A DNA stretch of 32,502 nucleotides, from contig CAYOMI010000002.1 of the NCBI GenBank assembly GCA_964405005.1, positions 1-32,502 on the forward strand, given 5' to 3'. Each line of letters begins with the position of its first letter. Within the stretch, counting starts at the first letter, position 1. The stretch is from an uncultured Planctomycetales bacterium. Lineage in GTDB: Bacteria; Omnitrophota; Gorgyraeia; Gygaellales; Profunditerraquicolaceae. The notes below the pieces were generated by a model that saw only the letters and a list, made by a program, of their open reading frames with translations, did not search any database and was not told the origin of the DNA. The translations under genes were made by a program, and so were the position numbers. Below are positions 1-32,502 of this stretch, one piece after another.

Positions 1-3000
1 ACTCTAGGTAGGCCTTGGCTGGAGGCATCTTTAGGAACATCTGGTTGATAGCCGGTTTTCTTAATGAGCCCATTAAGCAAATCCATCATTTCATCATATA
101 GGGCTCTATGCTCTGCATATATATTTGCTATATTATCTATTTCCTTAATTATGGCCTCAATTCTCTTATTTATATCCGCAGGAGTCTCTCCTTTATCTAC
201 TTTCGCATTTAAATCAAGGAGTTCTTCTTTAATTCTCGCTATCCTTCTTGCAGTTTCTGCTTTTTCCTGAGTATCTCTGACTACTCTTTTGCCGGGTATC
301 TCTACTTCTATTTCTTTCTTCTTACTCTTGGGTGTTACTGCCCTAGGCGTGGCTACTTTTCTCATAAATGCCCTAACCTTATGGGTTATTTTCTCAGTTT
401 CCTCGCGAACCTTTCTATCCAGACCCCTTGCTTCTTGCTTCATTCTATTAACTTGCTTTCTCATCCTTCTATCTTTAATGGGAAGGTCTTGGCTTATTTT
501 ATTTGTTCTTCTGTAATGCTTAACTATTTGCTTAACTATTACTAATATCTCCACCAGTAAAATAGCTCCCAGAACAACTAATGTTATATTATACGGGTTT
601 TTAAAGAAATTAACCCATTCATGAGAAGGCGTGGGGGTTGCCAAGCGATGAGTATCTATTGGTGATGGAGTTTGCGTAATTCCTGTGTCAGTAACCGTAC
701 CAGTCTTTGCGCCTACCAGAGATTCAGGAACATTTAAATTAGTAATATCTATTTTCTGGCCTATATAAATCTTATTGATATCTACAAATCTGGGGTTATC
801 TGCCTGGATTGCTCTGTAACTGTTATAAACCGCGCCATTATCACCCCAGAACTTGCCTGCCAGGAGGGATTTTCCAGTAGTAAGTAAATTTAAGGCATTT
901 AAGCCAATCCTTAACATCTCTACAATATGGCCCCAGGTATCGCCTTTCTGCACTAAAATATAAATCCTGTTACCTTGCTTGATAACTTCACCACAAGAGG
1001 CAAACTCTGGCAAAGCAAAGATAATAAAGGCGGCTACTAAAACTATTACTGTGGGTAAAATTGCCTTTATAAAACCAGAACCTCCATTGCCACCAAAACC
1101 ACCCTCAGGCATTATAGGATTATTAGGTGTTCCGGGTCCCTTGCCACCTGAACCGCCATCACCCCCAAAACCACCCTCAGGCATTATGGGATTATTAGGT
1201 GTTGTAGGTCCGGGATTAAATTCAAAGGTGGATTGTTCAAGATTAGGAGTGGAAGTTGTATCTGGAGCAGAAGGAGTAAATTCAAGGTTAAATGCCTCAG
1301 TTCCGCCAAATTCAGGCGTGGTTGAGGTAGAGGTTGGGATAGAAATAAAAAGTAGGTAGTCGTGTTCTTTTTTTGCTTCTCTTAATTCTTCTCCTGTCTG
1401 TGTTTTTTCTGTTTCCAGTATTGTTTCTTGAGAATCTACTTTTAGGGAGGCAGGAATTCTTGTGGGCTTATTATTTTTAGGAAGATTCTGGGTTGCTGCC
1501 CTCTGAAGATCTTCTCTTTTCTGTTCCGGGGTGCGATAAATCCCACTAGTGTTAGACGCAGAAATAGAACCTTGCTCAGTTCTCTCACTTAAAGTTCTTA
1601 CACCTTGGGCATCTAGGCTTTCTTTAGTTAGATTGCCTGCTTTGCCTTCTGCTACTACCTGCTCTTTGCCCACTAATGCTTGGGCAGTAGAGTCAGTATG
1701 CACAACTGCATTGGATTTACGGTTTAAAGATTTTGCAAATTTGCGCGCTTGTGTTAAACCACGACCAGCGATTGCGCTAATCGCTGTCGCCACTCTGATA
1801 CCCGGATGGTAAGTGCGGTGTGCTCCTCCAATAATCTTGATTAACTCTTTTACGCTCAGGACATTATCAGTTATCTGACTTAAGCCCAGGCCTAAACCAA
1901 AGCCCTGATGAATCTGGCCTATGCTGCTACCTGTCGGCGCAGGGATATTAGTAGGCGTCTCAGGTAAAGGTGCTGGCTGTTGCCTCTCTGCGGGAATATT
2001 CCTGCTAGTCTGGTGCTCTCCTACTATTGCCCTGGCCTGTGTAATTAAGGTTTCCTTATTGTCTAAGATATATTGCCTGGACGCAATACTCTCTGCCATC
2101 TGCGCCAGTAAGTCAAATATATTAGAAAGGAACTTTTCCTCAGTTAAATTATTATTGAATTCTAAGCCATTAGCCAACCTTTGCAGGTGCTCATCCGTAA
2201 TCTCGCCTAAATTATCAAAAGCCAGAGCCACTGCCACTGCCTCTTTTACCTCCTTAGATAAATAGGGATACAACTGGTTAAGTTGTGTATGCCAATACTC
2301 ATGCTTTAAATTCCAGAGTCGGAATTGACTGGATTCAGTGTGGAATTTAGGTTCAATGATTAAGCGGCCTTTCTCATCAAGAGAAGTAACAGGCTTAGCG
2401 TTAAACATCATAAAGATTGAATTGGCAGCACTGGGAACCGAAACTCCAAAGTCAGGCGCAATTTGTTTAATCTTACTGCTTAATTCCGTATGCGACTGCT
2501 GAAGTAATGTATCCTTTACCCATTTTGCTAATTCCTCTGAGTTCTCTATTTTTGCTGCACCATTTCCATTGTTAGTTATGGCGGCTGCTAATCTATCAAA
2601 GAAGGATAAGGCCTGATTATTTCCCTGCGTGGCTTCTTTTAATATGGCGGCTAAAGCCAGCCAGAGCACTACTTCTTGGTATTTAGAAGCATTTACTGCT
2701 GCCGTAAGATTTACGGCTAATTTACCATTTCTTATGCCATTATTTGCAAAATATGTTTCCGCAAGCAAGCGCTGCGCTTCAAATTCTTTAACCACCTCTT
2801 TATCTTCACCATTGTGCGCCTTGGCCAGCAGTTGATGATAGAAAGCAGTCATCTTTTTATTTAAAGGATCATTTTCTTTATATTCTCCATTCTTTTGGGC
2901 ATCCTCTATAACTTTAGCCTGCTCATCAAGGTAACTCTCAGTTACATAAATAGAGCCATTCTCCTGCCAGGTCTCTCCTACAAGAATGGAAATTTCTCCC

Positions 3001-6000
3001 TCTTTTAATGAAGTTTCCTGGCTAACATAAATTACCTTTCCTGACGTATTATTTATCTTATACACTACCAGGCCTGCAGGATGTGTCTTTCCTTCCTCAT
3101 CTTCTAACTGCAGATCTGACCAGCGCACGATATAATTATCTTTGATACCCTTTAAGTTATTTATCCTCTCTAAGATTACCTTTCTCTGCACAGGAGTAAG
3201 TTGTTCTAAATCAAAAATCTTTTCTTGCTCATCAACCACTTGACCATTTTTTATAGAGGCAGTAGCAGCTTTCTTCCATACTTCTACCTCAAAAACCTCT
3301 AATGCTTTCTTAACTACCTCTTCATCACTATCCTCTAATAATTCTGTAAACGCATCAACAACCTCATCATCTACCTTAATCTTCCTATTCTCTACCATAG
3401 CCAGCAGCGCAAGTTTACCTTGCTTATCAAGGCTGCCTTCCTCTAACATTTCTAAAGCAACTTGCTCTGCCGCTTCTCTATTTTGTGCCTTCGAAACAAC
3501 ATTTGCCCAGAATCTTATTTCTACATCCTCGTCATTTAGATATGTGTCTAAATCTTGACCTGCCTCTGCCAATAACTGCGCTGCTTTTCTACGGATGGAG
3601 ATAATCTTTTCTTGATATTGCTCATTGTTAACCTTTCCATAAGTACCCTTATTGAGCAAATTCAATAGTTGTCCTTTTACAGCATCAATATTTCCGCCAT
3701 TTTCTAACACTCCTAATAACCTTTCTATTTCTTCTAACTGCGTAAGGTTCGGCCTCTTTATGTTGTCTAATATAGTTCCCAATTGGCTGGGTTGTTTTGT
3801 CTCTCTTAAGAAATCTAATAGCAAGGTGCGGATTTCTGGATTCTTGAATTCACTGACATTAACCTCTACTTTTAAGTTAGGTTCTGCCTTTAAGTTAGGT
3901 TCTGCCTTAACAAATTCAGAAATAATCCTGAATACTATCTTAGCAAAACTCACCTCCAGTTTATCTCGGTCAAGTTTCATCTCTTTATGTAGAGAATTTA
4001 TTAAACTATCTATCATATTTTGGGTCGGTATCACTTTCTTATTCTCCACCAAGAAGGAGATGGTTTTTTCTAAAGCAGAAATGAGTTCTTGAGCGTCTCT
4101 ATTATCTCTTAAACTGCTAATAAGGTGAATAATTTCATCGGCCTTAACATTAATCTCATTTATTACTGTCTTATAGTTGTGCTCAACTAAGATATCTAAA
4201 AGATGATTAAATTTCTCAGTTAAGATAGTGCATAATGCAAGATTGCCTTCCTCTATAATAATACCCCAGGCAGAATTGATTTTTTCTTTATCTGCTTTTT
4301 GTGGATATTTGGCATAAACTGTTAACAAGGCAATATTTACCCAAATCTTTATATCTTTATCTGGGTCATTCAAATAACTTTCGATAGCGGATAAATCGCT
4401 TTCCACCAATGAAGCCAATACCTGCAGGGCAATAATTTTATCTGCCTTATCATCAGTTGATAATTTAGTTTTCATAAATTCTCGAGCAGTCTCTGGACCA
4501 AACTGGTTAATAAATGAAGATATCTCACTTTCAGAAAGTTTACCTTTCTTATCGCCTATTCTCTTTAGTTTCCTGTAACTTACGGTAATATCATTCTTTC
4601 TTCCTTCTAAGCAGTCAATAATCTGCTTAATCTCTGATGCATTAAGTGCTTTTTGAACATCTGAAATTTCAACTTTATTCTTTTCTGCCCAAACCTTAAA
4701 TAATCCTGCGGCTTCATTCCTTAAAGCAGCATTTTCCTCTTTTAGTAAGAATACTATCTGCGTAATGGTGGTTCTATTAACATAATCAAGCAATTTTTGT
4801 AATTTCTGAACGGCTTTAATCTCCATCTCTGGCTGGCTGTTTCTTAAAGCAATGTTTACCAAGGCCTGGACTAAATTCTTACCAAATTCTTCTCTCTCTT
4901 TTCCTTCTTTGACTTTGCTAAGATTAATGTTTTCTATTGTCGCCATTGCTTGCATATGGAACGAATCTAATTTTATATCCTCTTGTTCTTTCTTGCTCGG
5001 AGCATTGACAATTGTTTCTAATATAGATAAAGCCAAGGAAGGATTATTATCAGCGATTTTTGCAATTATGTCCATTGCCTGCTGGCGCACACCAGCACTC
5101 AATTCGTTATTAAGCACAATCTGGCTTAATGCTGGTAAAGGATTGTGTTGCTGGGAAACTGTAGAGATATCCTTTACCCTGCCATCTAAAAATGCCGCTA
5201 AGGCCTCAGCCAAAACATTATTTCTCTTATCTTTATCTTCTTCTCTTAGGCCTTGCTGTAATTTTGTGGCGTAATAATCCACTGGGTGGGTCACGGTTAG
5301 AGTGTCTTCTGTCTTTACATCTACTCCTGTATTAAATGCTCCAGTAAAATTAACTTTCTTAATTGCTTTGCGCAGTGTCTTTTCTTCGCCATCCCAGGCA
5401 TCAAGACCAATTTTTCCTTTTATAATTTTTAAATACTCTACATCCTTGATTGCGCCGTTATCGCTATCAAAGAGGAAATGATAGAAGGCCAATTTTCTAA
5501 CCTGCTCGGTTCTGGCACCATCACCCATTAAAATCAAATCCAGAACTCTTTCTTCGTAATTAGTACTTTCAAAAGTAACTTTATTATTTTCCCTTTGCTG
5601 TCTTAAAATTTCTTTTGCTTTAAGATAATCCTCAATGTCCTTTTGGCTAAATACAGATTTATTGAATTTAAATACGACCCTGCCAGTGTATAATGAGCCG
5701 ATGCCTGCAGCAATTGCTCCTCCTATTCCTGCTGCAATGCCGCCTATCCCACCGATAAAAATAGCCGCAACCAAAAGGCCTGCACCTATAACCGCAAAAC
5801 TTATAGAAGCAAAACTTGGTTTCCAAGAAGAAGTTAGCCGCAAACCGAATTTTCCTGCATAATCACTACTGGCAAATTCCTCTACTTTGGCTTGGGCCTG
5901 GGCTTCAACTGCTTCTCTAAAGATATATATCTCGTTGCCATTTCTGGCAGAAAGCGGTAGACCTTCAGCTACCTTTTCTCTACGCAGAGTAATAACCTCG

Positions 6001-9000
6001 CCTTCTTTTTCCGCATAAAAGGCCTCAATTCTTCCGTTTAGATATACCAAACGGAAATTATCACCTACATCAACCACTCCTTTGTCCAATAACAACCCAT
6101 TAATCTGCTCTACATCCAAACCTGCCTGCTGCATAAGGCCTAATAATCTTGTGGCTACCTGATTTAAAGAAGCGATATTATCTGCGGCTTCCTGTAGCGC
6201 TTGACTTACCTTTGCCTGCGCAATTAATTCCTTTGCCTTCTCTATTCTTTTTGTTTTATCTGACCTTACTTCCTCTTTGCTCAAAAGATAAGGAGCATAT
6301 CTTGAGATTACCTTATTCAGTCGGCTGTCGTTAAGCACCTTTTGCGTAAATTCCTCTTTATCACTGATAGGAATTTCTGTAGTACTTAACTTCTGCATCT
6401 CTTTGCTCTTTATTAAATGCCTTCCCCATGAACCAATGCCTCTACCAAAAATATCCTGCGGGAGTTTAGTAGAATTAAAGAGGTAGAATTGTTTTTCTGG
6501 AAGCGGCTGAACTGTCTGCACTGTTCCTTTTTCATCCAGCACAACCCACATATCCGGCCGGGCAAAAAGCAGCGTTACAAAATCGCCGTTAGCCTTCATT
6601 ATTAATAACGGCTGGCTATCCTTAGCATAAAATTCCTTATAAATATCGTCTGTTTTAACTCTGTAGGTATATGTCTTTTTGTGCAGTTTTTCCAGCAACT
6701 TAGGAATATTATTTACCTTGTGTAATTTCTCCTCCAGAGCATACGCTAAAATTACATCTATTGCTTCCTTTCTGTCTATACCCAGTGTTTCATTGAGGGA
6801 GTCTACTAAATAGGGGATATCCTGCTGAGAGCTTATATCCTGCAGTACTTTCTCTACTTCCCTTGCATTCATCAACAATAATCTCTTGCTAAGATTTTCA
6901 AGCCCAATCTCTTTTAAGAAATCCCGCTTTTCTTTCTCAGCCTTCAGCTCATTCCTCTGTAATTTATCTTTAAATTCTCTCAAAGAATCTTTTTGCGCGT
7001 ATAATATAACTTTACCTTTACTTTCTTCTGCGTGACGATTATAGAAACTTACTTTCTCCTGAGAGAGGATTTTTTCGTAACGGTGTTTTAATTCTTCGTA
7101 TCCTATATCCCAAATTCTCTGTGTCCTTGTAAACCTCACCTCTCCCTTAGAACCCAAATCCATCAGGAAGAGGAATTTGTTAAACTGTTCTTCGTAATTC
7201 TGCTCAGTTATAGTTTTATCTATGCCAAAAATCTGTTTTATTGCGGTTTGTAGGGAAGCATTTACGTTTTGCGTATCAAACTTAGCTAAGTCTGGCTGGA
7301 AACTCTTTCTCCAGTATTCAAAAAGGGCAACCTTCTCCTCTTTAGAAAGCTCATCCACCCGCTTCTGGGTGCCTTTGTTTCTTATCTCTATTACGCTCTG
7401 CGCGTCTTTTACCTGTTTTTCAATTTTCTTTAATTCTTCCTGCATTTTTTGCAAAACTTCCCTGGCCAGACGGGTATGCTCGCCTGCTAAAATATCCTTC
7501 GCCGCTTGCAGGCGCATAAGTTGTATATCTTTATCATTATCTGGAGTTGCTAACAAAGATTTTAGATTTGCTAAATAAACAGGGATCCTCCCTAAAGCAT
7601 CATTTCTACTATTCGTAAGTACCGCATCTTCTTCCAGTTTATCTAATTCCTTTAAGGCCTCCTCAACGCTCCTAATCTCATTTTTATCATCCTTTATCAA
7701 TCCTTTATAGAGAACCACTAAATCCTTAATTCTCTGCCGGTGCGTAACTGCTGAACTTCTTATAACAGCATCAATCACAGCAGAAACCGCATTAAGGTCT
7801 TCTTGTCTGACTTGAACTGTTTCTGCCTCTTGTCTCTTTAAATTCTTAAGTATCTCATTTAACTGCTTAATATTCTGGGAATAATCCAAGGATTGCCCCT
7901 GGATATTATTTATGGCTTGGGCTAAGTTTTTTAATTGCTGCTCAATTTTGTTAAGCTCATCTTTTACAGCAGTATCTTCCTGTTTGATTTCCTCACTTAC
8001 CCACTCATCTCTTGTAATCCCTGCTTCTGCCCAGCGGTGCACCAGCGTATCTAACTTCTTCAAAGTTTCCTTTAGGGCGCTCCTTAACTCTGCTTTTACC
8101 CGCTCATCCTTTATTTTTTCCAGTTGTGTATTGATAAATTTCTCGGTTATACCTTCACGGCCAAAGCCAGAAACCATATCTTTTCCCTCAGTGTTTAGGG
8201 TTTTTCTTAACTCCTGCTTAGCAGTAAGATGAACTAAAAGGTCTCTCCTGACCTTGTTATTTAGGGCCTCTATTTCTTTTACTTTTTCCTCTGCGCTCTT
8301 TTTCTCTTCCAGTACCTTCTTTATGGTGTAGTAAAAATCTTCTCTCACTTCTGCCTTTTGGTTATCATCTAATGTGGTAGCTATCCCTGGCTGGCTTTTG
8401 TCAAAACCAAAATGTTTCTCTGCTGCTTCAATTGCCTTAAATATCTGTTTGGCCTGCTTTTTTAATTCACCTCCCACATAGGTTGTGGCGTCACCCTCAA
8501 AGAGGGATTTTGCTTTTCTGTTCTTCCTATCTTTAAGCCAATCTTCAGCAATCTTTTTAAAATGGTCATCTTGCTTTTCTGATAATTCCTGTAAAGCCTC
8601 TCGCATTCTCGTAACACAATCCTCGTGCTTTTCAGGCTTATCAGAAACCTGCAAGGTCTTCTCTAAATTTTCCTTGAGCATATCACCCAAAGCTACAGAC
8701 CTGGCTTTACCGCACAATTCCTCTCTCTTATGCGCATAATCTTCATCTACTAATGTAGGTAGGGAACGCAGATACCGGTAGGTTTTCTGCTCTTCTTCAG
8801 ACAGGAAAGAAAGATATTTTTCTACTCTCTTATCTGATAACTTTCTTATTGCGCGAATGTCTAAAGTATCTTTAGCAATAAAAGGATTAGAGAATGTTAC
8901 AATTGTTTTTATAACATCATCTCTCTTTATTCCGCGTTTTGCAAATTTCTTGACTATCTCTTCGGCAATCTCATCTGCTTCTTTAAGACCCAGCACAAAA

Positions 9001-12000
9001 TCAGGGGATTCCTGTTTCTTTTTATGGATAGTATCAAGGATAGTAGCATCTAAGTTTGCTCTACCAAAATTAAGCCGGTGATTAACGTAACTGTCAGGGT
9101 CTTTTTGCGCAAAATGGATGAGAAAACCTGTAGCAGTGGCTGCTATACTGTATGGTATCCAGGTAAGCCAACCCAATCCCCGTGTGGTAAGCCCGCCTAA
9201 TCCCATACCAAACGGCGTGAAAGTTATCCATTTACCCGGCTGCCTATACCCAGATAACCCCAGTTTTTCTCTCCACAATTCAATCCAAGCGGTTCCAGAA
9301 GTATCAGTTTTACTCTTTCTCAGCGTCTCTACCACATCCACAAAGGGGACCTTCTTGTTACCAAAATTTGCTTCTCTTGCCTTTAAGAACTCATCATAGC
9401 CAAGAGAAATTCTCTTATCCAAAGAGCGTAATTGGTCTGAATAAAATTCTACGGTTTGTTTATCCGTCGCAGATAATAGGCCCTCTAACAACCTATTATA
9501 AACTTCTCTGTACTTTTTCTCTTCCTTTATCCGCCAAGAGAAATTTCTTAAACTGAATGCCAATGCCATAGTTCGTTCTTGCGCCTGCTTAGCTTCTCCT
9601 TCCATTTTTTGTATTGGGCTAAACAACTTCTTTATCTGCTCTTCTAATTTAGCCTCATCCATTGATGCTGCCTTCACCAGCAAATTCCGCGTCGGCCTTG
9701 CCTCTGTCCAGTAATAGAGACGGTTATTATTAAGAACAAATGATTGGGATTGCTCCAAGAAAGAAGTTCTATTTCTTAAGCGATGCTCTTTAATTATTGC
9801 TACAGGATTCCACCATTTCTCTCCTGTGCGGGTTACTCCTCCCAAGTAGTAATAAGGATTATCTATAAAATCTTGAACAAGAATCTGTTTATCTTCTAAT
9901 CTTAATAGGCCGGATTGAGATTGGCTTTGTGAAGTAGTTGCTCCTTGTGGCTTCAGTATATCTTGGACATCCAGTATATTTTGCCGGATATCTGGCAGAA
10001 GCCGAATCCGATCATAAGCACCGACTACGCTGGCTAAATGGTTAAAGGTATATTCAGGATAAATCAGGGAGGTGACAAAATCTGCATCTGCCAGCCGCTG
10101 CTCTCTTGGAGTTTGACTAGCGGAAGAAGTAAATAAAGAATCATTTATTGTAGTGTAAATTTGGGTTATTCCTTGAATAGAAACTGGGCTAAGTGATTGC
10201 CCGGATGATAAATCGGGGGCGAGTTTTTCAAGTACAGGCTCAAGTACAGGCTTAAGAGAGGGCGCAAATGGCACAATATGCCTTAATAACTCTGGAGACC
10301 CCCGCGTGCCGTTTGAAAGGATAACTGTATCTAAAAGACGTGTAATTGCTATCCCTTGGCTTTCTGATAACTTAGATAGACCGGCTTGCTCACGCTGGGT
10401 ATTTAGGTAGTTAATTACTCTCGCTGCCTTGGCATCAGTGGTGCGTAAGTTATTTGCCTGAATATACTCGGTAAAGAGGTTACCTTTTAAAGCCTTGCCA
10501 GCAGCAACTATCTCCCTAAAACTAGAAACGCCGTTTATTGTCCTTTGGGAATCTGCTGTTATGTTGTTATATCCCTTAACCGCCACATCTATATCTGTTA
10601 AGGTCTCTTTGGCATTAAGTTTGACTAAAGGGTTATTTATATCGCTACTACGAAGTATCAAGCCCATATACCCTTTTGCCTGAGTGGCCACACTCTTTAA
10701 AATCCTCTCAATTTGTTTTTCCGCAGAATCAGGGTATTGGGATACCAGCAAATCATCCCAGGTAGGCTTATTCTTGTAGTCAATGGCATCCTTAAGAATC
10801 TCTCCAAGAGCCCTAAAGGACTTATGGTCTTCTGCTGCCTCAGCAGTAACCAGCATATTTTTTATCTTCTCAATAATAAAAGTTGAGTAGGCGGCATCTC
10901 TTAACTGATTGCTAATGGCTTTGTGAATTTCTACTACTTCTAATCTCTTGGCATTGGTAAGCAAACCTTCTACATCTAATCTCTCGGCATTAGTAAGCGA
11001 ACCTTCTACATCACCGCTACGTCCTTTAATCTCTATAACTTTCTCTCCCTTATAACGAGAGTTAATTCTTGCATTTATTTCATTTAATAAATATTTAGGC
11101 ATATTGTCTGTACTCGGGGCCTGAAAATATACCCACCTTTCTGCATCTTCTCCCTTGCGGTTGTTACGATGGATACCCTGGAGCAAACGAGTTAACCGCC
11201 AGTTCTGGCCATCAGCGATAACCAGATTAATATTCCCCTGATAATCCACACCTGTTGCTCCCTGTTCATTAGATAAAATCACCCTTATCTTTCCATTGTC
11301 TAATCCCTGTACGTTTATCCACTCCTTGCTTAGGGTATCAATATCCTGGGGCTTGCTGTTAATATTTATTTCTTTTAACTCAATTTGTGATTTTTTACTC
11401 AGTTGTTTCTGCAATTCTTGATAAAGCTGGCTATCCCTAACTAAGATAAGCCCATTCCTTCTTCCCTCTAAAATTTTCTGCACAATATCCCCTGCTAATT
11501 TTTTACTATCGGAGGTATGTGAAATAACGCTTGTACCATCAAACTTTGTCTCGGAAATTTTCTCTATACCCCTTCCTATTTGGAACTTAAGCATTAATTC
11601 CACAGAATCAAGCGTGCCGGAAAAACCTAAGACGCTGGTATGCGGGCTGAATTTAAGGATTTCTGTCAAGGTTGCCTGCGAATTTGCCGGTGAGGTATAT
11701 AATTTAGTAGGGTCAACTCTATGGGCCTCTTTGGCTGCCAATGCTGCCAATAGATACTTGTCGCTCATTACCTTATCCGGCTCAACCCTTCCTCTTTCTA
11801 CTACCAGGATACCCCCTTTATCCTTCCCTTCATTAATGACTTTATATCTTCCGTTTTGTCCCTCAGGATAAAACCTTGCTCTCAACACTGCCTGGGTTAC
11901 CTCTGGCGACAAATGCAACTCTCGCTCAAATATCTCTCTGGCCTTGGCATTTATCACTACTTTTTCCATCAGCGCATCGTAATAAAAACCTGGTCTTTGA

Positions 12001-15000
12001 TTCTCTTTTACCTTTTGAAAGCTCAATTGCTCAATCCTGCCTTGGTGTATCAACTGTTTAATTTTATCCCAGGCCTCTTTGGTAGTCCTTATTATATCAG
12101 TAGATAAAGGTATTTTTCCTTCAGCAGTAATGTAAGCATTGTCGCTGGCAAAATGCAGGTGAAACTCATCAAAGCGGATGACATCCTGAGTATTTAGAAC
12201 TTCGCGGAAAGAACCACGCAGTATATTATGCAGGTGACCGAAAGAAACATCATCAATCAAAATTACGGCTTTAGGATCTTTAAACAGCGCCTCCAATAAA
12301 TTTGCTTCACCGTTTCCTATAGGGACGAGCCCTAAACCAAAAGTGTCAAAAATCTCCTTGTATTTGGCTTTGGAGACCTGTTCTCCATCCCTAACCACCA
12401 GAGTCATATTCTTTCTGAAATTAATCTTGCCTTCTTTATCTACTCCTTCTGCTCCCCATAAAGCATGTATAACCAGTTCAATCATTCCAGGAAGGGTTTT
12501 TCCTCCTCCGGAGCGTAAGAGGGGATTCTTTTCTTTAAATAAACCACAGAGCATCTGTAATCCTTCTGTAGTCTTTTCAGGTTCCTTAATTTTTCCATCT
12601 TCACCAAATCTTAATTTTGCTTCTACTGCATATGTCTTTAAGCCCACTTTGAATAAATCAAAGTAGTAGTCACCTGCATATTTCCCTTTGCCTATAATCC
12701 CCTTGGCTTCTTTTGCTAAATCCGCTCTTATCGCTTGATCGCTTCTGCCCTCAAATGAAGTTATGCTCTGATTAAATTCTCGGATGAAATTATCTAGGTT
12801 AGCATTTAAAATGCCTGATTTAGGCTTCATTGTTCCGTTGGGATTAAATTCTACATTTAGTTTGCCCTCGTTATTTATTAACCCTACTTCCTGCGCCTTC
12901 TGCAAGGTTGAAATCTGAGCAATCAATCCTTTAGCTGCCTTCTTCAAAGTTGCATCCACTAATAAATCTTCTCCTTTGACACTCTCGCCGTCTTTTGTGT
13001 TGCATATTTTCTCCAATAGTTGTTGTGCCTCGCCTATTTTGCCGTTATCAACTAATTCTCCAAATACTCTCGTTCTTAACTTATGCTGAAGTTGAAATTC
13101 TAACCCGCTATTGGGGTCATTAATTATTTTCTCTATTTCTGAACGTTTAAATTCATACCTATAGCCGCCTTTTACCTTTAGCGTAATAATTTCTTCTTCT
13201 TGGCCATTGGCTGGTGTTTCTTTAAATTGTTTTTTAAGTTTCTGAATTTCTTTCATAGAATTGGCCTTAAAGAGGGCAAATCTTGCTATGGTAGAAATCA
13301 GCACTGGATCATTAATATCCAAGGTATCTGGAATATCCTTACCTGTCTGGAGATAATAATCCCGGACCCTATCCATCTTTCTAGTTGCCTCTGCATCTGG
13401 ATTCGAGGTTTGAGTTTTAAGCCTCGCAAAATAACCCTCGACATATCCTTTATGTAATGAATCTGCTTTGCTATGGAGTTTAGCAAGTTCCTCTTGGCCT
13501 GCTCCCTCTAGATACCTTTGCCAATAATCATAGCGCGCCTGATAATAATCCTTTTCTGTTTTGCTTATAGGTTTCCCAAGTGCTTTGCTGTAATTATCTC
13601 TTCGTGTTGCAAAATCTATTACTAAACTTTCATATCTACTTCTTAATTCTCCGGTTAATTCTACCTCAATCTGGTCTCCTATATTTATTTTCCTTATTTT
13701 TCCCTGTTCGGTTTCAGCGCCAGATTTAATCTCTCTCTCACTTTCACTAACTAAATCACTACCTTCATATTGTTTATAACCGATTTTAACCTCTCTGAGT
13801 CCGCCGACACTCCTTTGCCGCTCAATTAATACCTCAGCAATCCTCTCTGCGCCCTGGCCTCTTTTTAATTCGCCAATATCTATTCTTGCGGAAAGTTTAT
13901 CCTCGCCTACCTTAAACTCTACTGTCTCGCTACCTGTCTCTGTCTCAGTAACCACCTTTAAGGATTTAGAGGTAAGTAATTTAGGGTTCCTTTCTATAAG
14001 ACCTGCGTTAAACCCTCTTAACTGAGCATACTCTTCCATTAAAGGCATCAATCTATTTGCCTTATCTCTCAATGCCTTTAACTGCTGCATTGTTTCTTGA
14101 CTGGCCCCACTATTCTCCAATGCATCTTCTGCCTGCTGGGTTGCTCTTCCTTTTCCAAACAAAAATATCTCAAGGTGTTTTTGTATTGCTTTCTGTTTTG
14201 AAGTTTGTTCTGGTAAAAGAATTTCTGCACGGCTAATGATTGCTTTCTTTGCTGCTTCTTTATCACCGCTATTAAATGCATCTCTTATACCTTTTTCTCC
14301 TCTATAAACTTTACTAATTGGCTTTTCAGAAGATCCATAAATGGTCACTTCGCCCTCAGGAGGAGCATTCTCTTCACCAGAAAGAATTATTTTTCTCTTG
14401 CTAGGGCTGGGAAATTCTCTCTCTATTTTTTCCTGAATGCCTGCTTCCTTTCTCGATATTTCCGCAATTGAACTATATTTATTAAATCTCTGGAATTCTT
14501 TTAATGTGGCGCCTCTGTTTATCTCGCCAGGGCCTTGGGGTCCGCGTCCCTCATGCACAAGAAGCAACTCAAGATGCTCAGGTAAAATATTGCCTGTCTT
14601 TATAGCCAATCTAACCCAACCTATAGCATTTTCCTCTTTAGACGAAGGAGCAACTGCTTTATAATTTGCCATCCCTTTCTCAAAGTTCTCTCTATTTGTA
14701 AAATTATTGTAGACCCTGTTAGTTAAAACATCTGTATAAAGACCAGCCCTCTTTATACTATCCAGAATCCTTGCCACGCCAGTTACATAACCGGAAATAT
14801 AAAACAGAGAATCAATTTCTGCTACGATAGAGTTTTTATTCATTATGGCAGCGAGTTTTCCCAATTTTCCTGGCGCAAGCGCGGATAGCCATTTATTTTT
14901 GGCAAACGCCCAATCCGCAGCTGATACTATTTTGGTTGCAACGCCACGTGAAGCACCCAATTTCACACTCAGACTTTGATAACCGGTCTCAGGCGCTAAC

Positions 15001-18000
15001 TCGCGGGGTGTATTCATTGCTATCCTCAGCAAAACCCCCATAAATTTGCCGTGCTTGGCAGCAGCAATATACTGCAGTGCCTGCGCCCGGTCAATAGAGA
15101 AAAGTTCGCCAGCAGTAAGAGGTCTATAATGTATCTGTCTTGTTATGGGATCTTGTTCTTCTTTGCGGAAAGGATACCATTTGTCTGCAAATTTCCAACC
15201 CCAGACCGGTTGATCCATATTAATGTAAAATACATGGTCAACAGTTTTCTCAACTGCTCCTATGGTTGTATCCCAGACCGGCTTAGCCTTATCCATAACT
15301 AGAGAAATAAATGGCCACTTTACAGTTCCTTTTAAAGGCTCGGCCACAAATTGATGCACAAGTCTCTGTTTTGGCCCTTCAGCTAACTTTACCTCTTCAT
15401 TTGCCAAAGTCCCGTAATGTTTAACATTCTTACCCACATTATTAAAGTATTTATTACCCGCCTTTGACAAGGCAAACTGCACTAACTTTGCATAAACCGC
15501 ACCTCTTATTCCGCTTACTACAATCTGTCCAGGACTGGCTTTACCGGGTATTAAACCATTACCTGAGATTAAATTACCATCTTCATAAACCAAGGGTTCT
15601 GCTCCAAAGGACCTGCCTGTTTTCTTTTCTAAGTAACCAATACCAAAATCTCTTCCTATATTTATCCCTGCGCCAGTGGCTATAACACCGACATTACGTA
15701 TTAATCCGCTGTAGTCGGAGAATTTGCCTGTAAGATTTCTATTTCCTCTTAAAAATTCGGAAAGCTTGCCAGAAGAGGCTAGAAAACGCGCGTATGCTCC
15801 CCAAGTAGCTGCCTCCATCGCTGCTTCTTTCCATTCATTAGTCTTAAAACTATCTAAATCTATTGCCAATCTTGCCGCAACAGCAGTGGCTGTCCAGGTT
15901 GCGAGAGTAAAAGTCCTCTGCGCTGCCCACGTCCATCTATTTATTATCAGCCTATCATCTACAACGCCGTAGTATGGATTAAAAGAGAAATTTAATATCT
16001 TACCGAATCTATTCTCTGTCCAGAATTTTGATTTTGCAAAATCAGTATAATTTGCTACTCCTCCGGCAAAACCAATTATTCCGCCAAAGAACGCTCCGCC
16101 TTTTGCTCCTGCCATCCAGCTTTCGCCCTTTAGACCTTGAACGATTTTAACTAAACCTCTCCCTGCCTGACCTCTAAATACATCCTTTATGCCTCCTCCT
16201 AAACTTAAAAAATCTAAACCCGTAAAACTCTGAATATTAAATTTAACTGTATCGCCAAAACTTGCATTATTTAACTCAGGGGCGTGCAACACATTATTGG
16301 TTGCCATATCCACATTACCAAAGAGAATAGCATTATTAACTATACCTTTATAAGTAGTAAATTTTATTGCCGCGGGTTTCAAGTTCGGCGCAATATTCTC
16401 TGTAGGAATAAATCTTCCATCAGCGGTTTTCTGCAGTAATCCTTTGGCTGCAGCCCTATTATTAAGGTGTATATTAAACATATGTAAACCAAAAATAGTC
16501 CCAAAGGTAATCAGTGTTTGAGGAAGATATTTCTTATTTACATCCCAACCCCAGAGCGGCTCCTGGTTCCAAATCATATTGAGAGTTTTGTTCACCAATA
16601 ATTCTCCTCCTGCAAAAGCCAATCCGGATAGAGCGGCACTTCCTTTTGTCGCAGGGCTAAGTAGCCAGTTGGCCTTTGAAGAAAGATTTAAACTGCTTCC
16701 TACTTTACGAAGAAGTAACAATTCTGCCAGTATCTCAAATGCATTACCTGTCCAGCCAGCAGCTTTCAGGTACCCTTCCCGCTGCTCTTTTGCCCAAGTA
16801 AAAGGATGCCAGTCTCCTCTCCACATATTCCATATTTCCTCACCAAGGGCCTTATTTTGCTCGTGAAAGACCTCTTTGTGTCTCCAATAAGAAGGCATAC
16901 AAGCATAAATAATAATCTTCTCTAATGCCCAGCCAGGTGATTCTACTATGCCTCTTGCTGAATTAAACGCAGTTCCTGCCAGCCTGAAAGGAAACTCTAT
17001 TTCCGCACCTGTTACCATTAGAGCCAGATTAAGATTGGGAGCGTATAAAGCTTTTTCTATAGGGACGAGTTTTCTCGTAATCCACCAAGACCTGTTGATA
17101 TAATCTTGTAAATCCTTCTGCGTTTCTCCAATCCATATGCTTGTGCTTTTGGCTATGTCATAGAGGCGTTGGTCTTTCTTATTGGAAGAATTCTTTGATT
17201 GCATAATTAAATCTGCGGCAGCTAAAACCTCCTCCAGTGAAACATTTCTCTGTTGAAGCTGTCCTCTCAAAAGCTGATTCTCGCCATGCCGAGCCTTCAT
17301 AAGATCCTCTGTTGCAAGCTCTACACATTCTCTATCAAGCTCGATTGCTTCATTAGACTCGGGTGATAGTTTATAGAACTTATCATTATCCCCGCTCTTG
17401 GAATACTTAAAAAAGACTCTGCCATCATTAGCGTAATGCACAATCTGCACAGGTTGACCTTTGTAATAATAACCTAAAACATTATTTTCATCTTCTTTTA
17501 TCTCTAGGCCTCCGGTAAAATGATTTACGCCTTTAGATAGCGGGTCAGTAGTAAAGACTTCACGGTAAGCAGCCTTCGCTGTATAACTTTTGTTAGAGAC
17601 GACTACCTGAATGCCTATTGAACCATCCGGATTCCTGCGCACATTTATCTTTGCATTAGGATTATTTTCTATTTGTCTAAGGATTCCCAAAATACTCAAC
17701 ATGCTATTGTCTCCCAGATTGCTAGCTATACTTAAATACTCTTTGGCTTTCTGGTTATCCTTTCCTAGTAGGTAAGATATGCCAAGGTTGTGATACATTG
17801 CATCTGCGCCGGGAACACTCCTATCCGTTAATCCTTCCATAAGCTGAGCTGCTTCAGTTATTCTTCCGTATTCAAGGCTGCGCTTTGCCATTTCTACTTT
17901 TTTCACATCCTTATTTTGAAAACCACAAACGATTTTTGACTTACCAGCGAGCATTTGCAACAAGTGCTCTCTAACAACTCTTCCTTCGGCATCCTTACCA

Positions 18001-21000
18001 ATAACCCAGACCTTAGAAAGATCCCAACCTGCTTCTTTATATCTCTTCTCAAGTGAAGAATCTCCACTTCCGCGTATAGCAAGTTCTATAATATCTTTTC
18101 CGTTATGCAGGGAGACATGGCCTATGGGATTATCGTCGCGCGTCATATATACAATGCTATATTTATTAGTACCGATTTTTTCCATTAATTCACAAGTAAG
18201 CAAACTAATGCCTACACAGTTGAGCCCCTTCTTACTGTCTTTATCTGGATTTATTCCTCCAATATGTAAGTTGGTATTATTATAGATTAAATCTAAAATA
18301 AATTTCTCCTTTAATTCCTGAGAAATATTCAATTTTTGCATCTGCTGACCAAAATTATCCCAGGTTAATCCGCCGGATACACCCAAACGCACAATCAAAT
18401 TTTCTATTGGTATATATTGACTCTTTGGGTCTCTCCTTTCAAATAATTGATTATACAAATCCGTCAACCATTTCTTAGAGTCGGTGGAAAGATGGCTGTA
18501 AAAACCAATATCAGCGCCAGAGAGCACTATCCCACGTTGGCCGAGGAATAAAACGTACGAACCATTTTTAAAGTAAAGTTTTTGGTCATTGGGGCTGCCG
18601 CCGACTATCTGTTCCCTGTGCTCCACCTCATTGCCATTAATTGCTACAACCTGCGCCTCACTTCTAGCCCTATGCTCAAAAGTTACAGTGGTGGTATCTT
18701 TTACATTTTGTGTATTCCCAGAGATATATTGCCTATCATAGCGGTATCCACCCCGAAGAAGTGTAATACTCGGGCTACTTTGTCCTTCCTGCCAGTTGAT
18801 TTTGTATTTGCTTGCGGATAACCAATGGCCCTCTGTTCTCTGACCACCAGCAGTAATATATTCGGGTATGATTATTTCAGTTTTTCCTTTCGCCTTGGGG
18901 GGAGAAACAGAAATTCCTTGTTCAATTTTCTTCTCCTTCTCTGAAGCATTTTTACTTAATGGAGATATATTGTAGGGTTGAAATCCTCCATTTAAAAGTA
19001 CGGCCACTAATTGTTGGTTTTTCTTTGTAGCAAATAGGGCTAAAACACCAGTTCCTTCAATTGGTTCTGCATCAGCATTAACTCCAAACAATCTAGATAT
19101 GGCTTTAGTAAGTGCAACCCCGGCGTTGGTGTTTTTCTTATCTTTATTATAATCTATTAGTGCTATATCTTGTGGCTCCAGAAGATACCCTTTACCTTTC
19201 ATATGCAGCATTGTTACTTTTTGGCCTTCTACAATCTTTTCTTCTAATTTAAACTCTGAAGGATCATAGGTATCGGTCAAATTAAACCCTCCCCAGCAGA
19301 ACCAACTTTTCCAGCCGCGTGGATTTTCTCTCAGGGTTTTTAATTTGAATCTCGCATATGGACTAAGTGTTTTTCTCGCTATAATACCATATTGTTCATC
19401 TGAAGAACGTTTTTTGCCATTTCTGTCACGCAATAAGGCAGAGTGTACATCTTTATTTGCGTCTACCCAAAATAATAACTCATCTCCTTCTCTATCATAT
19501 CCAATCCATTTCTGCCCTGGCCGAAGCTCTGACTCCTGCTTTGTCTCTTTTCCCATTACCAGATCCAGAAAACTTGACTGGTTATTGAAGGCGCCTTGGT
19601 GGAAGAAGATCTTTTGAGTGCCGTTAATGTCTAAGAGAGGGAGACCTAACTCTTTATCAATCACTGCAGGAATTTTATCGAGCCACTTTCCTTTTTCAGC
19701 ATCAAAATATTTCAACGCAGAGAATGAGCCGGGCTTATAGCGGTATTGGATAGTGCCTTTCTCATCCTTGCCTAATACCTCAAATTCATAGGAAATATTA
19801 AAAAGTTTGCCAATAATATTGCCGTCTTTATCCGTAATAAGGTGATTGACGCCCTCGGCTCTTTCACCTACTCCTTTATTATAAGGCCGCTCATTAGCAT
19901 CGAATTTTATCTCTACCGGCTTTTTATTATTCATTCCATAGGGCTTAAGATAAGTTGGGCCAGCGGTGCCCATCTGCTTGGCAATGGCAATTTCAAAATA
20001 AGGAGCCACGCTTTCTTTGGTAAAGGTTATATTACCATAATATCCGTCTAAGCCAGCGCTGGCAGAGAATGTTCCCTGGTGGGAGAAGATAGCAATCTGG
20101 TTGTCGGCAGTCAAAATCCTTTCTTTAGTGCGACGTATCTCAGAAACTCTGTCTTTAACATTAAATAATGGTTTATCATCCTTCTTATTATGCCTGTCTT
20201 CAGGGGCCTTTTTGTCTTTGGGTGTATCATAATCTAGCGTGCGCTTGGCAAATAAATCTATGCGCGCCGTGCCAAAATCCAAACCTACATATTTTCCGTC
20301 ATCACTTACCAAACCACGAATATGCTTTTCTATTCTTCCATTCTCCCTTCCATTATCAAAACCTTCGGCAGAGACTGAGTCTTTCTTATATTTATATTCT
20401 ACGCCGCTCTCTTTGTTGTAACCCGTAATCTCACGAACAAAGGAGACACCAGATAATTTGGCTGCCATCTCCTGGATTTCCGTGCCTTTTCTGTTCTGTT
20501 TATTTATAGGTTTAATGCGGCCATCCTCTCTTACTCCCGGATAATTCACCAGCATATTCACCGCCTCAAACTGCTCGCCTGCGCCCAGGGTAAAGAGCTG
20601 CTCGTGGCTGTTAAATTCTAATACCCTTGCTTTTTCTCCTTTTTTATGCTCTTCTCCGTAAGGTAATACATAAACCCTGCCTTCGCCTATTCTATTTCCT
20701 GTTTCATCTACGATATTCTGTAAACCCAAGGCGATTCTTTCAAAAGAGGTAATTTCTTTACCATTTTCCATTAAGGCCGCATTTGCATAATAGCCATCTA
20801 AAGTTGCTTGGGTAGAGAAGGTTCCCTGATGAGAGAAAATACCCCTTTGATTATCACCAGTAAGAGTATTGCCGCTTACGCCTATATTAATTTTATGACT
20901 TATTGTCTGGTCTGCTCTGGCTGGTTTGTCGGTCTTACTGGGCTCATAACCCAAGCCTGACAATTCCTTCTTTAGTGTGTTTATTTGTTGTTCAATTACT

Positions 21001-24000
21001 TGGCGATTTTGCTTCTTATCTAACTTTTCTAATTTCTTATTCAATTGGTCTATTTGAAAATTTATTTCACCAATTTTATTTTGCCGCTCAACCTCTTTTT
21101 CCTCAATATCAGAGAGATGTTTGCCTAATAAAGCAAAACGGCCATTGCCAAAGCCTAAGATGGGCGCACCTTCTTTTGTAAAGGAGGCGGGTTTTTCTAT
21201 TTTTACTTTAGGGCCTACGCCATCGTCAAAACTATCTGCAGTAAGAAAATCATACGTATAATCAATGCGACCTGTCTGTGCGTTATAACCCTTAATTCTG
21301 CGTATAAAGGAGGCATCCTCTAATTTTCCCAAGCCGCTTCTATTGGTAGTATCACGCTCACCTTTTTTATCTACTTGCACATAGTCCGTAAGTAGATTAA
21401 TTTTATTAAACTGTTCTCCTACGCCCTCAGTAATAACAAAACCGCGCGAATCAAATTCTATTTTATTAATCTTACCGGGAAGCAAAGATATAAGATTGTA
21501 CTCTTCAATTTCGCCTTTTCTCCTTGTTTGGATACCTACTGGAATATTAGTAACTTCTGTGCCTGCGGTATTATTCAGGAAAACATCCTCAAAATTTCCC
21601 GAAAGACTGACATAGGGAGAAGTTAAATTATTCAGGATGAAATCTACTTTTTGTTGATTTACCAAATGCCTGCCGCTTTCTTCTTCTACTCTAAGATTCT
21701 CTTCAAAGACTGGGCCGTGGTGTCTCTGGTAAGGTGGTGGAGAAGTATTGTTTTGGTTAAAGATCTCTTCGGCTGTAGGAATTTTTTGGTCAATAAGCTG
21801 TTTAAAAATTAAAGGATGTTCTTGATTTATCTGAATTATAGGCTTGCCATTTTCAAGGCGGCCTGTTATAGCCAGGTCTTTTATATCTTTTCCCACTAGC
21901 ACCTTGGCATTTTTTGCTGCAAAACTTAAAAACCCTGTTCCATTCGCCCAGAAATCCACGCCTTCTAAAAGCATTTTATCTGGGCTAATTGCAATCTCTC
22001 CGACCTTCTCTCCCTTCTTATTCACTACTGGAGCCTTTATCGTTCCCTTCTCATCCTTAATAAAATAAGAGCCTAAAGCCGTCCCATCCACCCAGCCGGA
22101 TTTAGCATTAGTTCCTGCCACAATACCTTTATCGCCAAAGGTAAAGGTTCCTACGCTACTTAGAGCCGGATTATCAACCCTGCCCCACTTATAATCCTTC
22201 GCCGGATTATTAGAGTCATTCGCTGCCGCAGCAATAATATAACCTCCTGTGCGCTCATGCTTATCATTCACAAAAGCATGCGTGGCCCACTCTGTCATCG
22301 CCCCTTCTGCTCTATAACTTGTGTCCTTATCAAATAAAAGCCGGTTATTTACGCCTACGCTTACCCAATTATTTTTAATTTCAGTCTCCAAGGCTGCCAC
22401 TGGTTTTAAACTGCCATCAGCTGAGCGGATTTCGTAGAGGCCTTTATTAACCAATTCACGAATAAAGAAATCTGGTTGACGGTTGGAATCAGCGTTTATT
22501 GTGGTAGGACCTGTCTCTGCGGGATTCTGCACACCCGCATTATTATTCCCATTTCCCATCTCAATCTTGGGAATAAGCTGGGTTAAATAATAATCTTTGA
22601 CTTGCCAAATCTTTCCATCCTTGTATCTTATATCAAGGTGTTCATTTATGGGTATAGCTTTTAGTTCTTTGCCTGTCTTTTGCTGGTAATAACCCCTGAC
22701 CTCTGCAGAGCCATCTCTCAAAGAATTATTATAATTACTATCTTCTTTCCACCCGCCTGTGGGTGTATAGTTAGCGCGCCAGATATCCTGCCCGGATTTT
22801 GCGCTATAAAGATACGCCAGATTAGCCACATCATTACTCACAGTCCTTAGCCACTCGGGTTTACCCCATTGCATATCGCCTTGGCTGGTGACACTGTATC
22901 GAAGCGCATTATTTTCAGATAATCCAGGAGTAACGGTAATTTCTTTAGTTTGAATATTGCGCAGAACATTGGTAGCGTCTTCAAAGCCCATTTGAACCTG
23001 GCCAGTCGGCACCTGCCAGTTACCCCAAATAGCGGGTGTATAATCCAGGCCTCTTTCTCCTGCACCTAAATAGAATTTTGCTTTGCTATCTTTCTTAATT
23101 CCTTGAATTAAAAGGGTATCCCTATTGGGATTTGTCAACTTACCCGAACCTCCTGCGCCGATTTTTTCTACTAACTGCCGGGTGTAAGCGCTATTATCAC
23201 TTCCTGCACCCATTCCAGTAGGTATATTTACGTGGCTGGGCATCTGAAAATCACCTTGGTTCTCAATTGCTAAAAGCCGACCCTTATTATCCCCAATCAG
23301 TGCTGTAATATCAGCAGTGCGACGGTTAGTATAATCTGAACCCATCCAGGATTCTGTGCTTCCATACAAACGAACCTTCGAATCTTGTCCTGTCTTTATA
23401 TTAACCGCCTTTTCTAGGCTATCCACACTCCCATCTACAAACCAACCCTGTTTAAGGGGCATTCTTGCTAATGCTTTTCCCTGATTAAGAGTTCCATAAA
23501 ATACACGGTCCACACCTTGACCGGTAATATTAACACGCGCGGTTTCACCATTGTCATAGGTGAATGATAGAGCATAAGAACGCTCTGGCCCCAATTGCGG
23601 GCCCACGCCCACAATTACGGGTTTATTTGCTGAGGAATCGGGATTAATGAAGAATATATCTTGGCCTTGACCAGCCGCAAATTTAATTTTATCCCCCACT
23701 CCTGGAGTAACGCCCATATTGGTAAACCTGATAGTACTGTTTGGCTGCGGAGTCAGGGTATAAATACTTTGCGACCACTGCGTAGCAGTTACATTCATTG
23801 ACTCATTATATTTGGAAGGAAGCAAATTTCCTGCGGGGTTAGAATATGCCTCAGGAACTACTGGGTTGCCAATCGCCCTGCCATAAGGCTGCATATCCCA
23901 GACTAGAGGGGTGGAAATGCGGGCATTATAGGAGAGGTCATTAAAATATTTCCCTACCCAGACCGCCATCTCTCCGCTTACCGGGCCGCTATAAGAAAGA

Positions 24001-25415
24001 TTATTCTTAAGGTCTGAAGCAGTATTTGTGCCCACAAAAGGGATATCCTTAAAGTAATCCTGTCTCTGTAGAGTTATTTCCTGATTTTTATAGGTAGCGC
24101 GGTTAAGTCTCTCCTGATCATAATAAGTATAAATAGGCCGGTCTATGCCTGAGGTTACTGAGGTAGTAGTGCCGGTATTTGGATTGTTATATTCGGTCTG
24201 AAAGCCCCATACCTCGCGGTAGGTTGTCTGGGGCAAACCATTAGGCCCAAAATCCGTCCAAGAAGGCCCCACTGCTGTGTTAGAGGTAATAGTATGGGTA
24301 TAGTTCATATCCTGAATGTGGGTATCACTGCGTGGGGCATCAAAGGCGCTATAATTTGTATATCCGCTGCCGTAGTTTGAGCCGTAAAAATCGCTGGAGC
24401 CATAAGAATCGCTACCATAATCATAAGAATCGCTAACCCAGTCACCCGCTCCTTTTATCTTTTTGGCTTCTGCAGGCTCCAGTAACTCTGTATTCTCATC
24501 TAATTTGCTGAATAAGCCAAAACCTGAGAATTCAGCCAGGAATTTTTCTTTAGGTAGAAATTCCTCTTTATGCTCATTGCTAAAATAGACCTTATCCTCA
24601 GTGATTTTGGTTACCAGAATATAATGGTCGCCATTGACATGGGCAATGAAAGGAGTTAAGTTAGGGGATAGTCGAAGGTCCGTGGTCGTTAGTTTAACAG
24701 GATAGAGCGTATATCCAAAAAATTCAGAGGCCTTAGAAAGGGCATATAAGGAGTTTCTGATAATTTCCGGATTTCCTTCAGGTTTAACCACCTCATTTAA
24801 GATATCCACTGTCAAGGCCATTACTGCCACATCCTGCTCCACTACCTGAATACCTTTGTAGGTTAAGAAATCATATAATGCCTTTGCTCCACAAGGCTTT
24901 CCTTTAAGCCAGTTATAGATTTCCTCAATCCGCTGGCGAGACATATTTAAGGGTTTTTCTAATTCTATAGTCAAATTATCAGAAATCTTTATGGCATTTA
25001 TCGGCTTTCCAGCAATATCAGTAAGGATATTTCTTATGGCTAAAGGGATGTCTACTTGCTGAATATTCTTTAAATAGGTAGGTGCAAATGTGCTGGCTGC
25101 GGCTGGCTTTTGCCAGAGTATGCGCCAGTCATATTCTACTGCCTGGGCCACCTGCTCAGGCAGAAAAACGCAAACCACAATAAAAGCCACAATTCTAATC
25201 CAAATTTTTCCCGCAAAACTACTTTTAAACTTGGGCGGGATCCCGCCTTTTTCTAAATTTGCCTGGCGGGAAAAACTGGAATGAAATTCTTCGGCAGGCT
25301 GTGTCTGAGGAGTGCTTTCTTTATTATTATTTTTACCTATATGAAAAAGGGGAAGAAATAGTTTCCCCCTTTCCCCCAATATTCTTATTATTTTTTCGAT
25401 GAATTCCTTCATCAT
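1..25415 (-). CDS. Giant multi-domain membrane/envelope protein. The 5' end is complete and the 3' end runs off the left window edge (at least 8,471 codons open; last full codon at 5..3).
   Basis: Codons of this minus-strand frame occupy plus positions 3n..3n+2. ATG ATG sits at 25415/25412 and is preceded by an in-frame TAA at 25433..25431. I hand-translated the frame and re-verified it base by base near 24.9k, 24.6k, 21.0k, 18.2k, 16.1k, 12.5k, 12.2k, 9.2k, 5.7k, 2.3k, 1.1k, 0.9k and 3..120. It was always the same frame, gave sensible protein sequence and met no stop. The supplied track has no minus-strand fragment in this frame anywhere in 1..25415; its three small minus ORFs are all in another frame. 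That is what is expected if the frame never closes inside the window. Most + strand track ORFs here share one frame (start = 1 mod 3) and are S/L/F-rich, typical of antisense shadows. Confidence 0.9.
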   Translation of the reverse strand, partial: MMKEFIEKIIRILGERGKLFLPLFHIGKNNNKESTPQTQPAEEFHSSFSRQANLEKGGIPPKFKSSFAGKIWIRIVAFIVVCVFLPEQVAQAVEYDWRILWQKPAAASTFAPTYLKNIQQVDIPLAIRNILTDIAGKPINAIKISDNLTIELEKPLNMSRQRIEEIYNWLKGKPCGAKALYDFLTYKGIQVVEQDVAVMALTVDILNEVVKPEGNPEIIRNSLYALSKASEFFGYTLYPVKLTTTDLRLSPNLTPFIAHVNGDHYILVTKITEDKVYFSNEHKEEFLPKEKFLAEFSGFGLFSKLDENTELLEPAEAKKIKGAGDWVSDSYDYGSDSYGSSDFYGSNYGSGYTNYSAFDAPRSDTHIQDMNYTHTITSNTAVGPSWTDFGPNGLPQTTYREVWGFQTEYNNPNTGTTTSVTSGIDRPIYTYYDQERLNRATYKNQEITLQRQDYFKDIPFVGTNTASDLKNNLSYSGPVSGEMAVWVGKYFNDLSYNARISTPLVWDMQPYGRAIGNPVVPEAYSNPAGNLLPSKYNESMNVTATQWSQSIYTLTPQPNSTIRFTNMGVTPGVGDKIKFAAGQGQDIFFINPDSSANKPVIVGVGPQLGPERSYALSFTYDNGETARVNITGQGVDRVFYGTLNQGKALARMPLKQGWFVDGSVDSLEKAVNIKTGQDSKVRLYGSTESWMGSDYTNRRTADITALIGDNKGRLLAIENQGDFQMPSHVNIPTGMGAGSDNSAYTRQLVEKIGAGGSGKLTNPNRDTLLIQGIKKDSKAKFYLGAGERGLDYTPAIWGNWQVPTGQVQMGFEDATNVLRNIQTKEITVTPGLSENNALRYSVTSQGDMQWGKPEWLRTVSNDVANLAYLYSAKSGQDIWRANYTPTGGWKEDSNYNNSLRDGSAEVRGYYQQKTGKELKAIPINEHLDIRYKDGKIWQVKDYYLTQLIPKIEMGNGNNNAGVQNPAETGPTTINADSNRQPDFFIRELVNKGLYEIRSADGSLKPVAALETEIKNNWVSVGVNNRLLFDKDTSYRAEGAMTEWATHAFVNDKHERTGGYIIAAAANDSNNPAKDYKWGRVDNPALSSVGTFTFGDKGIVAGTNAKSGWVDGTALGSYFIKDEKGTIKAPVVNKKGEKVGEIAISPDKMLLEGVDFWANGTGFLSFAAKNAKVLVGKDIKDLAITGRLENGKPIIQINQEHPLIFKQLIDQKIPTAEEIFNQNNTSPPPYQRHHGPVFEENLRVEEESGRHLVNQQKVDFILNNLTSPYVSLSGNFEDVFLNNTAGTEVTNIPVGIQTRRKGEIEEYNLISLLPGKINKIEFDSRGFVITEGVGEQFNKINLLTDYVQVDKKGERDTTNRSGLGKLEDASFIRRIKGYNAQTGRIDYTYDFLTADSFDDGVGPKVKIEKPASFTKEGAPILGFGNGRFALLGKHLSDIEEKEVERQNKIGEINFQIDQLNKKLEKLDKKQNRQVIEQQINTLKKELSGLGYEPSKTDKPARADQTISHKINIGVSGNTLTGDNQRGIFSHQGTFSTQATLDGYYANAALMENGKEITSFERIALGLQNIVDETGNRIGEGRVYVLPYGEEHKKGEKARVLEFNSHEQLFTLGAGEQFEAVNMLVNYPGVREDGRIKPINKQNRKGTEIQEMAAKLSGVSFVREITGYNKESGVEYKYKKDSVSAEGFDNGRENGRIEKHIRGLVSDDGKYVGLDFGTARIDLFAKRTLDYDTPKDKKAPEDRHNKKDDKPLFNVKDRVSEIRRTKERILTADNQIAIFSHQGTFSASAGLDGYYGNITFTKESVAPYFEIAIAKQMGTAGPTYLKPYGMNNKKPVEIKFDANERPYNKGVGERAEGVNHLITDKDGNIIGKLFNISYEFEVLGKDEKGTIQYRYKPGSFSALKYFDAEKGKWLDKIPAVIDKELGLPLLDINGTQKIFFHQGAFNNQSSFLDLVMGKETKQESELRPGQKWIGYDREGDELLFWVDANKDVHSALLRDRNGKKRSSDEQYGIIARKTLSPYARFKLKTLRENPRGWKSWFCWGGFNLTDTYDPSEFKLEEKIVEGQKVTMLHMKGKGYLLEPQDIALIDYNKDKKNTNAGVALTKAISRLFGVNADAEPIEGTGVLALFATKKNQQLVAVLLNGGFQPYNISPLSKNASEKEKKIEQGISVSPPKAKGKTEIIIPEYITAGGQRTEGHWLSASKYKINWQEGQSSPSITLLRGGYRYDRQYISGNTQNVKDTTTVTFEHRARSEAQVVAINGNEVEHREQIVGGSPNDQKLYFKNGSYVLFLGQRGIVLSGADIGFYSHLSTDSKKWLTDLYNQLFERRDPKSQYIPIENLIVRLGVSGGLTWDNFGQQMQKLNISQELKEKFILDLIYNNTNLHIGGINPDKDSKKGLNCVGISLLTCELMEKIGTNKYSIVYMTRDDNPIGHVSLHNGKDIIELAIRGSGDSSLEKRYKEAGWDLSKVWVIGKDAEGRVVREHLLQMLAGKSKIVCGFQNKDVKKVEMAKRSLEYGRITEAAQLMEGLTDRSVPGADAMYHNLGISYLLGKDNQKAKEYLSIASNLGDNSMLSILGILRQIENNPNAKINVRRNPDGSIGIQVVVSNKSYTAKAAYREVFTTDPLSKGVNHFTGGLEIKEDENNVLGYYYKGQPVQIVHYANDGRVFFKYSKSGDNDKFYKLSPESNEAIELDRECVELATEDLMKARHGENQLLRGQLQQRNVSLEEVLAAADLIMQSKNSSNKKDQRLYDIAKSTSIWIGETQKDLQDYINRSWWITRKLVPIEKALYAPNLNLALMVTGAEIEFPFRLAGTAFNSARGIVESPGWALEKIIIYACMPSYWRHKEVFHEQNKALGEEIWNMWRGDWHPFTWAKEQREGYLKAAGWTGNAFEILAELLLLRKVGSSLNLSSKANWLLSPATKGSAALSGLAFAGGELLVNKTLNMIWNQEPLWGWDVNKKYLPQTLITFGTIFGLHMFNIHLNNRAAAKGLLQKTADGRFIPTENIAPNLKPAAIKFTTYKGIVNNAILFGNVDMATNNVLHAPELNNASFGDTVKFNIQSFTGLDFLSLGGGIKDVFRGQAGRGLVKIVQGLKGESWMAGAKGGAFFGGIIGFAGGVANYTDFAKSKFWTENRFGKILNFSFNPYYGVVDDRLIINRWTWAAQRTFTLATWTATAVAARLAIDLDSFKTNEWKEAAMEAATWGAYARFLASSGKLSEFLRGNRNLTGKFSDYSGLIRNVGVIATGAGINIGRDFGIGYLEKKTGRSFGAEPLVYEDGNLISGNGLIPGKASPGQIVVSGIRGAVYAKLVQFALSKAGNKYFNNVGKNVKHYGTLANEEVKLAEGPKQRLVHQFVAEPLKGTVKWPFISLVMDKAKPVWDTTIGAVEKTVDHVFYINMDQPVWGWKFADKWYPFRKEEQDPITRQIHYRPLTAGELFSIDRAQALQYIAAAKHGKFMGVLLRIAMNTPRELAPETGYQSLSVKLGASRGVATKIVSAADWAFAKNKWLSALAPGKLGKLAAIMNKNSIVAEIDSLFYISGYVTGVARILDSIKRAGLYTDVLTNRVYNNFTNRENFEKGMANYKAVAPSSKEENAIGWVRLAIKTGNILPEHLELLLVHEGRGPQGPGEINRGATLKEFQRFNKYSSIAEISRKEAGIQEKIEREFPSPSKRKIILSGEENAPPEGEVTIYGSSEKPISKVYRGEKGIRDAFNSGDKEAAKKAIISRAEILLPEQTSKQKAIQKHLEIFLFGKGRATQQAEDALENSGASQETMQQLKALRDKANRLMPLMEEYAQLRGFNAGLIERNPKLLTSKSLKVVTETETGSETVEFKVGEDKLSARIDIGELKRGQGAERIAEVLIERQRSVGGLREVKIGYKQYEGSDLVSESEREIKSGAETEQGKIRKINIGDQIEVELTGELRSRYESLVIDFATRRDNYSKALGKPISKTEKDYYQARYDYWQRYLEGAGQEELAKLHSKADSLHKGYVEGYFARLKTQTSNPDAEATRKMDRVRDYYLQTGKDIPDTLDINDPVLISTIARFALFKANSMKEIQKLKKQFKETPANGQEEEIITLKVKGGYRYEFKRSEIEKIINDPNSGLEFQLQHKLRTRVFGELVDNGKIGEAQQLLEKICNTKDGESVKGEDLLVDATLKKAAKGLIAQISTLQKAQEVGLINNEGKLNVEFNPNGTMKPKSGILNANLDNFIREFNQSITSFEGRSDQAIRADLAKEAKGIIGKGKYAGDYYFDLFKVGLKTYAVEAKLRFGEDGKIKEPEKTTEGLQMLCGLFKEKNPLLRSGGGKTLPGMIELVIHALWGAEGVDKEGKINFRKNMTLVVRDGEQVSKAKYKEIFDTFGLGLVPIGNGEANLLEALFKDPKAVILIDDVSFGHLHNILRGSFREVLNTQDVIRFDEFHLHFASDNAYITAEGKIPLSTDIIRTTKEAWDKIKQLIHQGRIEQLSFQKVKENQRPGFYYDALMEKVVINAKAREIFERELHLSPEVTQAVLRARFYPEGQNGRYKVINEGKDKGGILVVERGRVEPDKVMSDKYLLAALAAKEAHRVDPTKLYTSPANSQATLTEILKFSPHTSVLGFSGTLDSVELMLKFQIGRGIEKISETKFDGTSVISHTSDSKKLAGDIVQKILEGRRNGLILVRDSQLYQELQKQLSKKSQIELKEININSKPQDIDTLSKEWINVQGLDNGKIRVILSNEQGATGVDYQGNINLVIADGQNWRLTRLLQGIHRNNRKGEDAERWVYFQAPSTDNMPKYLLNEINARINSRYKGEKVIEIKGRSGDVEGSLTNAERLDVEGLLTNAKRLEVVEIHKAISNQLRDAAYSTFIIEKIKNMLVTAEAAEDHKSFRALGEILKDAIDYKNKPTWDDLLVSQYPDSAEKQIERILKSVATQAKGYMGLILRSSDINNPLVKLNAKETLTDIDVAVKGYNNITADSQRTINGVSSFREIVAAGKALKGNLFTEYIQANNLRTTDAKAARVINYLNTQREQAGLSKLSESQGIAITRLLDTVILSNGTRGSPELLRHIVPFAPSLKPVLEPVLEKLAPDLSSGQSLSPVSIQGITQIYTTINDSLFTSSASQTPREQRLADADFVTSLIYPEYTFNHLASVVGAYDRIRLLPDIRQNILDVQDILKPQGATTSQSQSQSGLLRLEDKQILVQDFIDNPYYYLGGVTRTGEKWWNPVAIIKEHRLRNRTSFLEQSQSFVLNNNRLYYWTEARPTRNLLVKAASMDEAKLEEQIKKLFSPIQKMEGEAKQAQERTMALAFSLRNFSWRIKEEKKYREVYNRLLEGLLSATDKQTVEFYSDQLRSLDKRISLGYDEFLKAREANFGNKKVPFVDVVETLRKSKTDTSGTAWIELWREKLGLSGYRQPGKWITFTPFGMGLGGLTTRGLGWLTWIPYSIAATATGFLIHFAQKDPDSYVNHRLNFGRANLDATILDTIHKKKQESPDFVLGLKEADEIAEEIVKKFAKRGIKRDDVIKTIVTFSNPFIAKDTLDIRAIRKLSDKRVEKYLSFLSEEEQKTYRYLRSLPTLVDEDYAHKREELCGKARSVALGDMLKENLEKTLQVSDKPEKHEDCVTRMREALQELSEKQDDHFKKIAEDWLKDRKNRKAKSLFEGDATTYVGGELKKQAKQIFKAIEAAEKHFGFDKSQPGIATTLDDNQKAEVREDFYYTIKKVLEEKKSAEEKVKEIEALNNKVRRDLLVHLTAKQELRKTLNTEGKDMVSGFGREGITEKFINTQLEKIKDERVKAELRSALKETLKKLDTLVHRWAEAGITRDEWVSEEIKQEDTAVKDELNKIEQQLKNLAQAINNIQGQSLDYSQNIKQLNEILKNLKRQEAETVQVRQEDLNAVSAVIDAVIRSSAVTHRQRIKDLVVLYKGLIKDDKNEIRSVEEALKELDKLEEDAVLTNSRNDALGRIPVYLANLKSLLATPDNDKDIQLMRLQAAKDILAGEHTRLAREVLQKMQEELKKIEKQVKDAQSVIEIRNKGTQKRVDELSKEEKVALFEYWRKSFQPDLAKFDTQNVNASLQTAIKQIFGIDKTITEQNYEEQFNKFLFLMDLGSKGEVRFTRTQRIWDIGYEELKHRYEKILSQEKVSFYNRHAEESKGKVILYAQKDSLREFKDKLQRNELKAEKEKRDFLKEIGLENLSKRLLLMNAREVEKVLQDISSQQDIPYLVDSLNETLGIDRKEAIDVILAYALEEKLHKVNNIPKLLEKLHKKTYTYRVKTDDIYKEFYAKDSQPLLIMKANGDFVTLLFARPDMWVVLDEKGTVQTVQPLPEKQFYLFNSTKLPQDIFGRGIGSWGRHLIKSKEMQKLSTTEIPISDKEEFTQKVLNDSRLNKVISRYAPYLLSKEEVRSDKTKRIEKAKELIAQAKVSQALQEAADNIASLNQVATRLLGLMQQAGLDVEQINGLLLDKGVVDVGDNFRLVYLNGRIEAFYAEKEGEVITLRREKVAEGLPLSARNGNEIYIFREAVEAQAQAKVEEFASSDYAGKFGLRLTSSWKPSFASISFAVIGAGLLVAAIFIGGIGGIAAGIGGAIAAGIGSLYTGRVVFKFNKSVFSQKDIEDYLKAKEILRQQRENNKVTFESTNYEERVLDLILMGDGARTEQVRKLAFYHFLFDSDNGAIKDVEYLKIIKGKIGLDAWDGEEKTLRKAIKKVNFTGAFNTGVDVKTEDTLTVTHPVDYYATKLQQGLREEDKDKRNNVLAEALAAFLDGRVKDISTVSQQHNPLPALSQIVLNNELSAGVRQQAMDIIAKIADNNPSLALSILETIVNAPSKKEQEDIKLDSFHMQAMATIENINLSKVKEGKEREEFGKNLVQALVNIALRNSQPEMEIKAVQKLQKLLDYVNRTTITQIVFLLKEENAALRNEAAGLFKVWAEKNKVEISDVQKALNASEIKQIIDCLEGRKNDITVSYRKLKRIGDKKGKLSESEISSFINQFGPETAREFMKTKLSTDDKADKIIALQVLASLVESDLSAIESYLNDPDKDIKIWVNIALLTVYAKYPQKADKEKINSAWGIIIEEGNLALCTILTEKFNHLLDILVEHNYKTVINEINVKADEIIHLISSLRDNRDAQELISALEKTISFLVENKKVIPTQNMIDSLINSLHKEMKLDRDKLEVSFAKIVFRIISEFVKAEPNLKAEPNLKVEVNVSEFKNPEIRTLLLDFLRETKQPSQLGTILDNIKRPNLTQLEEIERLLGVLENGGNIDAVKGQLLNLLNKGTYGKVNNEQYQEKIISIRRKAAQLLAEAGQDLDTYLNDEDVEIRFWANVVSKAQNREAAEQVALEMLEEGSLDKQGKLALLAMVENRKIKVDDEVVDAFTELLEDSDEEVVKKALEVFEVEVWKKAATASIKNGQVVDEQEKIFDLEQLTPVQRKVILERINNLKGIKDNYIVRWSDLQLEDEEGKTHPAGLVVYKINNTSGKVIYVSQETSLKEGEISILVGETWQENGSIYVTESYLDEQAKVIEDAQKNGEYKENDPLNKKMTAFYHQLLAKAHNGEDKEVVKEFEAQRLLAETYFANNGIRNGKLAVNLTAAVNASKYQEVVLWLALAAILKEATQGNNQALSFFDRLAAAITNNGNGAAKIENSEELAKWVKDTLLQQSHTELSSKIKQIAPDFGVSVPSAANSIFMMFNAKPVTSLDEKGRLIIEPKFHTESSQFRLWNLKHEYWHTQLNQLYPYLSKEVKEAVAVALAFDNLGEITDEHLQRLANGLEFNNNLTEEKFLSNIFDLLAQMAESIASRQYILDNKETLITQARAIVGEHQTSRNIPAERQQPAPLPETPTNIPAPTGSSIGQIHQGFGLGLGLSQITDNVLSVKELIKIIGGAHRTYHPGIRVATAISAIAGRGLTQARKFAKSLNRKSNAVVHTDSTAQALVGKEQVVAEGKAGNLTKESLDAQGVRTLSERTEQGSISASNTSGIYRTPEQKREDLQRAATQNLPKNNKPTRIPASLKVDSQETILETEKTQTGEELREAKKEHDYLLFISIPTSTSTTPEFGGTEAFNLEFTPSAPDTTSTPNLEQSTFEFNPGPTTPNNPIMPEGGFGGDGGSGGKGPGTPNNPIMPEGGFGGNGGSGFIKAILPTVIVLVAAFIIFALPEFASCGEVIKQGNRIYILVQKGDTWGHIVEMLRIGLNALNLLTTGKSLLAGKFWGDNGAVYNSYRAIQADNPRFVDINKIYIGQKIDITNLNVPESLVGAKTGTVTDTGITQTPSPIDTHRLATPTPSHEWVNFFKNPYNITLVVLGAILLVEILVIVKQIVKHYRRTNKISQDLPIKDRRMRKQVNRMKQEARGLDRKVREETEKITHKVRAFMRKVATPRAVTPKSKKKEIEVEIPGKRVVRDTQEKAETARRIARIKEELLDLNAKVDKGETPADINKRIEAIIKEIDNIANIYAEHRALYDEMMDLLNGLIKKTGYQPDVPKDASSQGLPR
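3..520 (-). other. Basic, K/R/E-rich helical (coiled-coil-like) tail of the giant protein; continues beyond the window
   Basis: Hand translation gives ...KHYRRTNKISQDLPIKDRRMRKQVNRMKQEARGLDRKVREETEKITHKVRAFMRK...RIARIKEELLDLNAKVDKGE...IYAEHRALYDEMMDLLNGLIKKTGYQPDVPKDASSQGLPR. Confidence 0.5.
528..590 (-). other. Predicted transmembrane helix (C-terminal side of the LysM-like module)
   Basis: Hydrophobic run NITLVVLGAILLVEILVIVKQIV, followed by the basic stretch KHYRR. Confidence 0.6.
745..965 (-). other. LysM-like peptidoglycan-binding module with an internal insertion
   Basis: Verified codon by codon: YILVQKGDTWGHIVEMLRIGL...AVYNSYRAIQADNPRFVDINKIYIGQKIDI. The LysM hallmarks are present (Y-x-V-x-x-GDT-hydrophobic-x-x-I and N-x-x-x-I-x-x-GQ-x-I-x-I), but the module is about 30 aa longer than a canonical LysM. 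Confidence 0.5.
1005..1070 (-). other. Predicted transmembrane helix (N-terminal side of the LysM-like module)
   Basis: Hydrophobic run KAILPTVIVLVAAFIIFALPEF, verified in frame. Confidence 0.6.
1074..1214 (-). repeat. In-frame 72-nt (24-aa) tandem duplication in a Pro/Gly-rich linker
   Basis: ccaaaaccaccctcaggcattat... recurs with a 72-nt period (starting at 1093 and 1165). The protein copies are GPTTPNNPIMPEGGFGGDGGSGGK and GPGTPNNPIMPEGGFGGNGGSG. A T/S/P-rich stretch lies upstream (TSTSTTPEFGGTEAFNLEFTPSAPDTTSTPNLEQSTFEFNP). Confidence 0.85.
2289..2303 (-). other. HExxH motif (HEYWH), a candidate zincin metallopeptidase site
   Basis: Verified codons give RLWNLKHEYWHTQLN. This is a motif-only call; I did not identify a third zinc ligand. 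Confidence 0.2.
3290..5270 (-). other. HEAT/ARM-like alpha-solenoid repeat region
   Basis: Recurring L-x-D-x-D-x-x-[IV]-[RK]-x-x-A-like units: LNDPDKDIKIWVNIALLTVY (~4340..4390), LNDEDVEIRFWANVVSKAQ (~3500..3550), LEDSDEEVVKKALEVFE, LKEENAALRNEAAGLFKVW and ELSAGVRQQAMDIIAKIADNNP. The whole region is helical in composition. Confidence 0.45.
3872..3907 (-). repeat. Perfect in-frame 18-nt tandem duplication (KAEPNL x2)
   Basis: ttaagttaggttctgcct at 3872..3889 is repeated exactly at 3890..3907. Confidence 0.95.
5690..5830 (-). other. Glycine-zipper transmembrane segment(s), probably a hairpin of two helices
   Basis: Verified sequence: SFASISFAVIGAGLLVAAIFIGGIGGIAAGIGGAIAAGIGSLY. Confidence 0.6.
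7000..8750 (-). other. Coiled-coil-rich K/E/L/Q helical region
   Basis: Examples: IKQEDTAVKDELNKIEQQLKNLAQAINNIQGQSLDYSQNIKQLNEILKNLKRQEAETVQVRQEDL and LAREVLQKMQEELKKIEKQVKDAQSVIEIRN. The heptad-like spacing was judged by eye only. Confidence 0.45.
9130..9240 (-). other. Predicted transmembrane hairpin
   Basis: Verified sequence: PGKWITFTPFGMGLGGLTTRGLGWLTWIPYSIAATATGFLIHF. Confidence 0.55.
10941..11012 (-). repeat. In-frame 36-nt tandem duplication (12 aa)
   Basis: taatctcttggcattggtaagcaaaccttctacatc (10941..10976) versus taatctctcggcattagtaagcgaaccttctacatc (10977..11012), with 33/36 identical. The protein copies are DVEGSLTNAERL and DVEGLLTNAKRL. Confidence 0.9.
11150..12520 (-). other. 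SecA-DEAD-like / SF2 helicase-like P-loop ATPase domain
   Basis: Motif I is LLRSGGGKTLPG (GGGKT = 12495..12509, verified). Motif II is VIRFDEFH (12159..12176, verified). A motif III-like LGFSGTL lies at ~11611..11637, a motif V-like ILSNEQGATGVDY at ~11241..11275 and a motif VI-like RLLQGIHRNNRKGEDAERWVYF at ~11155..11200. The order, spacing and flanks (GLGLVPIG..., ILIDDVSFGHLHNILR) parallel the SecA motor (TGEGKTL / DEVDSILIDEA / GMTGTA / TNMAGRGTDI / QLRGRAGRQGDPG). Confidence 0.65.
15650..16950 (-). other. Gly/Trp-rich hydrophobic block with several predicted membrane helices
   Basis: Hydrophobic runs: GWALEKIIIYACM, SAALSGLAFAGGELLV, TLITFGTIFGLHMFNI, GGAFFGGIIGFAGGVANY (verified at 16080..16139), WTWAAQRTFTLATWTATAVAARLAI and NVGVIATGAGINIG. 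Confidence 0.5.
17700..17905 (-). other. TPR-like repeat pair
   Basis: MAKRSLEYGRITEAAQLMEGLTDRSVPGADAMYHNLGISYLLGKDNQKAKEYLSIASNLGDNS. Confidence 0.4.
18090..18240 (-). other. Cys...His core resembling a transglutaminase-like or papain-fold cysteine peptidase
   Basis: Verified sequence: KKGLNCVGISLLTCELMEKIGTNKYSIVYMTRDDNPIGHVSLHNGKDIIEL (Cys codon 18216..18218, His codon 18117..18119, 33 aa apart). It resembles the G-x-C-x-x-F-A...GIPAR-x-V-x-G...HAW-x-E pattern, but the third catalytic residue is not clear. Confidence 0.3.
19560..21600 (-). repeat. Three divergent tandem protein modules (~160-250 aa each) plus the start of a fourth
   Basis: Recurrent blocks: GIFSHQGTFSTQATLDGYY (~20790..20850), IAIFSHQGTFSASAGLDGYY (~20035..20100) and KIFFHQGAFNNQSSFLD (~19560..19615). 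Also GVGEQFNKINLLTDY / GAGEQFEAVNMLVNY / GVGERAEGVNHLITD, and SFIRRIKGYNAQTGRIDYTYD...SFDDG / SFVREITGYNKESGVEYKYK...GFDNG / YEFEVLGKDEKGTIQYRYK...YFDAEKG. DNA similarity remains locally (agagaaggttccctgatgagagaaaat versus agagaatgttccctggtgggagaagat). A coiled coil (QIDQLNKKLEKLDKKQNRQ, 20960..21130) separates modules 1 and 2. Confidence 0.7.
24395..24440 (-). repeat. 21-nt in-frame duplication in an S/Y/G/D low-complexity linker
   Basis: cataagaatcgcta occurs at 24401..24414 and again at 24422..24435. The protein is DWVSDSYDYGSDSYGSSDFYGSNYGSGY. Confidence 0.7.
24500..24930 (-). other. Peptidase C39-like (papain-fold, bacteriocin-processing type) cysteine peptidase domain
   Basis: Verified sequences: LKGKPCGAKALYDFLTYKGIQV (Cys codon 24891..24893), ...FIAHVNGDHYILVTKI (His codon 24624..24626) and TEDKVYFSNEHKEEFLPKEKFLAEFSGFGL. 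These match the C39 layout C-G-x-x-A-L...G, H-[FY]-hydrophobic-V-L, and D/N...hydrophobic...F...W/F-x-G. Confidence 0.6.
25150..25210 (-). other. N-terminal signal-anchor / transmembrane helix of the giant protein
   Basis: KIWIRIVAFIVVCVFLPEQVAQAV lies about 70 aa from the start, after a polar basic N-terminus. Confidence 0.6.
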
Positions 25416-25452
25416 TTTATAAACTATTTCTTAAACTCTTTAATAACCTTCT

Positions 25453-25508
25453 AAAACAAAAACCGGATTGTCAAATACTAACTTTTGCGTCGGTATTCGG
25501 CAACCCGG
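25453..25508 (-). terminator. Intrinsic-terminator (attenuator) hairpin plus U-tract in the giant-gene leader; overlaps the 3' part of the riboswitch aptamer
   Basis: In the RNA, CCGGGUUGCCGAAUAC pairs with GUAUUUGACAAUCCGG over 16 positions (1 C-A mismatch, 2 G-U) with a 14-nt loop, followed by UUUUUGUUUU (plus 25453..25462). The ATG lies about 37 nt downstream. Confidence 0.7.
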
Positions 25509-25587
25509 CTATCCTGTTACAATAAATTTTATTAGGACCCGCGGCTTTGCGCCCCCATCTCACAATGGGTTTGCCCTTTTCGCTACC
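25492..25587 (-). promoter_or_regulatory. c-di-GMP-I (GEMM-I) riboswitch aptamer, copy A (giant-gene leader)
   Basis: RNA: GGUAGCGAAAAGGGCAAACCCAUUGUGAGAUGGGGGCGCAAAGCCGCGGGUCCUAAUAAAAUUUAUUGUAACAGGAUAGCCGGGUUGCCGAAUACC. It contains the GEMM-I blocks AGGGCAAACC, a GNRA-capped hairpin (CCCAUU-GUGA-GAUGGG), GGCGCAAAGCC, a second hairpin with a CCUAA receptor-like element, and AGCCGGGUUGCCGA. GGUA...UACC can close P1. Confidence 0.8.
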
Positions 25588-25605
25588 TTCCTAATTTGCA
25601 GTAAA

Positions 25606-25634
25606 AATATAACATTAAAATACTCTTTTGTCAA
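25606..25634 (-). promoter_or_regulatory. Sigma70-like promoter of the giant gene with an extended -10
   Basis: Minus strand reads TTGACA (25634..25629), a 17-nt spacer ending in TGT, then TATATT (25611..25606). The predicted TSS near 25599 sits just upstream of the aptamer. Confidence 0.65.
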
Positions 25635-25774
25635 GGAGAATTTTCCTTTAAATTGGTAACGCTTTCTTTATTTTAATTCTTTTGATTTTCTTCTTATTTT
25701 ATTAATTATAAAGGAGTTTTAGGCCAGATAAACGCCTGATTTTTCTTAAATTTAGGGTTAATTTCGGCTTATCT

Positions 25775-25840
25775 AAACAAAAAGAAGGGGTCTAATGCGC
25801 ACTCCTAGAATATACCACGGGATTTGTCTTGACCCCTTCT
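25775..25840 (-). terminator. Possible terminator of the 2,089-aa gene: 10-bp GC-rich stem, unusually long loop, U-tract
   Basis: AGAAGGGGUC (plus 25831..25840) pairs with GACCCCUUCU (plus 25783..25792) across a 38-nt loop, followed by UUUUGUUU. It lies about 130 nt after the stop codon. Confidence 0.4.
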
Positions 25841-25890
25841 ACCTGATTTTCTTTTCTTTAACTACCCAAACTGTCAAAATCAATCTAAAA

Positions 25891-25962
25891 TTCAGATTGG
25901 ACATTTTTCAAGTCAATTTACTTATTTCTCTCAAAAGAGCATATTTCAGACTGGACATTTTT
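25891..25962. repeat. 18-nt direct repeat x2 in the 3' region of the 2,089-aa gene
   Basis: ttcagattggacattttt (25891..25908) and ttcagactggacattttt (25945..25962) are 17/18 identical and 54 nt apart start to start. The first copy also forms part of the small inverted repeat caatct-N7-agattg (25881..25899). Confidence 0.8.
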
Positions 25963-25971
25963 ATATATAAA

Positions 25972-28900
25972 TTAATTTAACATCTTAAAGGACTCTTCCA
26001 TAATTTTATCGCGTTTCCCCTCTATTTCCTCTGCCGGAATACCGGTAGAATCTGAACCAAATCCTGGCTTTAAATCTTTCACCTCAGCAGGCAAAAGTCC
26101 CTCAAACCCACTCGGCTCAGACAACTGCTTGGTGCGCACATACACTGCCTGAAGCTCATTATCTCTGGGGTCTATCACAAAATTTAGACCATTGCTGGAG
26201 AACTGTTCTGAATTATCTAAGGCCTTAATTAAAGAAAAGTTGGTAACTTCTGTTTTTTTGGTGTAATCAATTGCGTAATTAATGAGATTTTTGTCATAAA
26301 TATAAAATTGGGAACGTTCTATGCGCGGCTCTCTTTGCAGATTATTATTGAGAGCATAACCCATCTCCATTGACCAGGCAGGCAAGGGAAGCAAATTCAG
26401 ACCTTCTTGGGTGGGTAATAGCCGGTAATTGTAAACACGCAACAGTTCTACCTGTGATAAATCCCGATTCATCTGCTCGGCAACTTCCTGAGCCTTTTCG
26501 ACTAAAACATCCCTCTGCGGCATTAAGTCAAAGATATCAGAAATAGGAATAGGCAGGCGGTTGCCTTCCATTTCTTTAAATTTAGCAAATTTCTCTAATT
26601 TCTCCTCAGGAGTAGCCCTATTAAATGTTTCTTTTTTCTCCTCAGGAGTAGCCCCATTAAATGTTTCCTTAAATCTTTCTACATATCCGTTAACATTAGG
26701 ATTTGTGTAAACCAGATGCACTACTGGTTCTAAAAGACCTGTAGAGGCGCTTTCCTCTGGGCTTAAAGAGAAGTTGTTCTGCCCTAGGCATCTATTTTCT
26801 AATACTTTATTAAATAAATCTGCAATAAGCGCGTTTTTGCTGTCATACCATTTTCCAAATAAATTTTCTTCCTTCCCGGAATCTAATGTGTATTTATTCT
26901 CGAGAGGAATACCAAACTCAAGAGGAATACCAAAATTCTTTGTATCTAAGAATTGCTCCTTTAGCAAACTTGAATCTAATACCTCATAATTAAAACCACC
27001 TCCTGTAGAATCCAAAGATGATTGGAGTTTTTCGAGGTCTTTATAATTTTTATAATCCTTTTGCAGGAATTCGATATATTCTTTAATCTCTGCTTCGCTA
27101 ATAAACTTCTTAAACTTCTCAGGTAAAGTGAATTCTGTATTATTTCTAACTGCCTCTCGCACAAGAGATTTCAATTCACGCACTACAGCTGAAGATAACT
27201 TCCCCGCATCAATATTATAGTATCTTTCTGATATAAGATATGATCCAGAATTTATATCCGCATAAATCCAGCGCGCAGCCGGACCTGTATAAGGGCTGGC
27301 ATACTTACCTGTGTCATAAATATTAAGGTCATAAGTAATATTGGGGCCGAAACTAATTGGGGCCGGAGTTTTAATTTCTTGAGTTTTGGGAGGAGTAATA
27401 ATTTCTTTTGGCACCTTGATAGTTTCTTGTACTGCTTTCTCATATTCTTCTTTGTTATAAATTGTAAACTTAACATAACGATCCGCTTCTCTCTCTTTAT
27501 GTGTAGTGTAGGTTCCATCGGGATGGAATTTCGGAACTGTAGCCTGAGATTTACCCAGACTTTTTGTTTTAATCCGATCTCCTGGCACGCCCATTTCTGC
27601 CAAAACATCTTTAATCGCATCAGCGCGCCTCTGTCCTAATTCGAGATTATATTTTTCGCTGCCCCAAACATCACAAGCGCCCACCACTTCAAGTTCCTTA
27701 TCAGGATTTTGTTCTAAATATTCTTTGATTGGTTCAAGCTCTTTTTCAAGTTTAGTGTGGGCATCCTTACGCACAACAGATTTATTAAAATCAAAATAGG
27801 AATCTACGAGTAGTTTATCCTCTTTAACTGCGGGTATGTTATATTCTCTAATTCCTTCTTCAAAGACGGTTTCTTTTCTTTCTGGTTCAATTATTTTTGT
27901 TTCGGATTTCATTGGCCACTGCCGCGGCATAGTTATCTCGCTATAGTCTCTGGTAACACTAAGAATCGGACCAAAAGAACCGTAGTAATAATTTGTGGAT
28001 TTATCCAGTTTAACTGTACCCCAGTCTCCGGCTGTCCCTTCAGGTCCAGGATAATACTCTTTCCCAAAATACTCTGTCTTTATTCTCCTTCCTGAATCAT
28101 CCACTTCTGTGCGGCTTAATAAACCATAATCTAGGTGATAAAAAATAACCGGTAGTTGAGCAACAAATGTTTTTAATTTCTCAAGCTCCTCTGGTCCCTC
28201 TTCGGGAAGCCAGGAAACTAATTTTGCTAACTTTAACCTTTCTTCGCCGCCTTCTTTAAATGCCTCAGCGCGCAACTTATACACATTTGCGTGAGTAGAA
28301 ATACTAAGCAGATTTTTCATTGTATTTTTAAAATCTTTCTCATCTAACTCATTTAATTGTCCTTCGGTTCTAACAATAAAATCAACCAGTTGCTGGGAAT
28401 TCCAGTTAGCATTCAGATCTCTGAGAGTCTTGATTGTCTCTTTAAAAGCCGCAACTTCTACATACAAACAGACTGTATTAATTTCTTCTTCCGTTAGTTG
28501 TCTCTTGTCTAATTCAGGAATGAGTTTCTCCACAAGGTCTTTCTGGATCTTGCTCAAATCAGCACTGTGTTTTAAGTTATTTAAGATATCTAATAAATTC
28601 TTCTTATTTTCTAATACTTCCTTCTTACTTTTCACAATTCGTTCAACTTCTTCATCTGTAAAGCTGTCTCGGGCAATTAAAAATACTGGCTTAGCCGGGT
28701 CATAAGGTCTGTCTGCTTTTGCAAGACGAAAGTTCCCATACACTTCAATATCCTGGGGTATCCCTGCTATACTGGGATAATAAGTGCCTTCTATACCTGC
28801 AACATTTTTCTTTAATGCCGCCAAACGTTTTTGTTTAGTTACCTCATCTACGTCTTTTTGTACAGTGATAAAGGCCTCCAATCTCTTTATTGTATCCCCA

Positions 28901-31900
28901 TCTAATTTTTTCAATCTACCTGTTAATTGCCTGTCTACACGGTAATCTACAATCCCGCCAATTATAATATCATTTAACTGGATACTGCCTTTTTCTAAAT
29001 AAGCCCGGCTCCCTAAAGATATAGTTGAGGTGAACGCCCCCACTATAGGAATAATGGAAAATAACCTCTGTAGCGGAGAATTTATTAAAGCCTGTAAATT
29101 GGGCATTTCTATTTTTTCTAGCCGGTCTTCTTTTTTAGATAAAGACTCTTTTATCGTGGGAATAGTGTGTAATAACTCTTTGATCTCTTCCAGGTCGCTT
29201 ATCGTCCCTTTACCGCTTGCTCTGGCAAGAAAATCCAATGCCTCGCCATGCTCTTCTGCCAATTCTTTATACCCCTCAAGAGTAGCATATTTCCCATCCT
29301 TAATCGCTTCTTCTAAGGCGCGTAACTTTTTCAGTTTATTAGCTAAATCCTCAGCCTCTGCCTTCTTAATTTTCAGTTCACGTGCTAATTGTTCTCCTTG
29401 CAGGATAAAGGCAGCATAGGAGCGATATTCTAAAGGTAGATAAGGATTCATAATTGCATAACTGAGGGAATTGGCAAAATCCCGGTTAGCCACCTCAGCC
29501 ATCCGACCCGCTACAATATTACCCAATGCCTGTATGGGGTTGCTTCCCCGCATCATACTATCTATGTAAGAAATGAAGAAGTCATAATAATCCCAGGGCT
29601 TTCTGATAAATGAATCTGCTCCTGAGGATAAATCTTCACCAAAAGGATAGGTGTTGGTAGCCGCGGCAATCAAATTATTATTGAAATTTTGCAAAACACC
29701 CCTGATAAAACGGCCAGCGTCTGAAATTCCCTTTAATCTGGCAGCCAAGTAAGGGTCTTCTGACTTAAGCTGAAGATAGGCAATATGTACCGGTGAATCA
29801 GCAGGAAGAATTAATTTATATATTTCTTTTTTGCTCAACTGCTCTTTTCTACTAAGCGGTTCACCCAAAGTTATTTTCTGTCCCTGAGAATCAGTTAAAA
29901 TAATTTTCCCTGGTTCGCCTTGCACAGGTATGCCGGCTATAGAAACTATACCTCCTTCTTCTTTCTCCAACAATATGTAGGTTTTGCCATCTTTTGTAAA
30001 CAACGCTGTCTTCCCATCATTTGTTTCTCCTTTTTCATAATCTAAAGCCAGGGTGACTGAGTCAATGAGAATAACATTATCTTTTCTTGCCTCTACCTTT
30101 CCCTCTTTTACCTCTACCTCGTTTAACTTTACAAATGTTACTTTTATGGCGCCAGGGTCTTTTCTAAAGAATGTATCTATTAATCCTGAAACCACACTGC
30201 TGGCAAGTAAATGCCCAAATTCAGAAACCACATCCTGCGAGATATCATTCTTTTTGCAGTAATAGCCCCAGAGTACCCTAAATACTGCTATGCCTACCTC
30301 TTCCAATGCCTTTTTAGCCATATATTGGCCTAAGGATAAGCCCTGTTTGTTCTCCCAGGGATTGCGTGGCTGGAAGTTACCCTTCTCGTCTTTTAGCCCT
30401 ACTCTGCCTGCATAGTAGCTATTTAAAGTAGTTAAGTTCATCACAAACCCCGCAGCTATGCCTGAGACCATATCTGCAATCGCCATCTTCCATAAACTCT
30501 CAAAAACTGGCTCAGATTCGCCGCTATGGTCGGTTTTATGACCCAGGGCTTTTAAAATGAGAATTTTAGTGAGGCTATAGACAATCGGGCCTAAGCCTAA
30601 GTGCCGCATTGCCTCCAGTCCTACTGCAAAGGCCGAACGATTGGCAGTCATCAGGTTCCCGTGGAAATCATACCATAAACCACCGCCAGTCAGGCTTATT
30701 AAATCCTGAAGCGCGTCTGCTTTTGCGGTGTAATTTAGTATCTTTTCTTTTACTGTGTTGAAAATTTCTTGCGTAAGAACAAACTTGCCCTTTCCTCCTA
30801 CTTCTACGATGTTAATATCCTGGGCTCTTTTGCCTAACTTTAAGGCTACTTCAAAGCTTACTCTTACTACCTGTTCTTTACCTTCCTCTCCCGTAACTTT
30901 AATTTCTACCTCAGCATTGCTAAGATCCGTTGCCGTGTAGGATTTACCATTTACATTAATAATTTCCTCTTTTCCTAATGAATCCAACTTTTGAATTGCC
31001 TTGCCGTCTTGCTTACGCGCAAAACCGCCTCCTTTAGTCAAATAAAGACCAAATGCCTTTGCTACAGTCGCGCGCAGCAGACCAGAAAAGAAAGCATTAG
31101 TAAAAGTCCCTGCCAGGCTTCCTGCTACTGCGGCTATTGCCTCATCCCAGCCGGCATCTTCTAATTTTTGCTTTACATACTCAGAGATAATGAGTTTAAA
31201 TGTGCCGCTGATTAAATCCGTGACTAACTGTAATGTTGCCAGACCGTATGATCCCTTCATTCCATAATAAATATAAGGGTTGAAACCTCCCTCTTTAGTA
31301 ATAAGGGCTTTAAAAGCCTGGCGCCAGGATGTGGTCTTTGGCAAATCTCCTTTTAGTCTTCCCACATTAAAGAAATTCTTAATTTTAGCGAGCAGTGATG
31401 TTGTCTGTTTTGCTGCCTGCTGGGGAACTTGCTTTACAGTCTCTTTGGCGCCTACCTTGGCAACTTCTTTTATACTCTCTTTAGGCAACTCTTTAGCTAC
31501 TCCGGCTTTGCCGCCTTTGAATAAATTCAGGATACTGCGCCAGATAGTTTTTATCCCAGTCTTAATCGTCTCAAATATTTTGAATATTCCTTTGACAATC
31601 CATTTTAGCGCATCAACAATGGCTTTGACAATTGACTGGATTACAGAGGTGGCTGCTGCTGAGGTTGTTGAAGCTACCACTGTTCCTGTTGTTGCACCAA
31701 CTGTTGCTCCTGTTGCGCCTGTTGTTGCGCCACCAGTTGTTGCGCCTGCTGTCCCTGCTGTTGCGCCACCTGCAGTTGATCCACCAGTTGTTGCGCCTGC
31801 TTCTGTGCCTCCTGCAGCTGCTCCTCCTGAAGTCCCTCCAGCGCCTCCGCCTGCAAATGCTCCGGCAGCAAAACCCGCAATTGCGCCTGCAACCACTCCG

Positions 31901-32241
31901 GCAACCATAGAATACATTGCACCTTTGGTAATGGTAACACCACCAATTTTAAATAGCGGCTCGCCATAGTCGCTGTAGTGGTTATAATACATATAAAGGC
32001 CCATAAGGTTAGCGGCAATTGTAGAGGCAAAGGTAGCGACAGGCCATATAAACATACATAAATCAGTTATTCCTCCCACAATAAAGCCCATTGTCCACAT
32101 TTCCATTGGGCTTTTGTCACCCGGATTACCTTCACGGGCCCAGGCAGGTGTGCAGACATTAAGGAAGAAAATAATTGCCAGAATTGCGCTAATCCATTTC
32201 TTCACTTTTTCCCGATTTTGAGTTTGATTTTTCATAAACAT
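25972..32241 (-). CDS. 2,089-aa envelope protein with signal-like N-terminus, hydrophobic helices, G/A/T low-complexity tract and OmpA-like domain
   Basis: Complete ORF in the supplied track. Domain evidence is given in the sub-features. It has its own promoter, riboswitch-like leader and attenuator immediately upstream. Confidence 0.9.
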   Translation of the reverse strand: MFMKNQTQNREKVKKWISAILAIIFFLNVCTPAWAREGNPGDKSPMEMWTMGFIVGGITDLCMFIWPVATFASTIAANLMGLYMYYNHYSDYGEPLFKIGGVTITKGAMYSMVAGVVAGAIAGFAAGAFAGGGAGGTSGGAAAGGTEAGATTGGSTAGGATAGTAGATTGGATTGATGATVGATTGTVVASTTSAAATSVIQSIVKAIVDALKWIVKGIFKIFETIKTGIKTIWRSILNLFKGGKAGVAKELPKESIKEVAKVGAKETVKQVPQQAAKQTTSLLAKIKNFFNVGRLKGDLPKTTSWRQAFKALITKEGGFNPYIYYGMKGSYGLATLQLVTDLISGTFKLIISEYVKQKLEDAGWDEAIAAVAGSLAGTFTNAFFSGLLRATVAKAFGLYLTKGGGFARKQDGKAIQKLDSLGKEEIINVNGKSYTATDLSNAEVEIKVTGEEGKEQVVRVSFEVALKLGKRAQDINIVEVGGKGKFVLTQEIFNTVKEKILNYTAKADALQDLISLTGGGLWYDFHGNLMTANRSAFAVGLEAMRHLGLGPIVYSLTKILILKALGHKTDHSGESEPVFESLWKMAIADMVSGIAAGFVMNLTTLNSYYAGRVGLKDEKGNFQPRNPWENKQGLSLGQYMAKKALEEVGIAVFRVLWGYYCKKNDISQDVVSEFGHLLASSVVSGLIDTFFRKDPGAIKVTFVKLNEVEVKEGKVEARKDNVILIDSVTLALDYEKGETNDGKTALFTKDGKTYILLEKEEGGIVSIAGIPVQGEPGKIILTDSQGQKITLGEPLSRKEQLSKKEIYKLILPADSPVHIAYLQLKSEDPYLAARLKGISDAGRFIRGVLQNFNNNLIAAATNTYPFGEDLSSGADSFIRKPWDYYDFFISYIDSMMRGSNPIQALGNIVAGRMAEVANRDFANSLSYAIMNPYLPLEYRSYAAFILQGEQLARELKIKKAEAEDLANKLKKLRALEEAIKDGKYATLEGYKELAEEHGEALDFLARASGKGTISDLEEIKELLHTIPTIKESLSKKEDRLEKIEMPNLQALINSPLQRLFSIIPIVGAFTSTISLGSRAYLEKGSIQLNDIIIGGIVDYRVDRQLTGRLKKLDGDTIKRLEAFITVQKDVDEVTKQKRLAALKKNVAGIEGTYYPSIAGIPQDIEVYGNFRLAKADRPYDPAKPVFLIARDSFTDEEVERIVKSKKEVLENKKNLLDILNNLKHSADLSKIQKDLVEKLIPELDKRQLTEEEINTVCLYVEVAAFKETIKTLRDLNANWNSQQLVDFIVRTEGQLNELDEKDFKNTMKNLLSISTHANVYKLRAEAFKEGGEERLKLAKLVSWLPEEGPEELEKLKTFVAQLPVIFYHLDYGLLSRTEVDDSGRRIKTEYFGKEYYPGPEGTAGDWGTVKLDKSTNYYYGSFGPILSVTRDYSEITMPRQWPMKSETKIIEPERKETVFEEGIREYNIPAVKEDKLLVDSYFDFNKSVVRKDAHTKLEKELEPIKEYLEQNPDKELEVVGACDVWGSEKYNLELGQRRADAIKDVLAEMGVPGDRIKTKSLGKSQATVPKFHPDGTYTTHKEREADRYVKFTIYNKEEYEKAVQETIKVPKEIITPPKTQEIKTPAPISFGPNITYDLNIYDTGKYASPYTGPAARWIYADINSGSYLISERYYNIDAGKLSSAVVRELKSLVREAVRNNTEFTLPEKFKKFISEAEIKEYIEFLQKDYKNYKDLEKLQSSLDSTGGGFNYEVLDSSLLKEQFLDTKNFGIPLEFGIPLENKYTLDSGKEENLFGKWYDSKNALIADLFNKVLENRCLGQNNFSLSPEESASTGLLEPVVHLVYTNPNVNGYVERFKETFNGATPEEKKETFNRATPEEKLEKFAKFKEMEGNRLPIPISDIFDLMPQRDVLVEKAQEVAEQMNRDLSQVELLRVYNYRLLPTQEGLNLLPLPAWSMEMGYALNNNLQREPRIERSQFYIYDKNLINYAIDYTKKTEVTNFSLIKALDNSEQFSSNGLNFVIDPRDNELQAVYVRTKQLSEPSGFEGLLPAEVKDLKPGFGSDSTGIPAEEIEGKRDKIMEESFKMLN
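26601..26672 (-). repeat. In-frame 36-nt tandem duplication (12 aa)
   Basis: tctcctcaggagtagccctattaaatgtttcttttt (26601..26636) versus tctcctcaggagtagccccattaaatgtttccttaa (26637..26672). The protein is KETFNGATPEEK followed by KETFNRATPEEK. Confidence 0.9.
26903..26938 (-). repeat. In-frame 18-nt tandem duplication (FGIPLE x2)
   Basis: agaggaataccaaactca (26903..26920) versus agaggaataccaaaattc (26921..26938). The protein reads NFGIPLEFGIPLEN. Confidence 0.85.
27455..27810 (-). other. OmpA-like (OmpA_C / MotB-type) peptidoglycan-binding domain
   Basis: VDSYFDFNKSVVRKDAHTKLEKELEPIKEYLEQNPDKELEVVGACDVWGSEKYNLELGQRRADAIKDVLAEMGVPGDRIKTKSLGKS...ADRYVKFTIY. It fits F-x-F-x-x-S...L...I...G-x-x-D-x-x-G-S-x-x-Y-N-x-x-L-x-x-x-R-A-x-x-V...G-V...I...G...N/D-R-[RY]-V. 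The frame was verified at 27781..27822. Confidence 0.75.
31645..31870 (-). repeat. G/A/T-rich low-complexity tract forming a local GC-rich island
   Basis: The protein is GFAAGAFAGGGAGGTSGGAAAGGTEAGATTGGSTAGGATAGTAGATTGGATTGATGATVGATTGTVVASTTSAAATS. The DNA reiterates gttgcgcc / tgttgc units. The composition opens spurious ORFs in three other frames. Confidence 0.85.
32137..32241 (-). other. Signal-peptide-like N-terminus (possible cleavage after AWA)
   Basis: MFMKNQTQNREKVKKWISAILAIIFFLNVCTPAWA followed by REG: a basic n-region, a hydrophobic core and an A-x-A site. It might instead act as an uncleaved anchor. Confidence 0.55.
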
Positions 32242-32277
32242 TTGAAAACTCTTTATTAAACTTTTAATTAACTCTTT

Positions 32278-32318
32278 AAAACAAAAGCCGGATTGCTTTT
32301 TGCTTCGGCAACCCGGCT
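32278..32318 (-). terminator. Intrinsic-terminator (attenuator) hairpin plus U-tract in the leader of the 2,089-aa gene; overlaps the aptamer 3' block
   Basis: In the RNA, AGCCGGGUUGC pairs with GCAAUCCGGCU (11 bp including one G-U) around the loop CGAAGCAAAAA, followed by UUUUGUUUU (plus 32278..32286). The ATG lies about 36 nt downstream. Confidence 0.7.
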
Positions 32319-32426
32319 ATCTTTTTAAACGCCGTCGAGAAAATAAATAAAAACCGAATTTTTCTGCGTCTACAAGACCCGTGGCTTTGCGCCCCTACCT
32401 CGCGGTAGGTTTACCTTTTCGTGCGC
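32302..32426 (-). promoter_or_regulatory. c-di-GMP-I (GEMM-I) riboswitch aptamer, copy B, with an enlarged second hairpin
   Basis: RNA: GCGCACGAAAAGGUAAACCUACCGCGAGGUAGGGGCGCAAAGCCACGGGUCUUGUAGACGCAGAAAAAUUCGGUUUUUAUUUAUUUUCUCGACGGCGUUUAAAAAGAUAGCCGGGUUGCCGAAGC. It has the same block order as copy A, with a GNRA (GCGA) loop on a fully compensated stem (CCUACC/GGUAGG versus CCCAUU/GAUGGG). The base of the second hairpin also covaries (GUCUU/AAGAU versus GUCCU/AGGAU). Confidence 0.7.
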
Positions 32427-32446
32427 TTTTATCTTGTAACACTCAA

Positions 32447-32474
32447 ATTATAGCATATATCTTGCCTCTATCAA
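32447..32474 (-). promoter_or_regulatory. Sigma70-like promoter of the 2,089-aa gene with an extended -10
   Basis: Minus strand reads TTGATA (32474..32469), a 16-nt spacer ending in TGC, then TATAAT (32452..32447). The predicted TSS is near 32440. Confidence 0.6.
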
Positions 32475-32502
32475 GTATTTTTTTATATAATTAAGATAGC
32501 GC

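Follow-up and report, generated by a model that had tools for sequence, protein, structure and literature searches.

An Omnitrophota giant membrane protein gene with a SecA-like motor and predicted c-di-GMP riboswitch leaders

Genes and features of the locus

The window, by which we mean the whole stretch of 32,502 nucleotides that was analysed, is occupied on the minus strand by one giant open reading frame and, upstream of it, by a gene encoding 2,089 amino acids, each with a leader of its own (Table 1). Upstream of the 2,089-aa gene, a further 261 bases remain before the window edge, and no tRNA gene was found in the window. When the reverse complement was translated, a single frame ran for 8,471 codons with zero TAA, TAG or TGA. 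It begins at ATG 25415 (N-terminus MMKEF) and reaches the left window edge still open, as claimed in the preliminary description of this DNA. The in-frame TAA placed there at 25433..25431 is also present, just 5' of the ATG and separated from it by five non-start codons. The remaining two minus-strand frames contain 916 and 909 stops per ~10,800 codons, or ~8.4% per codon, so that the chance of an open stretch of 8,471 codons is in the order of e^-740. The same description had remarked that the frame is absent from the open-reading-frame track. This is true, and the cause is that the track leaves out frames running off either source end. The plus-strand frames listed within 1..25415 were rejected as antisense shadows of the giant frame. 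A recoded genome is ruled out because no in-frame stop of any type occurs.

The coding statistics are those of a gene. GC1, GC2 and GC3 of the giant frame are 0.49, 0.36 and 0.36, equal to those of the neighbouring gene, and its codon usage correlates with that of the neighbour at r = 0.88-0.94 in frame as compared with 0.2-0.4 out of frame. Coding signal and composition are even along the entire frame. Self-BLAST at E 1e-3 or 0.05 revealed no internal repeats. At a smaller scale, IFSHQGTFS is present in two copies, and there are four short tandem repeats, all in frame.

Table 1. Features of the window, with residues numbered within the encoded protein
Feature	Positions	Strand	Evidence
Second leader, of the 2,089-aa gene: promoter 32447-32474, c-di-GMP-I aptamer 32303-32423, overlapping terminator 32278-32318	32278..32474	-	
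2,089-aa gene, N-terminal hydrophobic Gly/Ala/Thr-rich region and OmpA-family domain	25972..32241	-	ORF, Pfam
Terminator-like hairpin and U-run after the 2,089-aa gene	25775..25839	-	Fold -22.7 kcal/mol, z-score -2.5
Sigma-70-like promoter of the giant gene, TTGACA-17-TATATT, extended -10 TG	25606..25634	-	Consensus match only
c-di-GMP-I-type aptamer, giant gene 5' leader	25495..25584	-	Rfam RF03167, 71.4 bits, E 3e-15
Intrinsic terminator/expression platform, giant leader	25453..25509	-	Folding z-score -3.7
Giant ORF, 8,471 codons, 3' end missing	3..25415	-	No stops, uniform coding statistics, collinear homologues
Transmembrane helix 1/signal anchor, residues 67-85, after Lys-rich tail	25161..25217	-	Kyte-Doolittle 19-residue mean 2.28
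Conserved N-terminal module with C39-type cysteine peptidase, residues 58-325	24441..25244	-	PF03412, catalytic residues
Gly/Asn/Ser/Thr-rich region of ~2,400 residues, no recognised domain, residues 326-2750	17166..24440	-	Composition
Conserved Gly-rich, weakly hydrophobic module, residues 2946-3606, motif KWPFISLVMDKAKPVWDT	14598..16580	-	Homology, hydropathy
SecA-like ATPase motor, NBD1-PPXD-NBD2, residues 4270-4800	11016..12608	-	Motif order, profile, model, Foldseek
Post-motor helical Lys/Glu-rich regions, residues 5475-6466 and 6587-7658	2442..8993	-	BLASTP
Strong transmembrane helix, then glycine zipper, residues 6536-6578	5682..5810	-	Kyte-Doolittle mean 2.43
C-terminal transmembrane helix 8118-8136, LysM-like stretch ~8150-8230, transmembrane helix 8276-8294, Arg/Lys-rich coiled tail	534..1064	-	Hydropathy

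The OmpA-family peptidoglycan-binding domain of the upstream gene spans residues 1482-1567 (bases 27541-27798; Pfam OmpA, 52.9 bits). The only exact match found for this gene was a copy on a 6.7-kb JGI contig. Its homologues lie directly upstream of giant genes at several other loci (L003/L079, L057, L026, L071 and L030). Among the giant homologues, the neighbour gene of P0002 is homologous to it, and that of P0001 has no detectable homology. The hairpin between the upstream gene and the giant gene would separate two transcription units.

The protein search returned 22 matches, all of them proteins of 3,000-7,600 aa and almost all labelled Omnitrophota or Omnitrophica. Residues 60-323 are 50-68% identical to 21 of these and 33% identical to P0022, the most distant. 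Relatives of the N-terminal module occur at 91 genomic loci, with 55-73% identity; almost all of these loci belong to MAGs labelled Omnitrophota. At 78 of 82 related loci the reading frame is open to the end of the retrieved DNA, and 39 frames reach 3,000 aa or more within that DNA. The homology of this one module, whose relatives are almost all labelled Omnitrophota, suggests that the window itself belongs to this phylum. No phylogenetic marker is encoded in the window.

The window gene is thus truly protein-coding and belongs to an already described class, the Omnitrophota giant membrane proteins (West-Roberts 2023, bioRxiv 10.1101/2023.11.21.568195; Nielsen & Lui 2026, bioRxiv 10.64898/2026.06.07.730766), and the resemblance suspected from composition and mosaic architecture in the preliminary description is borne out by homologues and published architecture. 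Published giants have C39 N-termini, SecA_DEAD domains, transmembrane helices, internal GGDEF domains, T2SS/Tad loci upstream and PilZ genes downstream. Like them, the window gene is one multi-kilobase frame whose product begins with a signal anchor and a C39 domain and has long stretches in which no domain is annotated, transmembrane helices and a mid-protein SecA-type motor, and Tad/T2SSF genes lie upstream at the homologous loci L002 and L003. Since Omnitrophota proteins of up to 147,155 aa have been reported, its size is ordinary, and at no fewer than 8,471 aa it falls under the cut-offs of the published sets (>30,000 aa and >=10,000 aa). In residues 1-8471, Pfam finds none of the glycosyl transferase/hydrolase, methyltransferase and NUDIX-like domains of the 'Archaeovorin' type and none of the dockerin/TSP3 repeats of the 'Dockerin-type'. 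The gene alone therefore changes little, being one more mid-sized, incomplete case in a class catalogued by thousands.

N-terminal module and leader RNAs

The sequence of the first transmembrane helix, WIRVVAFIVVAVFLPEQVAQAVEYDWR, is conserved in 23 proteins. The peptidase domain that comes after it scores 36 bits against Pfam PF03412, for which the cutoff is 22. The C39 Cys/His pair named in the preliminary description corresponds to Cys175 (in PCG) and His264 (in DHY), both invariant among 23 homologues. The two catalytic segments align with those of the LahT/PCAT double-glycine protease (6mpz), so the domain resembles the papain-like C39 domains of PCAT/AMS ABC transporters (PF03412). It differs from these in having no ABC transporter fusion, in following a transmembrane helix and in the position of its third catalytic residue, which is occupied by Asn280 instead of the Asp of most homologues. 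The homologue alignment contains no conserved Gln before the C39 Cys that could serve the oxyanion hole. Because the domain comes after a transmembrane helix, it is probably located outside the cytoplasm.

The presence of such a protease leads to the question of whether the giant persists as one protein. It may instead be a polyprotein that is translated once and cut by the C39 peptidase, possibly at Gly-Gly, leaving no functional giant protein. The double-glycine-type Cys and His, conserved N-terminally throughout the family, would fit this idea, as would the Gly-Gly-rich linkers (e.g. residues 8060-8110), and the same possibility has been raised in published work on giants. However, no conserved cleavage motif was identified between modules, and hydropathy predicts that the C39 domain and the motor lie on opposite sides of the membrane. 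Proteomic data published for the giant of V. archaeovorus did not settle the matter. We regard a polyprotein as unlikely.

The ~2,400 residues that follow the N-terminal module matched nothing in Pfam, NCBIfam, PHROGs or the PDB. The homology to P0002 (residues 61-1344) and to P0007 (residues 63-636) extends from the N-terminal module into this region, which we infer to lie outside the cytoplasm as well.

The two leaders, which the preliminary description did not mention, each combine a sigma-70-like promoter, an aptamer and a terminator. The promoter of the giant gene matches the consensus at 11 of 12 positions and is among the two best sites in 7.2 kb. The window aptamers score 71.4 and 61.6 bits (E 3e-15 and 2e-12) against an RF03167 threshold of 59. 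In both leaders, the 5' arm of the terminator is formed by the 3' part of the aptamer; in the giant leader the arms are CCGGGUUGCCGAAUAC and GUAUUUGACAAUCCGG, followed by UUUUUGUUUU. With a custom covariance model, 80 related aptamers were found. An aptamer lies no more than 600 nt upstream at 67 of the 80 related loci and farther upstream at 6 more, or ~90% of the loci with usable upstream sequence, and the leaders of related genes span some 75 species-level genomes. The distance from the aptamer end to the first ATG is 70-206 nt in 68 loci.

The architecture of the leaders is supported by covariation in P2 and P3 across 79 related aptamers, and a terminator overlaps the aptamer in 75 of the 80. 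Across 72 terminator sequences, 88.8% of positions pair and compensatory changes occur in 7 of 16 pairs. The G, A and C pocket nucleotides are present in both window aptamers and in 70 of the 80 relatives; the contacts were mapped to what we take to be G20, A47 and C92 of Vc2. The A47 equivalent is an A in all 80. The window aptamers thus resemble c-di-GMP-I riboswitches (GEMM-I, RF01051/RF03167) in scoring above the gathering threshold, in the canonical pocket, in P2/P3 covariation and in the terminator platform, and also in preceding genes for envelope or surface proteins. c-di-GMP-I ON switches precede adhesin and pilus genes in Firmicutes, for example Bc2 of Bacillus thuringiensis. In contrast to the known switches, the present ones stand before Omnitrophota genes that measure at least 25 kb, at ~90% of the loci of one family. 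The overlap between the terminator 5' arm and the aptamer 3' strands gives ON-switch geometry. From these sequence features, the leaders of both the giant and the 2,089-aa gene are predicted to sense c-di-GMP and to act as ON switches.

The assignment of the ligand deserves a closer look, as the top Rfam score goes to RF03167, a variant family, and not to RF01051, and 5 of the 80 aptamers have an A at the G20-equivalent position. The leader RNAs could accordingly respond to 3'3'-cGAMP or to the ligand of the 'GGC' variant class, which presumably corresponds to A47G, or they could be OFF switches. The canonical pocket of both window aptamers and most relatives, together with the invariant A at the A47 equivalent, argues against another ligand, and the terminator/aptamer overlap in 75 of 80 argues against an OFF switch. 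Either departure from a c-di-GMP ON switch is improbable. Neither of the two giant-protein papers, nor the searchable literature, mentions a c-di-GMP riboswitch before giant genes. On balance, we lean towards the view that C39-type Omnitrophota giant genes are controlled almost universally by a c-di-GMP ON riboswitch, a link not described before, and that at this locus the OmpA-domain partner is controlled in this way too.

SecA-like motor and module order

Pfam recognises in the giant Peptidase_C39 and a marginal Helicase_C alone, and searches of the protein against NCBIfam, PHROGs and, as a single sequence, the PDB were empty or insignificant. The P-loop GGGKT and the DEFH motif pointed out in the preliminary description are both present: GGGKT at residues 4303-4307 (bases 12495-12509; Walker A) and DEFH at residues 4416-4419 (bases 12159-12170). 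A deep profile of the motor against the PDB found SecA with a best E of 8e-8 and no other family below 0.01. An AlphaFold2 model from a 14-sequence alignment reached a pLDDT of 77.6, while an earlier one from a 5-sequence alignment was poor, with a pLDDT of 54. With the better model as query, the top 27 Foldseek matches were all SecA or SecA2, led by 6itc_A (E 8.8e-17, TM 0.62). The match comprises 529 aligned columns at ~15% identity and includes the inserted PPXD-like domain. As in SecA (6itc, 1tf2, 3jux), an NBD1 with Walker A/B, a PPXD-like insertion and NBD2 follow in that order. Unlike SecA, a soluble protein of ~900 aa docking on SecYEG, the motor sits at ~residue 4270 of a giant membrane protein.

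The likeness has its boundaries. Pfam SecA_DEAD (PF07517) gave no match to the giant even at E up to 10, and no match to the SecA helical wing and C-terminal domains was obtained in the motor region. NBD2 is followed by a long helix in the low-confidence first model and by a conserved helical region in the alignment. No canonical secA was present within the retrieved loci for reference. The motor family has 118 representatives in 1.84 billion proteins, mostly within proteins of >2,000 aa.

Could the P-loop module be a nucleic-acid helicase, of the SF2/DEAD-box or Mfd-like type, so that the giant acts on DNA or RNA? All that Pfam sees in the motor is Helicase_C at 23.9 bits, a shallow profile matched DEAD-box helicases at E 0.02, and Mfd/TRCF proteins appear in the weak tail of the representative search. 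On the other hand, the deeper profile was significant for SecA alone, and helicases enter the Foldseek list of the confident model only from rank 28, with E values ~7 orders of magnitude weaker. The motor also has equivalents of SecA-specific motifs, GFSGT for GMTGTA and SNEQGATGVDY for TNMAGRGTDI. A helicase is therefore a very doubtful reading, and the embedded ATPase of this Pfam-dark giant can be shown, by profile and modelled fold, to be SecA-like. This likeness supports the idea that giants bear a translocation motor of their own.

The Gly-rich module upstream of the motor is 33-36% identical to P0001 and P0003 and is homologous also to P0024, P0036, P0039 and P0086. Its hydrophobic segments have means of 1.0-1.4, and the module is a candidate for a membrane-embedded segment. 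By hydropathy alone, four helices of the giant are strongly hydrophobic and several others less so, and the segments required to return the motor to the cytoplasm are only weakly hydrophobic. The post-motor regions are common to P0026 and P0032 (BLASTP E 1e-25 to 5e-82). The glycine zipper of the preliminary description, GGIGGIAAGIGGAIAAGIG, is present after the helix at 6536-6554. The LysM domain named there could not be established, since PF01476 scores 13.7 bits against a cutoff of 20.9 and only profile positions 19-42 are covered, at about residues 8199-8224. The two helices that flank this stretch have Kyte-Doolittle means of 2.68 and 2.72.

Independent homologues are collinear with the giant across residues 7-7658. 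P0001, a complete protein of 6,595 aa, has the N-terminal module, the Gly-rich module and the motor in the same order, and in P0026 and P0032 the motor is followed by counterparts of 5475-6466 and 6587-7658, again in the order of the giant. P0036 is a further collinear homologue that backs the continuity of the assembly. The word-indexed protein search found nothing for residues 5301-8471; later BLAST against the retrieved representatives matched 5475-7658 collinearly. For residues 7659-8471 neither search found a homologue, so external support against misassembly ends at 7658. Scans of genome and metagenome contigs yielded no relatives of the last 1,000 residues, and the true stop was not located. 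Coding signal and collinear homologues together support what the preliminary description had proposed, a single real gene of >25.4 kb with its C-terminus missing. That a chimeric or collapsed contig fused pieces of several genes in frame is extremely improbable: the source is probably a metagenome, the sole exact match is a fragmentary contig that covers the neighbouring gene only and the last ~800 residues lack homologues, but 8,471 codons are stop-free with uniform composition and codon usage from end to end, the module order matches P0001, P0026 and P0032, and frame and module order rarely survive chimeric joins.

Proposed mechanism and implications

We consider it likely that the window holds the 5' 25.4 kb of an Omnitrophota giant gene, the regulatory leader of that gene and, upstream, a conserved partner, working by a mechanism of the following kind. 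When c-di-GMP is bound, the aptamer would keep the strand that it shares with the terminator, the terminator would not form and transcription would read through, so that high c-di-GMP would induce both the giant and the 2,089-aa gene. An anchor in the inner membrane would hold the giant so that the C39 domain at its N-terminus and the Gly/Asn/Ser/Thr-rich region lie outside the cytoplasm, and the Gly-rich module may bring the chain back into the cytoplasm. There, as has been proposed for such giants, the SecA-like motor could use ATP to export or insert those segments of the giant itself that lie outside the cytoplasm. The substrate of the C39 domain may be the giant or a partner protein. The C-terminal helices with the LysM-like stretch between them, along with the OmpA-domain neighbour, would attach the assembly to peptidoglycan. 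As a whole, it would probably serve as a c-di-GMP-induced envelope or attachment apparatus for a host-associated lifestyle.

If this is true, c-di-GMP decides when these bacteria start to transcribe a gene of 25 to >60 kb and deploy a giant envelope protein. For so costly a gene, an early checkpoint at transcription would be sensible, provided that the riboswitch is as nearly universal as it appears. The riboswitch would also fit the published occurrence of PilZ genes and GGDEF domains around giants. The leader offers the first concrete, testable regulatory handle on Omnitrophota giant proteins, and being a short RNA it is open to in vitro assay without culturing the organism.

Reading frame and homologues of the giant gene

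Translation of the reverse complement of 3..25415 gave no TAA, TAG or TGA across 8,471 codons, as the preliminary description had held for this minus-strand frame, and the remaining two minus frames contain 916 and 909 stops. So long an open stretch cannot arise by chance. The protein begins with MMKEF at ATG 25415; the in-frame TAA at 25433..25431 was confirmed upstream, and none of the five codons separating the two is an alternative start. Stop-codon reassignment left no sign, since the frame holds no in-frame stop of any type. The gene is indeed missing from the ORF track, for the mechanical reason that the ORF tool skips ORFs crossing either source end, and its C-terminus lies outside the window, the frame being unclosed at the left edge. 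GC1/GC2/GC3 are 0.49/0.36/0.36, identical to those of the 2,089-aa neighbour upstream, and this pattern is kept in each 500-codon segment. The codon usage of each 5-kb segment correlated with that of the neighbour at r = 0.88-0.94 in frame versus 0.2-0.4 out of frame. Short in-frame tandem repeats, for example a 72-nt unit x1.9 encoding TPNNPIMPEGGFGG.GGSG and an 18-nt unit x2 encoding AEPNLK, resemble slippage-type local expansions within linkers.

The only Pfam matches of the giant were Peptidase_C39, towards the N-terminus (36 bits in a tiled scan), and, marginally, Helicase_C (23.6-23.9 bits); NCBIfam, PHROGs and single-sequence PDB searches gave no significant match. A protein search with residues 1-5000 returned 22 proteins of 3,047-7,593 aa, nearly all labelled Candidatus Omnitrophota/Omnitrophica and the majority partial. 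The complete 6,595-aa homologue P0001 has the same module order as the giant, and P0026 and P0032, two of the representatives fetched later, are collinear with it further downstream. Collinear independent proteins therefore back assembly continuity for residues 7 to 7658, and it is very unlikely that the ORF arose through misassembly within residues 1-7658, a judgement that does not extend to the last 813 residues (7659-8471), an orphan stretch and the only part without a homologue in these comparisons.

Features of the window and of the giant protein
Feature	Location	Strand	Detail
Neighbour, 2,089 aa	25972..32241	- (as giant)	OmpA-family domain, residues 1482-1567
Giant-gene aptamer, c-di-GMP-I clan	25495-25584	-	Rfam, 71.4 bits, E 3e-15; ends 79 nt ahead of ATG
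Neighbour aptamer, c-di-GMP-I clan	32303-32423	-	Rfam, 61.6 bits; ends 61 nt ahead of ATG
Promoter, aptamer and overlapping terminator	25453-25634; 32278-32474	-	Ahead of both large window genes
Sigma-70-like sites	25634-25606; 32474-32447		Two best in 7.2 kb scanned
Terminator-like hairpin	25775-25839		Divides giant and neighbour transcription units
Tandem repeats in giant gene	1074-1211; 3871-3908; 10934-11012; 24379-24413
Match common to 21/22 homologues	residues 60-323		46-68% identity (local BLAST)
Match to P0022	residues 110-323		33% identity (local BLAST)
Matches to P0002; P0007	residues 61-1344; 63-636		35-39% identity (local BLAST)
Match to P0001 and P0003	residues 2946-3606		33-36% identity (local BLAST)
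Match to P0001, P0004, P0005, P0009	residues 4286-5294		27-28% identity (local BLAST)
Collinear with P0026	residues 5475-6320; 6589-6921		BLAST
Collinear with P0032	residues 5724-6466; 6587-7658		BLAST
Strong hydrophobic helices	residues 67-85; 6536-6554; 8118-8136; 8276-8294

N-terminal module, motor and predicted topology

In an alignment of 23 sequences, the N-terminal module comprises a Lys-rich tail, the strongly hydrophobic first helix with its near-invariant continuation PEQVAQAVEYDWR, and the C39 domain, whose PCG (Cys175) and DHY (His264) are invariant; residue 280 is Asn in the giant and Asp in most homologues. The profile of this module aligned both segments with their catalytic Cys and His counterparts in 6mpz, the LahT/PCAT double-glycine protease, at an E-value of only 0.03. 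A scan of one genome per GTDB species found 91 relatives, with 55-73% identity in the 80 retained loci; the genomes are nearly all Omnitrophota MAGs, with a few auto-labelled Planctomycetales and one Margulisiibacteriota. Of 82 loci, 78 have a module-bearing ORF that meets no stop before the fetched DNA runs out, and in 39 the ORF has already reached at least 3,000 aa; the module is therefore a giant-gene hallmark in Omnitrophota. Three such ORFs close at 407, 2,157 and 2,796 aa (loci L010, L011 and L046) and may be pseudogenised, frameshifted or truly short family members.

The P-loop module at residues 4270-4800 carries the conserved motifs SGGGKT, RFDEFH, GFSGT, SNEQGATGVDY and QGIHRNNR, with an insertion of ~180 residues between the second and third. 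Their order is that of SecA, in which we take the equivalents to be GEGKT, DEVD, GMTGTA, TNMAGRGTDI and GRSGRQG. A profile of five sequences retrieved only DEAD-box helicases (E 0.02), and the model from that alignment was poor (pLDDT 54), its top Foldseek match already being SecA. An exhaustive profile search of 1.84 billion proteins yielded 118 representatives, mostly residing in proteins >2,000 aa, with Mfd-type helicases as its weak tail. Based on an alignment of the giant module with 13 of these, the 14-sequence profile matched T. maritima SecA (E 8e-8), SecA2 (6e-5) and T. thermophilus SecA (9e-4), and no other family was significant among PDB sequences. The corresponding model was confident (pLDDT 77.6, pTM 0.73). 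Its top 27 Foldseek matches were all SecA or SecA2, led by substrate-engaged SecA in 6itc (E 8.8e-17, TM 0.62, 529 aligned columns), and the first helicase stood at rank 28. As judged from both profile and predicted fold, the module is SecA-like, in line with the 'divergent SecA DEAD helicase' and preprotein-binding domains already published for Omnitrophota giants.

The second strong helix is followed by a glycine zipper, and the conserved module 2946-3606 is Gly-rich with several weakly hydrophobic segments. The LysM motif of the preliminary description is not established: between the last two helices the resemblance to LysM is weak, at 13.7 bits versus a cutoff of 20.9. From these sequence features, a basic N-terminal tail inside would place the C39 domain, and likewise the Gly/Asn/Ser/Thr-rich residues 326-2750, outside the cytoplasm; for the ATPase to be cytoplasmic, the chain would need to be returned by the Gly-rich module, and the Arg/Lys-rich tail beyond residue 8294 would fit a cytoplasmic end. 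Within the Gly-rich module, at residues 3360-3400 (window about 15216-15338), lies the motif KWP(F/V)(I/V)S..M....P(V)WDT. It is conserved in several giants of unrelated length (P0024, P0036, P0039), in every case a few hundred residues ahead of the motor. The motif, which has no known counterpart, may be a functional partner of the motor.

Riboswitch leaders of the giant gene and its partner

The reading of the giant gene in the preliminary description stands; riboswitches were no part of it. Each of the two best sigma-70-like sites lies just upstream of an aptamer. The strand CCGGGUUGCCGAAUAC, the 3' halves of aptamer P3 and P1, is able to pair instead with GUAUUUGACAAUCCGG downstream of each aptamer, followed by UUUUUGUUUU.

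Aptamers are present in homologous loci too (L002 9832-9913, L003 2618-2704 and 76 more in L004-L083). A covariance model from four aptamers, run on 1.23 Mb of related loci, found 80. In 67 of 80 loci a same-strand aptamer precedes the C39 match by no more than 600 nt, and in 6 more one lies 1.3-7.5 kb upstream; seven loci lack one, two of them having no upstream sequence. The distance from aptamer end to first ATG is 70-206 nt in 68 loci. Pairing holds at 94.5% of positions over 79 distinct aptamers, with compensatory changes in 10 pairs, a covariation not matched by any shuffle. Three ligand-contacting positions, which presumably correspond to Vc2 G20/A47/C92, are G/A/C in 70 of 80 aptamers, the middle one being A in all 80, which points to a canonical c-di-GMP pocket, although the best-scoring Rfam family is the variant RF03167. 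In five of the 80 (alignment A4, L004-L083), the pocket position equivalent to G20 is A rather than G. Selectivity for 3'3'-cGAMP goes with this substitution in GEMM-I RNAs, and a few giants may therefore answer to another dinucleotide.

A hairpin with a U-run, beginning inside the aptamer, follows 75 of the 80. Across 72 aligned leaders, 88.8% of terminator positions pair, versus 25-45% with the partner slid; compensatory changes occur in 7 of 16 pairs. As the 5' strand of the terminator lies in the aptamer, ligand binding and terminator formation would exclude each other. The predicted device is an ON switch, in which the ligand-bound aptamer would keep the terminator ahead of the downstream gene from forming. 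Most loci conserve the motif CUUAnUAA(A/G) (alignment A6, columns about 75-95) in the interval from terminator U-run to start codon. It is unlike a Shine-Dalgarno sequence; the window copy is GGUUAUUAAAG, at about 25436-25447 (-).

The N-terminal region of the neighbour is hydrophobic and Gly/Ala/Thr-rich. An exact copy of this gene with its riboswitch (80-200) occurs on a 6.7-kb JGI metagenome contig (L001; JGI 3300022556, Ga0212121_10017619); the sample therefore contained the window organism, with its assembly broken off at the giant gene. The neighbour has a homologue in the 2,312-aa gene abutting the giant P0002 (E 4e-60), and homologues lie ahead of giants in at least six loci besides this one; it is therefore a recurrent partner. 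Tad/T2SSF genes, already published upstream of giants, lie farther upstream in loci L002 and L003, and the window ends before this position.

Place among the Omnitrophota giants

The resemblance to Omnitrophota giant genes first noted from composition and architecture was borne out by the homologues, the C39 N-terminus and the embedded SecA-like motor, and the gene belongs to the published giant membrane proteins with these two elements. Pfam detected no dockerin or TSP3 repeats in it, and the enzyme set that marks the 'Archaeovorin' type was likewise missing from its Pfam matches. It is modest in size beside the 147,155-aa proteins reported in Omnitrophota. Neither giant-gene paper mentions a riboswitch (West-Roberts 2023, bioRxiv 10.1101/2023.11.21.568195; Nielsen & Lui 2026, bioRxiv 10.64898/2026.06.07.730766), and full-text literature searches found no paper connecting riboswitches with these genes. 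PilZ genes downstream of giants and GGDEF domains within them have been published, and both fit a c-di-GMP circuit; among the 22 homologues, P0018 contains a GGDEF domain. The giant gene is a further member of an already published class, and the result most deserving follow-up is its conserved leader, a predicted c-di-GMP ON riboswitch.

What the first reader, a model, noticed from the sequence alone, without database searches (positions are those of the whole stretch)
1..32474. System-level view: two giant envelope proteins, each behind its own promoter-riboswitch-attenuator cassette
Both genes have the same control layout: TTGAYA, a 16/17-nt spacer, TGnTATAWT, a GEMM-I aptamer, an overlapping terminator and an AAAGAGUU-containing spacer before the ATG. 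A terminator-like hairpin (25775..25840) separates the genes, so they appear to be independently transcribed but co-regulated. Together they carry two different peptidoglycan-binding modules (OmpA-like at 27455..27810 and LysM-like at 745..965). They also carry many membrane segments, two putative cysteine peptidase cores and an internal SecA-like ATPase. My hypothesis is a c-di-GMP-gated, cell-envelope-spanning attachment or remodelling apparatus built from two giant polypeptides. I do not recognise this combination as a described system.
Basis: inference. Interest (0 to 1): 0.85.

Follow-up and report, generated by a model that had tools for sequence, protein, structure and literature searches.

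The report
Riboswitch-gated giant genes of Omnitrophota
The window is part of an Omnitrophota genome in which a 2,089-residue envelope protein gene and a giant gene of more than 8,471 codons each sit behind their own promoter, c-di-GMP riboswitch and terminator, and the same riboswitch precedes the giant gene in about 90% of related species, a link that the papers on these giant genes that I could search do not mention.

Summary
The core observation is confirmed. On the minus strand, gene A (32241..25972, 2,089 aa) and gene B (25415..3, at least 8,471 aa, runs off the window) are each preceded by a sigma-70 promoter with a TG-extended -10, an Rfam-significant c-di-GMP-I aptamer, and an intrinsic terminator whose 5' arm is the aptamer's own 3' strand. 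That arrangement predicts an ON switch.

Gene B's N-terminal module is 53-73% identical to proteins of Candidatus Omnitrophota MAGs. Its layout (N-terminal TM, C39 peptidase, internal SecA-like motor, C-terminal TMs) matches the published "giant gene" class.

In 80 species-level genomes, 66 of 77 testable loci carry the aptamer just upstream of the giant gene, and 5 more carry it at the head of the operon. Promoter and terminator are conserved too.

Of the domain claims:
- OmpA and C39 are confirmed.
- SecA-like is confirmed at fold level.
- LysM is only suggestive.
- A second cysteine peptidase is not found.

New observations:
- A double-glycine cleavage motif lies immediately after the C39 domain in 83 of 86 sequences, which suggests self-processing.
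- A giant-gene-specific leader element, GGGGTAAGGGG, has no known function.

The components are known. The riboswitch link appears to be unreported.

The parts
32447..32474 (-). Promoter of gene A: TTGATA, 16-nt spacer, TG-extended TATAAT
   Evidence: Matches 11 of 12 consensus bases, with TG. The same promoter type lies upstream of 74 of 81 related aptamers, against 3 of 81 in shuffled controls.
32303..32423 (-). c-di-GMP-I aptamer of leader A
   Evidence: Rfam RF03167, 61.6 bits (gathering score 59), E = 2e-12. Own covariance model: 82.1 bits. The ligand-contact positions are canonical: G20, A47 and C92 equivalents.
32277..32318 (-). Intrinsic terminator of leader A. The 5' arm AGCCGGGTTGC is the aptamer's 3' strand, the 3' arm is GCAATCCGGCT, followed by TTTTGTTTT.
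   Evidence: Sequence, minimum-free-energy fold, strict hairpin scan.
25972..32241 (-). Gene A: 2,089-aa envelope protein. It has a signal-peptide-like N-terminus (AWA|RE), hydrophobic segments at aa 48-76 and 108-130, and a Gly/Ala/Thr-rich linker.
   Evidence: ORF, hydrophobicity. A-like ORFs lie directly upstream of the giant gene in L036, L081, L022, L066 and L028.
27541..27798 (-). OmpA-like peptidoglycan-binding domain of gene A (aa 1482-1567)
   Evidence: Pfam PF00691, E = 5e-14 to 1e-14. Four full-length A-like homologs lack it, so it is an accretion rather than a defining part of the family.
25765..25845 (-). Intergenic terminator-like hairpin (AGAAGGGGTC...GACCCCTTCT) followed by a U-run, between genes A and B
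   Evidence: Fold of -22.7 kcal/mol, z = -2.1; sequence.
25606..25634 (-). Promoter of gene B: TTGACA, 17-nt spacer, TG-extended TATATT
   Evidence: Matches 11 of 12 consensus bases, with TG; conserved in relatives.
25495..25584 (-). c-di-GMP-I aptamer of leader B
   Evidence: Rfam RF03167, 71.4 bits, E = 3e-15. Own covariance model: 92.8 bits. Covariation across 82 homologous aptamers supports the structure.
25453..25510 (-). Intrinsic terminator of leader B. The 5' arm AGCCGGGTTG is the aptamer's 3' strand, the 3' arm is CAATCCGGTT, followed by TTTTTGTTTT.
   Evidence: Sequence, minimum-free-energy fold. Present in 68 of 82 relatives by a strict rule, with compensatory changes between the arms.
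25331..25379 (-). Giant-gene leader element: TTGGGGGAAAGGGGGAA, a T-rich stretch, then TATAGGTAAA. In this window it lies inside the provisional ORF.
   Evidence: A GGGG(T/G)AA(A)GGGG motif lies 90-193 nt after 66 of 82 aptamers. There are only 77 occurrences in 2.49 Mb of locus sequence. It has no conserved RNA structure. Function is unknown.
3..25415 (-). Gene B: giant gene of at least 8,471 codons with no stop in the window and no internal repeats. The start codon is provisional (ATG 25415).
   Evidence: Open frame; no self-similarity by BLASTP. The N-terminal ~340 aa are 53-73% identical to Omnitrophota proteins.
25152..25217 (-). N-terminal hydrophobic anchor or signal segment of gene B (aa 67-88), followed by an AQA|VEY site
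   Evidence: Kyte-Doolittle score 2.28; highly conserved in the family.
24507..24923 (-). C39 cysteine peptidase domain (aa ~165-303; Cys175, His264)
   Evidence: Pfam PF03412, E = 3e-8. Near-invariant Cys and invariant His in alignment A2. It is the only copy in A plus B.
24447..24482 (-). Double-glycine-type cleavage motif L312-E-P-A-E316-A317-K-K-I320-K-G322-A323 | G324, exactly where family homology ends
   Evidence: Present in 83 of 86 sequences. Positions -12 (L/I/V), -8 (E/Q), -4 (V/I), -2 (G) and -1 (A/S/G) are each conserved in 100%. The regex background is 8 matches in 172,409 aa. It matches the published C39 substrate consensus (PMC6363468).
11076..12575 (-). SecA-like SF2 ATPase motor (aa ~4281-4780): GGGKT 4303, DEFH 4416, a ~180-aa insertion, GFSGT 4597, GATGVDY 4719, QGIHRNNR 4746
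   Evidence: Motifs; Helicase_C borderline; profile against PDB sequences. AF2 model with pLDDT 72. The top 21 Foldseek hits are SecA or SecA2.
5691..5810 (-). 40-residue Gly-rich hydrophobic segment (aa 6536-6575), forming one or two TM helices
   Evidence: Kyte-Doolittle score 2.43.
522..1067 (-). C-terminal membrane module: TM helix aa 8117-8137, a ~140-aa loop with a LysM-like stretch (744..965), and TM helix aa 8278-8298 followed by a Lys/Arg-rich tail
   Evidence: Kyte-Doolittle scores 2.68 and 2.57. LysM scores 17.3 bits against a cutoff of 20.9. The SafA LysM domain is the only PDB hit, at E = 0.6.

Best explanation
The window is a fragment of a Candidatus Omnitrophota genome carrying a 'giant gene' locus of the already described C39 / SecA-like class. 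It also carries a previously unremarked control layer.

The control layer. Each of the two large genes has a strong sigma-70 promoter, a canonical c-di-GMP-I aptamer and an intrinsic terminator. The 5' arm of that terminator is the aptamer's own 3' strand, so the aptamer and the terminator cannot both form.
- Without ligand, the terminator forms and transcription stops about 150 nt into the leader.
- With c-di-GMP bound, the aptamer holds that strand, the terminator cannot form, and RNA polymerase reads into the 6.3-kb or >25-kb gene. This makes it an ON switch (inferred).

The proteins.
- Gene A is an exported or membrane protein with a peptidoglycan-binding OmpA domain.
- Gene B has a conserved N-terminal module made of a hydrophobic anchor, an apparently active C39 cysteine peptidase, and a double-glycine site directly after it. 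I infer that the peptidase cuts its own polypeptide (in cis or in trans) after Gly322-Ala323. That would separate the conserved anchor-peptidase module from the fast-evolving body.
- That body contains a SecA-like ATPase and a C-terminal membrane module with a possibly peptidoglycan-binding loop.

The wider circuit. In relatives, the same type of riboswitch also precedes some Tad-like pilus operons next to the giant gene. The published loci also have PilZ genes and GGDEF domains. The most likely function is therefore a c-di-GMP-induced surface attachment or host-interaction programme of these ultra-small, host-dependent bacteria.

What is shown and what is inferred.
- Shown: the sequence features, their conservation, the covariation, and the fold-level identity of the motor.
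- Inferred: the ON polarity, self-cleavage, membrane topology and the physiological role.
For: Taxon and class
- 54 homologs of the N-terminal module are nearly all named Omnitrophica/Omnitrophota C39 proteins.
- 80 loci were retrieved from GTDB species representatives.
- The published class description matches.

Riboswitch
- Rfam hits in the window and in 4 of 4 first relatives.
- The covariance model finds an aptamer 126-530 nt before the C39 match in 66 of 77 testable loci.
- In L052, L053, L060, L072 and L081 it heads a short upstream gene or the A-like gene that abuts or overlaps the giant ORF.
- Covariation: 193 double-sided changes against 40 in shuffles, with 0 of 500 shuffles reaching the observed value.
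- Ligand positions: G20 in 74 of 82, A47 in 82 of 82, C92 in 80 of 82.

Expression platform
- A terminator sharing the aptamer's 3' strand occurs in 68 of 82 hits by a strict rule.
- The two arms show compensatory changes.
- The minimum-free-energy folds show the terminator form.

Promoter: 74 of 81 aptamers have one upstream, against 3 of 81 in shuffles.

Second riboswitches: they occur in front of pilin/Tad clusters (L004, L050, L052) and A-like genes (L066, L081).

Proteins
- OmpA.
- C39 with conserved Cys and His.
- Double-glycine motif, matching the published consensus.
- SecA-like motor.
Against: - No expression or binding data exist, so ON polarity rests on structure logic only.
- The riboswitch is not universal. 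L010, L028, L036, L068 and L083 lack it even with filters off, where tested.
- The A-B pairing is found in only a minority of relatives.
- Position -7 of the cleavage motif is Ala or Ser, not the Leu of the ComA consensus.
- Topology is unresolved. The positive-inside rule places the C39 domain outside the membrane, whereas an ATPase further along the same uninterrupted segment should be cytoplasmic (inference).
- Gene B's true start codon is uncertain, because the conserved non-coding leader element lies inside the ORF as called.
- The window does not contain the end of gene B.
Confidence: 0.8

Rival explanations
1. The riboswitches are OFF switches, or are not c-di-GMP specific. High c-di-GMP would then repress the giant gene, or another dinucleotide such as 3'3'-cGAMP would be the ligand.
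For: Both polarities are known for c-di-GMP-I riboswitches (established knowledge). The best-scoring Rfam model is the 'GGC' variant family rather than RF01051. Five of 82 related aptamers have A at the G20 position, which is the change associated with cGAMP-sensing GEMM-Ib (own knowledge).
Against: The terminator's 5' arm is itself part of the aptamer, so ligand binding and termination are mutually exclusive. No separate anti-terminator is evident. Both window aptamers and most relatives carry the canonical G20, A47 and C92. A47 is A in 82 of 82, so they are not the A47G 'GGC' variant.
Confidence: 0.12
2. Genes A and B form one operon, or are functionally unrelated neighbours. Under this reading the second cassette is a leftover of recombination, and the 'two-protein apparatus' is an accident of this genome.
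For: A-like genes are absent upstream of the giant gene in most relatives, where a Tad-like cluster sits instead. Where an A-like gene is present, riboswitch usage varies: none in L036 and L028, only upstream of the A-like gene in L081, and only upstream of the giant gene in L022. The intergenic hairpin is only modestly stable (z = -2.1).
Against: Large A-like coding regions directly precede the giant gene in at least 5 independent species, and A-like N-terminal domains do so in 3-4 more. L066 has both riboswitches, like the window. Both window cassettes have intact promoters, aptamers and terminators. So co-regulation here is real, even if physical interaction between the proteins is not shown.
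Confidence: 0.3
3. The C39 domain is a non-catalytic C39-like chaperone domain, as in HlyB-type type I secretion transporters, or it processes other double-glycine substrates. The conserved L-S-D-x-E-A-K-x-I-x-G-A stretch would then be a structural linker, not a self-cleavage site.
For: C39-like domains without proteolytic activity exist and tether substrates (PMC6363468; West-Roberts et al.). Position -7 differs from the consensus. No cleavage data exist.
Against: The catalytic Cys is nearly invariant and the His is invariant across the family. The motif matches at -12, -8, -4, -2 and -1, each conserved in 100%, and it marks the exact end of sequence conservation. In several genomes the C39 module is a separate ORF that ends soon after this point.
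Confidence: 0.3

Closest known systems
Omnitrophota giant genes ('Archaeovorin'/C39-SecA architecture; West-Roberts et al. 2023, bioRxiv 10.1101/2023.11.21.568195; bioRxiv 10.64898/2026.06.07.730766)
   Same: Same phylum. Both have an N-terminal C39 domain next to a signal or TM segment, a divergent SecA-like motor lacking the scaffold and wing domains, few TM regions, a non-repetitive and fast-diverging body, and an upstream T2SS/Tad-like cluster in relatives.
   Different: Those papers do not mention any riboswitch, promoter or leader element, or a double-glycine site (0 occurrences). In this window a 2,089-aa OmpA-domain protein lies upstream of the giant gene instead of the pilus cluster. 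Pfam detects no glycosyl-hydrolase, dockerin or GGDEF domains in the 8,471 aa present.
c-di-GMP riboswitch-controlled adhesin and pilus genes in Firmicutes and Vibrio (for example the C. difficile c-di-GMP regulon, PMC6200980; B. thuringiensis Bc2-cap and V. cholerae Vc1-gbpA from my own knowledge)
   Same: A c-di-GMP-sensing aptamer in the 5' leader of a surface-attachment gene acts through an intrinsic terminator. Adhesins and type IV pili are co-regulated by the same messenger.
   Different: Different phylum. The genes controlled here are at least 10 times longer. The association is a near-universal feature of one gene family across a phylum (71 of 77 loci). The function of the target protein is unknown.
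LapA/LapG/LapD system of Pseudomonas (PMC3032545)
   Same: A very large envelope protein whose fate is tied to c-di-GMP and to a cysteine protease that cuts near its N-terminal retention module.
   Different: In the Lap system, c-di-GMP acts post-translationally through LapD. The protease LapG is a separate periplasmic protein of another family, and it cuts at a di-alanine site. Export is by type I secretion, and LapA is highly repetitive. Here control is transcriptional, the C39 peptidase is part of the same polypeptide, and there are no repeats.
Peptidase-containing ABC transporters (PCAT/AMS: ComA, LahT; PMC6363468, PMC6959990)
   Same: A C39 domain with a Cys/His active site, and a substrate motif with a hydrophobic residue at -12, Glu at -8, a hydrophobic residue at -4 and G-G/A/S at -2/-1.
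   Different: There is no ABC transporter domain. The recognition motif lies C-terminal to the peptidase in the same chain, rather than at the N-terminus of a separate small peptide. The only ATPase in the chain is SecA-like and lies about 4,000 residues downstream.
SecA / SecA2 preprotein translocase ATPases
   Same: Two RecA-like domains with motifs I-VI, and a ~180-aa insertion between motifs II and III where the SecA preprotein-binding domain sits. These are the best structural matches (E = 3e-11; TM-score up to 0.57).
   Different: Sequence identity is about 14%. Pfam SecA_DEAD is not detected. The motor has a DEFH box rather than a DEVD box. It is embedded in a giant polypeptide. Only 33 representative clusters exist among 1.84 billion proteins, nearly all of them fragments of very long proteins.

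Membership tests
c-di-GMP-I riboswitch (GEMM-I, RF01051 clan CL00126) | Covariance-model score above the curated gathering threshold | tested here: met
   61.6 and 71.4 bits against a gathering score of 59, for the clan member RF03167.
c-di-GMP-I riboswitch (GEMM-I, RF01051 clan CL00126) | Two-hairpin architecture supported by covariation | tested here: met
   Across 82 homologous aptamers, 92% of cells are paired and 11 pairs show double-sided changes. None of 500 shuffles reaches the observed values.
c-di-GMP-I riboswitch (GEMM-I, RF01051 clan CL00126) | Ligand-contacting nucleotides G20, A47 and C92 | tested here: met
   Both window aptamers have G, A and C. In the family the counts are 74/82, 82/82 and 80/82. 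The mapping of positions to Vc2 numbering is from my own knowledge.
c-di-GMP-I riboswitch (GEMM-I, RF01051 clan CL00126) | Binds c-di-GMP and changes gene expression | not testable with these tools
   Needs in-line probing, ITC or transcription assays.
c-di-GMP-I-GGC variant (RF03167) | G instead of A at the A47-equivalent position | tested here: not met
   The position is A in 82 of 82 aptamers (CGCAAAGCC). The model simply scores best, so these should be filed as canonical c-di-GMP-I.
Omnitrophota giant-gene class (C39 / SecA-like) | Encoded in an Omnitrophota genome | tested here: met
   The N-terminal module is 53-73% identical to proteins and contigs of Candidatus Omnitrophota MAGs. The source contig itself was not found in the collections.
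Omnitrophota giant-gene class (C39 / SecA-like) | N-terminal C39 domain near a signal or TM segment | tested here: met
   TM at aa 67-88; C39 at aa ~165-303.
Omnitrophota giant-gene class (C39 / SecA-like) | Divergent SecA-type helicase/ATPase domain | tested here: met
   Motifs plus SecA as the top fold matches. Pfam SecA_DEAD is not detected by sequence.
Omnitrophota giant-gene class (C39 / SecA-like) | Length of more than 10,000-30,000 aa | tested here: inconclusive
   At least 8,471 aa with no stop. The gene runs off the window.
Peptidase family C39 | Pfam PF03412 above cutoff, with the catalytic Cys and His present | tested here: met
   31.9-34 bits against a cutoff of 22. Cys175 is nearly invariant and His264 is invariant.
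Peptidase family C39 | Cleaves after a double-glycine motif | not testable with these tools
   A matching motif is present in cis in 83 of 86 sequences, but cleavage itself is untested.
OmpA-like peptidoglycan-binding domain (PF00691) | Pfam score above cutoff | tested here: met
   52.9-55.1 bits against a cutoff of 27.2.
LysM domain (PF01476) | Pfam score above cutoff, or the beta-alpha-alpha-beta fold | tested here: inconclusive
   12.4-17.3 bits against a cutoff of 20.9, covering only the second half of the profile. The SafA LysM domain is the only PDB hit, at E = 0.6, split by an insertion of about 27 aa. The AF2 model has pLDDT 38.
SecA (PF07517 SecA_DEAD) | Sequence-profile match to SecA_DEAD | tested here: not met
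   No hit at E <= 5 in B, or at E <= 0.1-1 in its homologs. It is SecA-like by fold and by motif spacing only, so it should not be filed as a SecA orthologue.

The most novel reading that the evidence does not exclude
c-di-GMP riboswitches act as the master ON switch of the Omnitrophota attachment or predation programme. They gate the Tad-like pilus operon, the accessory envelope proteins and the giant gene. The giant protein is a self-processing, self-exporting machine in three steps. First, the N-terminal C39 module cuts itself off at a cis double-glycine site. Second, the embedded SecA-like motor drives translocation of parts of its own polypeptide. Third, a giant-gene-specific leader element (GGGGTAAGGGG) recruits a processivity factor so that transcripts of 25 kb to more than 100 kb can be completed.
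Probability: 0.15. Interest if true: 0.85.

Novelty: new variant of a known kind. Interest (0 to 1): 0.62.

Why it matters
Giant genes of Omnitrophota, with products of up to more than 100,000 aa, are among the least understood genes in biology, and the organisms are almost entirely uncultured. So far nothing has been published in the searchable literature about when or how these genes are expressed.

A phylum-wide riboswitch in front of them provides a concrete and testable regulatory input, c-di-GMP. It is consistent with the PilZ genes and GGDEF domains already noted at these loci. It can be tested without cultivation, using in vitro transcription, in-line probing, or metatranscriptome coverage steps at the attenuators.

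The cis double-glycine site gives a similarly testable hypothesis for how the giant polypeptide is processed.

For riboswitch biology, these would be among the longest single genes known to be controlled by an attenuator.

Tried and rejected
- Finding the source contig: exact 45-mer searches of GTDB genomes and JGI metagenomes found nothing. Only a 6.7-kb JGI contig carrying gene A alone was found.
- Word-indexed homology searches found nothing for whole gene A or for the SecA-like module, because candidate lists were saturated. A genome scan with gene A also failed. A-like genes were found only later, by tblastn against the loci fetched through gene B.
- Pfam on whole proteins and on 1,000-aa chunks found only OmpA, C39 and a borderline Helicase_C. 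NCBIfam found nothing for the motor. Single-sequence phmmer against PDB found nothing for the motor or the C-terminus.
- My first Walker-A regex missed the GGGKT motif. This was corrected by alignment.
- The single-sequence AF2 model of the LysM region had pLDDT 38 and was not used for a fold search.
- The GGGGTAAGGGG element was tested as a structured RNA. It has no consensus structure.
- I considered and rejected these readings of the element from sequence alone, without a formal test: a sigma-70 promoter (wrong spacing), and a coding element (TAA is in frame, and the reading frame differs between loci).
- A second cysteine peptidase was rejected. The family HMM and Pfam find only one.
- Internal repeats typical of adhesins were rejected. 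There are none by BLASTP.
- One script call printed nothing.

Full report
**Layout**

Everything of interest lies on the minus strand. Gene A is an ordinary closed ORF at 32241..25972, 2,089 aa. A second frame is open from 25430 to base 3 and runs off the window. Counted from the first ATG (25415) it encodes at least 8,471 residues. Neither protein has internal repeats, and they are not similar to each other. GC is about 40%, with constant negative GC skew.

**The control cassettes**

Rfam finds exactly two RNA families' worth of hits in the window, both c-di-GMP-I clan aptamers above the gathering score. They lie at 32423..32303 (61.6 bits) and 25584..25495 (71.4 bits).

About 22 nt upstream of each aptamer is one of the two best sigma-70 matches in the region. 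These are TTGATA-16-TATAAT and TTGACA-17-TATATT, each matching 11 of 12 bases and each with a TG extension.

Directly after each aptamer comes a hairpin followed by a U-run. The 5' arm of the hairpin (AGCCGGGTTGC) is the 3' strand of the aptamer's second helix plus P1. The unconstrained minimum-free-energy folds adopt the terminator form. Because the aptamer and the terminator compete for the same strand, ligand binding should prevent termination. I therefore infer an ON switch.

The best-scoring Rfam model is the 'GGC' variant. However, the variant-defining position is A in both aptamers, as are the G20 and C92 equivalents. These are canonical c-di-GMP-I aptamers (position mapping from my own knowledge of the Vc2 structure).

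The AAAGAGTT spacer motif is real. Three of the nine copies in the window lie in the two short leaders. Between the genes lies a 10-bp-stem hairpin with a U-run at about 25845..25765. It is only modestly more stable than shuffled sequences.

**Origin**

The first 600 aa of gene B retrieve 54 proteins. Nearly all are named as C39-domain proteins from Candidatus Omnitrophica/Omnitrophota MAGs, and most are partial because contigs break inside giant genes.

A profile of the conserved module retrieved 95 relatives from GTDB species representatives. 80 loci were kept, almost all titled Omnitrophota.

The published description of Omnitrophota giant genes matches. It lists an N-terminal C39 domain near a signal peptide, divergent SecA domains lacking the scaffold and wing, TM regions, an upstream T2SS/Tad-like cluster, downstream PilZ genes and GGDEF domains. 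A 2026 preprint recovers C39 and SecA_DEAD architecture clusters. The first four relatives fetched show the Tad-like cluster directly upstream, with two T2SSF genes, a Tad gene and class III signal pilins.

**Conservation of the cassette**

All four first relatives have the aptamer upstream of the C39 gene. I built a covariance model from seven aptamers. It finds 82 hits in 1.19 Mb of locus sequence.

| Feature | Result |
|---|---|
| Aptamer 126-530 nt before the C39 match, same strand | 66 of 77 loci with enough upstream sequence (median 223 nt) |
| Aptamer at the head of a short upstream gene (L052, L053, L060, L072) or the A-like gene (L081) | 5 more loci, total 71 of 77 |
| No aptamer found | L010, L028, L036, L068, L083 |
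| Double-sided base-pair changes in the aptamers | 193 observed against about 40 in shuffles; 0 of 500 shuffles reach this |
| Terminator sharing the aptamer's 3' strand (strict rule) | 68 of 82; most of the rest are visibly imperfect or long-loop versions |
| Sigma-70 promoter (at least 10 of 12) within 70 nt upstream | 74 of 81, against 3 of 81 shuffled |

In L081 the A-like ORF overlaps the start of the giant ORF. Of the five loci with no aptamer, three (L010, L028, L036) were rechecked with the model's filters off.

The two terminator arms co-vary: CCGGGTTG/CAATCCGG, CCGGGCTG/CAGCCCGG, CCGAGCTG/CAGCTCGG and CCGGGTTA/TAATCCGG.

Additional aptamers precede pilin/Tad clusters (L004, L050, L052) and A-like genes (L066, L081).

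Full-text searches for Omnitrophota or Omnitrophica together with 'riboswitch' returned only an unrelated paper on c-di-NMP receptors. Both giant-gene papers contain no occurrence of 'riboswitch'.

**Gene A**

Its N-terminus looks like a signal peptide (AWA|RE). This is followed by hydrophobic segments and a Gly/Ala/Thr-rich linker. The OmpA domain at aa 1482-1567 is solid.

Database-wide searches failed. But tblastn against the fetched loci shows large (>2,000-aa) A-like coding regions directly upstream of the giant gene in L036, L081, L022, L066 and L028. N-terminal-only matches occur in L041, L079 and L006/L014.

Four full-length homologs have no Pfam OmpA hit, so that domain is an accretion in this genome. 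Riboswitch usage at A-like genes varies. L066 has both leaders, like the window. L081 has one only before the A-like gene, L022 only before the giant gene, and L036 and L028 have none.

**Gene B, N-terminal module**

Residues ~48-340 are 53-73% identical across the phylum. After that, homology stops abruptly. The module consists of a hydrophobic segment (aa 67-88), a linker of about 85 residues, and a C39 domain with a near-invariant Cys (GKPCG, Cys175) and an invariant His (HYILVT, His264).

Exactly where conservation ends there is a motif present in 83 of 86 sequences:
- -12: L/I/V (100%)
- -11: S/T
- -10: D
- -8: E/Q (100%)
- -7: A/S
- -6: K
- -4: V/I (100%)
- -2: G (100%)
- -1: A/S/G (100%)

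The loose regex for this motif occurs only 8 times in 172,409 aa of downstream translation.

This matches the substrate signature of C39 peptidases. That signature is Leu(-12)-X3-Glu(-8)-Leu(-7) followed by GG, GA or GS, with residues -4, -7 and -12 docking into a hydrophobic groove (PMC6363468).

I infer self-processing after Gly322-Ala323 (window 24482..24447). This would explain why the module is conserved as a unit. It would also explain why the module is sometimes a separate ORF. Neither giant-gene paper mentions such a site. Only one C39 module exists in A plus B.

**Gene B, motor**

Pfam gives only a borderline Helicase_C hit at aa ~4653-4755: 23.1-23.3 bits against a cutoff of 23.5. 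The homologous module in L029 scores 27.8 bits.

An exhaustive search of 1.84 billion representatives found just 33 related clusters, nearly all of them fragments of very long proteins.

Alignment shows that every SF2 motif is intact in B: GGGKT 4303, DEFH 4416, GFSGT 4597, GATGVDY 4719 and QGIHRNNR 4746. About 180 residues lie between motifs II and III, where SecA carries its preprotein-binding domain (SecA domain order from my own knowledge).

The family profile hits DEAD-box Mss116 (E = 4e-5) and SecA (E = 3e-3) among PDB sequences. An AF2 model built on the 12-sequence alignment has pLDDT 72 and pTM 0.68. Its top 21 PDB fold matches are all SecA or SecA2, with E down to 3e-11 and TM-score up to 0.57 against SecY-engaged SecA. 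DinG, XPD and UvrB follow well behind.

So 'SecA-like' is justified at the fold level. The domain fails the sequence-family test for SecA_DEAD.

**Gene B, C-terminal part**

Strong hydrophobic segments lie at aa 6536-6575 (Gly-rich, one or two helices), 8117-8137 and 8278-8298. The loop of about 140 residues between the last two contains 'YILVQKGDTWGHIV...' and '...NKIYIGQKIDI'. These look like the two halves of a LysM domain split by an insertion.

Pfam reaches only 17.3 bits against a cutoff of 20.9. The single PDB sequence hit is the SafA LysM domain, at E = 0.6. The single-sequence model was unusable. The LysM claim is plausible but unproven.

A Lys/Arg-rich tail after the last helix suggests the loop faces the periplasm (inference). 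The side of the membrane faced by the C39 domain and the motor is unresolved. The positive-inside rule puts the N-terminus inside the cell and the following segment outside, but the ATPase in that same segment should be cytoplasmic.

**Verdict**

The protein system, however, is a known one: the Omnitrophota giant genes.

Four things appear to be new:
1. The phylum-wide promoter-riboswitch-terminator cassette in front of these genes, and in front of some neighbouring pilus and A-like genes.
2. Its predicted ON polarity.
3. The cis double-glycine site after the C39 domain.
4. A giant-gene-specific leader element of unknown function.

Noticed in passing
window 25331..25379 (-); the equivalent position 90-193 nt after the aptamer in 66 of 82 related leaders: A conserved primary-sequence element, T(T)GGGGTAAGGGG(A/G)A, then about 25 T-rich nt, then TATAGGTAAA, then 4-8 nt and the ATG. 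It is specific to giant-gene leaders: 66 of the 77 occurrences in 2.49 Mb of loci lie at this position. It is absent from the riboswitch leaders of A-like genes and pilus operons. It has no conserved RNA structure. A possible ops-like or processivity site, or a translation element, but this is untested.
   Followed up: partly
window 25331..25415 (-): The start codon of gene B is uncertain. In most relatives the long ORF starts just after 'AGGTAAAaaATG', downstream of the GGGG element. In the window that ATG is missing (AAAAATAAT), and the frame is open through the element from ATG 25415. The closest homolog, P0001, also translates this stretch.
   Followed up: partly
window 24447..24482 (-); all related loci: A double-glycine-type C39 recognition motif (L-S-D-x-E-A-K-x-I-x-G-A) lies immediately C-terminal to the C39 domain, exactly where family-wide homology ends. 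It suggests self-cleavage.
   Followed up: yes
window ~25890..25965 (-), between the gene A stop codon and the intergenic hairpin: A direct repeat of about 20 nt, AAAAATGTCCAGTCTGAAAT and AAAAATGTCCAATCTGAATT, with copies about 55 nt apart. Function unknown.
   Followed up: no
L004:735-865, L050:1461-1593, L052:861-954, L037:217-364, L062:5785-5938, L086:7015-7116: Additional c-di-GMP-I aptamers. In L004, L050 and L052 they lie in front of the pilin/Tad-like pilus gene cluster upstream of the giant gene. What follows the aptamers in L037, L062 and L086 was not examined. This suggests a small c-di-GMP riboswitch regulon.
   Followed up: partly
82 related aptamers (alignment A4, column 13): Five aptamers have A and three have C at the G20-equivalent position. 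G20A is the change associated with cGAMP-sensing GEMM-Ib, so a few loci may have switched ligand.
   Followed up: no
gene B aa 993-1344, 2905-3606 and 4281-5233, against L028, L008, L022, L010, L007, L030 and L029: Internal modules of gene B are homologous (28-37% identity) to modules at different positions in other giant genes. These proteins appear to be mosaics of shuffled modules behind a constant N-terminal unit.
   Followed up: partly
L052:8775-9950, L060:8764-9939, L072:8223-9404: In three loci a conserved gene of about 391 aa is inserted between the riboswitch leader (including the GGGG element) and the C39 gene. Its identity was not examined.
   Followed up: no
L002:8574-9278 (-), L006:6637-7362 (+): A Y1_Tnp (IS200-like) transposase gene sits between the Tad cluster and the riboswitch leader in two relatives. 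This hints at rearrangement hot spots at this junction.
   Followed up: no
window 31280..31969 (+): A 229-aa ORF antisense to gene A. It is most likely spurious, as it lies entirely inside the long minus-strand ORF.
   Followed up: no

Follow-up and report, generated by a model that had tools for sequence, protein, structure and literature searches.

Introduction

The closest described systems to the gene discussed here are the giant proteins of the Omnitrophota, which, as far as the main text of West-Roberts et al. presents them (West-Roberts et al., 2023; bioRxiv 10.1101/2023.11.21.568195), share its architecture: an Omnitrophota host, an N-terminal signal region ahead of a C39 peptidase, a divergent SecA/DEAD-like motor beside transmembrane (TM) segments, many TM helices, and a sequence of which the greater part has no Pfam match. 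A survey of long Omnitrophota proteins (bioRxiv 10.64898/2026.06.07.730766) describes a class with a signal peptide and scattered TM helices (SP+TM), whose two largest architecture clusters are, in its main text, C39 and SecA-DEAD; the survey reports DeepTMHMM output, and as far as that text goes, domain placement was not set against biochemical constraints. The term LysM is absent from the main text of both preprints, and LysM domains inside gigantic Omnitrophota proteins appear in the text of the Lipocone paper (bioRxiv 10.1101/2025.01.14.632903).

A fragment of a giant gene

The window, by which I mean the whole stretch of DNA analysed (32,502 nucleotides), is also the whole of its contig, and it carries one giant open reading frame (ORF) behind a riboswitch:

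3..25415, minus strand: giant ORF fragment, 8,471 codons, ATG start at 25415, 3' end open
25495..25584, minus strand: c-di-GMP-I-GGC riboswitch, located in the giant gene's 5' leader (Rfam RF03167 at 71.4 bits, gathering score 59)

Residue r of the product corresponds to nucleotide 25415-3(r-1) on the minus strand. The ORF is real but incomplete: its frame runs off the start of the contig, and its 8,471 codons (one end open) have to be set against the criterion of 10,000 aa or more for Omnitrophota giants. Two public DNA runs, possibly from the source sample itself, match nucleotides 113-3000 without a difference. At least 11 further contigs of the same MAG are giant open frames (1,239-6,236 aa), mostly lacking both ends, and none of these all-ORF contigs could be joined to the giant-ORF contig. 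The initial annotation had read a real, functional single polypeptide ending in a basic tail; the ORF is real, as proposed there, and since the frame is still open at the contig end, the "basic tail" is not a tail.

The anchor and C39 peptidase are encoded together at 26 loci (47-68% identity), mostly titled Candidatus Omnitrophota/Omnitrophica, and the ORF most probably represents the first 8,471 residues of a far longer protein, encoded by an Omnitrophota giant gene and belonging to the SP+TM class. A signal region at the N-terminus with a C39 peptidase after it was found, as were several TM helices spread along the chain, in the form of four strongly hydrophobic segments beyond chance, with further ones possible, at about 1 helix per 850-2,000 residues, compared with roughly 2% of residues given in the main text for the SP+TM class (bioRxiv 10.64898/2026.06.07.730766). 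Unlike the giants of West-Roberts et al., this ORF is only an 8,471-residue fragment, Pfam finds no dockerin, TSP3 or glycosyl-hydrolase domains in it, and its link to SecA comes through a profile match (2.4e-4) and not through Pfam SecA_DEAD.

The N-terminal anchor and C39 peptidase

Two elements lie at the N-terminus:

25149..25217, minus strand: signal anchor, residues 67-89, followed by a conserved PEQVAQAVEYDW motif (KD19 2.28)
24501..24923, minus strand: C39 peptidase domain, residues 165-305 approximately (34 bits in Pfam PF03412, cut-off 22)

An N-in orientation of the anchor is supported by its sequence, in which the flanks hold 4 and 2 K+R and the K/K/R N-terminal flank and acidic PEQVAQAVEYDW C-terminal flank are kept in all 21 relatives examined (the exact AQAVEYDW follows the anchor in 10 of them); the signal anchor proposed initially is upheld. 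The C39 label likewise stands on its above-cut-off Pfam match, and Cys175, His259 and His264, its candidate catalytic residues, are invariant in 22/22 sequences. The C39 peptidase domain of bacteriocin-processing ABC exporters is cytoplasmic; the domain described here resembles it in its Pfam match and invariant Cys and His, but follows an N-in anchor, is predicted to be periplasmic and has no attached ABC transporter domains. Between residue 95 and the helical block described below, no strong TM segment was found in the giant ORF. For the TGase label given initially, Pfam offers no match at E <= 1, and the Sel1/TPR part reaches only a Pfam E of 0.19.

Four strong helices and a loop predicted to face outward

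Hydropathy was scored on the Kyte-Doolittle scale (KD19 windows), with a Hessa 2005-type summed dG and with GES in a TopPred-like window. Four helices are strongly hydrophobic (residues 67-89, 6533-6555, 8116-8137 and 8275-8295): KD19 crosses a threshold of 2.2 six times against a mean of 0.56 in shuffles, and none of 200 shuffles reaches six. GES candidates at >= 0.6 number 14 over the ORF against 15.9 in shuffles, i.e., not above chance, and the sole enriched class is that at >= 1.4, with 7 observed against 1.5 and a single shuffle of 200 reaching 7. These four helices and one outward-facing loop hold up, and the remaining in/out model is plausible. Of the helices proposed initially, these four are borne out, but a multi-pass block and a hairpin at 9130..9240 are not borne out as canonical TM elements.

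Two of the four enclose the loop:

1005..1070, minus strand: TM helix ahead of the loop, residues 8116-8137 (KD19 2.68), read as inside to outside
594..1004, minus strand: 137-residue "LysM-like" loop, residues 8138-8274, with GDTWG...IYIGQKIDI motifs, predicted outside
531..593, minus strand: TM helix past the loop, residues 8275-8295 (KD19 2.72; placed initially at 528..590), read as outside to inside
3..530, minus strand: basic, helical, predicted-cytoplasmic continuation, residues 8296-8471, ended by the contig end

This TM-loop-TM unit is the best-supported part of the topology, and its sequence, together with that of its relatives, supports a loop on the outside. Of 300 other Omnitrophota genomes, 4 contain the unit, within frames of 12,356-57,099 aa, and the positive-inside rule holds in each of the five copies, which have 6, 6, 7, 7 and 6 K+R on the cytoplasm side against 3, 2, 1, 2 and 2 on the loop side. 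Five K+R fall within the 15 residues after helix 8275-8295, and what had been called the tail is indeed basic (24.4% K+R, net charge +15). In one relative (G091), the helix before the loop ends in AQVAQAVEF, resembling the N-terminal anchors, and in another (G197), the second helix is followed after about 400 residues, free of strong TM segments, by an ATP-grasp domain (27 bits, cut-off 23).

Whether the loop deserves the name LysM is a separate matter from its placement, and Pfam does not recognize it as such, since LysM PF01476 does not reach its gathering score of 20.9 bits and gives no match at E <= 1; a six-frame family search of G000 found three LysM domains elsewhere and none at this module. 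With hhalign, alignment A2 of the loop matched 12 local LysM domains at 8% probability over 17 columns. Under relaxed settings the probability was 22% for the core, aligned to LysM positions 1-51, and 52% for the C-terminal half (E 1.4e-4). Its protein-atlas neighbours are nearly all LysM clusters at scores of 0.85-0.88, below the 0.9 line; Foldseek returned nothing for the loop at E <= 0.001, and matches to the terminal TM helix took up the VIA structure list. The loop resembles LysM in its first motif (GDT-x-x-x-I) and last motif (I-x-x-G-Q-x-I/L-x-I), in halves colinear with LysM positions 1-26 and 25-51 by hhalign (probabilities of 8-52% over the hhalign runs), in its modelled beta...alpha...beta order and in its predicted extracytoplasmic location, the AF2 core being beta-beta-helix-helix-helix-beta at block-mean pLDDT 55-80. 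It differs from LysM in about 35 additional residues and one additional helix between the halves, and in the two TM helices that flank it as a conserved unit.

Weakly hydrophobic segments

The remaining candidate membrane elements are of another kind:

14496..16667, minus strand: conserved all-helical block domain, residues 2917-3640, without canonical TM helix or known fold
16044..16625, minus strand: three family-conserved, nearly uncharged helices (residues 2931-2949, 2964-2984 and 3104-3124), candidate membrane crossings
9105..9242, minus strand: weakly hydrophobic Gly/Trp/Thr-rich segment pair, residues 5392-5437, previously called a TM hairpin
5679..5819, minus strand: Gly-zipper hydrophobic stretch, residues 6533-6579, with a 46-residue uncharged run

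The Gly-zipper stretch is probably a helical hairpin, with arms at GES 2.23 and 1.46 and flanks of 3 and 4 K+R, and the first arm of the hairpin proposed initially is strongly hydrophobic (6533-6555, KD19 2.43); the stretch has no relative among 300 phylum genomes. The other putative hairpin, placed initially at 9130..9240, contains no canonical TM helix (KD19 maximum 1.15, summed dG 4.5-6.0) and only GES candidates, the segments at 5392 and 5413 scoring 1.19 and 1.57. The pair is basic on both flanks, and among six relatives compared, a strong counterpart at a comparable offset occurs in P0008 and in none of the five others.

The block has 16 relatives among 1.84 billion representatives, and the region initially read as multi-pass (15650..16950, residues 2823-3256) reaches a top KD19 of 1.16 and has no window at a Hessa-type summed dG <= 6. 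Its windows at KD19 >= 1.0 number four, fewer than in shuffles of its own composition (mean 6.6), and its GES candidates, which start at 2917, 2964, 3104 and 3165 and are the very helices proposed before, arise at chance level (4 observed against 3.56 in block-wise shuffles, 100/200 of which reach 4), so that a canonical multi-pass TM domain was not recovered. In the AF2 model (pLDDT 64.4, pTM 0.62), helices of 21-41 residues with mean KD 0.06-0.97 pack as one compact bundle, and fold searches gave a best Foldseek E of 0.059 and a best VIA Z of 5.9, with no membrane-protein relative above noise.

Nevertheless, three helices of the block are candidates for crossing the membrane. The family-averaged KD19 of 2931-2949, 2964-2984 and 3104-3124 is 0.97, 0.99 and 1.31, and charged residues make up 9%, 5% and 2% of them across the family; GES gives 0.87 (2917-2937), 1.47 (2964 helix) and 1.53 (3104 helix). 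Stronger helices lie at or just before the block in P0003 (1145-1176, 1198-1219 and 1402-1423), and likewise at or shortly before it in P0009, P0011, P0014 and P0017. Four K+R fall within the 15 residues following 3124, and the net charge over residues 2800-3650 is +11 and +18. Against a crossing here, G199 has lost the third putative block helix (3165-3185) by deletion, and alignments N-terminal of residue 2960 are poor.

A putative SecA/SF2-like ATPase

The case for a crossing at the block comes in part from what follows it:

10716..12968, minus strand: SecA/SF2-like two-RecA ATPase, about residues 4150-4900, with conserved motifs and profile matches
2289..2303, minus strand: HExxH motif (HEYWH), residues 7705-7709

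The SecA-like label is carried by profile matches to DDX42 (1.1e-4) and SecA (3jux and 4ys0, 2.4e-4) and by conservation of the Walker A Lys, Walker B D-E, motif III and arginine finger, with K157, D267, E268, G448, S450, Q597 and R601 invariant in alignment A1 (8 sequences, 25-30% identity). Pfam Helicase_C falls just short (23.4 against a cut-off of 23.5), and Pfam SecA_DEAD has no match in the ORF at E <= 1. The domain shares with the SecA motor a pair of RecA-like lobes, Walker A (GGGKT) and Walker B (DEFH). The distance from Walker B to motif III (about 180 residues; A1 positions 267-268 and 448-450) would fit a preprotein-binding insert of the SecA type; unlike SecA, it scores equally well against the DEAD-box helicase DDX42 and sits within a giant membrane protein. 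Among 300 phylum genomes, 15 carry the module, as part of open frames 1,407-82,151 aa long. Since its catalytic residues are invariant and ATP is needed, the ATPase should, to judge from its sequence, be cytoplasmic, and a cytoplasmic ATPase would in turn require a membrane crossing at about residues 2917-3124.

Further along, the HEAT-like region has only sub-threshold Pfam scores, and the HExxH motif is present as proposed. A related HEITH lies 620-676 residues past the ATPase in three relatives, with no intervening KD19 peak above 1.4, which would put ATPase and HExxH on the same side in these proteins.

A proposed path of the chain

Taken together, the N-in anchor (67-89) would export about 2,800 residues through the cytoplasmic membrane, including the C39 peptidase, the beta-rich repeats and the Sel1-like part, and the chain would return to the cytoplasm within the conserved, weakly hydrophobic, all-helical domain, most likely through its three nearly uncharged helices. 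The remainder of the block (about 3290-3640), the ATPase, the charged helical and HEAT-like regions and the HExxH motif would then be cytoplasmic, the Gly-zipper would dip in as a hairpin without a change of side, and 5392-5437 would do likewise or be merely peripheral. Helix 8116-8137 would exit, the LysM-like loop would be displayed in the periplasm, as the relatives support, and helix 8275-8295 would return the chain, which beyond residue 8471 would continue in the cytoplasm and onto other contigs. Whether this whole path is right I consider an even call. A crude topology enumeration (16 helix sets, under a strict TopPred rule and a flank-based rule) placed the initially proposed topology best under the flank-based rule only, tied with a LysM-inside solution, and the best solution under the strict rule has the ATPase outside; the enumeration did not single out the proposed model. 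The internal consistency once cited in its favour argues weakly, the free parities (block and two hairpins) being about as many as the constraints.

It is also conceivable, if somewhat doubtful, that the product is processed into pieces with different locations, whether by its own C39 peptidase, by signal peptidase (A-x-A after in-to-out helices) or by both. Candidate catalytic residues kept in all 22 C39 sequences compared and AQA-type motifs after the N-terminal anchor and after the pre-loop helix in G091, G093 and G270 speak for cleavage, a possibility raised in the text of West-Roberts et al. (bioRxiv 10.1101/2023.11.21.568195), but the sites in the product are only putative.

Less probably, the weak elements (5392-5437, perhaps also the block helices and the second Gly-zipper arm) would not span the membrane and would instead be buried or interfacial helices in soluble or peripheral domains, as their sub-TM, chance-level hydropathy, the compact AF2 bundle and the absence of 5392-5437 from its position in five of six relatives would suggest, and the chain would cross otherwise, e.g., threaded by a translocon or after cleavage; this is unlikely, since it leaves no route from the outside to a cytoplasmic ATPase, and the stronger helices at the block in relatives and the basic residues on both flanks of each "hairpin" stand against it. 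Very improbable is a topology in which only the clearly hydrophobic helices span, whether these are the anchor, 2964, 3104, 5413, the two arms of the Gly-zipper, 8116 and 8275, or the anchor, a single pass of the Gly-zipper, 8116 and 8275; in both versions the ATPase region and the LysM-like loop would lie outside and the tail inside. In its favour, no other segments exceed chance, the strict TopPred optimum and a model from the GES >= 1.4 helices both have the ATPase outside (the latter with LysM out and tail in), and "unlikely" localizations are, in the text of West-Roberts et al. (bioRxiv 10.1101/2023.11.21.568195), often predicted for such proteins. Against it, an ATPase whose Walker A, Walker B and arginine residues are invariant needs ATP and hence the cytoplasm, and both the HExxH module of relatives and the ATP-grasp domains in G197 suggest that enzyme modules sit inside.

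The path through the block to a cytoplasmic motor and back out to the displayed loop remains the reading I prefer for this giant protein as one chain; should its product be cleaved, a single continuous topology would be moot.

A giant gene cut by its contig

The frame under study runs on the minus strand from an ATG at 25415 to the contig's first base, giving 8,471 codons with zero stops and an open 3' end, and residues below are numbered from that ATG. The window is an entire contig of a metagenome-assembled genome (MAG) of 1.86 Mb in 320 contigs that is 77% complete, and in at least 11 other contigs of this MAG a single open frame of 1,239-6,236 aa takes up all or most of the length, in nine cases open at both ends. 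Listed by contig, twelve such giant frames, most of them filling the contig, lie on C8, C20, C25, C40, C51, C54, C56, C82, C85, C92, C95 and C10. Since the frame is open at the contig end and the MAG holds these other all-ORF contigs, the giant gene is a fragment, and what the initial annotation described as a basic tail is the point where the contig stops with the ORF still open. The twelve frames probably are parts of the same gene, or else come from one or two further giants. Many of them carry clusters of strong transmembrane (TM) helices, and C82 has a 37% identity match to contig C9 of another Omnitrophota genome, G199. In two public DNA runs the stretch is found on short contigs of low depth that match the window exactly; among the public sequencing runs with the stretch there was no RNA run and no DNA contig reaching beyond the contig start. 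The neighboring features are:

25972-32241, minus strand: upstream gene of 2,089 aa, with an OmpA domain, a signal peptide and a hydrophobic N-terminal region rich in Gly, Ala and Thr
25495-25584, minus strand: c-di-GMP-I-GGC riboswitch ahead of the giant gene, within its leader (RF03167, 71.4 bits; gathering score 59)
32303-32423, minus strand: c-di-GMP-I-GGC riboswitch ahead of the OmpA-domain gene of 2,089 aa, within its leader (RF03167, 61.6 bits; gathering score 59)

The OmpA peptidoglycan-binding domain of the upstream protein scores 52.9 bits over residues 1482-1567.

Giant proteins of this kind have been described before: West-Roberts et al. (bioRxiv 10.1101/2023.11.21.568195) report Omnitrophota giants with an N-terminal C39 near signal peptides and divergent SecA DEAD domains adjoining TM regions, a 2026 preprint (bioRxiv 10.64898/2026.06.07.730766) puts 39% of its 916 long proteins in the SP+TM class, and both treat the membrane topology of the giants as unreliable or unvalidated. 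The giant ORF is a further member of this class and otherwise ordinary.

Which hydrophobic segments exceed chance

Hydrophobicity was scored on the Kyte-Doolittle, Hessa-type and GES scales. By Kyte-Doolittle means over 19 residues (KD19) only four places are strongly hydrophobic, namely 67-89 (2.28), 6533-6555 (2.43, within an uncharged run of 46 residues), 8116-8137 (2.68) and 8275-8295 (2.72), and a Hessa-type summed dG finds the same four, adds marginal segments at 5402-5433 (4.5-6.0) and 6564-6582 (5.4), and picks no segment over the 'multi-pass block' of the initial annotation (2823-3256). A TopPred-like window on the GES scale is more generous, with 14 candidates (10 'certain' and four 'putative') that include sites proposed earlier (2917, 2964, 3104 and 3165 in the block; 5392 and 5413; 6538 and 6559; 8118 and 8275) and others beyond them (7653, 7826 and 8019). 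Shuffled sequences show that the strong class alone exceeds chance: at KD19 >= 2.2 there are six crossings against a mean of 0.56, a count reached by 0 of 200 shuffles, and at GES >= 1.4 seven against 1.5, reached by one of 200, whereas at GES >= 0.6 the 14 observed compare with 15.9 in shuffles, the four GES candidates within the block compare with 3.56 when local composition is kept (100 of 200 shuffles reach four), and KD windows of 1.0-1.6 are fewer in the real sequence than in the shuffles. The helices of the initial annotation are thus half right, their positions being real uncharged stretches, but clear TM helices number only four.

The two segments read earlier as hairpins returning the chain to the cytoplasm are flanked by basic residues on both sides (K+R of 4 and 3 around 5392-5437, and of 3 and 4 around the Gly-zipper at 6533-6579), which fits either an in/in hairpin or no insertion whatever. 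A counterpart of the first lies at a similar offset in the relative P0008 and is strongly hydrophobic there (KD 2.27, about 60 uncharged residues), without detectable homology; the segment is missing in five other relatives, and a phmmer search with residues 5300-5520 among the relatives collected found nothing at E <= 10. No relative of the Gly-zipper region turned up in a search of the 300 phylum genomes.

The N-terminal anchor and the TM-loop-TM unit

The anchor and C39 N-terminus recur in 26 loci at 47-68% identity, with titles mostly of Candidatus Omnitrophota, of which 21 were examined (L070, L083, L090, L091 and L092, where the match falls at the edge of a contig or at a different offset, were omitted). 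Across these relatives the anchor follows the positive-inside rule, and topology here can be trusted. The anchor sequence WIRVVAFIVVAVFLPEQVAQAVEYDW is almost invariant among relatives (window 24381-25253, minus strand; loci L068-L093). Signal or anchor helices are not usually so constant, and the conservation suggests either a specific interaction or a site of processing. The pattern [AVS]x A x [EQ][YF] downstream of a hydrophobic segment was rejected as a recurrent internal element, with only five matches in 153,117 residues: three in N-terminal anchors, one internal (in genome G091) and one without a preceding hydrophobic stretch.

Best supported of the whole topology is the TM-loop-TM unit near the open end (8126-8284), in which the loop would face outside. 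It is present in four of the 300 other phylum genomes, each time within an open frame of 12,356-57,099 aa, and its alignment reads in order as a hydrophobic helix (often with an A-x-A end), GDTWG-x-IV, a variable stretch, I-x-x-GQ-x-ID-L, a linker, a W-rich helix and a basic cluster. Three things point to an outward loop. K+R counts in the 15-residue flanks of the five copies are 6, 6, 7, 7 and 6 for the two cytoplasm-side flanks and 3, 2, 1, 2 and 2 for the two loop-side ones, so that the positive-inside check bears out, in all five, the earlier placing of the loop outside between its flanking helices; the first helix in G091 ends much like the motif after the N-terminal anchors, which necessarily run from inside to outside; and in G197 an ATP-grasp domain (27 bits, cut-off 23) follows about 400 residues past the second helix with no strong TM segment between. 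A second ATP-grasp domain in G197 scores 47.4 bits against 26.8.

The G091 helix preceding the loop (locus L004, G091:C1, frame residue ~6373) ends in AQVAQAVEF, nearly identical to the PEQVAQAVEYDW found after N-terminal anchors, and has the look of a signal-anchor element put to a second use inside the protein. The 57,099-aa frame of G197 (L015, G197:C6:1-20000), open at the contig start, opens with tandem QKEVLGGKIDE repeats and carries its two ATP-grasp domains after the LysM-like unit. In L006 (G270:C15) a second helix ending AAANAGQFA begins some 150 residues past the first LysM-like unit, and the unit may be repeated there in tandem. Two outside matches were judged to be chance: a Clostridia locus from a single-protein search, sharing with the module the peptide AGKFWGDNG and no other similarity, and an FKBP11 TM match of the unit profile against PDB (E 2).

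Whether the loop (8138-8274) is LysM at all is a finer question, and I lean slightly towards a LysM carrying a 35-residue insert. The label given by the initial annotation gains from relaxed hhalign settings, under which the loop halves are colinear with LysM 1-26 and 25-51 (C-terminal half E 1.4e-4 and 52% probability, whole core 22%), and from protein-atlas neighbors, almost all LysM clusters at scores of 0.85-0.88, which serve as a lead only; but Pfam finds no LysM in the loop, and a six-frame genome search, which does recover three canonical LysM domains at other places, passes over the loop. Unrelaxed hhalign against 12 local LysM domains (the plus-strand loci out of 20 returned) gave 8% probability. 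AF2 models the loop as strand-strand-helix-helix-helix-strand, with core block-mean pLDDT of 55-80, and Foldseek and VIA gave no usable match for this model, the C-terminal helix filling the VIA list. A canonical LysM does occur within a 7,707-aa frame of the relative G224. LysM domains in gigantic Omnitrophota proteins, and 'Lipocone' domains in Omnitrophota giants, are already reported in the Lipocone paper (bioRxiv 10.1101/2025.01.14.632903), and the word LysM does not occur in the main texts of bioRxiv 10.1101/2023.11.21.568195 and 10.64898/2026.06.07.730766.

A motor probably on the inside

The ATPase module (4150-4900) occurs in 15 of the 300 phylum genomes, every time inside frames of 1,407-82,151 aa, and an alignment of eight sequences at 25-30% identity, drawing on seven of those 15 genomes chosen by longest matches, keeps K157, D267, E268, G448, S450, Q597 and R601 invariant. 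Its profile matches DDX42 (1.1e-4) and SecA (3jux, 4ys0; 2.4e-4), Pfam Helicase_C reaches 23.4 against a cut-off of 23.5, and phmmer with the module against PDB gave nothing at E <= 1. The gap of 180 residues from Walker B to motif III fits a SecA-type insert. Conserved catalytic residues would imply a working ATPase, and that a cytoplasmic site, so that the alignment argues for a module that is both functional and cytoplasmic.

The topology proposed earlier also needs the ATPase and the HExxH module on one side, and this is seen in three relatives (P0015, P0017 and G135:C1), where a HEITH motif lies 620-676 residues past the ATPase and no hydrophobic peak above KD 1.4 separates the two. The same three conserve W-R-x-x-L-x-x-V-x-L-x-HEITHV, a zincin-like HExxH. 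Here the motif is HEYWH (window 2289-2303), about 2,570 residues past the ATPase, with a charged helical region, the Gly-zipper and a HEAT-like region between.

The missing return crossing

With the anchor's N-terminus inside, the chain must cross the membrane an odd number of times between residue 90 and about 4150, and the block (2917-3640) is the sole candidate region. Among 1.84 billion representative proteins it has 16 relatives, each of them a fragment or part of a long protein; it is present in three of the 300 phylum genomes, and in four proteins lies 200-600 residues upstream of the SecA-like motor. No relatives of residues 2800-5500 at near lengths were found, and a BLASTP comparison between the block and the protein of 2,089 aa encoded upstream showed no similarity (best E 0.81). 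Conservation is good over the C-terminal two-thirds of the block (3290-3640), which carry the motifs KWPFVS...WDT, GxxMGP and GFVTGxxR; alignments are poor N-terminal of residue 2960, and G199 lacks the 3165-3185 helix. The AF2 model from 15 sequences is an all-helical bundle (pLDDT 64.4, pTM 0.62) with helices of 21-41 residues, for which Foldseek and VIA found no known fold (best E 0.059, to membrane pyrophosphatase; best Z 5.9; all below the noise line), the sub-noise rows being mostly membrane helix bundles.

Family-averaged hydropathy picks out three nearly uncharged helices in the block, at 2931-2949 (9% charged), 2964-2982 (5%) and 3103-3121 (2%), with four K+R in the 15 residues after 3124, and two more helices with conserved charges. 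Three block crossings would return the chain to the inside, a reading that these observations suggest without proving. Stronger helices occur in relatives at the block or just upstream; between anchor and ATPase, the three N-terminally complete relatives have no classical TM helix, only Gly/Ala/Ser/Thr-rich, weakly hydrophobic segments. One could go further, and I regard this as a long shot, and suppose that the block is a stop-transfer/re-entry domain of a new kind and the partner of the built-in motor, which would drive the 2,800-residue ectodomain through the Sec channel, the block then sealing or leaving the channel without a classical hydrophobic TM helix.

What the topology can and cannot carry

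Combining the 10 'certain' helices with all 16 subsets of the four 'putative' ones, the 15-residue flank rule gives the topology of the initial annotation at the best score of 13, which a solution with the loop inside reaches as well, but under the strict TopPred rule, which ignores loops longer than 60 residues, the best solution places the ATPase outside. The internal consistency earlier taken as support for a real single polypeptide arises largely, as this enumeration shows, from free parity choices. Along the chain the balance of beta-type and helical residues shifts gradually, and no sharp compartment boundary was found in composition.

The novelty is modest and twofold: a conserved TM-loop-TM unit whose orientation is backed by the positive-inside rule at the level of the family, and a missing return crossing mapped to a conserved domain without known fold. 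Trust in the topology can be placed in the N-terminal anchor and in this unit, and the real gap is isolated between an exported N-terminal part and a necessarily cytoplasmic ATPase with no classical TM helix between them. That gap maps to the conserved block, which becomes a concrete target for insertion assays, and if the block and motor do work as partners, this would explain why predictors misplace the motors of giant proteins.

Follow-up and report, generated by a model that had tools for sequence, protein, structure and literature searches.

A divergent SecA-like motor module inside an Omnitrophota-type giant membrane protein

Introduction

What does a SecA-like motor do deep inside a giant membrane protein, and is it a SecA-type motor at all, rather than a nucleic-acid helicase with a similar RecA-like core? 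The question is raised by the minus strand of the window, the 32,502-nucleotide stretch of DNA analysed here. A single uninterrupted open frame of 8,476 codons (25430..3, six-frame scan) runs through most of this strand and exits the window. Residues are numbered from nt 25430, which is taken as the start of aa 1, and the features discussed below are collected in Table 1.

The Omnitrophota are tiny, possibly predatory bacteria, in which giant membrane proteins of this kind are found. SecA-like motors have already been reported in their giant proteins (West-Roberts et al., bioRxiv 2023, 10.1101/2023.11.21.568195), and the named system comprises 'Archaeovorin' and related proteins (10.1101/2023.11.21.568195; also a 2026 preprint, 10.64898/2026.06.07.730766). 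The published architecture consists of an N-terminal C39 domain followed by SecA DEAD and preprotein-binding domains without the scaffold and wing, and it has been proposed that such proteins export themselves or a partner (10.1101/2023.11.21.568195; 10.64898/2026.06.07.730766). The published examples were found through Pfam SecA_DEAD and SecA_PP_bind, and the SecA-like clade that they form has very long branches (10.1101/2023.11.21.568195).

Organization of the giant protein

As predicted from the sequence, the giant protein begins with a signal-peptide-like helix and a C39 peptidase; after a long stretch that lacks annotation come the SecA-like motor, a conserved block of 340 residues and, last, transmembrane helices. 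The N-terminal helix is considered signal-peptide-like because it is preceded by a basic stretch and followed by an AXA motif (PEQVAQA), the cleavage site being judged by eye; the helix is kept in relatives P0008 and L012. The C39 domain is intact as judged from its residues: the catalytic Cys (C180, in KPCGAKAL) and His (H269, in GDHYILV) are both present and are conserved in relatives.

Table 1. Features of the giant gene and its leader in the window (motif rows are nested within the domain rows).
Feature	Residues (aa)	Nucleotides	Strand	Evidence
Candidate sigma-70-like promoter (TTGACA, 17-nt spacer, TG-TATATT)		25606..25634	minus	11/12 consensus matches
c-di-GMP-I clan aptamer (Rfam RF03167, c-di-GMP-I-GGC)		25495..25584	minus	71.4 bits against gathering score 59, E 3.2e-15
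Giant gene, 3' end incomplete		3..25415	minus	Six-frame scan and start codons; first ATG 25415
N-terminal hydrophobic helix	72-90	25161..25217	minus	Hydropathy; flanking sequence
Peptidase C39 domain		24507..24899	minus	Pfam PF03412, E 8.3e-8
Cluster of weakly hydrophobic Gly-rich segments, e.g. AGAKGGAFFGGIIGFAGGV	~2969-3321	15468..16526	minus	Hydropathy
SecA-type NBD1, first part (motifs I and II, then 'stem' strand NAYITAEG)	4285-4433	12132..12578	minus	Alignment, profile, model
Motif I, SGGGKT	4307-4312	12495-12512	minus	
Motif II, FDEFH	4420-4424	12159-12173	minus	
PPXD-like domain, between motifs II and III	4434-4594	11649..12131	minus	hhalign, insert profile, model, Foldseek
NBD1 return strand and motif III (VLGFSGT aligned with SecA LAGMTGTA)	4595-4628	11547..11648	minus	Alignment, profile
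Motif III, FSGT	4603-4606	11613-11624	minus	
SecA-type NBD2 (motifs V and VI)	4629-4775	11106..11546	minus	Pfam Helicase_C; T. maritima SecA residues 408-584
Motif V, GATGVD	4724-4729	11244-11261	minus	
Motif VI, QGIHRNNRKGE (Q-x3-R-x2-R)	4751-4761	11148-11180	minus	
Family-specific conserved block, adjoining the motor	4810-5149	9984..11003	minus	Conservation in relatives
39-aa hydrophobic stretch	6541-6579	5694..5810	minus	Hydropathy
Two strong transmembrane helices (8123-8141 and 8281-8299), then very basic tail	8123-8299	534..1064	minus	Hydropathy

Four strong hydrophobic helices are found in the frame: the N-terminal one, the stretch at aa 6541-6579, which may be a single long transmembrane helix or may fold as a helical hairpin, and the pair close to the edge of the window. 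The weakly hydrophobic Gly-rich segments, which lie about 1,000-1,300 residues upstream of the motor, are possible membrane helices; eight relatives have comparable and stronger segments 900-1,400 residues upstream of their SecA-like modules. The preliminary description had called the product a multi-pass giant envelope protein. The label is a reasonable one within the reach of hydropathy, which is a crude test.

The RF03167 aptamer belongs to the giant gene's 5' leader, and the same aptamer is present upstream of the related giant gene of L012. The candidate promoter lies 22 nt upstream of the aptamer; such sites are no more numerous than in shuffled sequences. Through the riboswitches, the giant gene would be expressed in response to second-messenger signalling, in keeping with a role at the surface or in attachment. 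Both large genes of the window are preceded by riboswitches of the c-di-GMP-I clan.

Structure of the SecA-like module

The core motifs GGGKT, DEFH, SGT, GATGVD and Q-x3-R-x2-R, which had been picked out from the sequence between 11150 and 12520, are all located in one frame, and both their span and their order are as described. In an alignment of 17 relatives with 22-35% identity, the columns of K4311 (Walker A), D4421, E4422, Q4751 and R4755 are invariant, as are two glycines around motif III (G4602 and G4619). The motif VI residues of the window protein are Q4751, R4755 and R4758. Because the catalytic residues are conserved across such divergent relatives, the SecA-like module is probably an active ATPase.

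In the first nucleotide-binding domain, motif I is a Walker A P-loop, whose counterpart in the alignment is SecA residues 86-119, and motif II is of the DExx type. DEFH and SGT are separated by 183 residues, of which about 160 form an inserted domain. In the hhalign alignment, YKVINEG...ILVVERGRVEPDKVMSDKYLLAALAAKE and SQATLTEIL of this insert correspond to YIVKDG...IIVDEHTGR...WSDGLHQAVEAKEG and QTLASIT of SecA. For a profile built from the insert only, the top local match falls within the preprotein cross-linking domain (PPXD) of E. coli SecA, at aa 307-331, and scores 19.5 against at most 15.8 in 20 shuffles, and the region is modelled by AlphaFold with a pLDDT of mostly 80-96. Taken together, sequence and model support a PPXD-like insert between motifs II and III, as in SecA, a match that would be weak by sequence alone. 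In the second nucleotide-binding domain, motifs V and VI with the arginine finger are present; GATGVD and QGIHRNNRKGE align to AGRGTDI and QLRGRAGRQGDPG of SecA.

After NBD2, sequence searches detect neither a helical scaffold with its two-helix finger nor a wing domain (Pfam SecA_SW). The motor is followed instead by the family-specific block of about 340 residues (consensus LLxNAxxLE..S.AL.HQ.REAAySR.LIEPLK ... SNGxRGSP ...), which is kept in most relatives up to aa ~5140-5200 and for which sequence searches reveal no similarity to PDB or Pfam entries or to the SecA C-terminal region.

Comparison with SecA and with helicases

The proposal that the motor resembles the SecA DEAD motor more than a nucleic-acid helicase is upheld by three approaches that agree with each other. 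When the family profile is compared with all PDB sequences, SecA (E 2.4e-6) and SecA2 (0.007) are the only significant matches among solved structures, and the next family is eIF4A (0.026). Against E. coli SecA residues 66-645, hhalign gives a colinear alignment that takes in NBD1, PPXD and NBD2 (global E 6.7e-7). The structure prediction and Foldseek search suggested earlier gave a confident model (pLDDT 80.8, pTM 0.76), for which SecA or SecA2 occupy every place from rank 1 to rank 21 (E 4e-14 to 5.6e-9), the leading SecA alignments extending over almost the full length; DinG is the first match from another family (E 1.4e-8). TM-scores are highest for SecA-SecY translocation complexes (6itc, 0.61; 5eul, 0.59).

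In the profile search proposed at the same time, Helicase_C reaches its gathering score in the window module (23.7 against 23.5 bits), but SecA_DEAD (PF07517) and SecA_PP_bind (PF01043) have no match there at E <= 1 and none in 17 family members at E <= 0.1. The family consensus matches SecA_DEAD faintly (E 0.003, 17.2 bits against a cut-off of 24.6). As both SecA profiles remain below threshold, this check taken alone would look negative.

Canonical SecA and SecA2 (e.g. PDB 6itc, 5eul, 1tf2, 3din, 4uaq) are the best fold and profile match to the module, with which they share motif I (xGxGKT), the DExx motif II, the PPXD-like insert between motifs II and III, the xGT of motif III, and an NBD2 with motifs V and VI (Q-x3-R-x2-R). 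The differences are nevertheless large. Identity is only about 14%, and the module falls below the Pfam thresholds. SecA is a free soluble protein of about 900 residues, whereas the window motor is preceded by about 4,300 residues in a chain that exceeds 8,476. The helical scaffold, two-helix finger and wing domain, which SecA requires to act on SecY, are not detectable in the window module, and neither is the C-terminal linker. SecYEG and any canonical SecA would be encoded outside the window.

Relatives of the module

The module goes beyond a chance set of motifs: when 1.84 billion representatives were searched exhaustively with HMMER, 31 relatives emerged, the best at 3.6e-67 and 11 of them at E <= 1e-30. 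All are within large ORFs, which in the genome relatives fill loci of 7-21 kb. Eight of the ten related genome loci and eight named proteins are labelled Candidatus Omnitrophota; other labels are Planctomycetia, Deltaproteobacteria or absent. Relatives of the module occur almost only in giant ORFs of Candidatus Omnitrophota, and these ORFs share several conserved blocks with the giant protein of the window. In public records the members of the family are named 'hypothetical', 'ATP-binding protein' or 'C39 domain-containing'.

Set against the text of West-Roberts et al. (10.1101/2023.11.21.568195), the window protein agrees with the published giant proteins in its giant ORF, its membrane helices, the mainly Omnitrophota labels of its relatives, the N-terminal C39 domain beside a signal-peptide-like segment, and a single divergent SecA DEAD-type motor in which a preprotein-binding-type insert is present while scaffold and wing are absent. 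It differs in belonging to a subfamily too divergent for Pfam SecA_DEAD and SecA_PP_bind. Term searches of the text of the 2023 paper found no mention of the 340-residue block after the motor or of an upstream riboswitch. Since both the architecture and the export hypothesis were published in 2023, we regard the window protein as a new, unusually divergent and unannotated addition to a known kind.

Possible function of the motor

The observations above suggest that the module is a catalytically intact, highly divergent SecA-type motor within an Omnitrophota-type giant membrane protein, which probably moves polypeptide of its own chain in cis or that of a partner. Most likely, ATP would be bound between the two RecA-like lobes as in SecA, and the PPXD-like clamp would grip and move unfolded polypeptide. 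The substrate might be the giant protein's own segments or a partner protein at the inner membrane, and the neighbouring membrane helices may tether the motor, replacing the scaffold and wing domains of SecA. One may infer that the polypeptide powers its own export or that of a partner.

It is improbable that the module is an SF2 nucleic-acid helicase or translocase, of the DEAD/DExH type or DinG/XPD-like with an insert, in which the likeness to SecA reflects the shared RecA-like core. Such an enzyme would explain why Helicase_C, DEAD and ResIII are all that Pfam detects in family members, why motif II is DExH-like, and why DinG, XPD, RecQ and UvrB, which have the same two RecA-like lobes and a Helicase_C signature, appear in the Foldseek results from rank 22 (E 1e-8 to 1e-6). 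These helicases, however, rank well below SecA and SecA2, which are ahead of every one of them by 5-6 orders of magnitude, and only SecA and SecA2 are significant in the PDB profile search. Of the helicase profiles only Helicase_C is at threshold, the consensus reaching 21.5 of the 26 bits for DEAD, and the spacing between motifs II and III, 183 residues, is not the short one of such helicases, the large insert being at the position of the SecA PPXD. The inserts of XPD and DinG are located elsewhere, the FeS domain between motifs Ia and II and the Arch domain between III and IV; FeS, Arch and RQC domains were not found in the module. A membrane-tethered giant envelope protein would also be an odd home for a nucleic-acid enzyme. 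In a separate reading, offered earlier as the alternative, the motor would be the helicase part of a polyvalent protein that a phage, plasmid or conjugative element carries. Mobile elements are known to encode giant multidomain proteins that include SF2 modules (reportedly described by Iyer et al. 2017). According to the 2026 preprint, genes of mobile elements are found close to some of the giant loci of Omnitrophota (10.64898/2026.06.07.730766). Yet tblastn gave no match in 50,697 phage and 72,556 plasmid records, an exact-pattern scan of viral contigs gave none either, the related loci and named proteins are predominantly from Omnitrophota, and the window contains neither mobile-element genes nor the conflict or replication modules of polyvalent proteins. 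This origin is therefore unsupported and most improbable.

A more serious, though still unlikely, alternative is that the motor derives from SecA and no longer translocates, and that it serves as an ATP-driven conformational switch that remodels the giant protein, or else does its work once delivered into a prey cell. The switch might extend or retract the giant protein or gate C39-dependent processing. The missing scaffold, two-helix finger and wing, the family-specific block retained after the motor and the very long branches of the published clade are all in keeping with such a change of function, and so is the topology. In a simple hydropathy analysis, the strong helices on either side of the motor are the signal-peptide-like one and one that lies 2,250 residues downstream, so that a naive topology nominally puts the motor on the exported side, which lacks ATP. 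Against this, the PPXD-like clamp, which in SecA is the element that grips the substrate, is retained and confidently modelled, and the prey-delivery variant is unsupported. Conservation of the catalytic residues implies that the motor has access to ATP, a point in favour of the producer's cytoplasm. A cytoplasmic motor would require that, of the weak Gly-rich segments at aa 2969-3321, an odd number cross the membrane. In a further reading, the motor and the 340-residue block could form a self-contained, membrane-tethered machine for translocation or remodelling, distinct from the Sec pathway. Such a machine would feed or reposition stretches of its own giant chain or, should it truly be on the exported side, work in prey once delivered there, and the cyclic-dinucleotide riboswitch would turn it on, although we regard this reading as quite unlikely.

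Implications

The standard annotation, both Pfam and NCBI names, overlooks this SecA-like subfamily, and surveys of giant proteins by 'SecA_DEAD' therefore undercount it. The module of the window is well delimited, about 500 residues long and modelled with confidence; together with the 340-residue block, the unit for study is about 870 residues. As its catalytic residues are conserved, its expression and testing as a separate unit should be feasible. A built-in motor derived from SecA is the only obvious clue to how polypeptides of tens of thousands of residues may be made, inserted and exported.

Identity of the motor

The five ATPase motifs noted in the preliminary description are all found in a single open frame of the giant protein, in the order and over the span reported there. 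They belong to a SecA-like ATPase region, the motor, at aa ~4285-4775 (nt ~11106-12578), and among the protein's 8,476 residues no P-loop-like site other than SGGGKT was seen. When 1.84 billion representative proteins are searched exhaustively with HMMER, 31 relatives are found, 11 of them at E <= 1e-30. The exhaustive search was needed because a word-indexed search returned no relatives, whether the query was the module by itself or an alignment of 17 sequences. In this alignment the relatives are only 22-35% identical to the window motor, and K4311 in Walker A, the motif II residues D4421 and E4422, and the motif VI residues Q4751 and R4755 are invariant, as are two glycines around motif III. 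As judged from the sequences, the motor signal is far beyond chance, and the pattern of invariant residues is the one expected of an active ATPase under purifying selection.

The Pfam profiles by which the preliminary description proposed to place the motor respond only in part. The window module matches Helicase_C alone, just at the threshold; the 17 family members add DEAD and ResIII, both sub-threshold, and none of them matches SecA_DEAD or SecA_PP_bind. A consensus sequence generated from the family HMM matches SecA_DEAD faintly (E 0.003; 17.2 bits, where the cut-off is 24.6). A phmmer search of PDB sequences with the single module gives no match, and nothing meaningful is found in NCBIfam or PHROGs.

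The family profile is more informative. Against all PDB sequences its best match is Thermotoga SecA (E 2.4e-6), followed by mycobacterial SecA2 (0.007) and then eIF4A (0.026), with GATGVD aligned opposite SecA AGRGTDI and Q..R..R opposite QLRGRAGRQGDPG. The hhalign alignment of the family with E. coli SecA runs colinearly, starting at motif I, crossing the PPXD and reaching the end of NBD2 (query 1-525, SecA 66-645, global E 6.7e-7). It pairs YKVINEG...ILVVERG...MSDKYLLAALAAKE with YIVKDG...IIVDEHTGR...WSDGLHQAVEAKEG, and SQATLTEIL...VLGFSGT with QTLASIT...LAGMTGT. The AlphaFold model of the motor built with the 17-sequence alignment is confident (pLDDT 80.8, pTM 0.76); that from the single sequence (aa 4245-4860) is unusable (pLDDT 34). 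In a Foldseek search of the PDB with the confident model, ranks 1-21 are SecA or SecA2 (E 4e-14 to 5.6e-9), the top TM-scores being those of SecA on SecY with substrate (6itc, 0.61; 5eul, 0.59). The first match that is not SecA is DinG, at E 1.4e-8.

The SecA-like interpretation of the motor is thus supported, and the earlier judgement that it resembles the SecA motor more than a nucleic-acid helicase is borne out by the PDB profile search, hhalign and Foldseek alike. Pfam by itself would have pointed to a helicase; a true nucleic-acid helicase is disfavoured, as the search of the PDB with the family profile and the Foldseek search both place SecA first. The alternative raised at the outset, a helicase module of the kind found in polyvalent proteins of mobile elements, is also disfavoured, since the phage and plasmid collections contain no match to the module. 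A further rival accepts the SecA ancestry and takes the motor to be a conformational switch derived from SecA that has no role in translocation.

The insert and the conserved block after the motor

The distance between motifs II and III is 183 aa, of which about 160 residues make up an inserted domain. The PPXD of SecA occupies the same place between these two motifs; the accessory domains of XPD and DinG are located elsewhere. A profile of the insert alone has its best local match within the E. coli PPXD, scoring 19.5 where 20 shuffles reach no more than 15.8; this sequence match is weak but in the right place.

In the relatives, a SecA-like motor is always followed by a family-specific block of about 340 aa with the motifs LLxNA..LE, REAAySR.LIEPLK and SNGxRGSP. 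The block has no match among PDB sequences or in Pfam. The helical scaffold, two-helix finger and wing domain of SecA have no detectable sequence counterpart in it, and the module would, by sequence, comprise NBD1, PPXD and NBD2 only. The block was also considered as a diverged SecA scaffold and rejected, as no signal rose above shuffled controls. An in-frame tandem duplication at the start of the block (10934-11012, 2.2 copies of a 36-nt unit) encodes the repeated peptide NAERLDVEGLLT/NAKRLEVVE.

Organization of the giant protein and its gene

At the N-terminus, a basic stretch precedes a hydrophobic helix (aa 72-90), after which comes PEQVAQA; together they read as a putative signal peptide with an AXA site. 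The C39 peptidase that follows is intact, and its C180 and H269 are kept in the relatives. This N-terminal unit is common to two other giant proteins, P0008 of Candidatus Gygaella obscura and that of locus L012, at 44-56% identity; the intervening thousands of residues, up to the SecA-like block, show no conservation. The C39 domain is directly followed by a low-complexity stretch in which Gly, Ser, Tyr and Asp are abundant (aa ~330-380, nt ~24290-24440, minus strand; GDWVSDSYDYGSDSYGSSDFYGSNYGSGYTNYS), and the corresponding region of the relatives is also compositionally biased and not alignable. For the remaining ~8,000 residues, phmmer finds no match among PDB sequences, and Pfam gives C39 only.

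Positions of the features in the window and in two related loci; amino acid numbers refer to the giant protein unless stated otherwise
Feature	Position	Strand	Basis
Giant gene, uninterrupted open frame of 8,476 codons, running off the window	25430-3	-	Six-frame reading; first ATG at 25415
N-terminal unit, signal-peptide-like helix and C39 peptidase	aa 72-308; nt 24507-25217	-	Pfam, relatives
SGGGKT (motif I)	aa 4307-4312	-	Located in giant frame
FDEFH (motif II)	aa 4420-4424	-	Located in giant frame
FSGT (motif III)	aa 4603-4606	-	Located in giant frame
GATGVD (motif V)	aa 4724-4729	-	Located in giant frame
QGIHRNNRKGE (motif VI)	aa 4751-4761	-	Located in giant frame
Conserved 340-aa block directly after the motor	aa 4810-5149; nt 9984-11003	-	Conservation among relatives
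c-di-GMP-I clan aptamer (RF03167, c-di-GMP-I-GGC), leader of giant gene	25495-25584	-	Rfam, 71.4 bits against gathering score 59
Near-consensus extended -10 sigma-70-like promoter (TTGACA, 17-nt spacer, TG-TATATT)	25606-25634	-	11/12 matches; 22 nt upstream of giant-gene aptamer
Second large gene, 2,089 aa, upstream of giant gene	25975-32241	-	Sole recognisable domain OmpA-type peptidoglycan-binding, aa 1482-1567 of its product, E 5e-14
c-di-GMP-I clan aptamer (RF03167), leader of OmpA-domain gene	32303-32423	-	Rfam, 61.6 bits against gathering score 59
Same aptamer, upstream of related Omnitrophota giant gene	L012 1-89	+	Rfam
c-di-GMP-I clan aptamer	L001 80-200	+	Rfam

A protein identical to the product of the neighbouring OmpA-domain gene is encoded on a JGI metagenome contig of 6.7 kb (sample 3300022556). 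The G+C content of the window is ~40% and the strand skew is uniform; neither tRNAs nor internal protein repeats were found, and searches of viral and metagenome contigs with exact DNA patterns revealed no copy of the window.

Scanned with an alignment of five sequences, the GTDB species genomes yield ten loci, of which eight are labelled Candidatus Omnitrophota and two 'uncultured Planctomycetia'; the same scan with the single window protein finds no relative. Nine of the loci keep the frame of the module open over their fetched length, wholly or for the most part (2,200-7,200 aa), the other, L015, being a 45-aa fragment at a contig edge. In three relatives the giant gene fills the whole contig and hence has no neighbourhood. 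In public records the relatives are called 'hypothetical protein', 'ATP-binding protein [Candidatus Gygaella obscura]', 'cysteine peptidase family C39 domain-containing protein' and the like, and none of them carries the name SecA.

Topology

Beyond the N-terminus, the only strong hydrophobic helices are those at aa 6541-6579, 8123-8141 and 8281-8299, and a very basic tail comes after the last of them. An in-frame tandem duplication (1074-1211, 1.9 copies of a 72-nt unit) lies close to the third membrane helix. On a naive reading, the motor, lying between the signal peptide and the next strong helix, would be on the exported side, where an ATPase would have no fuel. The side of the membrane is decided by Gly-rich, weakly hydrophobic segments at aa ~2969-3321 (nt 15468-16526, minus strand; e.g. 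AGAKGGAFFGGIIGFAGGV), which may be glycine-zipper membrane helices. As eight relatives have comparable, often stronger segments at a distance of 900-1,400 aa upstream of the module, a cytoplasmic placement of the motor is possible. It would require that an odd number of the Gly-rich segments span the membrane and that the 39-aa stretch at aa 6541 forms a hairpin. The same ambiguity of topology is described by West-Roberts et al. 2023 (10.1101/2023.11.21.568195) for the giant proteins of that study.

Riboswitches

Both large genes of the window have a c-di-GMP-I clan aptamer in their leaders, that of the giant gene being preceded by a candidate promoter. No intrinsic terminator is found between the giant-gene aptamer and the ATG, so that translation may be the step controlled by the expression platform. 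West-Roberts et al. 2023 (10.1101/2023.11.21.568195) mention PilZ genes and GGDEF domains; a term search of their paper gives no mention of a riboswitch. A literature search for riboswitches tied to Omnitrophota giant genes likewise found nothing.

Possible function and relation to known giant proteins

The evidence from alignments and the predicted structure shows the motor to be a putative ATP-binding and ATP-hydrolysing core of SecA type with a clamp-like insert, tethered in a membrane protein. By analogy with SecA, cycles of ATP between the two lobes would make the clamp take hold of an unfolded polypeptide and move it forward, and the scaffold and wing of SecA would be replaced by the membrane helices on either side together with the 340-aa block. 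Such a function is plausible.

West-Roberts et al. 2023 (10.1101/2023.11.21.568195) describe Omnitrophota giant proteins with many transmembrane regions, C39 peptidases near N-terminal signal peptides, and 'divergent secA DEAD helicase domains' that overlap SecA preprotein-binding domains and are without scaffold and wing. These SecA-like domains form their own long-branched clade, and the authors propose that they aid the export of the giant or accessory proteins. In a 2026 preprint (10.64898/2026.06.07.730766), C39 and SecA_DEAD are the two largest architecture clusters of long Omnitrophota proteins. The window protein fits the 2023 description in each feature and is therefore not a new kind of thing; compared by description, it is likely to be a member of the very clade published.

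The central idea on SecA-like motors is thus already published. The analysis adds a subfamily that has diverged beyond the reach of the Pfam models and carries no annotation in public records. It also makes clear which of the catalytic residues are conserved, and contributes the conserved block after the motor and the association with riboswitches. The biology of these motors is an attractive question.

Follow-up and report, generated by a model that had tools for sequence, protein, structure and literature searches.

A c-di-GMP-responsive riboswitch of the transcriptional ON type very probably gates the entry of RNA polymerase into a giant Omnitrophota gene in the window, the whole stretch of 32,502 nucleotides analysed here. 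Giant bacterial genes, which span tens of kilobases and are found mostly in uncultivated Omnitrophota, are a recent curiosity, and to my knowledge neither the timing nor the mode of their expression has been described. With a conserved c-di-GMP ON riboswitch, these genes would gain a first concrete regulatory input, one that would fit the hints from PilZ and GGDEF domains described below. The switch should be accessible in vitro with synthetic RNA or DNA, with no need to culture the organism. The coordinates of the riboswitch, the giant ORF, and the features around them are collected in Table 1.

Table 1. Features of the window, with coordinates counted from its first nucleotide.
Feature	Coordinates	Strand	Basis or content
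Giant ORF, ATG 25415	3..25415	-	at least 8471 codons without a stop; runs off the window
Conserved leader element	25333..25379	-	UUGGGGGAAAGGGGGAAA, CU-rich tract, CAUAUAGGUAA
A/U-rich leader GGUUAUUAAAGAGUUUAAGAAAUAGUUUAUAAA, terminator to first ATG	25416..25452	-	visual comparison of leaders
U-tract UUUUUGUUUU	25453..25462	-	immediately 3′ of the terminator stem
Intrinsic terminator hairpin, 16 pairs	25463..25509	-	MFE structure and conservation
c-di-GMP-I aptamer	25495..25584	-	cmscan match and covariation in 15 sequences
Sigma-70-type promoter	25606..25634	-	11/12 consensus matches, extended -10 TG
Neighbouring upstream gene, 2089 aa	25972..32241	-	ORF; OmpA-family domain (PF00691, 52.9 bits)
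Predicted terminator of the second riboswitch	32278..32317	-	hairpin contained in the MFE structure
Second c-di-GMP-I aptamer, canonical G20/A47/C92	32303..32423	-	cmscan 61.6 bits, E 2.1e-12

The leader RNA quoted in the original prediction was found letter for letter on the minus strand at 25453..25600. When the whole window was scanned with cmscan against Rfam 15 at the gathering thresholds, it was found that only two sites match, both on the minus strand and both to the c-di-GMP-I clan (CL00126). The site in front of the giant ORF matches over the full model length at 25584..25495 (71.4 bits, E 3.2e-15), and its P1 helix can be extended to 25587..25492 by GGUA/UACC. In the window copy, P1a is a hairpin with a GUGA loop of the GNRA type. 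A GNRA loop is found on P1a in 15/15 leaders, with a putative receptor in P2 (CCUAA...), while the distal loop of P2 is variable in length (21 nt in the window copy and 8-59 nt among the 15 leaders measured). In a loop-trimmed alignment of the 15 leaders, 98.1% of the cells are paired according to the Rfam structure of 21 pairs, compared with 29-47% in a control in which the partners were slid in the same leaders. Both partners have changed in nine of the 21 pairs, covariation is seen in all six pairs of P1a, and these values were reached by none of 500 shuffles; the P2 helix is nearly invariant in this alignment and thus uninformative for covariation. The aptamer is a real feature, far beyond chance. 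With the clan match, a canonical pocket, and covariation in orthologous leaders, the call of a GEMM-I (c-di-GMP-I) aptamer in the original prediction was borne out. The window copy resembles Vc2 of Vibrio cholerae, the prototype of RF01051, in its three-helix architecture (P1, a GNRA-capped hairpin, and a second hairpin) and in its G20/A47/C92 pocket, and the two have the blocks AGGGCAAACC, GCGCAAAGCC, and AGCCGGGUUGCCGA in common. It differs in the distal loop of the second hairpin, which is lineage-specific, and in an A-rich J1/2, while the host phylum Omnitrophota and the giant ORF as a target are new contexts for this riboswitch class.

The promoter consists of a -35 element TTGACA (25634..25629), a 17-nt spacer with the TG, and a -10 element TATATT (25611..25606). 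Judging from the promoter spacing, transcription would start near position 25599, which leaves about 12 nt ahead of the aptamer. The 5′ arm of the terminator, GCCGGGUUGCCGAAUAC (25509..25493), is composed of the P2 3′ strand, the C92-containing junction, and the P1 3′ strand of the aptamer, and it pairs with the 3′ arm GUAUUUGACAAUCCGG (25478..25463) with one C·A mismatch. It had been proposed that these two arms pair as an alternative to the aptamer and are followed by the U-tract; this pairing is in fact the minimum-free-energy (MFE) structure of the leader. For the segment 25520..25445, the MFE structure is the terminator hairpin (-28.1 kcal/mol, z = -5.1), and none of 200 shuffled sequences was as stable. 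A simple terminator scanner with a loop limit of 8 nt missed this hairpin because its loop is longer. Among 17 leaders, the terminator helix is paired in 86.5% of the cells, compared with at most 41% when the partners were slid, and four of its pairs show compensatory changes. All 17 leaders examined have a T-rich run after the stem, and in 17/17 the 5′ arm of the terminator coincides with the 3′ strands of the aptamer. The A/U-rich leader that follows is similar, on visual comparison, in the orthologues (CUUAUUAAGAAGUUUUACAAAGAGUUU) and in the leader of the second riboswitch.

Since the 5′ arm of the terminator is made of the 3′ strands of P2 and P1, the aptamer and the terminator are mutually exclusive. 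Thus, the ON logic that had been suggested gains support from the shared strands, the MFE fold, and the covariation, while the ligand-dependent read-through itself is a prediction of this model. For the full leader, the terminator fold was calculated at -49.8 kcal/mol and the fold constrained to the Rfam pairs of the aptamer at -29.3 kcal/mol, both values comprising secondary structure only, with no tertiary or ligand energy. Since the terminator fold is far more stable than the aptamer fold, the default state would be termination (OFF). The ligand would then have to trap the aptamer co-transcriptionally, which would place the ON switch under kinetic control. Switching would require that the ligand be captured fast, during a transcription window of about 30 nt, which is plausible.

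The proposed sequence of events is as follows. Transcription would begin around 25599 from the strong sigma-70 promoter, and the aptamer (25587..25492) would be transcribed first. Bound c-di-GMP would lock P1 and P2, so that their 3′ strands become unavailable to the downstream GUAUUUGACAAUCCGG; no terminator would form, and the polymerase would enter the giant ORF. In the ligand-free state, the more stable hairpin (25509..25463) with its U-tract would form, and transcription would stop near 25453. A high level of c-di-GMP would thus commit the cell to a giant surface or predation-related protein. This suggests that the cell takes on the cost of the giant mRNA and protein only when c-di-GMP is high, presumably during attachment or predation. 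I infer which ligand is bound, that control is kinetic and co-transcriptional, and what the switch means for the cell. ON-type c-di-GMP-I riboswitches in front of large surface protein genes are an established theme, for example Bc2 of Bacillus thuringiensis, an experimentally validated ON switch that precedes cap, a gene for a collagen adhesion protein (PMC4933901). By default, transcription terminates in the 5′ UTR of cap, and c-di-GMP promotes the formation of an anti-terminator, which results in read-through (PMC4933901). The window switch resembles Bc2 in its predicted ON logic by anti-termination, although it is a predicted switch while Bc2 has been validated. Its target of at least 8471 codons is roughly an order of magnitude larger than that of Bc2, its host is an uncultivated, putatively predatory, ultra-small bacterium, and it has a further conserved leader element after the terminator.

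The giant ORF is open from ATG 25415 to position 3 of the window, and such a run of 8471 stop-free codons is impossible by chance at 40% GC. Thus, the statement of the original prediction that the riboswitch precedes a gene of more than 25 kb holds. A Peptidase_C39-like domain (PF03412) was found at amino acids 222-303 (nucleotides 24507..24752; 31.9 bits, E 1.3e-7), and the rest of the giant ORF inside the window gave no further Pfam match. The first 500 residues match 18 loci in species-representative genomes, nearly all of them Candidatus Omnitrophota MAGs, at 48-69% identity. With its Omnitrophota origin, its very long ORF, and a Peptidase_C39 domain near the N-terminus, the giant protein, whose N-terminal part is visible in the window, fits the giant-gene family of Omnitrophota. 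The C-terminal features of this family, a SecA-like domain and transmembrane segments, would fall beyond the end of the window. Is the riboswitch common in front of its homologues? A riboswitch of clan CL00126 scoring at or above the gathering threshold (GA) lies upstream in 14 of the 18 homologous loci. In 13 of them, the riboswitch ends at most about 270 nt from the start of the ORF, and in the remaining one (L009) it lies about 1.3 kb upstream. Another locus (L017) has kept the terminator and P2 and has lost the 5′ half of the aptamer, and no riboswitch was found at three of the 18 loci. Since the riboswitch is absent from three loci and truncated in one, this control is not obligatory.

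A 21-nt string spanning the 3′ end of the aptamer and the 5′ arm of the terminator (AGCCGGGTTGCCGAATACCGA) was found in 20 genome contigs, all of which are Omnitrophota or likely mislabelled. Twelve of these contigs were new, and all twelve have a riboswitch at or above GA; in 11 of the 12, a homologue of the same N-terminus follows the riboswitch, while in the twelfth (L149) the riboswitch precedes a different large membrane protein. In total, the riboswitch was found upstream of the family with the peptidase C39-like N-terminus in 25 species-level genomes besides the window. Another candidate, GCAAAGCCACGGRTC...AGCCGGG, was rejected as a lineage marker; a broad genome scan gave more than 120 matches across many phyla, and the string is a P2 segment shared by GEMM-I riboswitches in general. 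Within the window, no enzyme that makes or hydrolyses c-di-GMP is seen to be encoded.

The Omnitrophota giant genes ('Archaeovorins' and their relatives), with N-terminal C39 domains, were described by West-Roberts et al. in 2023 (bioRxiv 10.1101/2023.11.21.568195). PilZ genes were found downstream of the giant genes, some of which also contain GGDEF domains (10.1101/2023.11.21.568195), and these reports provide an independent tie between the giant genes and c-di-GMP. Like the published genes, the window gene has an ORF of more than 25 kb and encodes a C39 peptidase-like domain close to the N-terminus, in an N-terminal region that is poor in other domains. It differs in its surroundings; the upstream neighbour is a gene for an OmpA-domain protein with its own riboswitch, not a secretion-system locus as described for the published genes, and the window ends 260 nt upstream of this neighbour. 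The word 'riboswitch' occurs neither in that preprint nor in a 2026 Omnitrophota preprint (10.64898/2026.06.07.730766). In the literature searched, no paper was found that connects riboswitches with the giant genes of Omnitrophota, and none that combines Omnitrophota with a c-di-GMP riboswitch. Thus, while the riboswitch class is known, that literature appears to contain no report of a systematic link between it and giant genes.

The assignment of the aptamer within its clan needs to be considered, since the top-scoring model at both window copies is not RF01051 but RF03167 (c-di-GMP-I-GGC, GA 59), which also ranks first in 19 of 26 orthologous matches. The output of cmscan shows only the best clan member at each site, so the RF01051 score itself is not displayed. 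In each of three scans, the lower clan matches that were left out at the gathering threshold equal the RF03167-best matches in number (2/2, 11/11, and 8/8), and from these counts I infer that RF01051 (GA 35) was also passed at each of these sites. The match to RF01051 anticipated in the original prediction is therefore upheld as a clan match above the gathering threshold, with the RF01051 pass itself deduced from the counts, while the best model proved to be RF03167. In the printed consensus sequences, the sole highly conserved difference between the two models is GACGCGAAgCc in RF03167 versus GACGCAAAgCc in RF01051. The differing column corresponds to Vc2 A47, an adenine that is intercalated between both guanines of c-di-GMP, and the 'GGC' of the variant name presumably denotes the nucleotides at positions 20/47/92 (G20/G47/C92). 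From the Vc2 crystal structures, G20/A47/C92 in Vc2 numbering are assumed to be the ligand-contacting nucleotides. The window copy has GCGCAAAGCC at the A47 block, and its cmscan alignment to RF03167 has a mismatch at exactly that column, with a G in the consensus and an A in the window. It also has G20, which precedes the G-C closing pair, and C92, which is found in UUGCCGA with the GC in the junction before the P1 3′ strand. These pocket positions correspond to G12, A39, and C70 of the leader alignment, where they are invariant or nearly so.

What, then, is the ligand? That the aptamer is a genuine member of the c-di-GMP-I-GGC family sensing a ligand other than c-di-GMP is highly improbable. 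RF03167 scores best here (71.4 bits) and in most of the orthologous matches, its backbone sequence and structure are nearly identical to those of the window copy, and by score alone the site would take the RF03167 label, as it would in automated Rfam annotation. However, the G that defines RF03167 at the Vc2-A47 equivalent (GCGAA versus GCAAA) is absent from the window copy, the second copy, and all 26 leaders parsed, every one of which has an A. The failed test of the pocket nucleotide outweighs the score, and a canonical c-di-GMP-I riboswitch, as originally proposed, is the better call. Clan competition is the best explanation of the RF03167 label, which would then be an artefact: a narrower and more information-rich model that otherwise resembles these sequences takes the higher score. 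By the same competition, Rfam will give the 'GGC' label to these riboswitches despite their canonical pocket. The c-di-GMP-I-GGC variant is not discussed in the NAR 2017 paper. Since the pocket is the canonical G20/A47/C92, c-di-GMP is the predicted ligand. In the Vc2 structures, G20 pairs with a guanine of c-di-GMP, and an A20 is the hallmark of cGAMP selectivity. The fold and the Rfam clan are common to the riboswitches for 3′3′-cGAMP (c-AMP-GMP, GEMM-Ib) of Geobacter and relatives, and an A20 change, common in cGAMP-responsive variants (PMC9481103), is found in two orthologous leaders (L012 and L154). Nevertheless, the window copy lacks this hallmark and has G20, which is also found in 22 of the other 24 leaders parsed, and it is very unlikely that the window riboswitch responds to cGAMP or to both dinucleotides. 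One further leader (L013) has a U at position 92. Together with the two A20 leaders, this indicates that the ligand specificity is not uniform across the family.

The aptamer might also be real while the terminator is not its main output, with control being mainly translational or post-transcriptional through a downstream element or a uORF, or with the terminator being constitutive and bypassed by read-through or antitermination factors. The terminator is indeed followed, ahead of the giant ORF, by a conserved element with SD-like and stop-codon-containing motifs, the aptamer fold is less stable than the terminator by about 20 kcal/mol, and L017 keeps its terminator despite the loss of the 5′ half of the aptamer. 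In spite of these points, such a scheme is improbable; the 5′ arm of the terminator is precisely the 3′ strands of P2 and P1 in every one of the 17 leaders, and compensatory changes preserve both alternative pairings, which is the signature of a coupled switch. Moreover, the second riboswitch of the window has the same design without the extra element. These observations favour a transcriptional ON switch.

The extra conserved element has the form UUGGGGGAAAGGGGGAAACUAUUUCUUCCCCUUUUUCAUAUAGGUAA in the window (25379..25333). In the orthologues, it consists of UUGGGGUAAGGGGGAAA, a CU-rich tract, and AUAUAGGUAA, with a constant spacing of 28-30 nt. It lies within the first 90 nt of the annotated giant ORF and was absent from the original prediction. 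In most orthologues, the element is located in the 5′ UTR or in a short uORF, and the ATG of the giant ORF follows 4-17 nt after AUAGGUAA. In the window, AUAGGUAA is not followed by a start codon; ATG 25415 opens the frame, and the element is in frame with the giant ORF. Thus, leader ORF and giant ORF are fused in the window. In 24 Omnitrophota loci, the composite motif of the element occurs once per locus, and it does not occur at all in 850 kb of sequence from other phyla. The uORFs starting with ATG read the G-motif in two frames, as GVRGK or WGKGE, and such a uORF is missing from two loci. For these reasons, a peptide-coding explanation was rejected, and the element is conserved at the nucleotide level.

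No Rfam family matches the region 25250..25450, even at E values up to 10. The consensus structure calculated for the element with RNAalifold is weak (-0.14 kcal/mol); the individual sequences form hairpins between the G-rich and CU-rich tracts of -5 to -17 kcal/mol (-16.9 kcal/mol for the window) in shifting registers. A stable conserved RNA structure is thus a weak explanation of the element. The scanner flagged a second intrinsic terminator at 25369..25351, which is unlikely because the U-run belongs to the stem. An internal sigma-70 promoter was also rejected, as neither the hexamers nor their spacing match one. The element may serve in translational coupling or SD masking, in ribosome pausing, or as an ops-like site for the loading of an elongation factor. 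It is tempting but still doubtful that the giant genes of Omnitrophota have a two-stage leader, in which the riboswitch would decide if RNA polymerase embarks on a transcript 25 kb to more than 100 kb long and the new cis element would then couple a short uORF, ribosome loading, or an elongation or antitermination factor to the giant ORF. The element might then have a role analogous to that of ops/RfaH or of the LoaP leaders of long operons. If so, it would represent a new class of signal that regulates extremely long genes specifically. The element may also point to mechanisms for the processive expression of such genes.

The second c-di-GMP-I riboswitch, which was not noticed in the original prediction, has the same layout as the first one except for the extra conserved element. 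Its promoter, TTGATA-16-TATAAT at 32474..32447, has 11/12 consensus matches plus the TG. Its terminator is composed of GCCGGGUUGC (32317..32308), a loop, and GCAAUCCGGC (32296..32287), followed by UUUUGUUUU (32286..32278). It is predicted from this arrangement that the second riboswitch controls the gene for the 2089-aa protein, which has an N-terminal hydrophobic region and an OmpA-family domain at amino acids 1482-1567. No relatives of the N-terminus of this protein were found. When the protein was compared with the 18 loci by tblastn, only L001 gave a match, which is C-terminal, and a contig search added one 6.7-kb contig without extra context. Between the end of the 2089-aa gene at 25972 and the promoter of the giant gene, no terminator was detected by the scanner with its 8-nt loop limit. 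Thus, read-through transcripts from the upstream gene, which may extend into the giant gene, would also meet the first riboswitch.

It was found that the window carries a second unit, complete with promoter, c-di-GMP-I aptamer and terminator, which lies upstream of the gene for a 2089-aa OmpA-domain protein (32241..25972). Thus, each of two adjoining large genes has its own predicted c-di-GMP ON switch. In the Rfam clan competition, RF03167 (c-di-GMP-I-GGC) wins at both window aptamers and at 19 of the 26 orthologous matches. However, the position that defines this variant family is A, not G, in both window aptamers and in the orthologues labelled RF03167. Judged from these nucleotides, automated annotation will label these riboswitches wrongly as RF03167.

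Positions of leader features in the window and in loci from other genomes (L-numbers)
Feature	Location	Strand	Remark
First window aptamer	25495..25584	minus	
Second unit (promoter, aptamer, terminator)	32278..32474	minus	complete
Second window aptamer	32303..32423	minus	61.6 bits; G20/A47/C92, canonical
A/U-rich motif, consensus CUUAUUAAGAAGUUUUACAAAGAGUUU	25416..25452 and 32242..32277	minus	3′ of the terminator
UUGGGGUAAGGGGGAAA/CU-rich tract/AUAUAGGUAA element	25333..25379	minus	between riboswitch terminator and giant ORF
Orthologous copies of this element (examples)	L004 2884-2927; L006 2990-3032		
Aptamer with terminator of the window type	L149 1176-1285	minus	RF01051, 40.2 bits
Riboswitch	L009 1596-1686		giant-gene homologue ORF at about 2950
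Leaders with A at position 20	L012 842-963; L154 4396-4495		
Leader with U at position 92	L013 1370-1481		
Leader lacking the aptamer 5′ half	L017 2797-2871		P2 and terminator kept

The gene downstream of the L149 riboswitch, whose aptamer has an extra hairpin inserted 3′ of P1a, encodes a different large membrane protein and is not a C39-type giant gene. Thus, the riboswitch regulon of Omnitrophota is wider than the C39-type giant genes. In three genomes, the riboswitch and the giant-gene homologue are separated by a gap of about 1.2-1.4 kb (L142 and L155, both at about +1.3 kb, and L009). In L142 and L155, an ORF of about 390 aa lies inside this gap, and these two loci probably have a two-gene unit under riboswitch control.

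Some orthologous leaders vary in the aptamer itself. An A at pocket position 20, as found in two leaders, is a c-AMP-GMP-like signature. The L013 terminator is a perfect 17-bp stem, formed via changes that compensate for the U at position 92.

Three further motifs were found in the leaders. The element composed of UUGGGGUAAGGGGGAAA, a CU-rich tract and AUAUAGGUAA is conserved and has a fixed spacing of 28-30 nt. Each of 24 Omnitrophota loci has a single copy, while none was found in 850 kb from other phyla and no Rfam family matches it. Its consensus structure is weak, and the uORFs across it use two different frames. The 9-mer AAGCCACGG lies directly 5′ of P1 in at least seven orthologous leaders (L003, L004, L006, L007, L008, L016, and L148). 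It is identical to the 5′ strand of P2, of which it is a repeat, and possibly serves as an alternative pairing partner or an extended P1. The repeat is absent immediately 5′ of the aptamer in the window. In several of these loci, AAGCCACGG recurs in the early coding region, where it encodes KPRE. The A/U-rich motif is common to both window leaders and the orthologous leaders; the first ORF may have its ribosome-binding region here.

I found the Omnitrophota-type leader and giant-gene N-terminus also on contigs deposited under other names, namely Planctomycetales or Planctomycetia (L004/L153, L006/L140, L007, L152, and L154) and Ignavibacteriae (L151). It is likely that these MAG contigs were misbinned or given a wrong taxonomic label.

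Follow-up and report, generated by a model that had tools for sequence, protein, structure and literature searches.

The window analysed here, a stretch of 32,502 nucleotides, carries two very large genes on its minus strand, and in the leader of one of them, an Omnitrophota gene for a 2,089-aa envelope protein, there is a canonical class I c-di-GMP riboswitch that probably acts as a transcriptional ON switch, a reading to which we assign a probability of about 85%. A whole-window Rfam cmscan gave exactly two matches, both to the c-di-GMP-I clan CL00126: copy A in the leader of a giant gene (leader A), and copy B, the subject of this study, in that of the 2,089-aa gene (leader B), where an earlier note on this DNA had rightly placed a second GEMM-I copy (clan match of 61.6 bits). 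The minus-strand end of the window represents a complete 5' leader, with promoter, aptamer, terminator and an ATG at 32241, and all of the sequence blocks that had been quoted from it are present on that strand. Its features are the following.

32447..32474, minus strand: sigma-70-like promoter, TTGATA, 16 nt, then TG-n-TATAAT (TGcTATAAT)
32303..32423, minus strand: c-di-GMP-I (GEMM-I) aptamer, copy B (RF03167, 61.6 bits, E 2.1e-12)
32421..32408, minus strand: CGAAAAGGUAAACC, read in the sequence
32409..32394, minus strand: first hairpin, CCUACC-GCGA-GGUAGG, with its GCGA loop at 32403..32400
32393..32383, minus strand: GGCGCAAAGCC, read in the sequence
32386..32310, minus strand: second hairpin of copy B, read in the sequence
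32323..32374, minus strand: distal extension of the second hairpin, 52 nt, from constrained folding
32318..32303, minus strand: AGCCGGGUUGCCGAAG, read in the sequence
32278..32318, minus strand: intrinsic terminator, with an 11-nt loop (32307..32297) and a U-tract (32285..32278)
32242..32277, minus strand: A/U-rich stretch between terminator and ATG, about three 12-nt UUAAAGAGUU-like repeats
25972..32241, minus strand: the regulated gene, an ORF for a 2,089-aa protein

Over 25300..32502 no promoter-like site scores higher than this one, which matches at 11 of 12 positions, has the extended -10 TG and would place the start of transcription near 32440. As the earlier note had anticipated, a covariance model recognises copy B, which scores above the gathering score of RF03167 (59), by only 2.6 bits; of several clan members cmscan reports the one whose E-value is best, and it suppressed two further matches of the same clan to copy B, whose RF01051 score is thus not displayed. 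With our own covariance model, R1, copy B scores 88.3 bits and copy A 81 bits. Within copy B, P1 is formed by C32421 and G32420 pairing with G32306 and C32307.

To place copy B among its relatives, a pattern scan using one genome per species yielded 120 loci from many phyla. Our covariance model was built from six register-consistent leaders sharing one junction length, with a structure written by hand because MAFFT placed the junction indel at the 5' end and thereby mis-registered P1; it recovered 124 aptamers in 100 sources. Across these 124 relatives, whose alignments were fitted to the model and hence lean towards the modelled pairs, 96.4% of pair cells are standard and 16 of the 21 pairs show changes on both sides, values reached by none of 500 shuffles and accompanied by 24-46% pairing in slid controls. 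In nine close homologous leaders 96.8% of cells are paired, and seven pairs show two-sided changes. A scan of metagenome contigs with the first 700 aa of the 2,089-aa protein found a single ortholog, L122 (35-44% amino acid identity), the leader of which carries an aptamer scoring 49.9 bits against RF01051 (gathering score 35) and, in the same place as in leader B, a promoter reading TTGATA...TGGTATAAT. Its first hairpin is GCAA-capped and different in sequence, in its second hairpin one U-A pair is flipped to A-U and another is replaced by G-C, and the arms of its terminator, AGCCGGGUUAC/GUAACCCGGCU, carry changes that are compensatory relative to copy B. The pairings proposed for copy B are therefore kept in homologous leaders at all three of these levels, namely the 124 relatives, the nine close leaders and the ortholog.

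The comparison with copy A bears on how the two leaders arose. The corresponding features of leader A are:

25606..25634, minus strand: promoter-like site, TTGACA, 17 nt, TATATT, with TG (11 of 12 matches)
25495..25584, minus strand: c-di-GMP-I aptamer, copy A, upstream of the giant gene (RF03167, 71.4 bits, E 3.2e-15)
25453..25510, minus strand: terminator, overlapping the 3' strand of the second hairpin of copy A
3..25415, minus strand: giant ORF, an open frame of >8,471 aa that runs off the window

All 21 modelled pairs are formed in both copies. Five differ from A to B, three through changes on both sides (C-G to U-A in pair 3 and U-A to C-G in pair 5 of the first hairpin, and C-G to U-A in the second-hairpin pair adjoining GGGUC) and two on one side only (U-G to C-G, and C22-G45 to U22-G45). 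The first stem had been described as completely different in sequence and still paired under a GNRA loop; pairing and loop type are as described, and the difference is partial, three of its six pairs being changed and three identical. The C-G to U-A swap in the second hairpin is likewise real, and is found at the distal end of the conserved part (U32375-A32322) instead of at the base of the hairpin. The single-stranded blocks are not wholly identical between the copies, given that the junction of copy B is 1 nt shorter (AAAAG as against AAAAGG) and its bulge is A, not G.

These changes had been taken as the mark of a structured RNA under selection rather than of a duplication. The compensatory and pair-preserving substitutions bear out the first half of that statement, while the exclusion of duplication does not hold, as the leaders can be aligned over their full length, promoter to ATG. 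Even in the stretch after the terminator, outside the aptamer, 28 of 36 bases are identical, and TAAAGAGTTT occurs only twice in the window, once per leader, where 0.27 occurrences are expected. The A/U-rich stretch 32242..32277 itself shows a period of 12 with 2.9 copies (Tandem Repeats Finder) and is also conserved in four Omnitrophota leaders (L015, L027, L066 and L115). Since the leaders align throughout, including non-aptamer sequence and TAAAGAGTTT, we regard leaders A and B as paralogous cassettes whose later divergence was constrained by structure; duplication and selection are compatible here.

The same alignment from promoter to ATG, together with the 28 of 36 shared post-terminator bases and TAAAGAGTTT, would also suit a scenario in which a duplicate of the giant-gene leader was placed, as a cassette, before a lineage-specific gene and is now decaying or has lost its function, copy B providing only a constitutive terminator or nothing at all, and the absence of the 2,089-aa gene beside the giant genes of the related loci fetched points the same way. 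Such decay is nevertheless very improbable: 21 of 21 modelled pairs are intact in copy B, the five pairs that differ from copy A all still pair, three of them after changes on both sides, the conserved single-stranded positions and the terminator are all intact, and the distant ortholog L122 has a riboswitch of the same design.

The terminator provides the basis for the proposed direction of the switch. Its arms, AGCCGGGUUGC (32318..32308) and GCAAUCCGGCU (32296..32286), form 11 pairs including one G-U, and are followed by the U-run UUUGUUUU at 32285..32278, leaving out the final U that already belongs to the arm; the 11-bp terminator and its U-run were thus found as described in the earlier note, and the stem forms in the minimum-free-energy fold. 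By itself the hairpin is worth -17.8 kcal/mol (-24.5 kcal/mol for the terminator segment of leader A), and it ends 36 nt before the ATG. For its 5' arm the terminator uses the 3' strand of the second hairpin together with G91/C92, with 11 nt common to aptamer and terminator, and because this arm is the aptamer's own 3' strand the two structures are mutually exclusive. Terminators overlapping the 3' strand of the second hairpin are also present in all Omnitrophota-type leaders checked, in L122 and in L038, as compared with 16 of 123 cases in the whole set of relatives; in L122 and the Omnitrophota leaders the overlap goes with compensatory changes in the arms.

Folding of the whole of leader B gives -51.8 kcal/mol for the terminator state (z -3.3, RNAfold MFE) as compared with -39.2 kcal/mol when the aptamer is enforced. 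When neither ligand nor tertiary contacts are taken into account, the terminator state is thus favoured by 12.6 kcal/mol in leader B, and by 17 kcal/mol in both leader A and L122. Since the terminator fold is the more stable one without ligand, termination would be the default and the ligand would lead to read-through. We envisage that transcription starts from the sigma-70-like promoter near 32440, and that, when no ligand is present, AGCCGGGUUGC would pair with GCAAUCCGGCU and, together with the U-tract, complete an intrinsic terminator that lies some 36 nt short of the ATG and at which transcription would stop. When c-di-GMP is bound, held by G20, A47 and C92 (numbered as in the Vibrio cholerae riboswitch Vc2), P1 and the second hairpin would be locked and the 5' arm of the terminator sequestered, so that RNA polymerase could read on into the gene, which in the cell would make copy B an ON switch. 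ON-type class I riboswitches have precedents at genes for surface proteins, namely Bc2 before cap (PMC11218506) and Vc1 before gbpA (PMC4744006).

Many c-di-GMP-I riboswitches are OFF switches, and the direction suggested here derives from folding models, so that copy B might instead switch its gene off or act on translation. We judge this to be very unlikely, as the 5' arm of the terminator is the 3' strand of the aptamer, which makes the two folds mutually exclusive, the folding gave no alternative anti-terminator, and the start-codon region 32242..32277 lies outside both folds.

Downstream of the 2,089-aa gene, a further element separates it from the giant gene:

25775..25840, minus strand: terminator-like hairpin, AGAAGGGGUC...GACCCCUUCU followed by UUUUGUUU (-22.7 kcal/mol, z -2.2)

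Because this hairpin lies between them and leader A has its own promoter, the two genes are considered separate transcription units, and both of these very large genes would be switched on separately by the same second messenger, c-di-GMP.

As to the ligand, the contacts in Vc2 are G20, A47 and C92, and the interhelical C-G pair is universal (PMC4744006); the Vc2 numbering used here was cross-checked against the contact list of 3IRW (G14...G19, G21, C46-G50; PMC7288161) and PMC4744006. The equivalents in copy B are G32415 (G20), A32388 (A47) and C32308 (C92), with C32391 and G32317 as the interhelical pair C44-G83, the first of these columns being C in all 124 relatives and the second G in 123 of them. 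G21-C46 corresponds to 32414-32389 and the U22-G45 pair to 32413-32390. The GNRA loop of the first hairpin is GCGA in copy B, GUGA in copy A and GCAA in L122. Two traits of type 1 GEMM-I aptamers are absent from copy B, in that the loop is GCGA, not GAAA, and there is no CCUAAG/UAUGG 11-nt receptor motif. To judge from these motifs copy B is a member of the receptor-less (type 2) GEMM-I group with a GYRA tetraloop, where the terms type 1 and type 2 follow the Rfam consensus and PMC11218506. Since the contacts are canonical and A20, the signature of cGAMP binding, is absent from copy B, the predicted ligand of both copies is c-di-GMP. The case of Vc1 indicates that conserved contact nucleotides are no guarantee of tight binding (PMC4744006).

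It had been suggested that AAGGU in copy B, where copy A and Vc2 have AGGGC, might give the two copies different specificities. The sequences are correctly given: they are Vc2 positions 18-22, and the differences are G19A and C22U. Along with the junction that is 1 nt shorter, these differences near the contact purine could be read as copy B sensing 3'3'-cGAMP in the manner of GEMM-Ib, or being promiscuous, with copies A and B reading different signals, and two related Omnitrophota leaders do have A20 (the L124 aptamer, 2337-2542, and L128). Copy B, however, keeps G20 (32415) and C92 and lacks the G20A change, by which c-di-GMP-I aptamers become able to bind cGAMP (PMC7288161). Position 19 is A in 59 and G in 56 of the 124 relatives, and U22 is still paired; the 22-45 pair is U-A in four related Omnitrophota leaders, and the U22-G45 of copy B is therefore explained as an intermediate of a C-G to U-A covariation. 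With G20, A47, C92 and C44-G83 canonical in both copies and A19 and U22 being ordinary, a difference in ligand specificity is not upheld and a switch to cGAMP is quite improbable. The copies may differ in affinity, and copy B's shorter junction, its U22-G45 wobble and its long distal helix could alter affinity or folding kinetics.

The least probable of the alternatives is that copy B is a true c-di-GMP-I-GGC variant (RF03167) with an altered pocket and possibly a ligand other than c-di-GMP: RF03167 is the family named for both copies (61.6 and 71.4 bits, gathering score 59), but its consensus has G at model position 37 (Vc2 47, 'GCGAAgCc') where both copies have A ('GCAAAGCC') and the match line is blank; many canonical A47 aptamers without a receptor are also assigned to RF03167, receptor-bearing ones going to RF01051; RF03167 needs about 12 fewer bits for an equal E-value (L007 with 87.6 and L020 with 75.1 bits both have E 1.2e-15); and L122 is shown by E-value as RF03167 (43.1 bits) even though it scores 49.9 against RF01051. 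Given the A at position 47 and this bias in E-value ranking, the RF03167 label should be interpreted as a result of competition between models and not as family membership. The name GGC is taken here to denote the nucleotides at positions 20, 47 and 92.

The second hairpin of copy B is longer than that of copy A, although by less than the insertion of about 55 nt that had been reported: the distal segment measures 54 nt (52 past the last modelled pair) in copy B and 22 nt (20) in copy A, a net gain of 32 nt. With the core enforced, the 52-nt extension is predicted to fold as an irregular helix that continues the second hairpin, with helices of 7 bp (UAGACGC/GCGUUUA) and 6 bp (AGAAAA/UUUUCU) and a 16-nt loop. 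Distal length has a median of 16.5 nt and a range of 3-87 nt among the 124 relatives, copy B being the third longest, and spans 15-139 nt in the Omnitrophota giant-gene leaders; the extension of L122 measures 46 nt, has no sequence similarity to that of copy B and folds as a long irregular helix. The expanded hairpin is accordingly a tolerated variable region and not the distinguishing trait that it had been taken for. A role of the distal insertion as a sequestor in the apo state was also considered, as 11 of the 12 positions of UUUAUUUUCUCG are paired with CGAAAAGGUAAA in the full-length MFE fold; this was dropped, since the sequence is A/U-rich, the pairing is missing in L122 and the aptamer alone folds natively.

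The 2,089-aa protein has an N-terminal signal peptide and hydrophobic segments, read by eye, and one OmpA/Pal-like peptidoglycan-binding domain at aa 1482-1567 (Pfam OmpA, E 5e-14). Its PDB and NCBIfam matches are to Pal/OmpA only, and no other domain was detectable. An exhaustive HMMER search among 1.84 billion sequences found a family of 36 representatives of 1,066-3,801 aa, and Pfam searches with four of these 36 gave nothing useful. In none of the related Omnitrophota loci fetched was the gene found beside the giant gene, and it is a lineage-specific neighbour equipped with the leader cassette of the giant genes.

The giant protein itself contains an N-terminal peptidase-C39-like domain (Pfam Peptidase_C39); within the 8,471 aa covered by the window, no GGDEF domain could be detected. 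On account of the 56-66% identity of its N-terminus to genes of Candidatus Omnitrophota MAGs, we assign the window to the Omnitrophota and the ORF to their 'giant gene' type (bioRxiv 10.1101/2023.11.21.568195). The arrangement seen in leader A recurs in this group. Eight contigs were selected with identity to N-terminal homologs of the giant protein as the sole criterion, and all eight have a c-di-GMP-I aptamer match 165-270 nt upstream of the giant gene (seven pass the Rfam gathering score, L128 being weak) as well as an overlapping terminator. The same arrangement is evident in four Omnitrophota loci from the pattern scan (L015, L027, L066 and L115). The window and these 12 related loci thus have one leader design, in which a sigma-70-like promoter is followed by c-di-GMP aptamer and terminator; it immediately precedes the giant gene, except in L115, where it stands before a 393-aa gene located upstream of the giant gene.

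Omnitrophota giant genes are among the longest bacterial genes known. As judged from sequence analysis of the window and the 12 related loci, their tight link with predicted c-di-GMP-I ON riboswitches appears to be unreported: the word 'riboswitch' is absent from the giant-gene preprints and the Nature Microbiology survey, the main giant-gene papers that could be searched, and a full-text search for Omnitrophota together with riboswitch returned only an unrelated ComFB paper. A 2026 preprint describes a promoter and ribosome-binding site as not recognisable before one giant gene (10.64898/2026.06.04.730025), and West-Roberts et al. describe GGDEF domains within giant genes and PilZ genes located downstream, in line with a c-di-GMP circuit.

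Copy B as a riboswitch adds nothing new to RNA biology, being a canonical aptamer that Rfam can detect; its value lies in its context, where the cassette of the giant genes is also found before a neighbouring gene for a large envelope protein and is predicted to control it. A wider proposal, which we regard as evenly poised between true and false, is that the giant genes of the Omnitrophota (C39-domain, 'Archaeovorin'-type, of tens of thousands of residues) have class I c-di-GMP ON riboswitches as their conserved gatekeepers, and that in this lineage the cassette was also recruited to the neighbouring 2,089-aa gene, such that one messenger would switch on a whole cell-surface or predation apparatus. 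High c-di-GMP would, under this proposal, license transcription of the giant and the 2,089-aa genes, the differences between copies A and B in hairpin extension and terminator strength may provide different thresholds, and the GGDEF domains inside giant proteins together with the downstream PilZ genes would constitute a c-di-GMP feedback circuit.

Comparison with known systems places copy B within a familiar fold. With Vc2 and Vc1 of Vibrio cholerae (RF01051) it has in common the three-helix junction, the GNRA-capped first hairpin, G20/A47/C92 and the interhelical C-G pair, and Vc1 is an ON regulator of the adhesin gene gbpA (PMC4744006), the direction that is likewise predicted for copy B. 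In contrast to these two, copy B has a GCGA (GYRA) loop without the 11-nt tetraloop receptor, a junction of 5 instead of 6 nt, A19, the U22-G45 wobble, a 52-nt distal extension and a simple intrinsic terminator as its expression platform. Bc2 of Bacillus thuringiensis, at the collagen adhesion protein gene cap, is a class I transcriptional ON riboswitch of a large cell-surface protein, as copy B is predicted to be (PMC11218506), although in another phylum, copy B having the 2,089-aa OmpA-domain protein as its target and copy A a gene of >8,471 aa. The GGC variant RF03167 gives copy B its top Rfam score and resembles it in the receptor-less second hairpin and in the CGAAAA.../...UGCCGAAG ends, whereas its defining G47 is A in both copies of the window. 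The GEMM-Ib 3'3'-cGAMP riboswitches of Geobacter have the same fold as copy B, with A20 where copy B has G20; they are terminator-based ON switches before genes of extracellular function (cf. PMC7288161). The Omnitrophota giant-gene leaders (copy A, L015, L027, L066 and L123-L130) have a different gene downstream and a small 'GVRGKL' leader ORF that leader B lacks, and most have a longer terminator and a shorter second hairpin, but they have the same cassette of promoter, aptamer, overlapping terminator and A/U-rich stretch, and leader B aligns with them over its whole length.

In all eight loci fetched by homology to the N-terminus of the giant protein alone (L123-L130), a c-di-GMP-I aptamer and a terminator that overlaps it lie upstream of the giant gene, and seven of the eight aptamers reach the Rfam gathering score. 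The same arrangement is evident in four Omnitrophota loci recovered by pattern scan (L015, L027, L066 and L115); in L115, a 393-aa gene separates the aptamer from the homolog of the giant gene. As far as they are searchable, the papers on the Omnitrophota giant genes make no mention of a riboswitch. The corresponding features of the window are as follows.

25495..25584, minus strand: c-di-GMP-I aptamer with overlapping terminator, 5' of the section of the giant gene that encodes its N-terminal C39 domain.
32242..32277 and 25416..25451, minus strand: stretches between terminator and ATG, made up of 12-nt UUAAAGAGUU-like repeats.
25323..25415, minus strand: leader-peptide region fused to the giant ORF, counterpart of a small ORF in L015, L027 and L066.

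A further Omnitrophota c-di-GMP-I leader was seen in L017 (1-6500, minus strand), where it lies 5' of a run-off ORF of >2,166 aa whose N-terminal membrane segment, KLWFKVVAFTMIGVFL, is similar to that of the giant protein in the window, KIWIRIVAFIVVCVFL.

Sequence conservation between the terminator and the ATG extends across the leaders of the giant gene and of the 2,089-aa gene in the window as well as those of L015, L027, L066 and L115, and TAAAGAGTTT occurs within the window only in the two stretches listed above (0.27 occurrences expected). Most start codons are too distant from it for a role as a Shine-Dalgarno site. In L015, L027 and L066, the riboswitch terminator is followed, ahead of the ATG of the giant gene, by a small ORF (29-34 aa) that encodes a peptide with the motif GVRGKLxF and carries the conserved nucleotide motif UGGGGUAAGGGG. 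A peptide of the GVRGKLxF type (MMKEFIEKIIRILGERGKLFLPLFHIGKNNN) is also found in the window, joined in frame with the giant ORF; the start of the small ORF, usually UAGGUAAAnnAUG, here reads UAGGUAAAAAUAAUAAUA, and the AUG is absent. Within this fused region, GGGGGAAACUAUUUCUUCC at 25351..25369 (minus strand) forms a further hairpin resembling a terminator, with CCUUUUUCAU directly after it; the orthologs show no clear conservation of it as a hairpin.

Variation in the second hairpin takes several forms. Three Omnitrophota aptamers (L015, L017 and L027) display a C-A mismatch, with CCGAG in the 3' strand, and the mismatched A pairs with a U in the terminator, thereby leaving the terminator perfectly paired and the aptamer helix weakened; the mismatch may reflect tuning of the switch. 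Across the aligned aptamers the distal segment reaches up to 87 nt, and in three sequences from the Anaerolineae/Chloroflexota (L026, L107 and L118) the distal loop is filled by tandem 7-nt repeats with CAGTAAT-like or GGCGGAT-like units, the repeat run of L118 extending into a stretch of N.

Canonical A47 aptamers lacking the tetraloop receptor are routinely labelled "c-di-GMP-I-GGC" (RF03167) by Rfam cmscan, because its clan filter orders members by E-value and the RF03167 gathering score of 59 is permissive enough to let them through; it is therefore likely that automatic annotation over-calls this variant. At the counterpart of G20 of Vc2, the G is replaced by A in two aptamers from Omnitrophota leaders: L128:2673-2759, a weak match (22 bits) on a contig of low coverage, and L124:2337-2542, in which the second hairpin carries a 139-nt insertion. 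A at this position is the signature of the 3'3'-cGAMP-selective GEMM-Ib aptamers.
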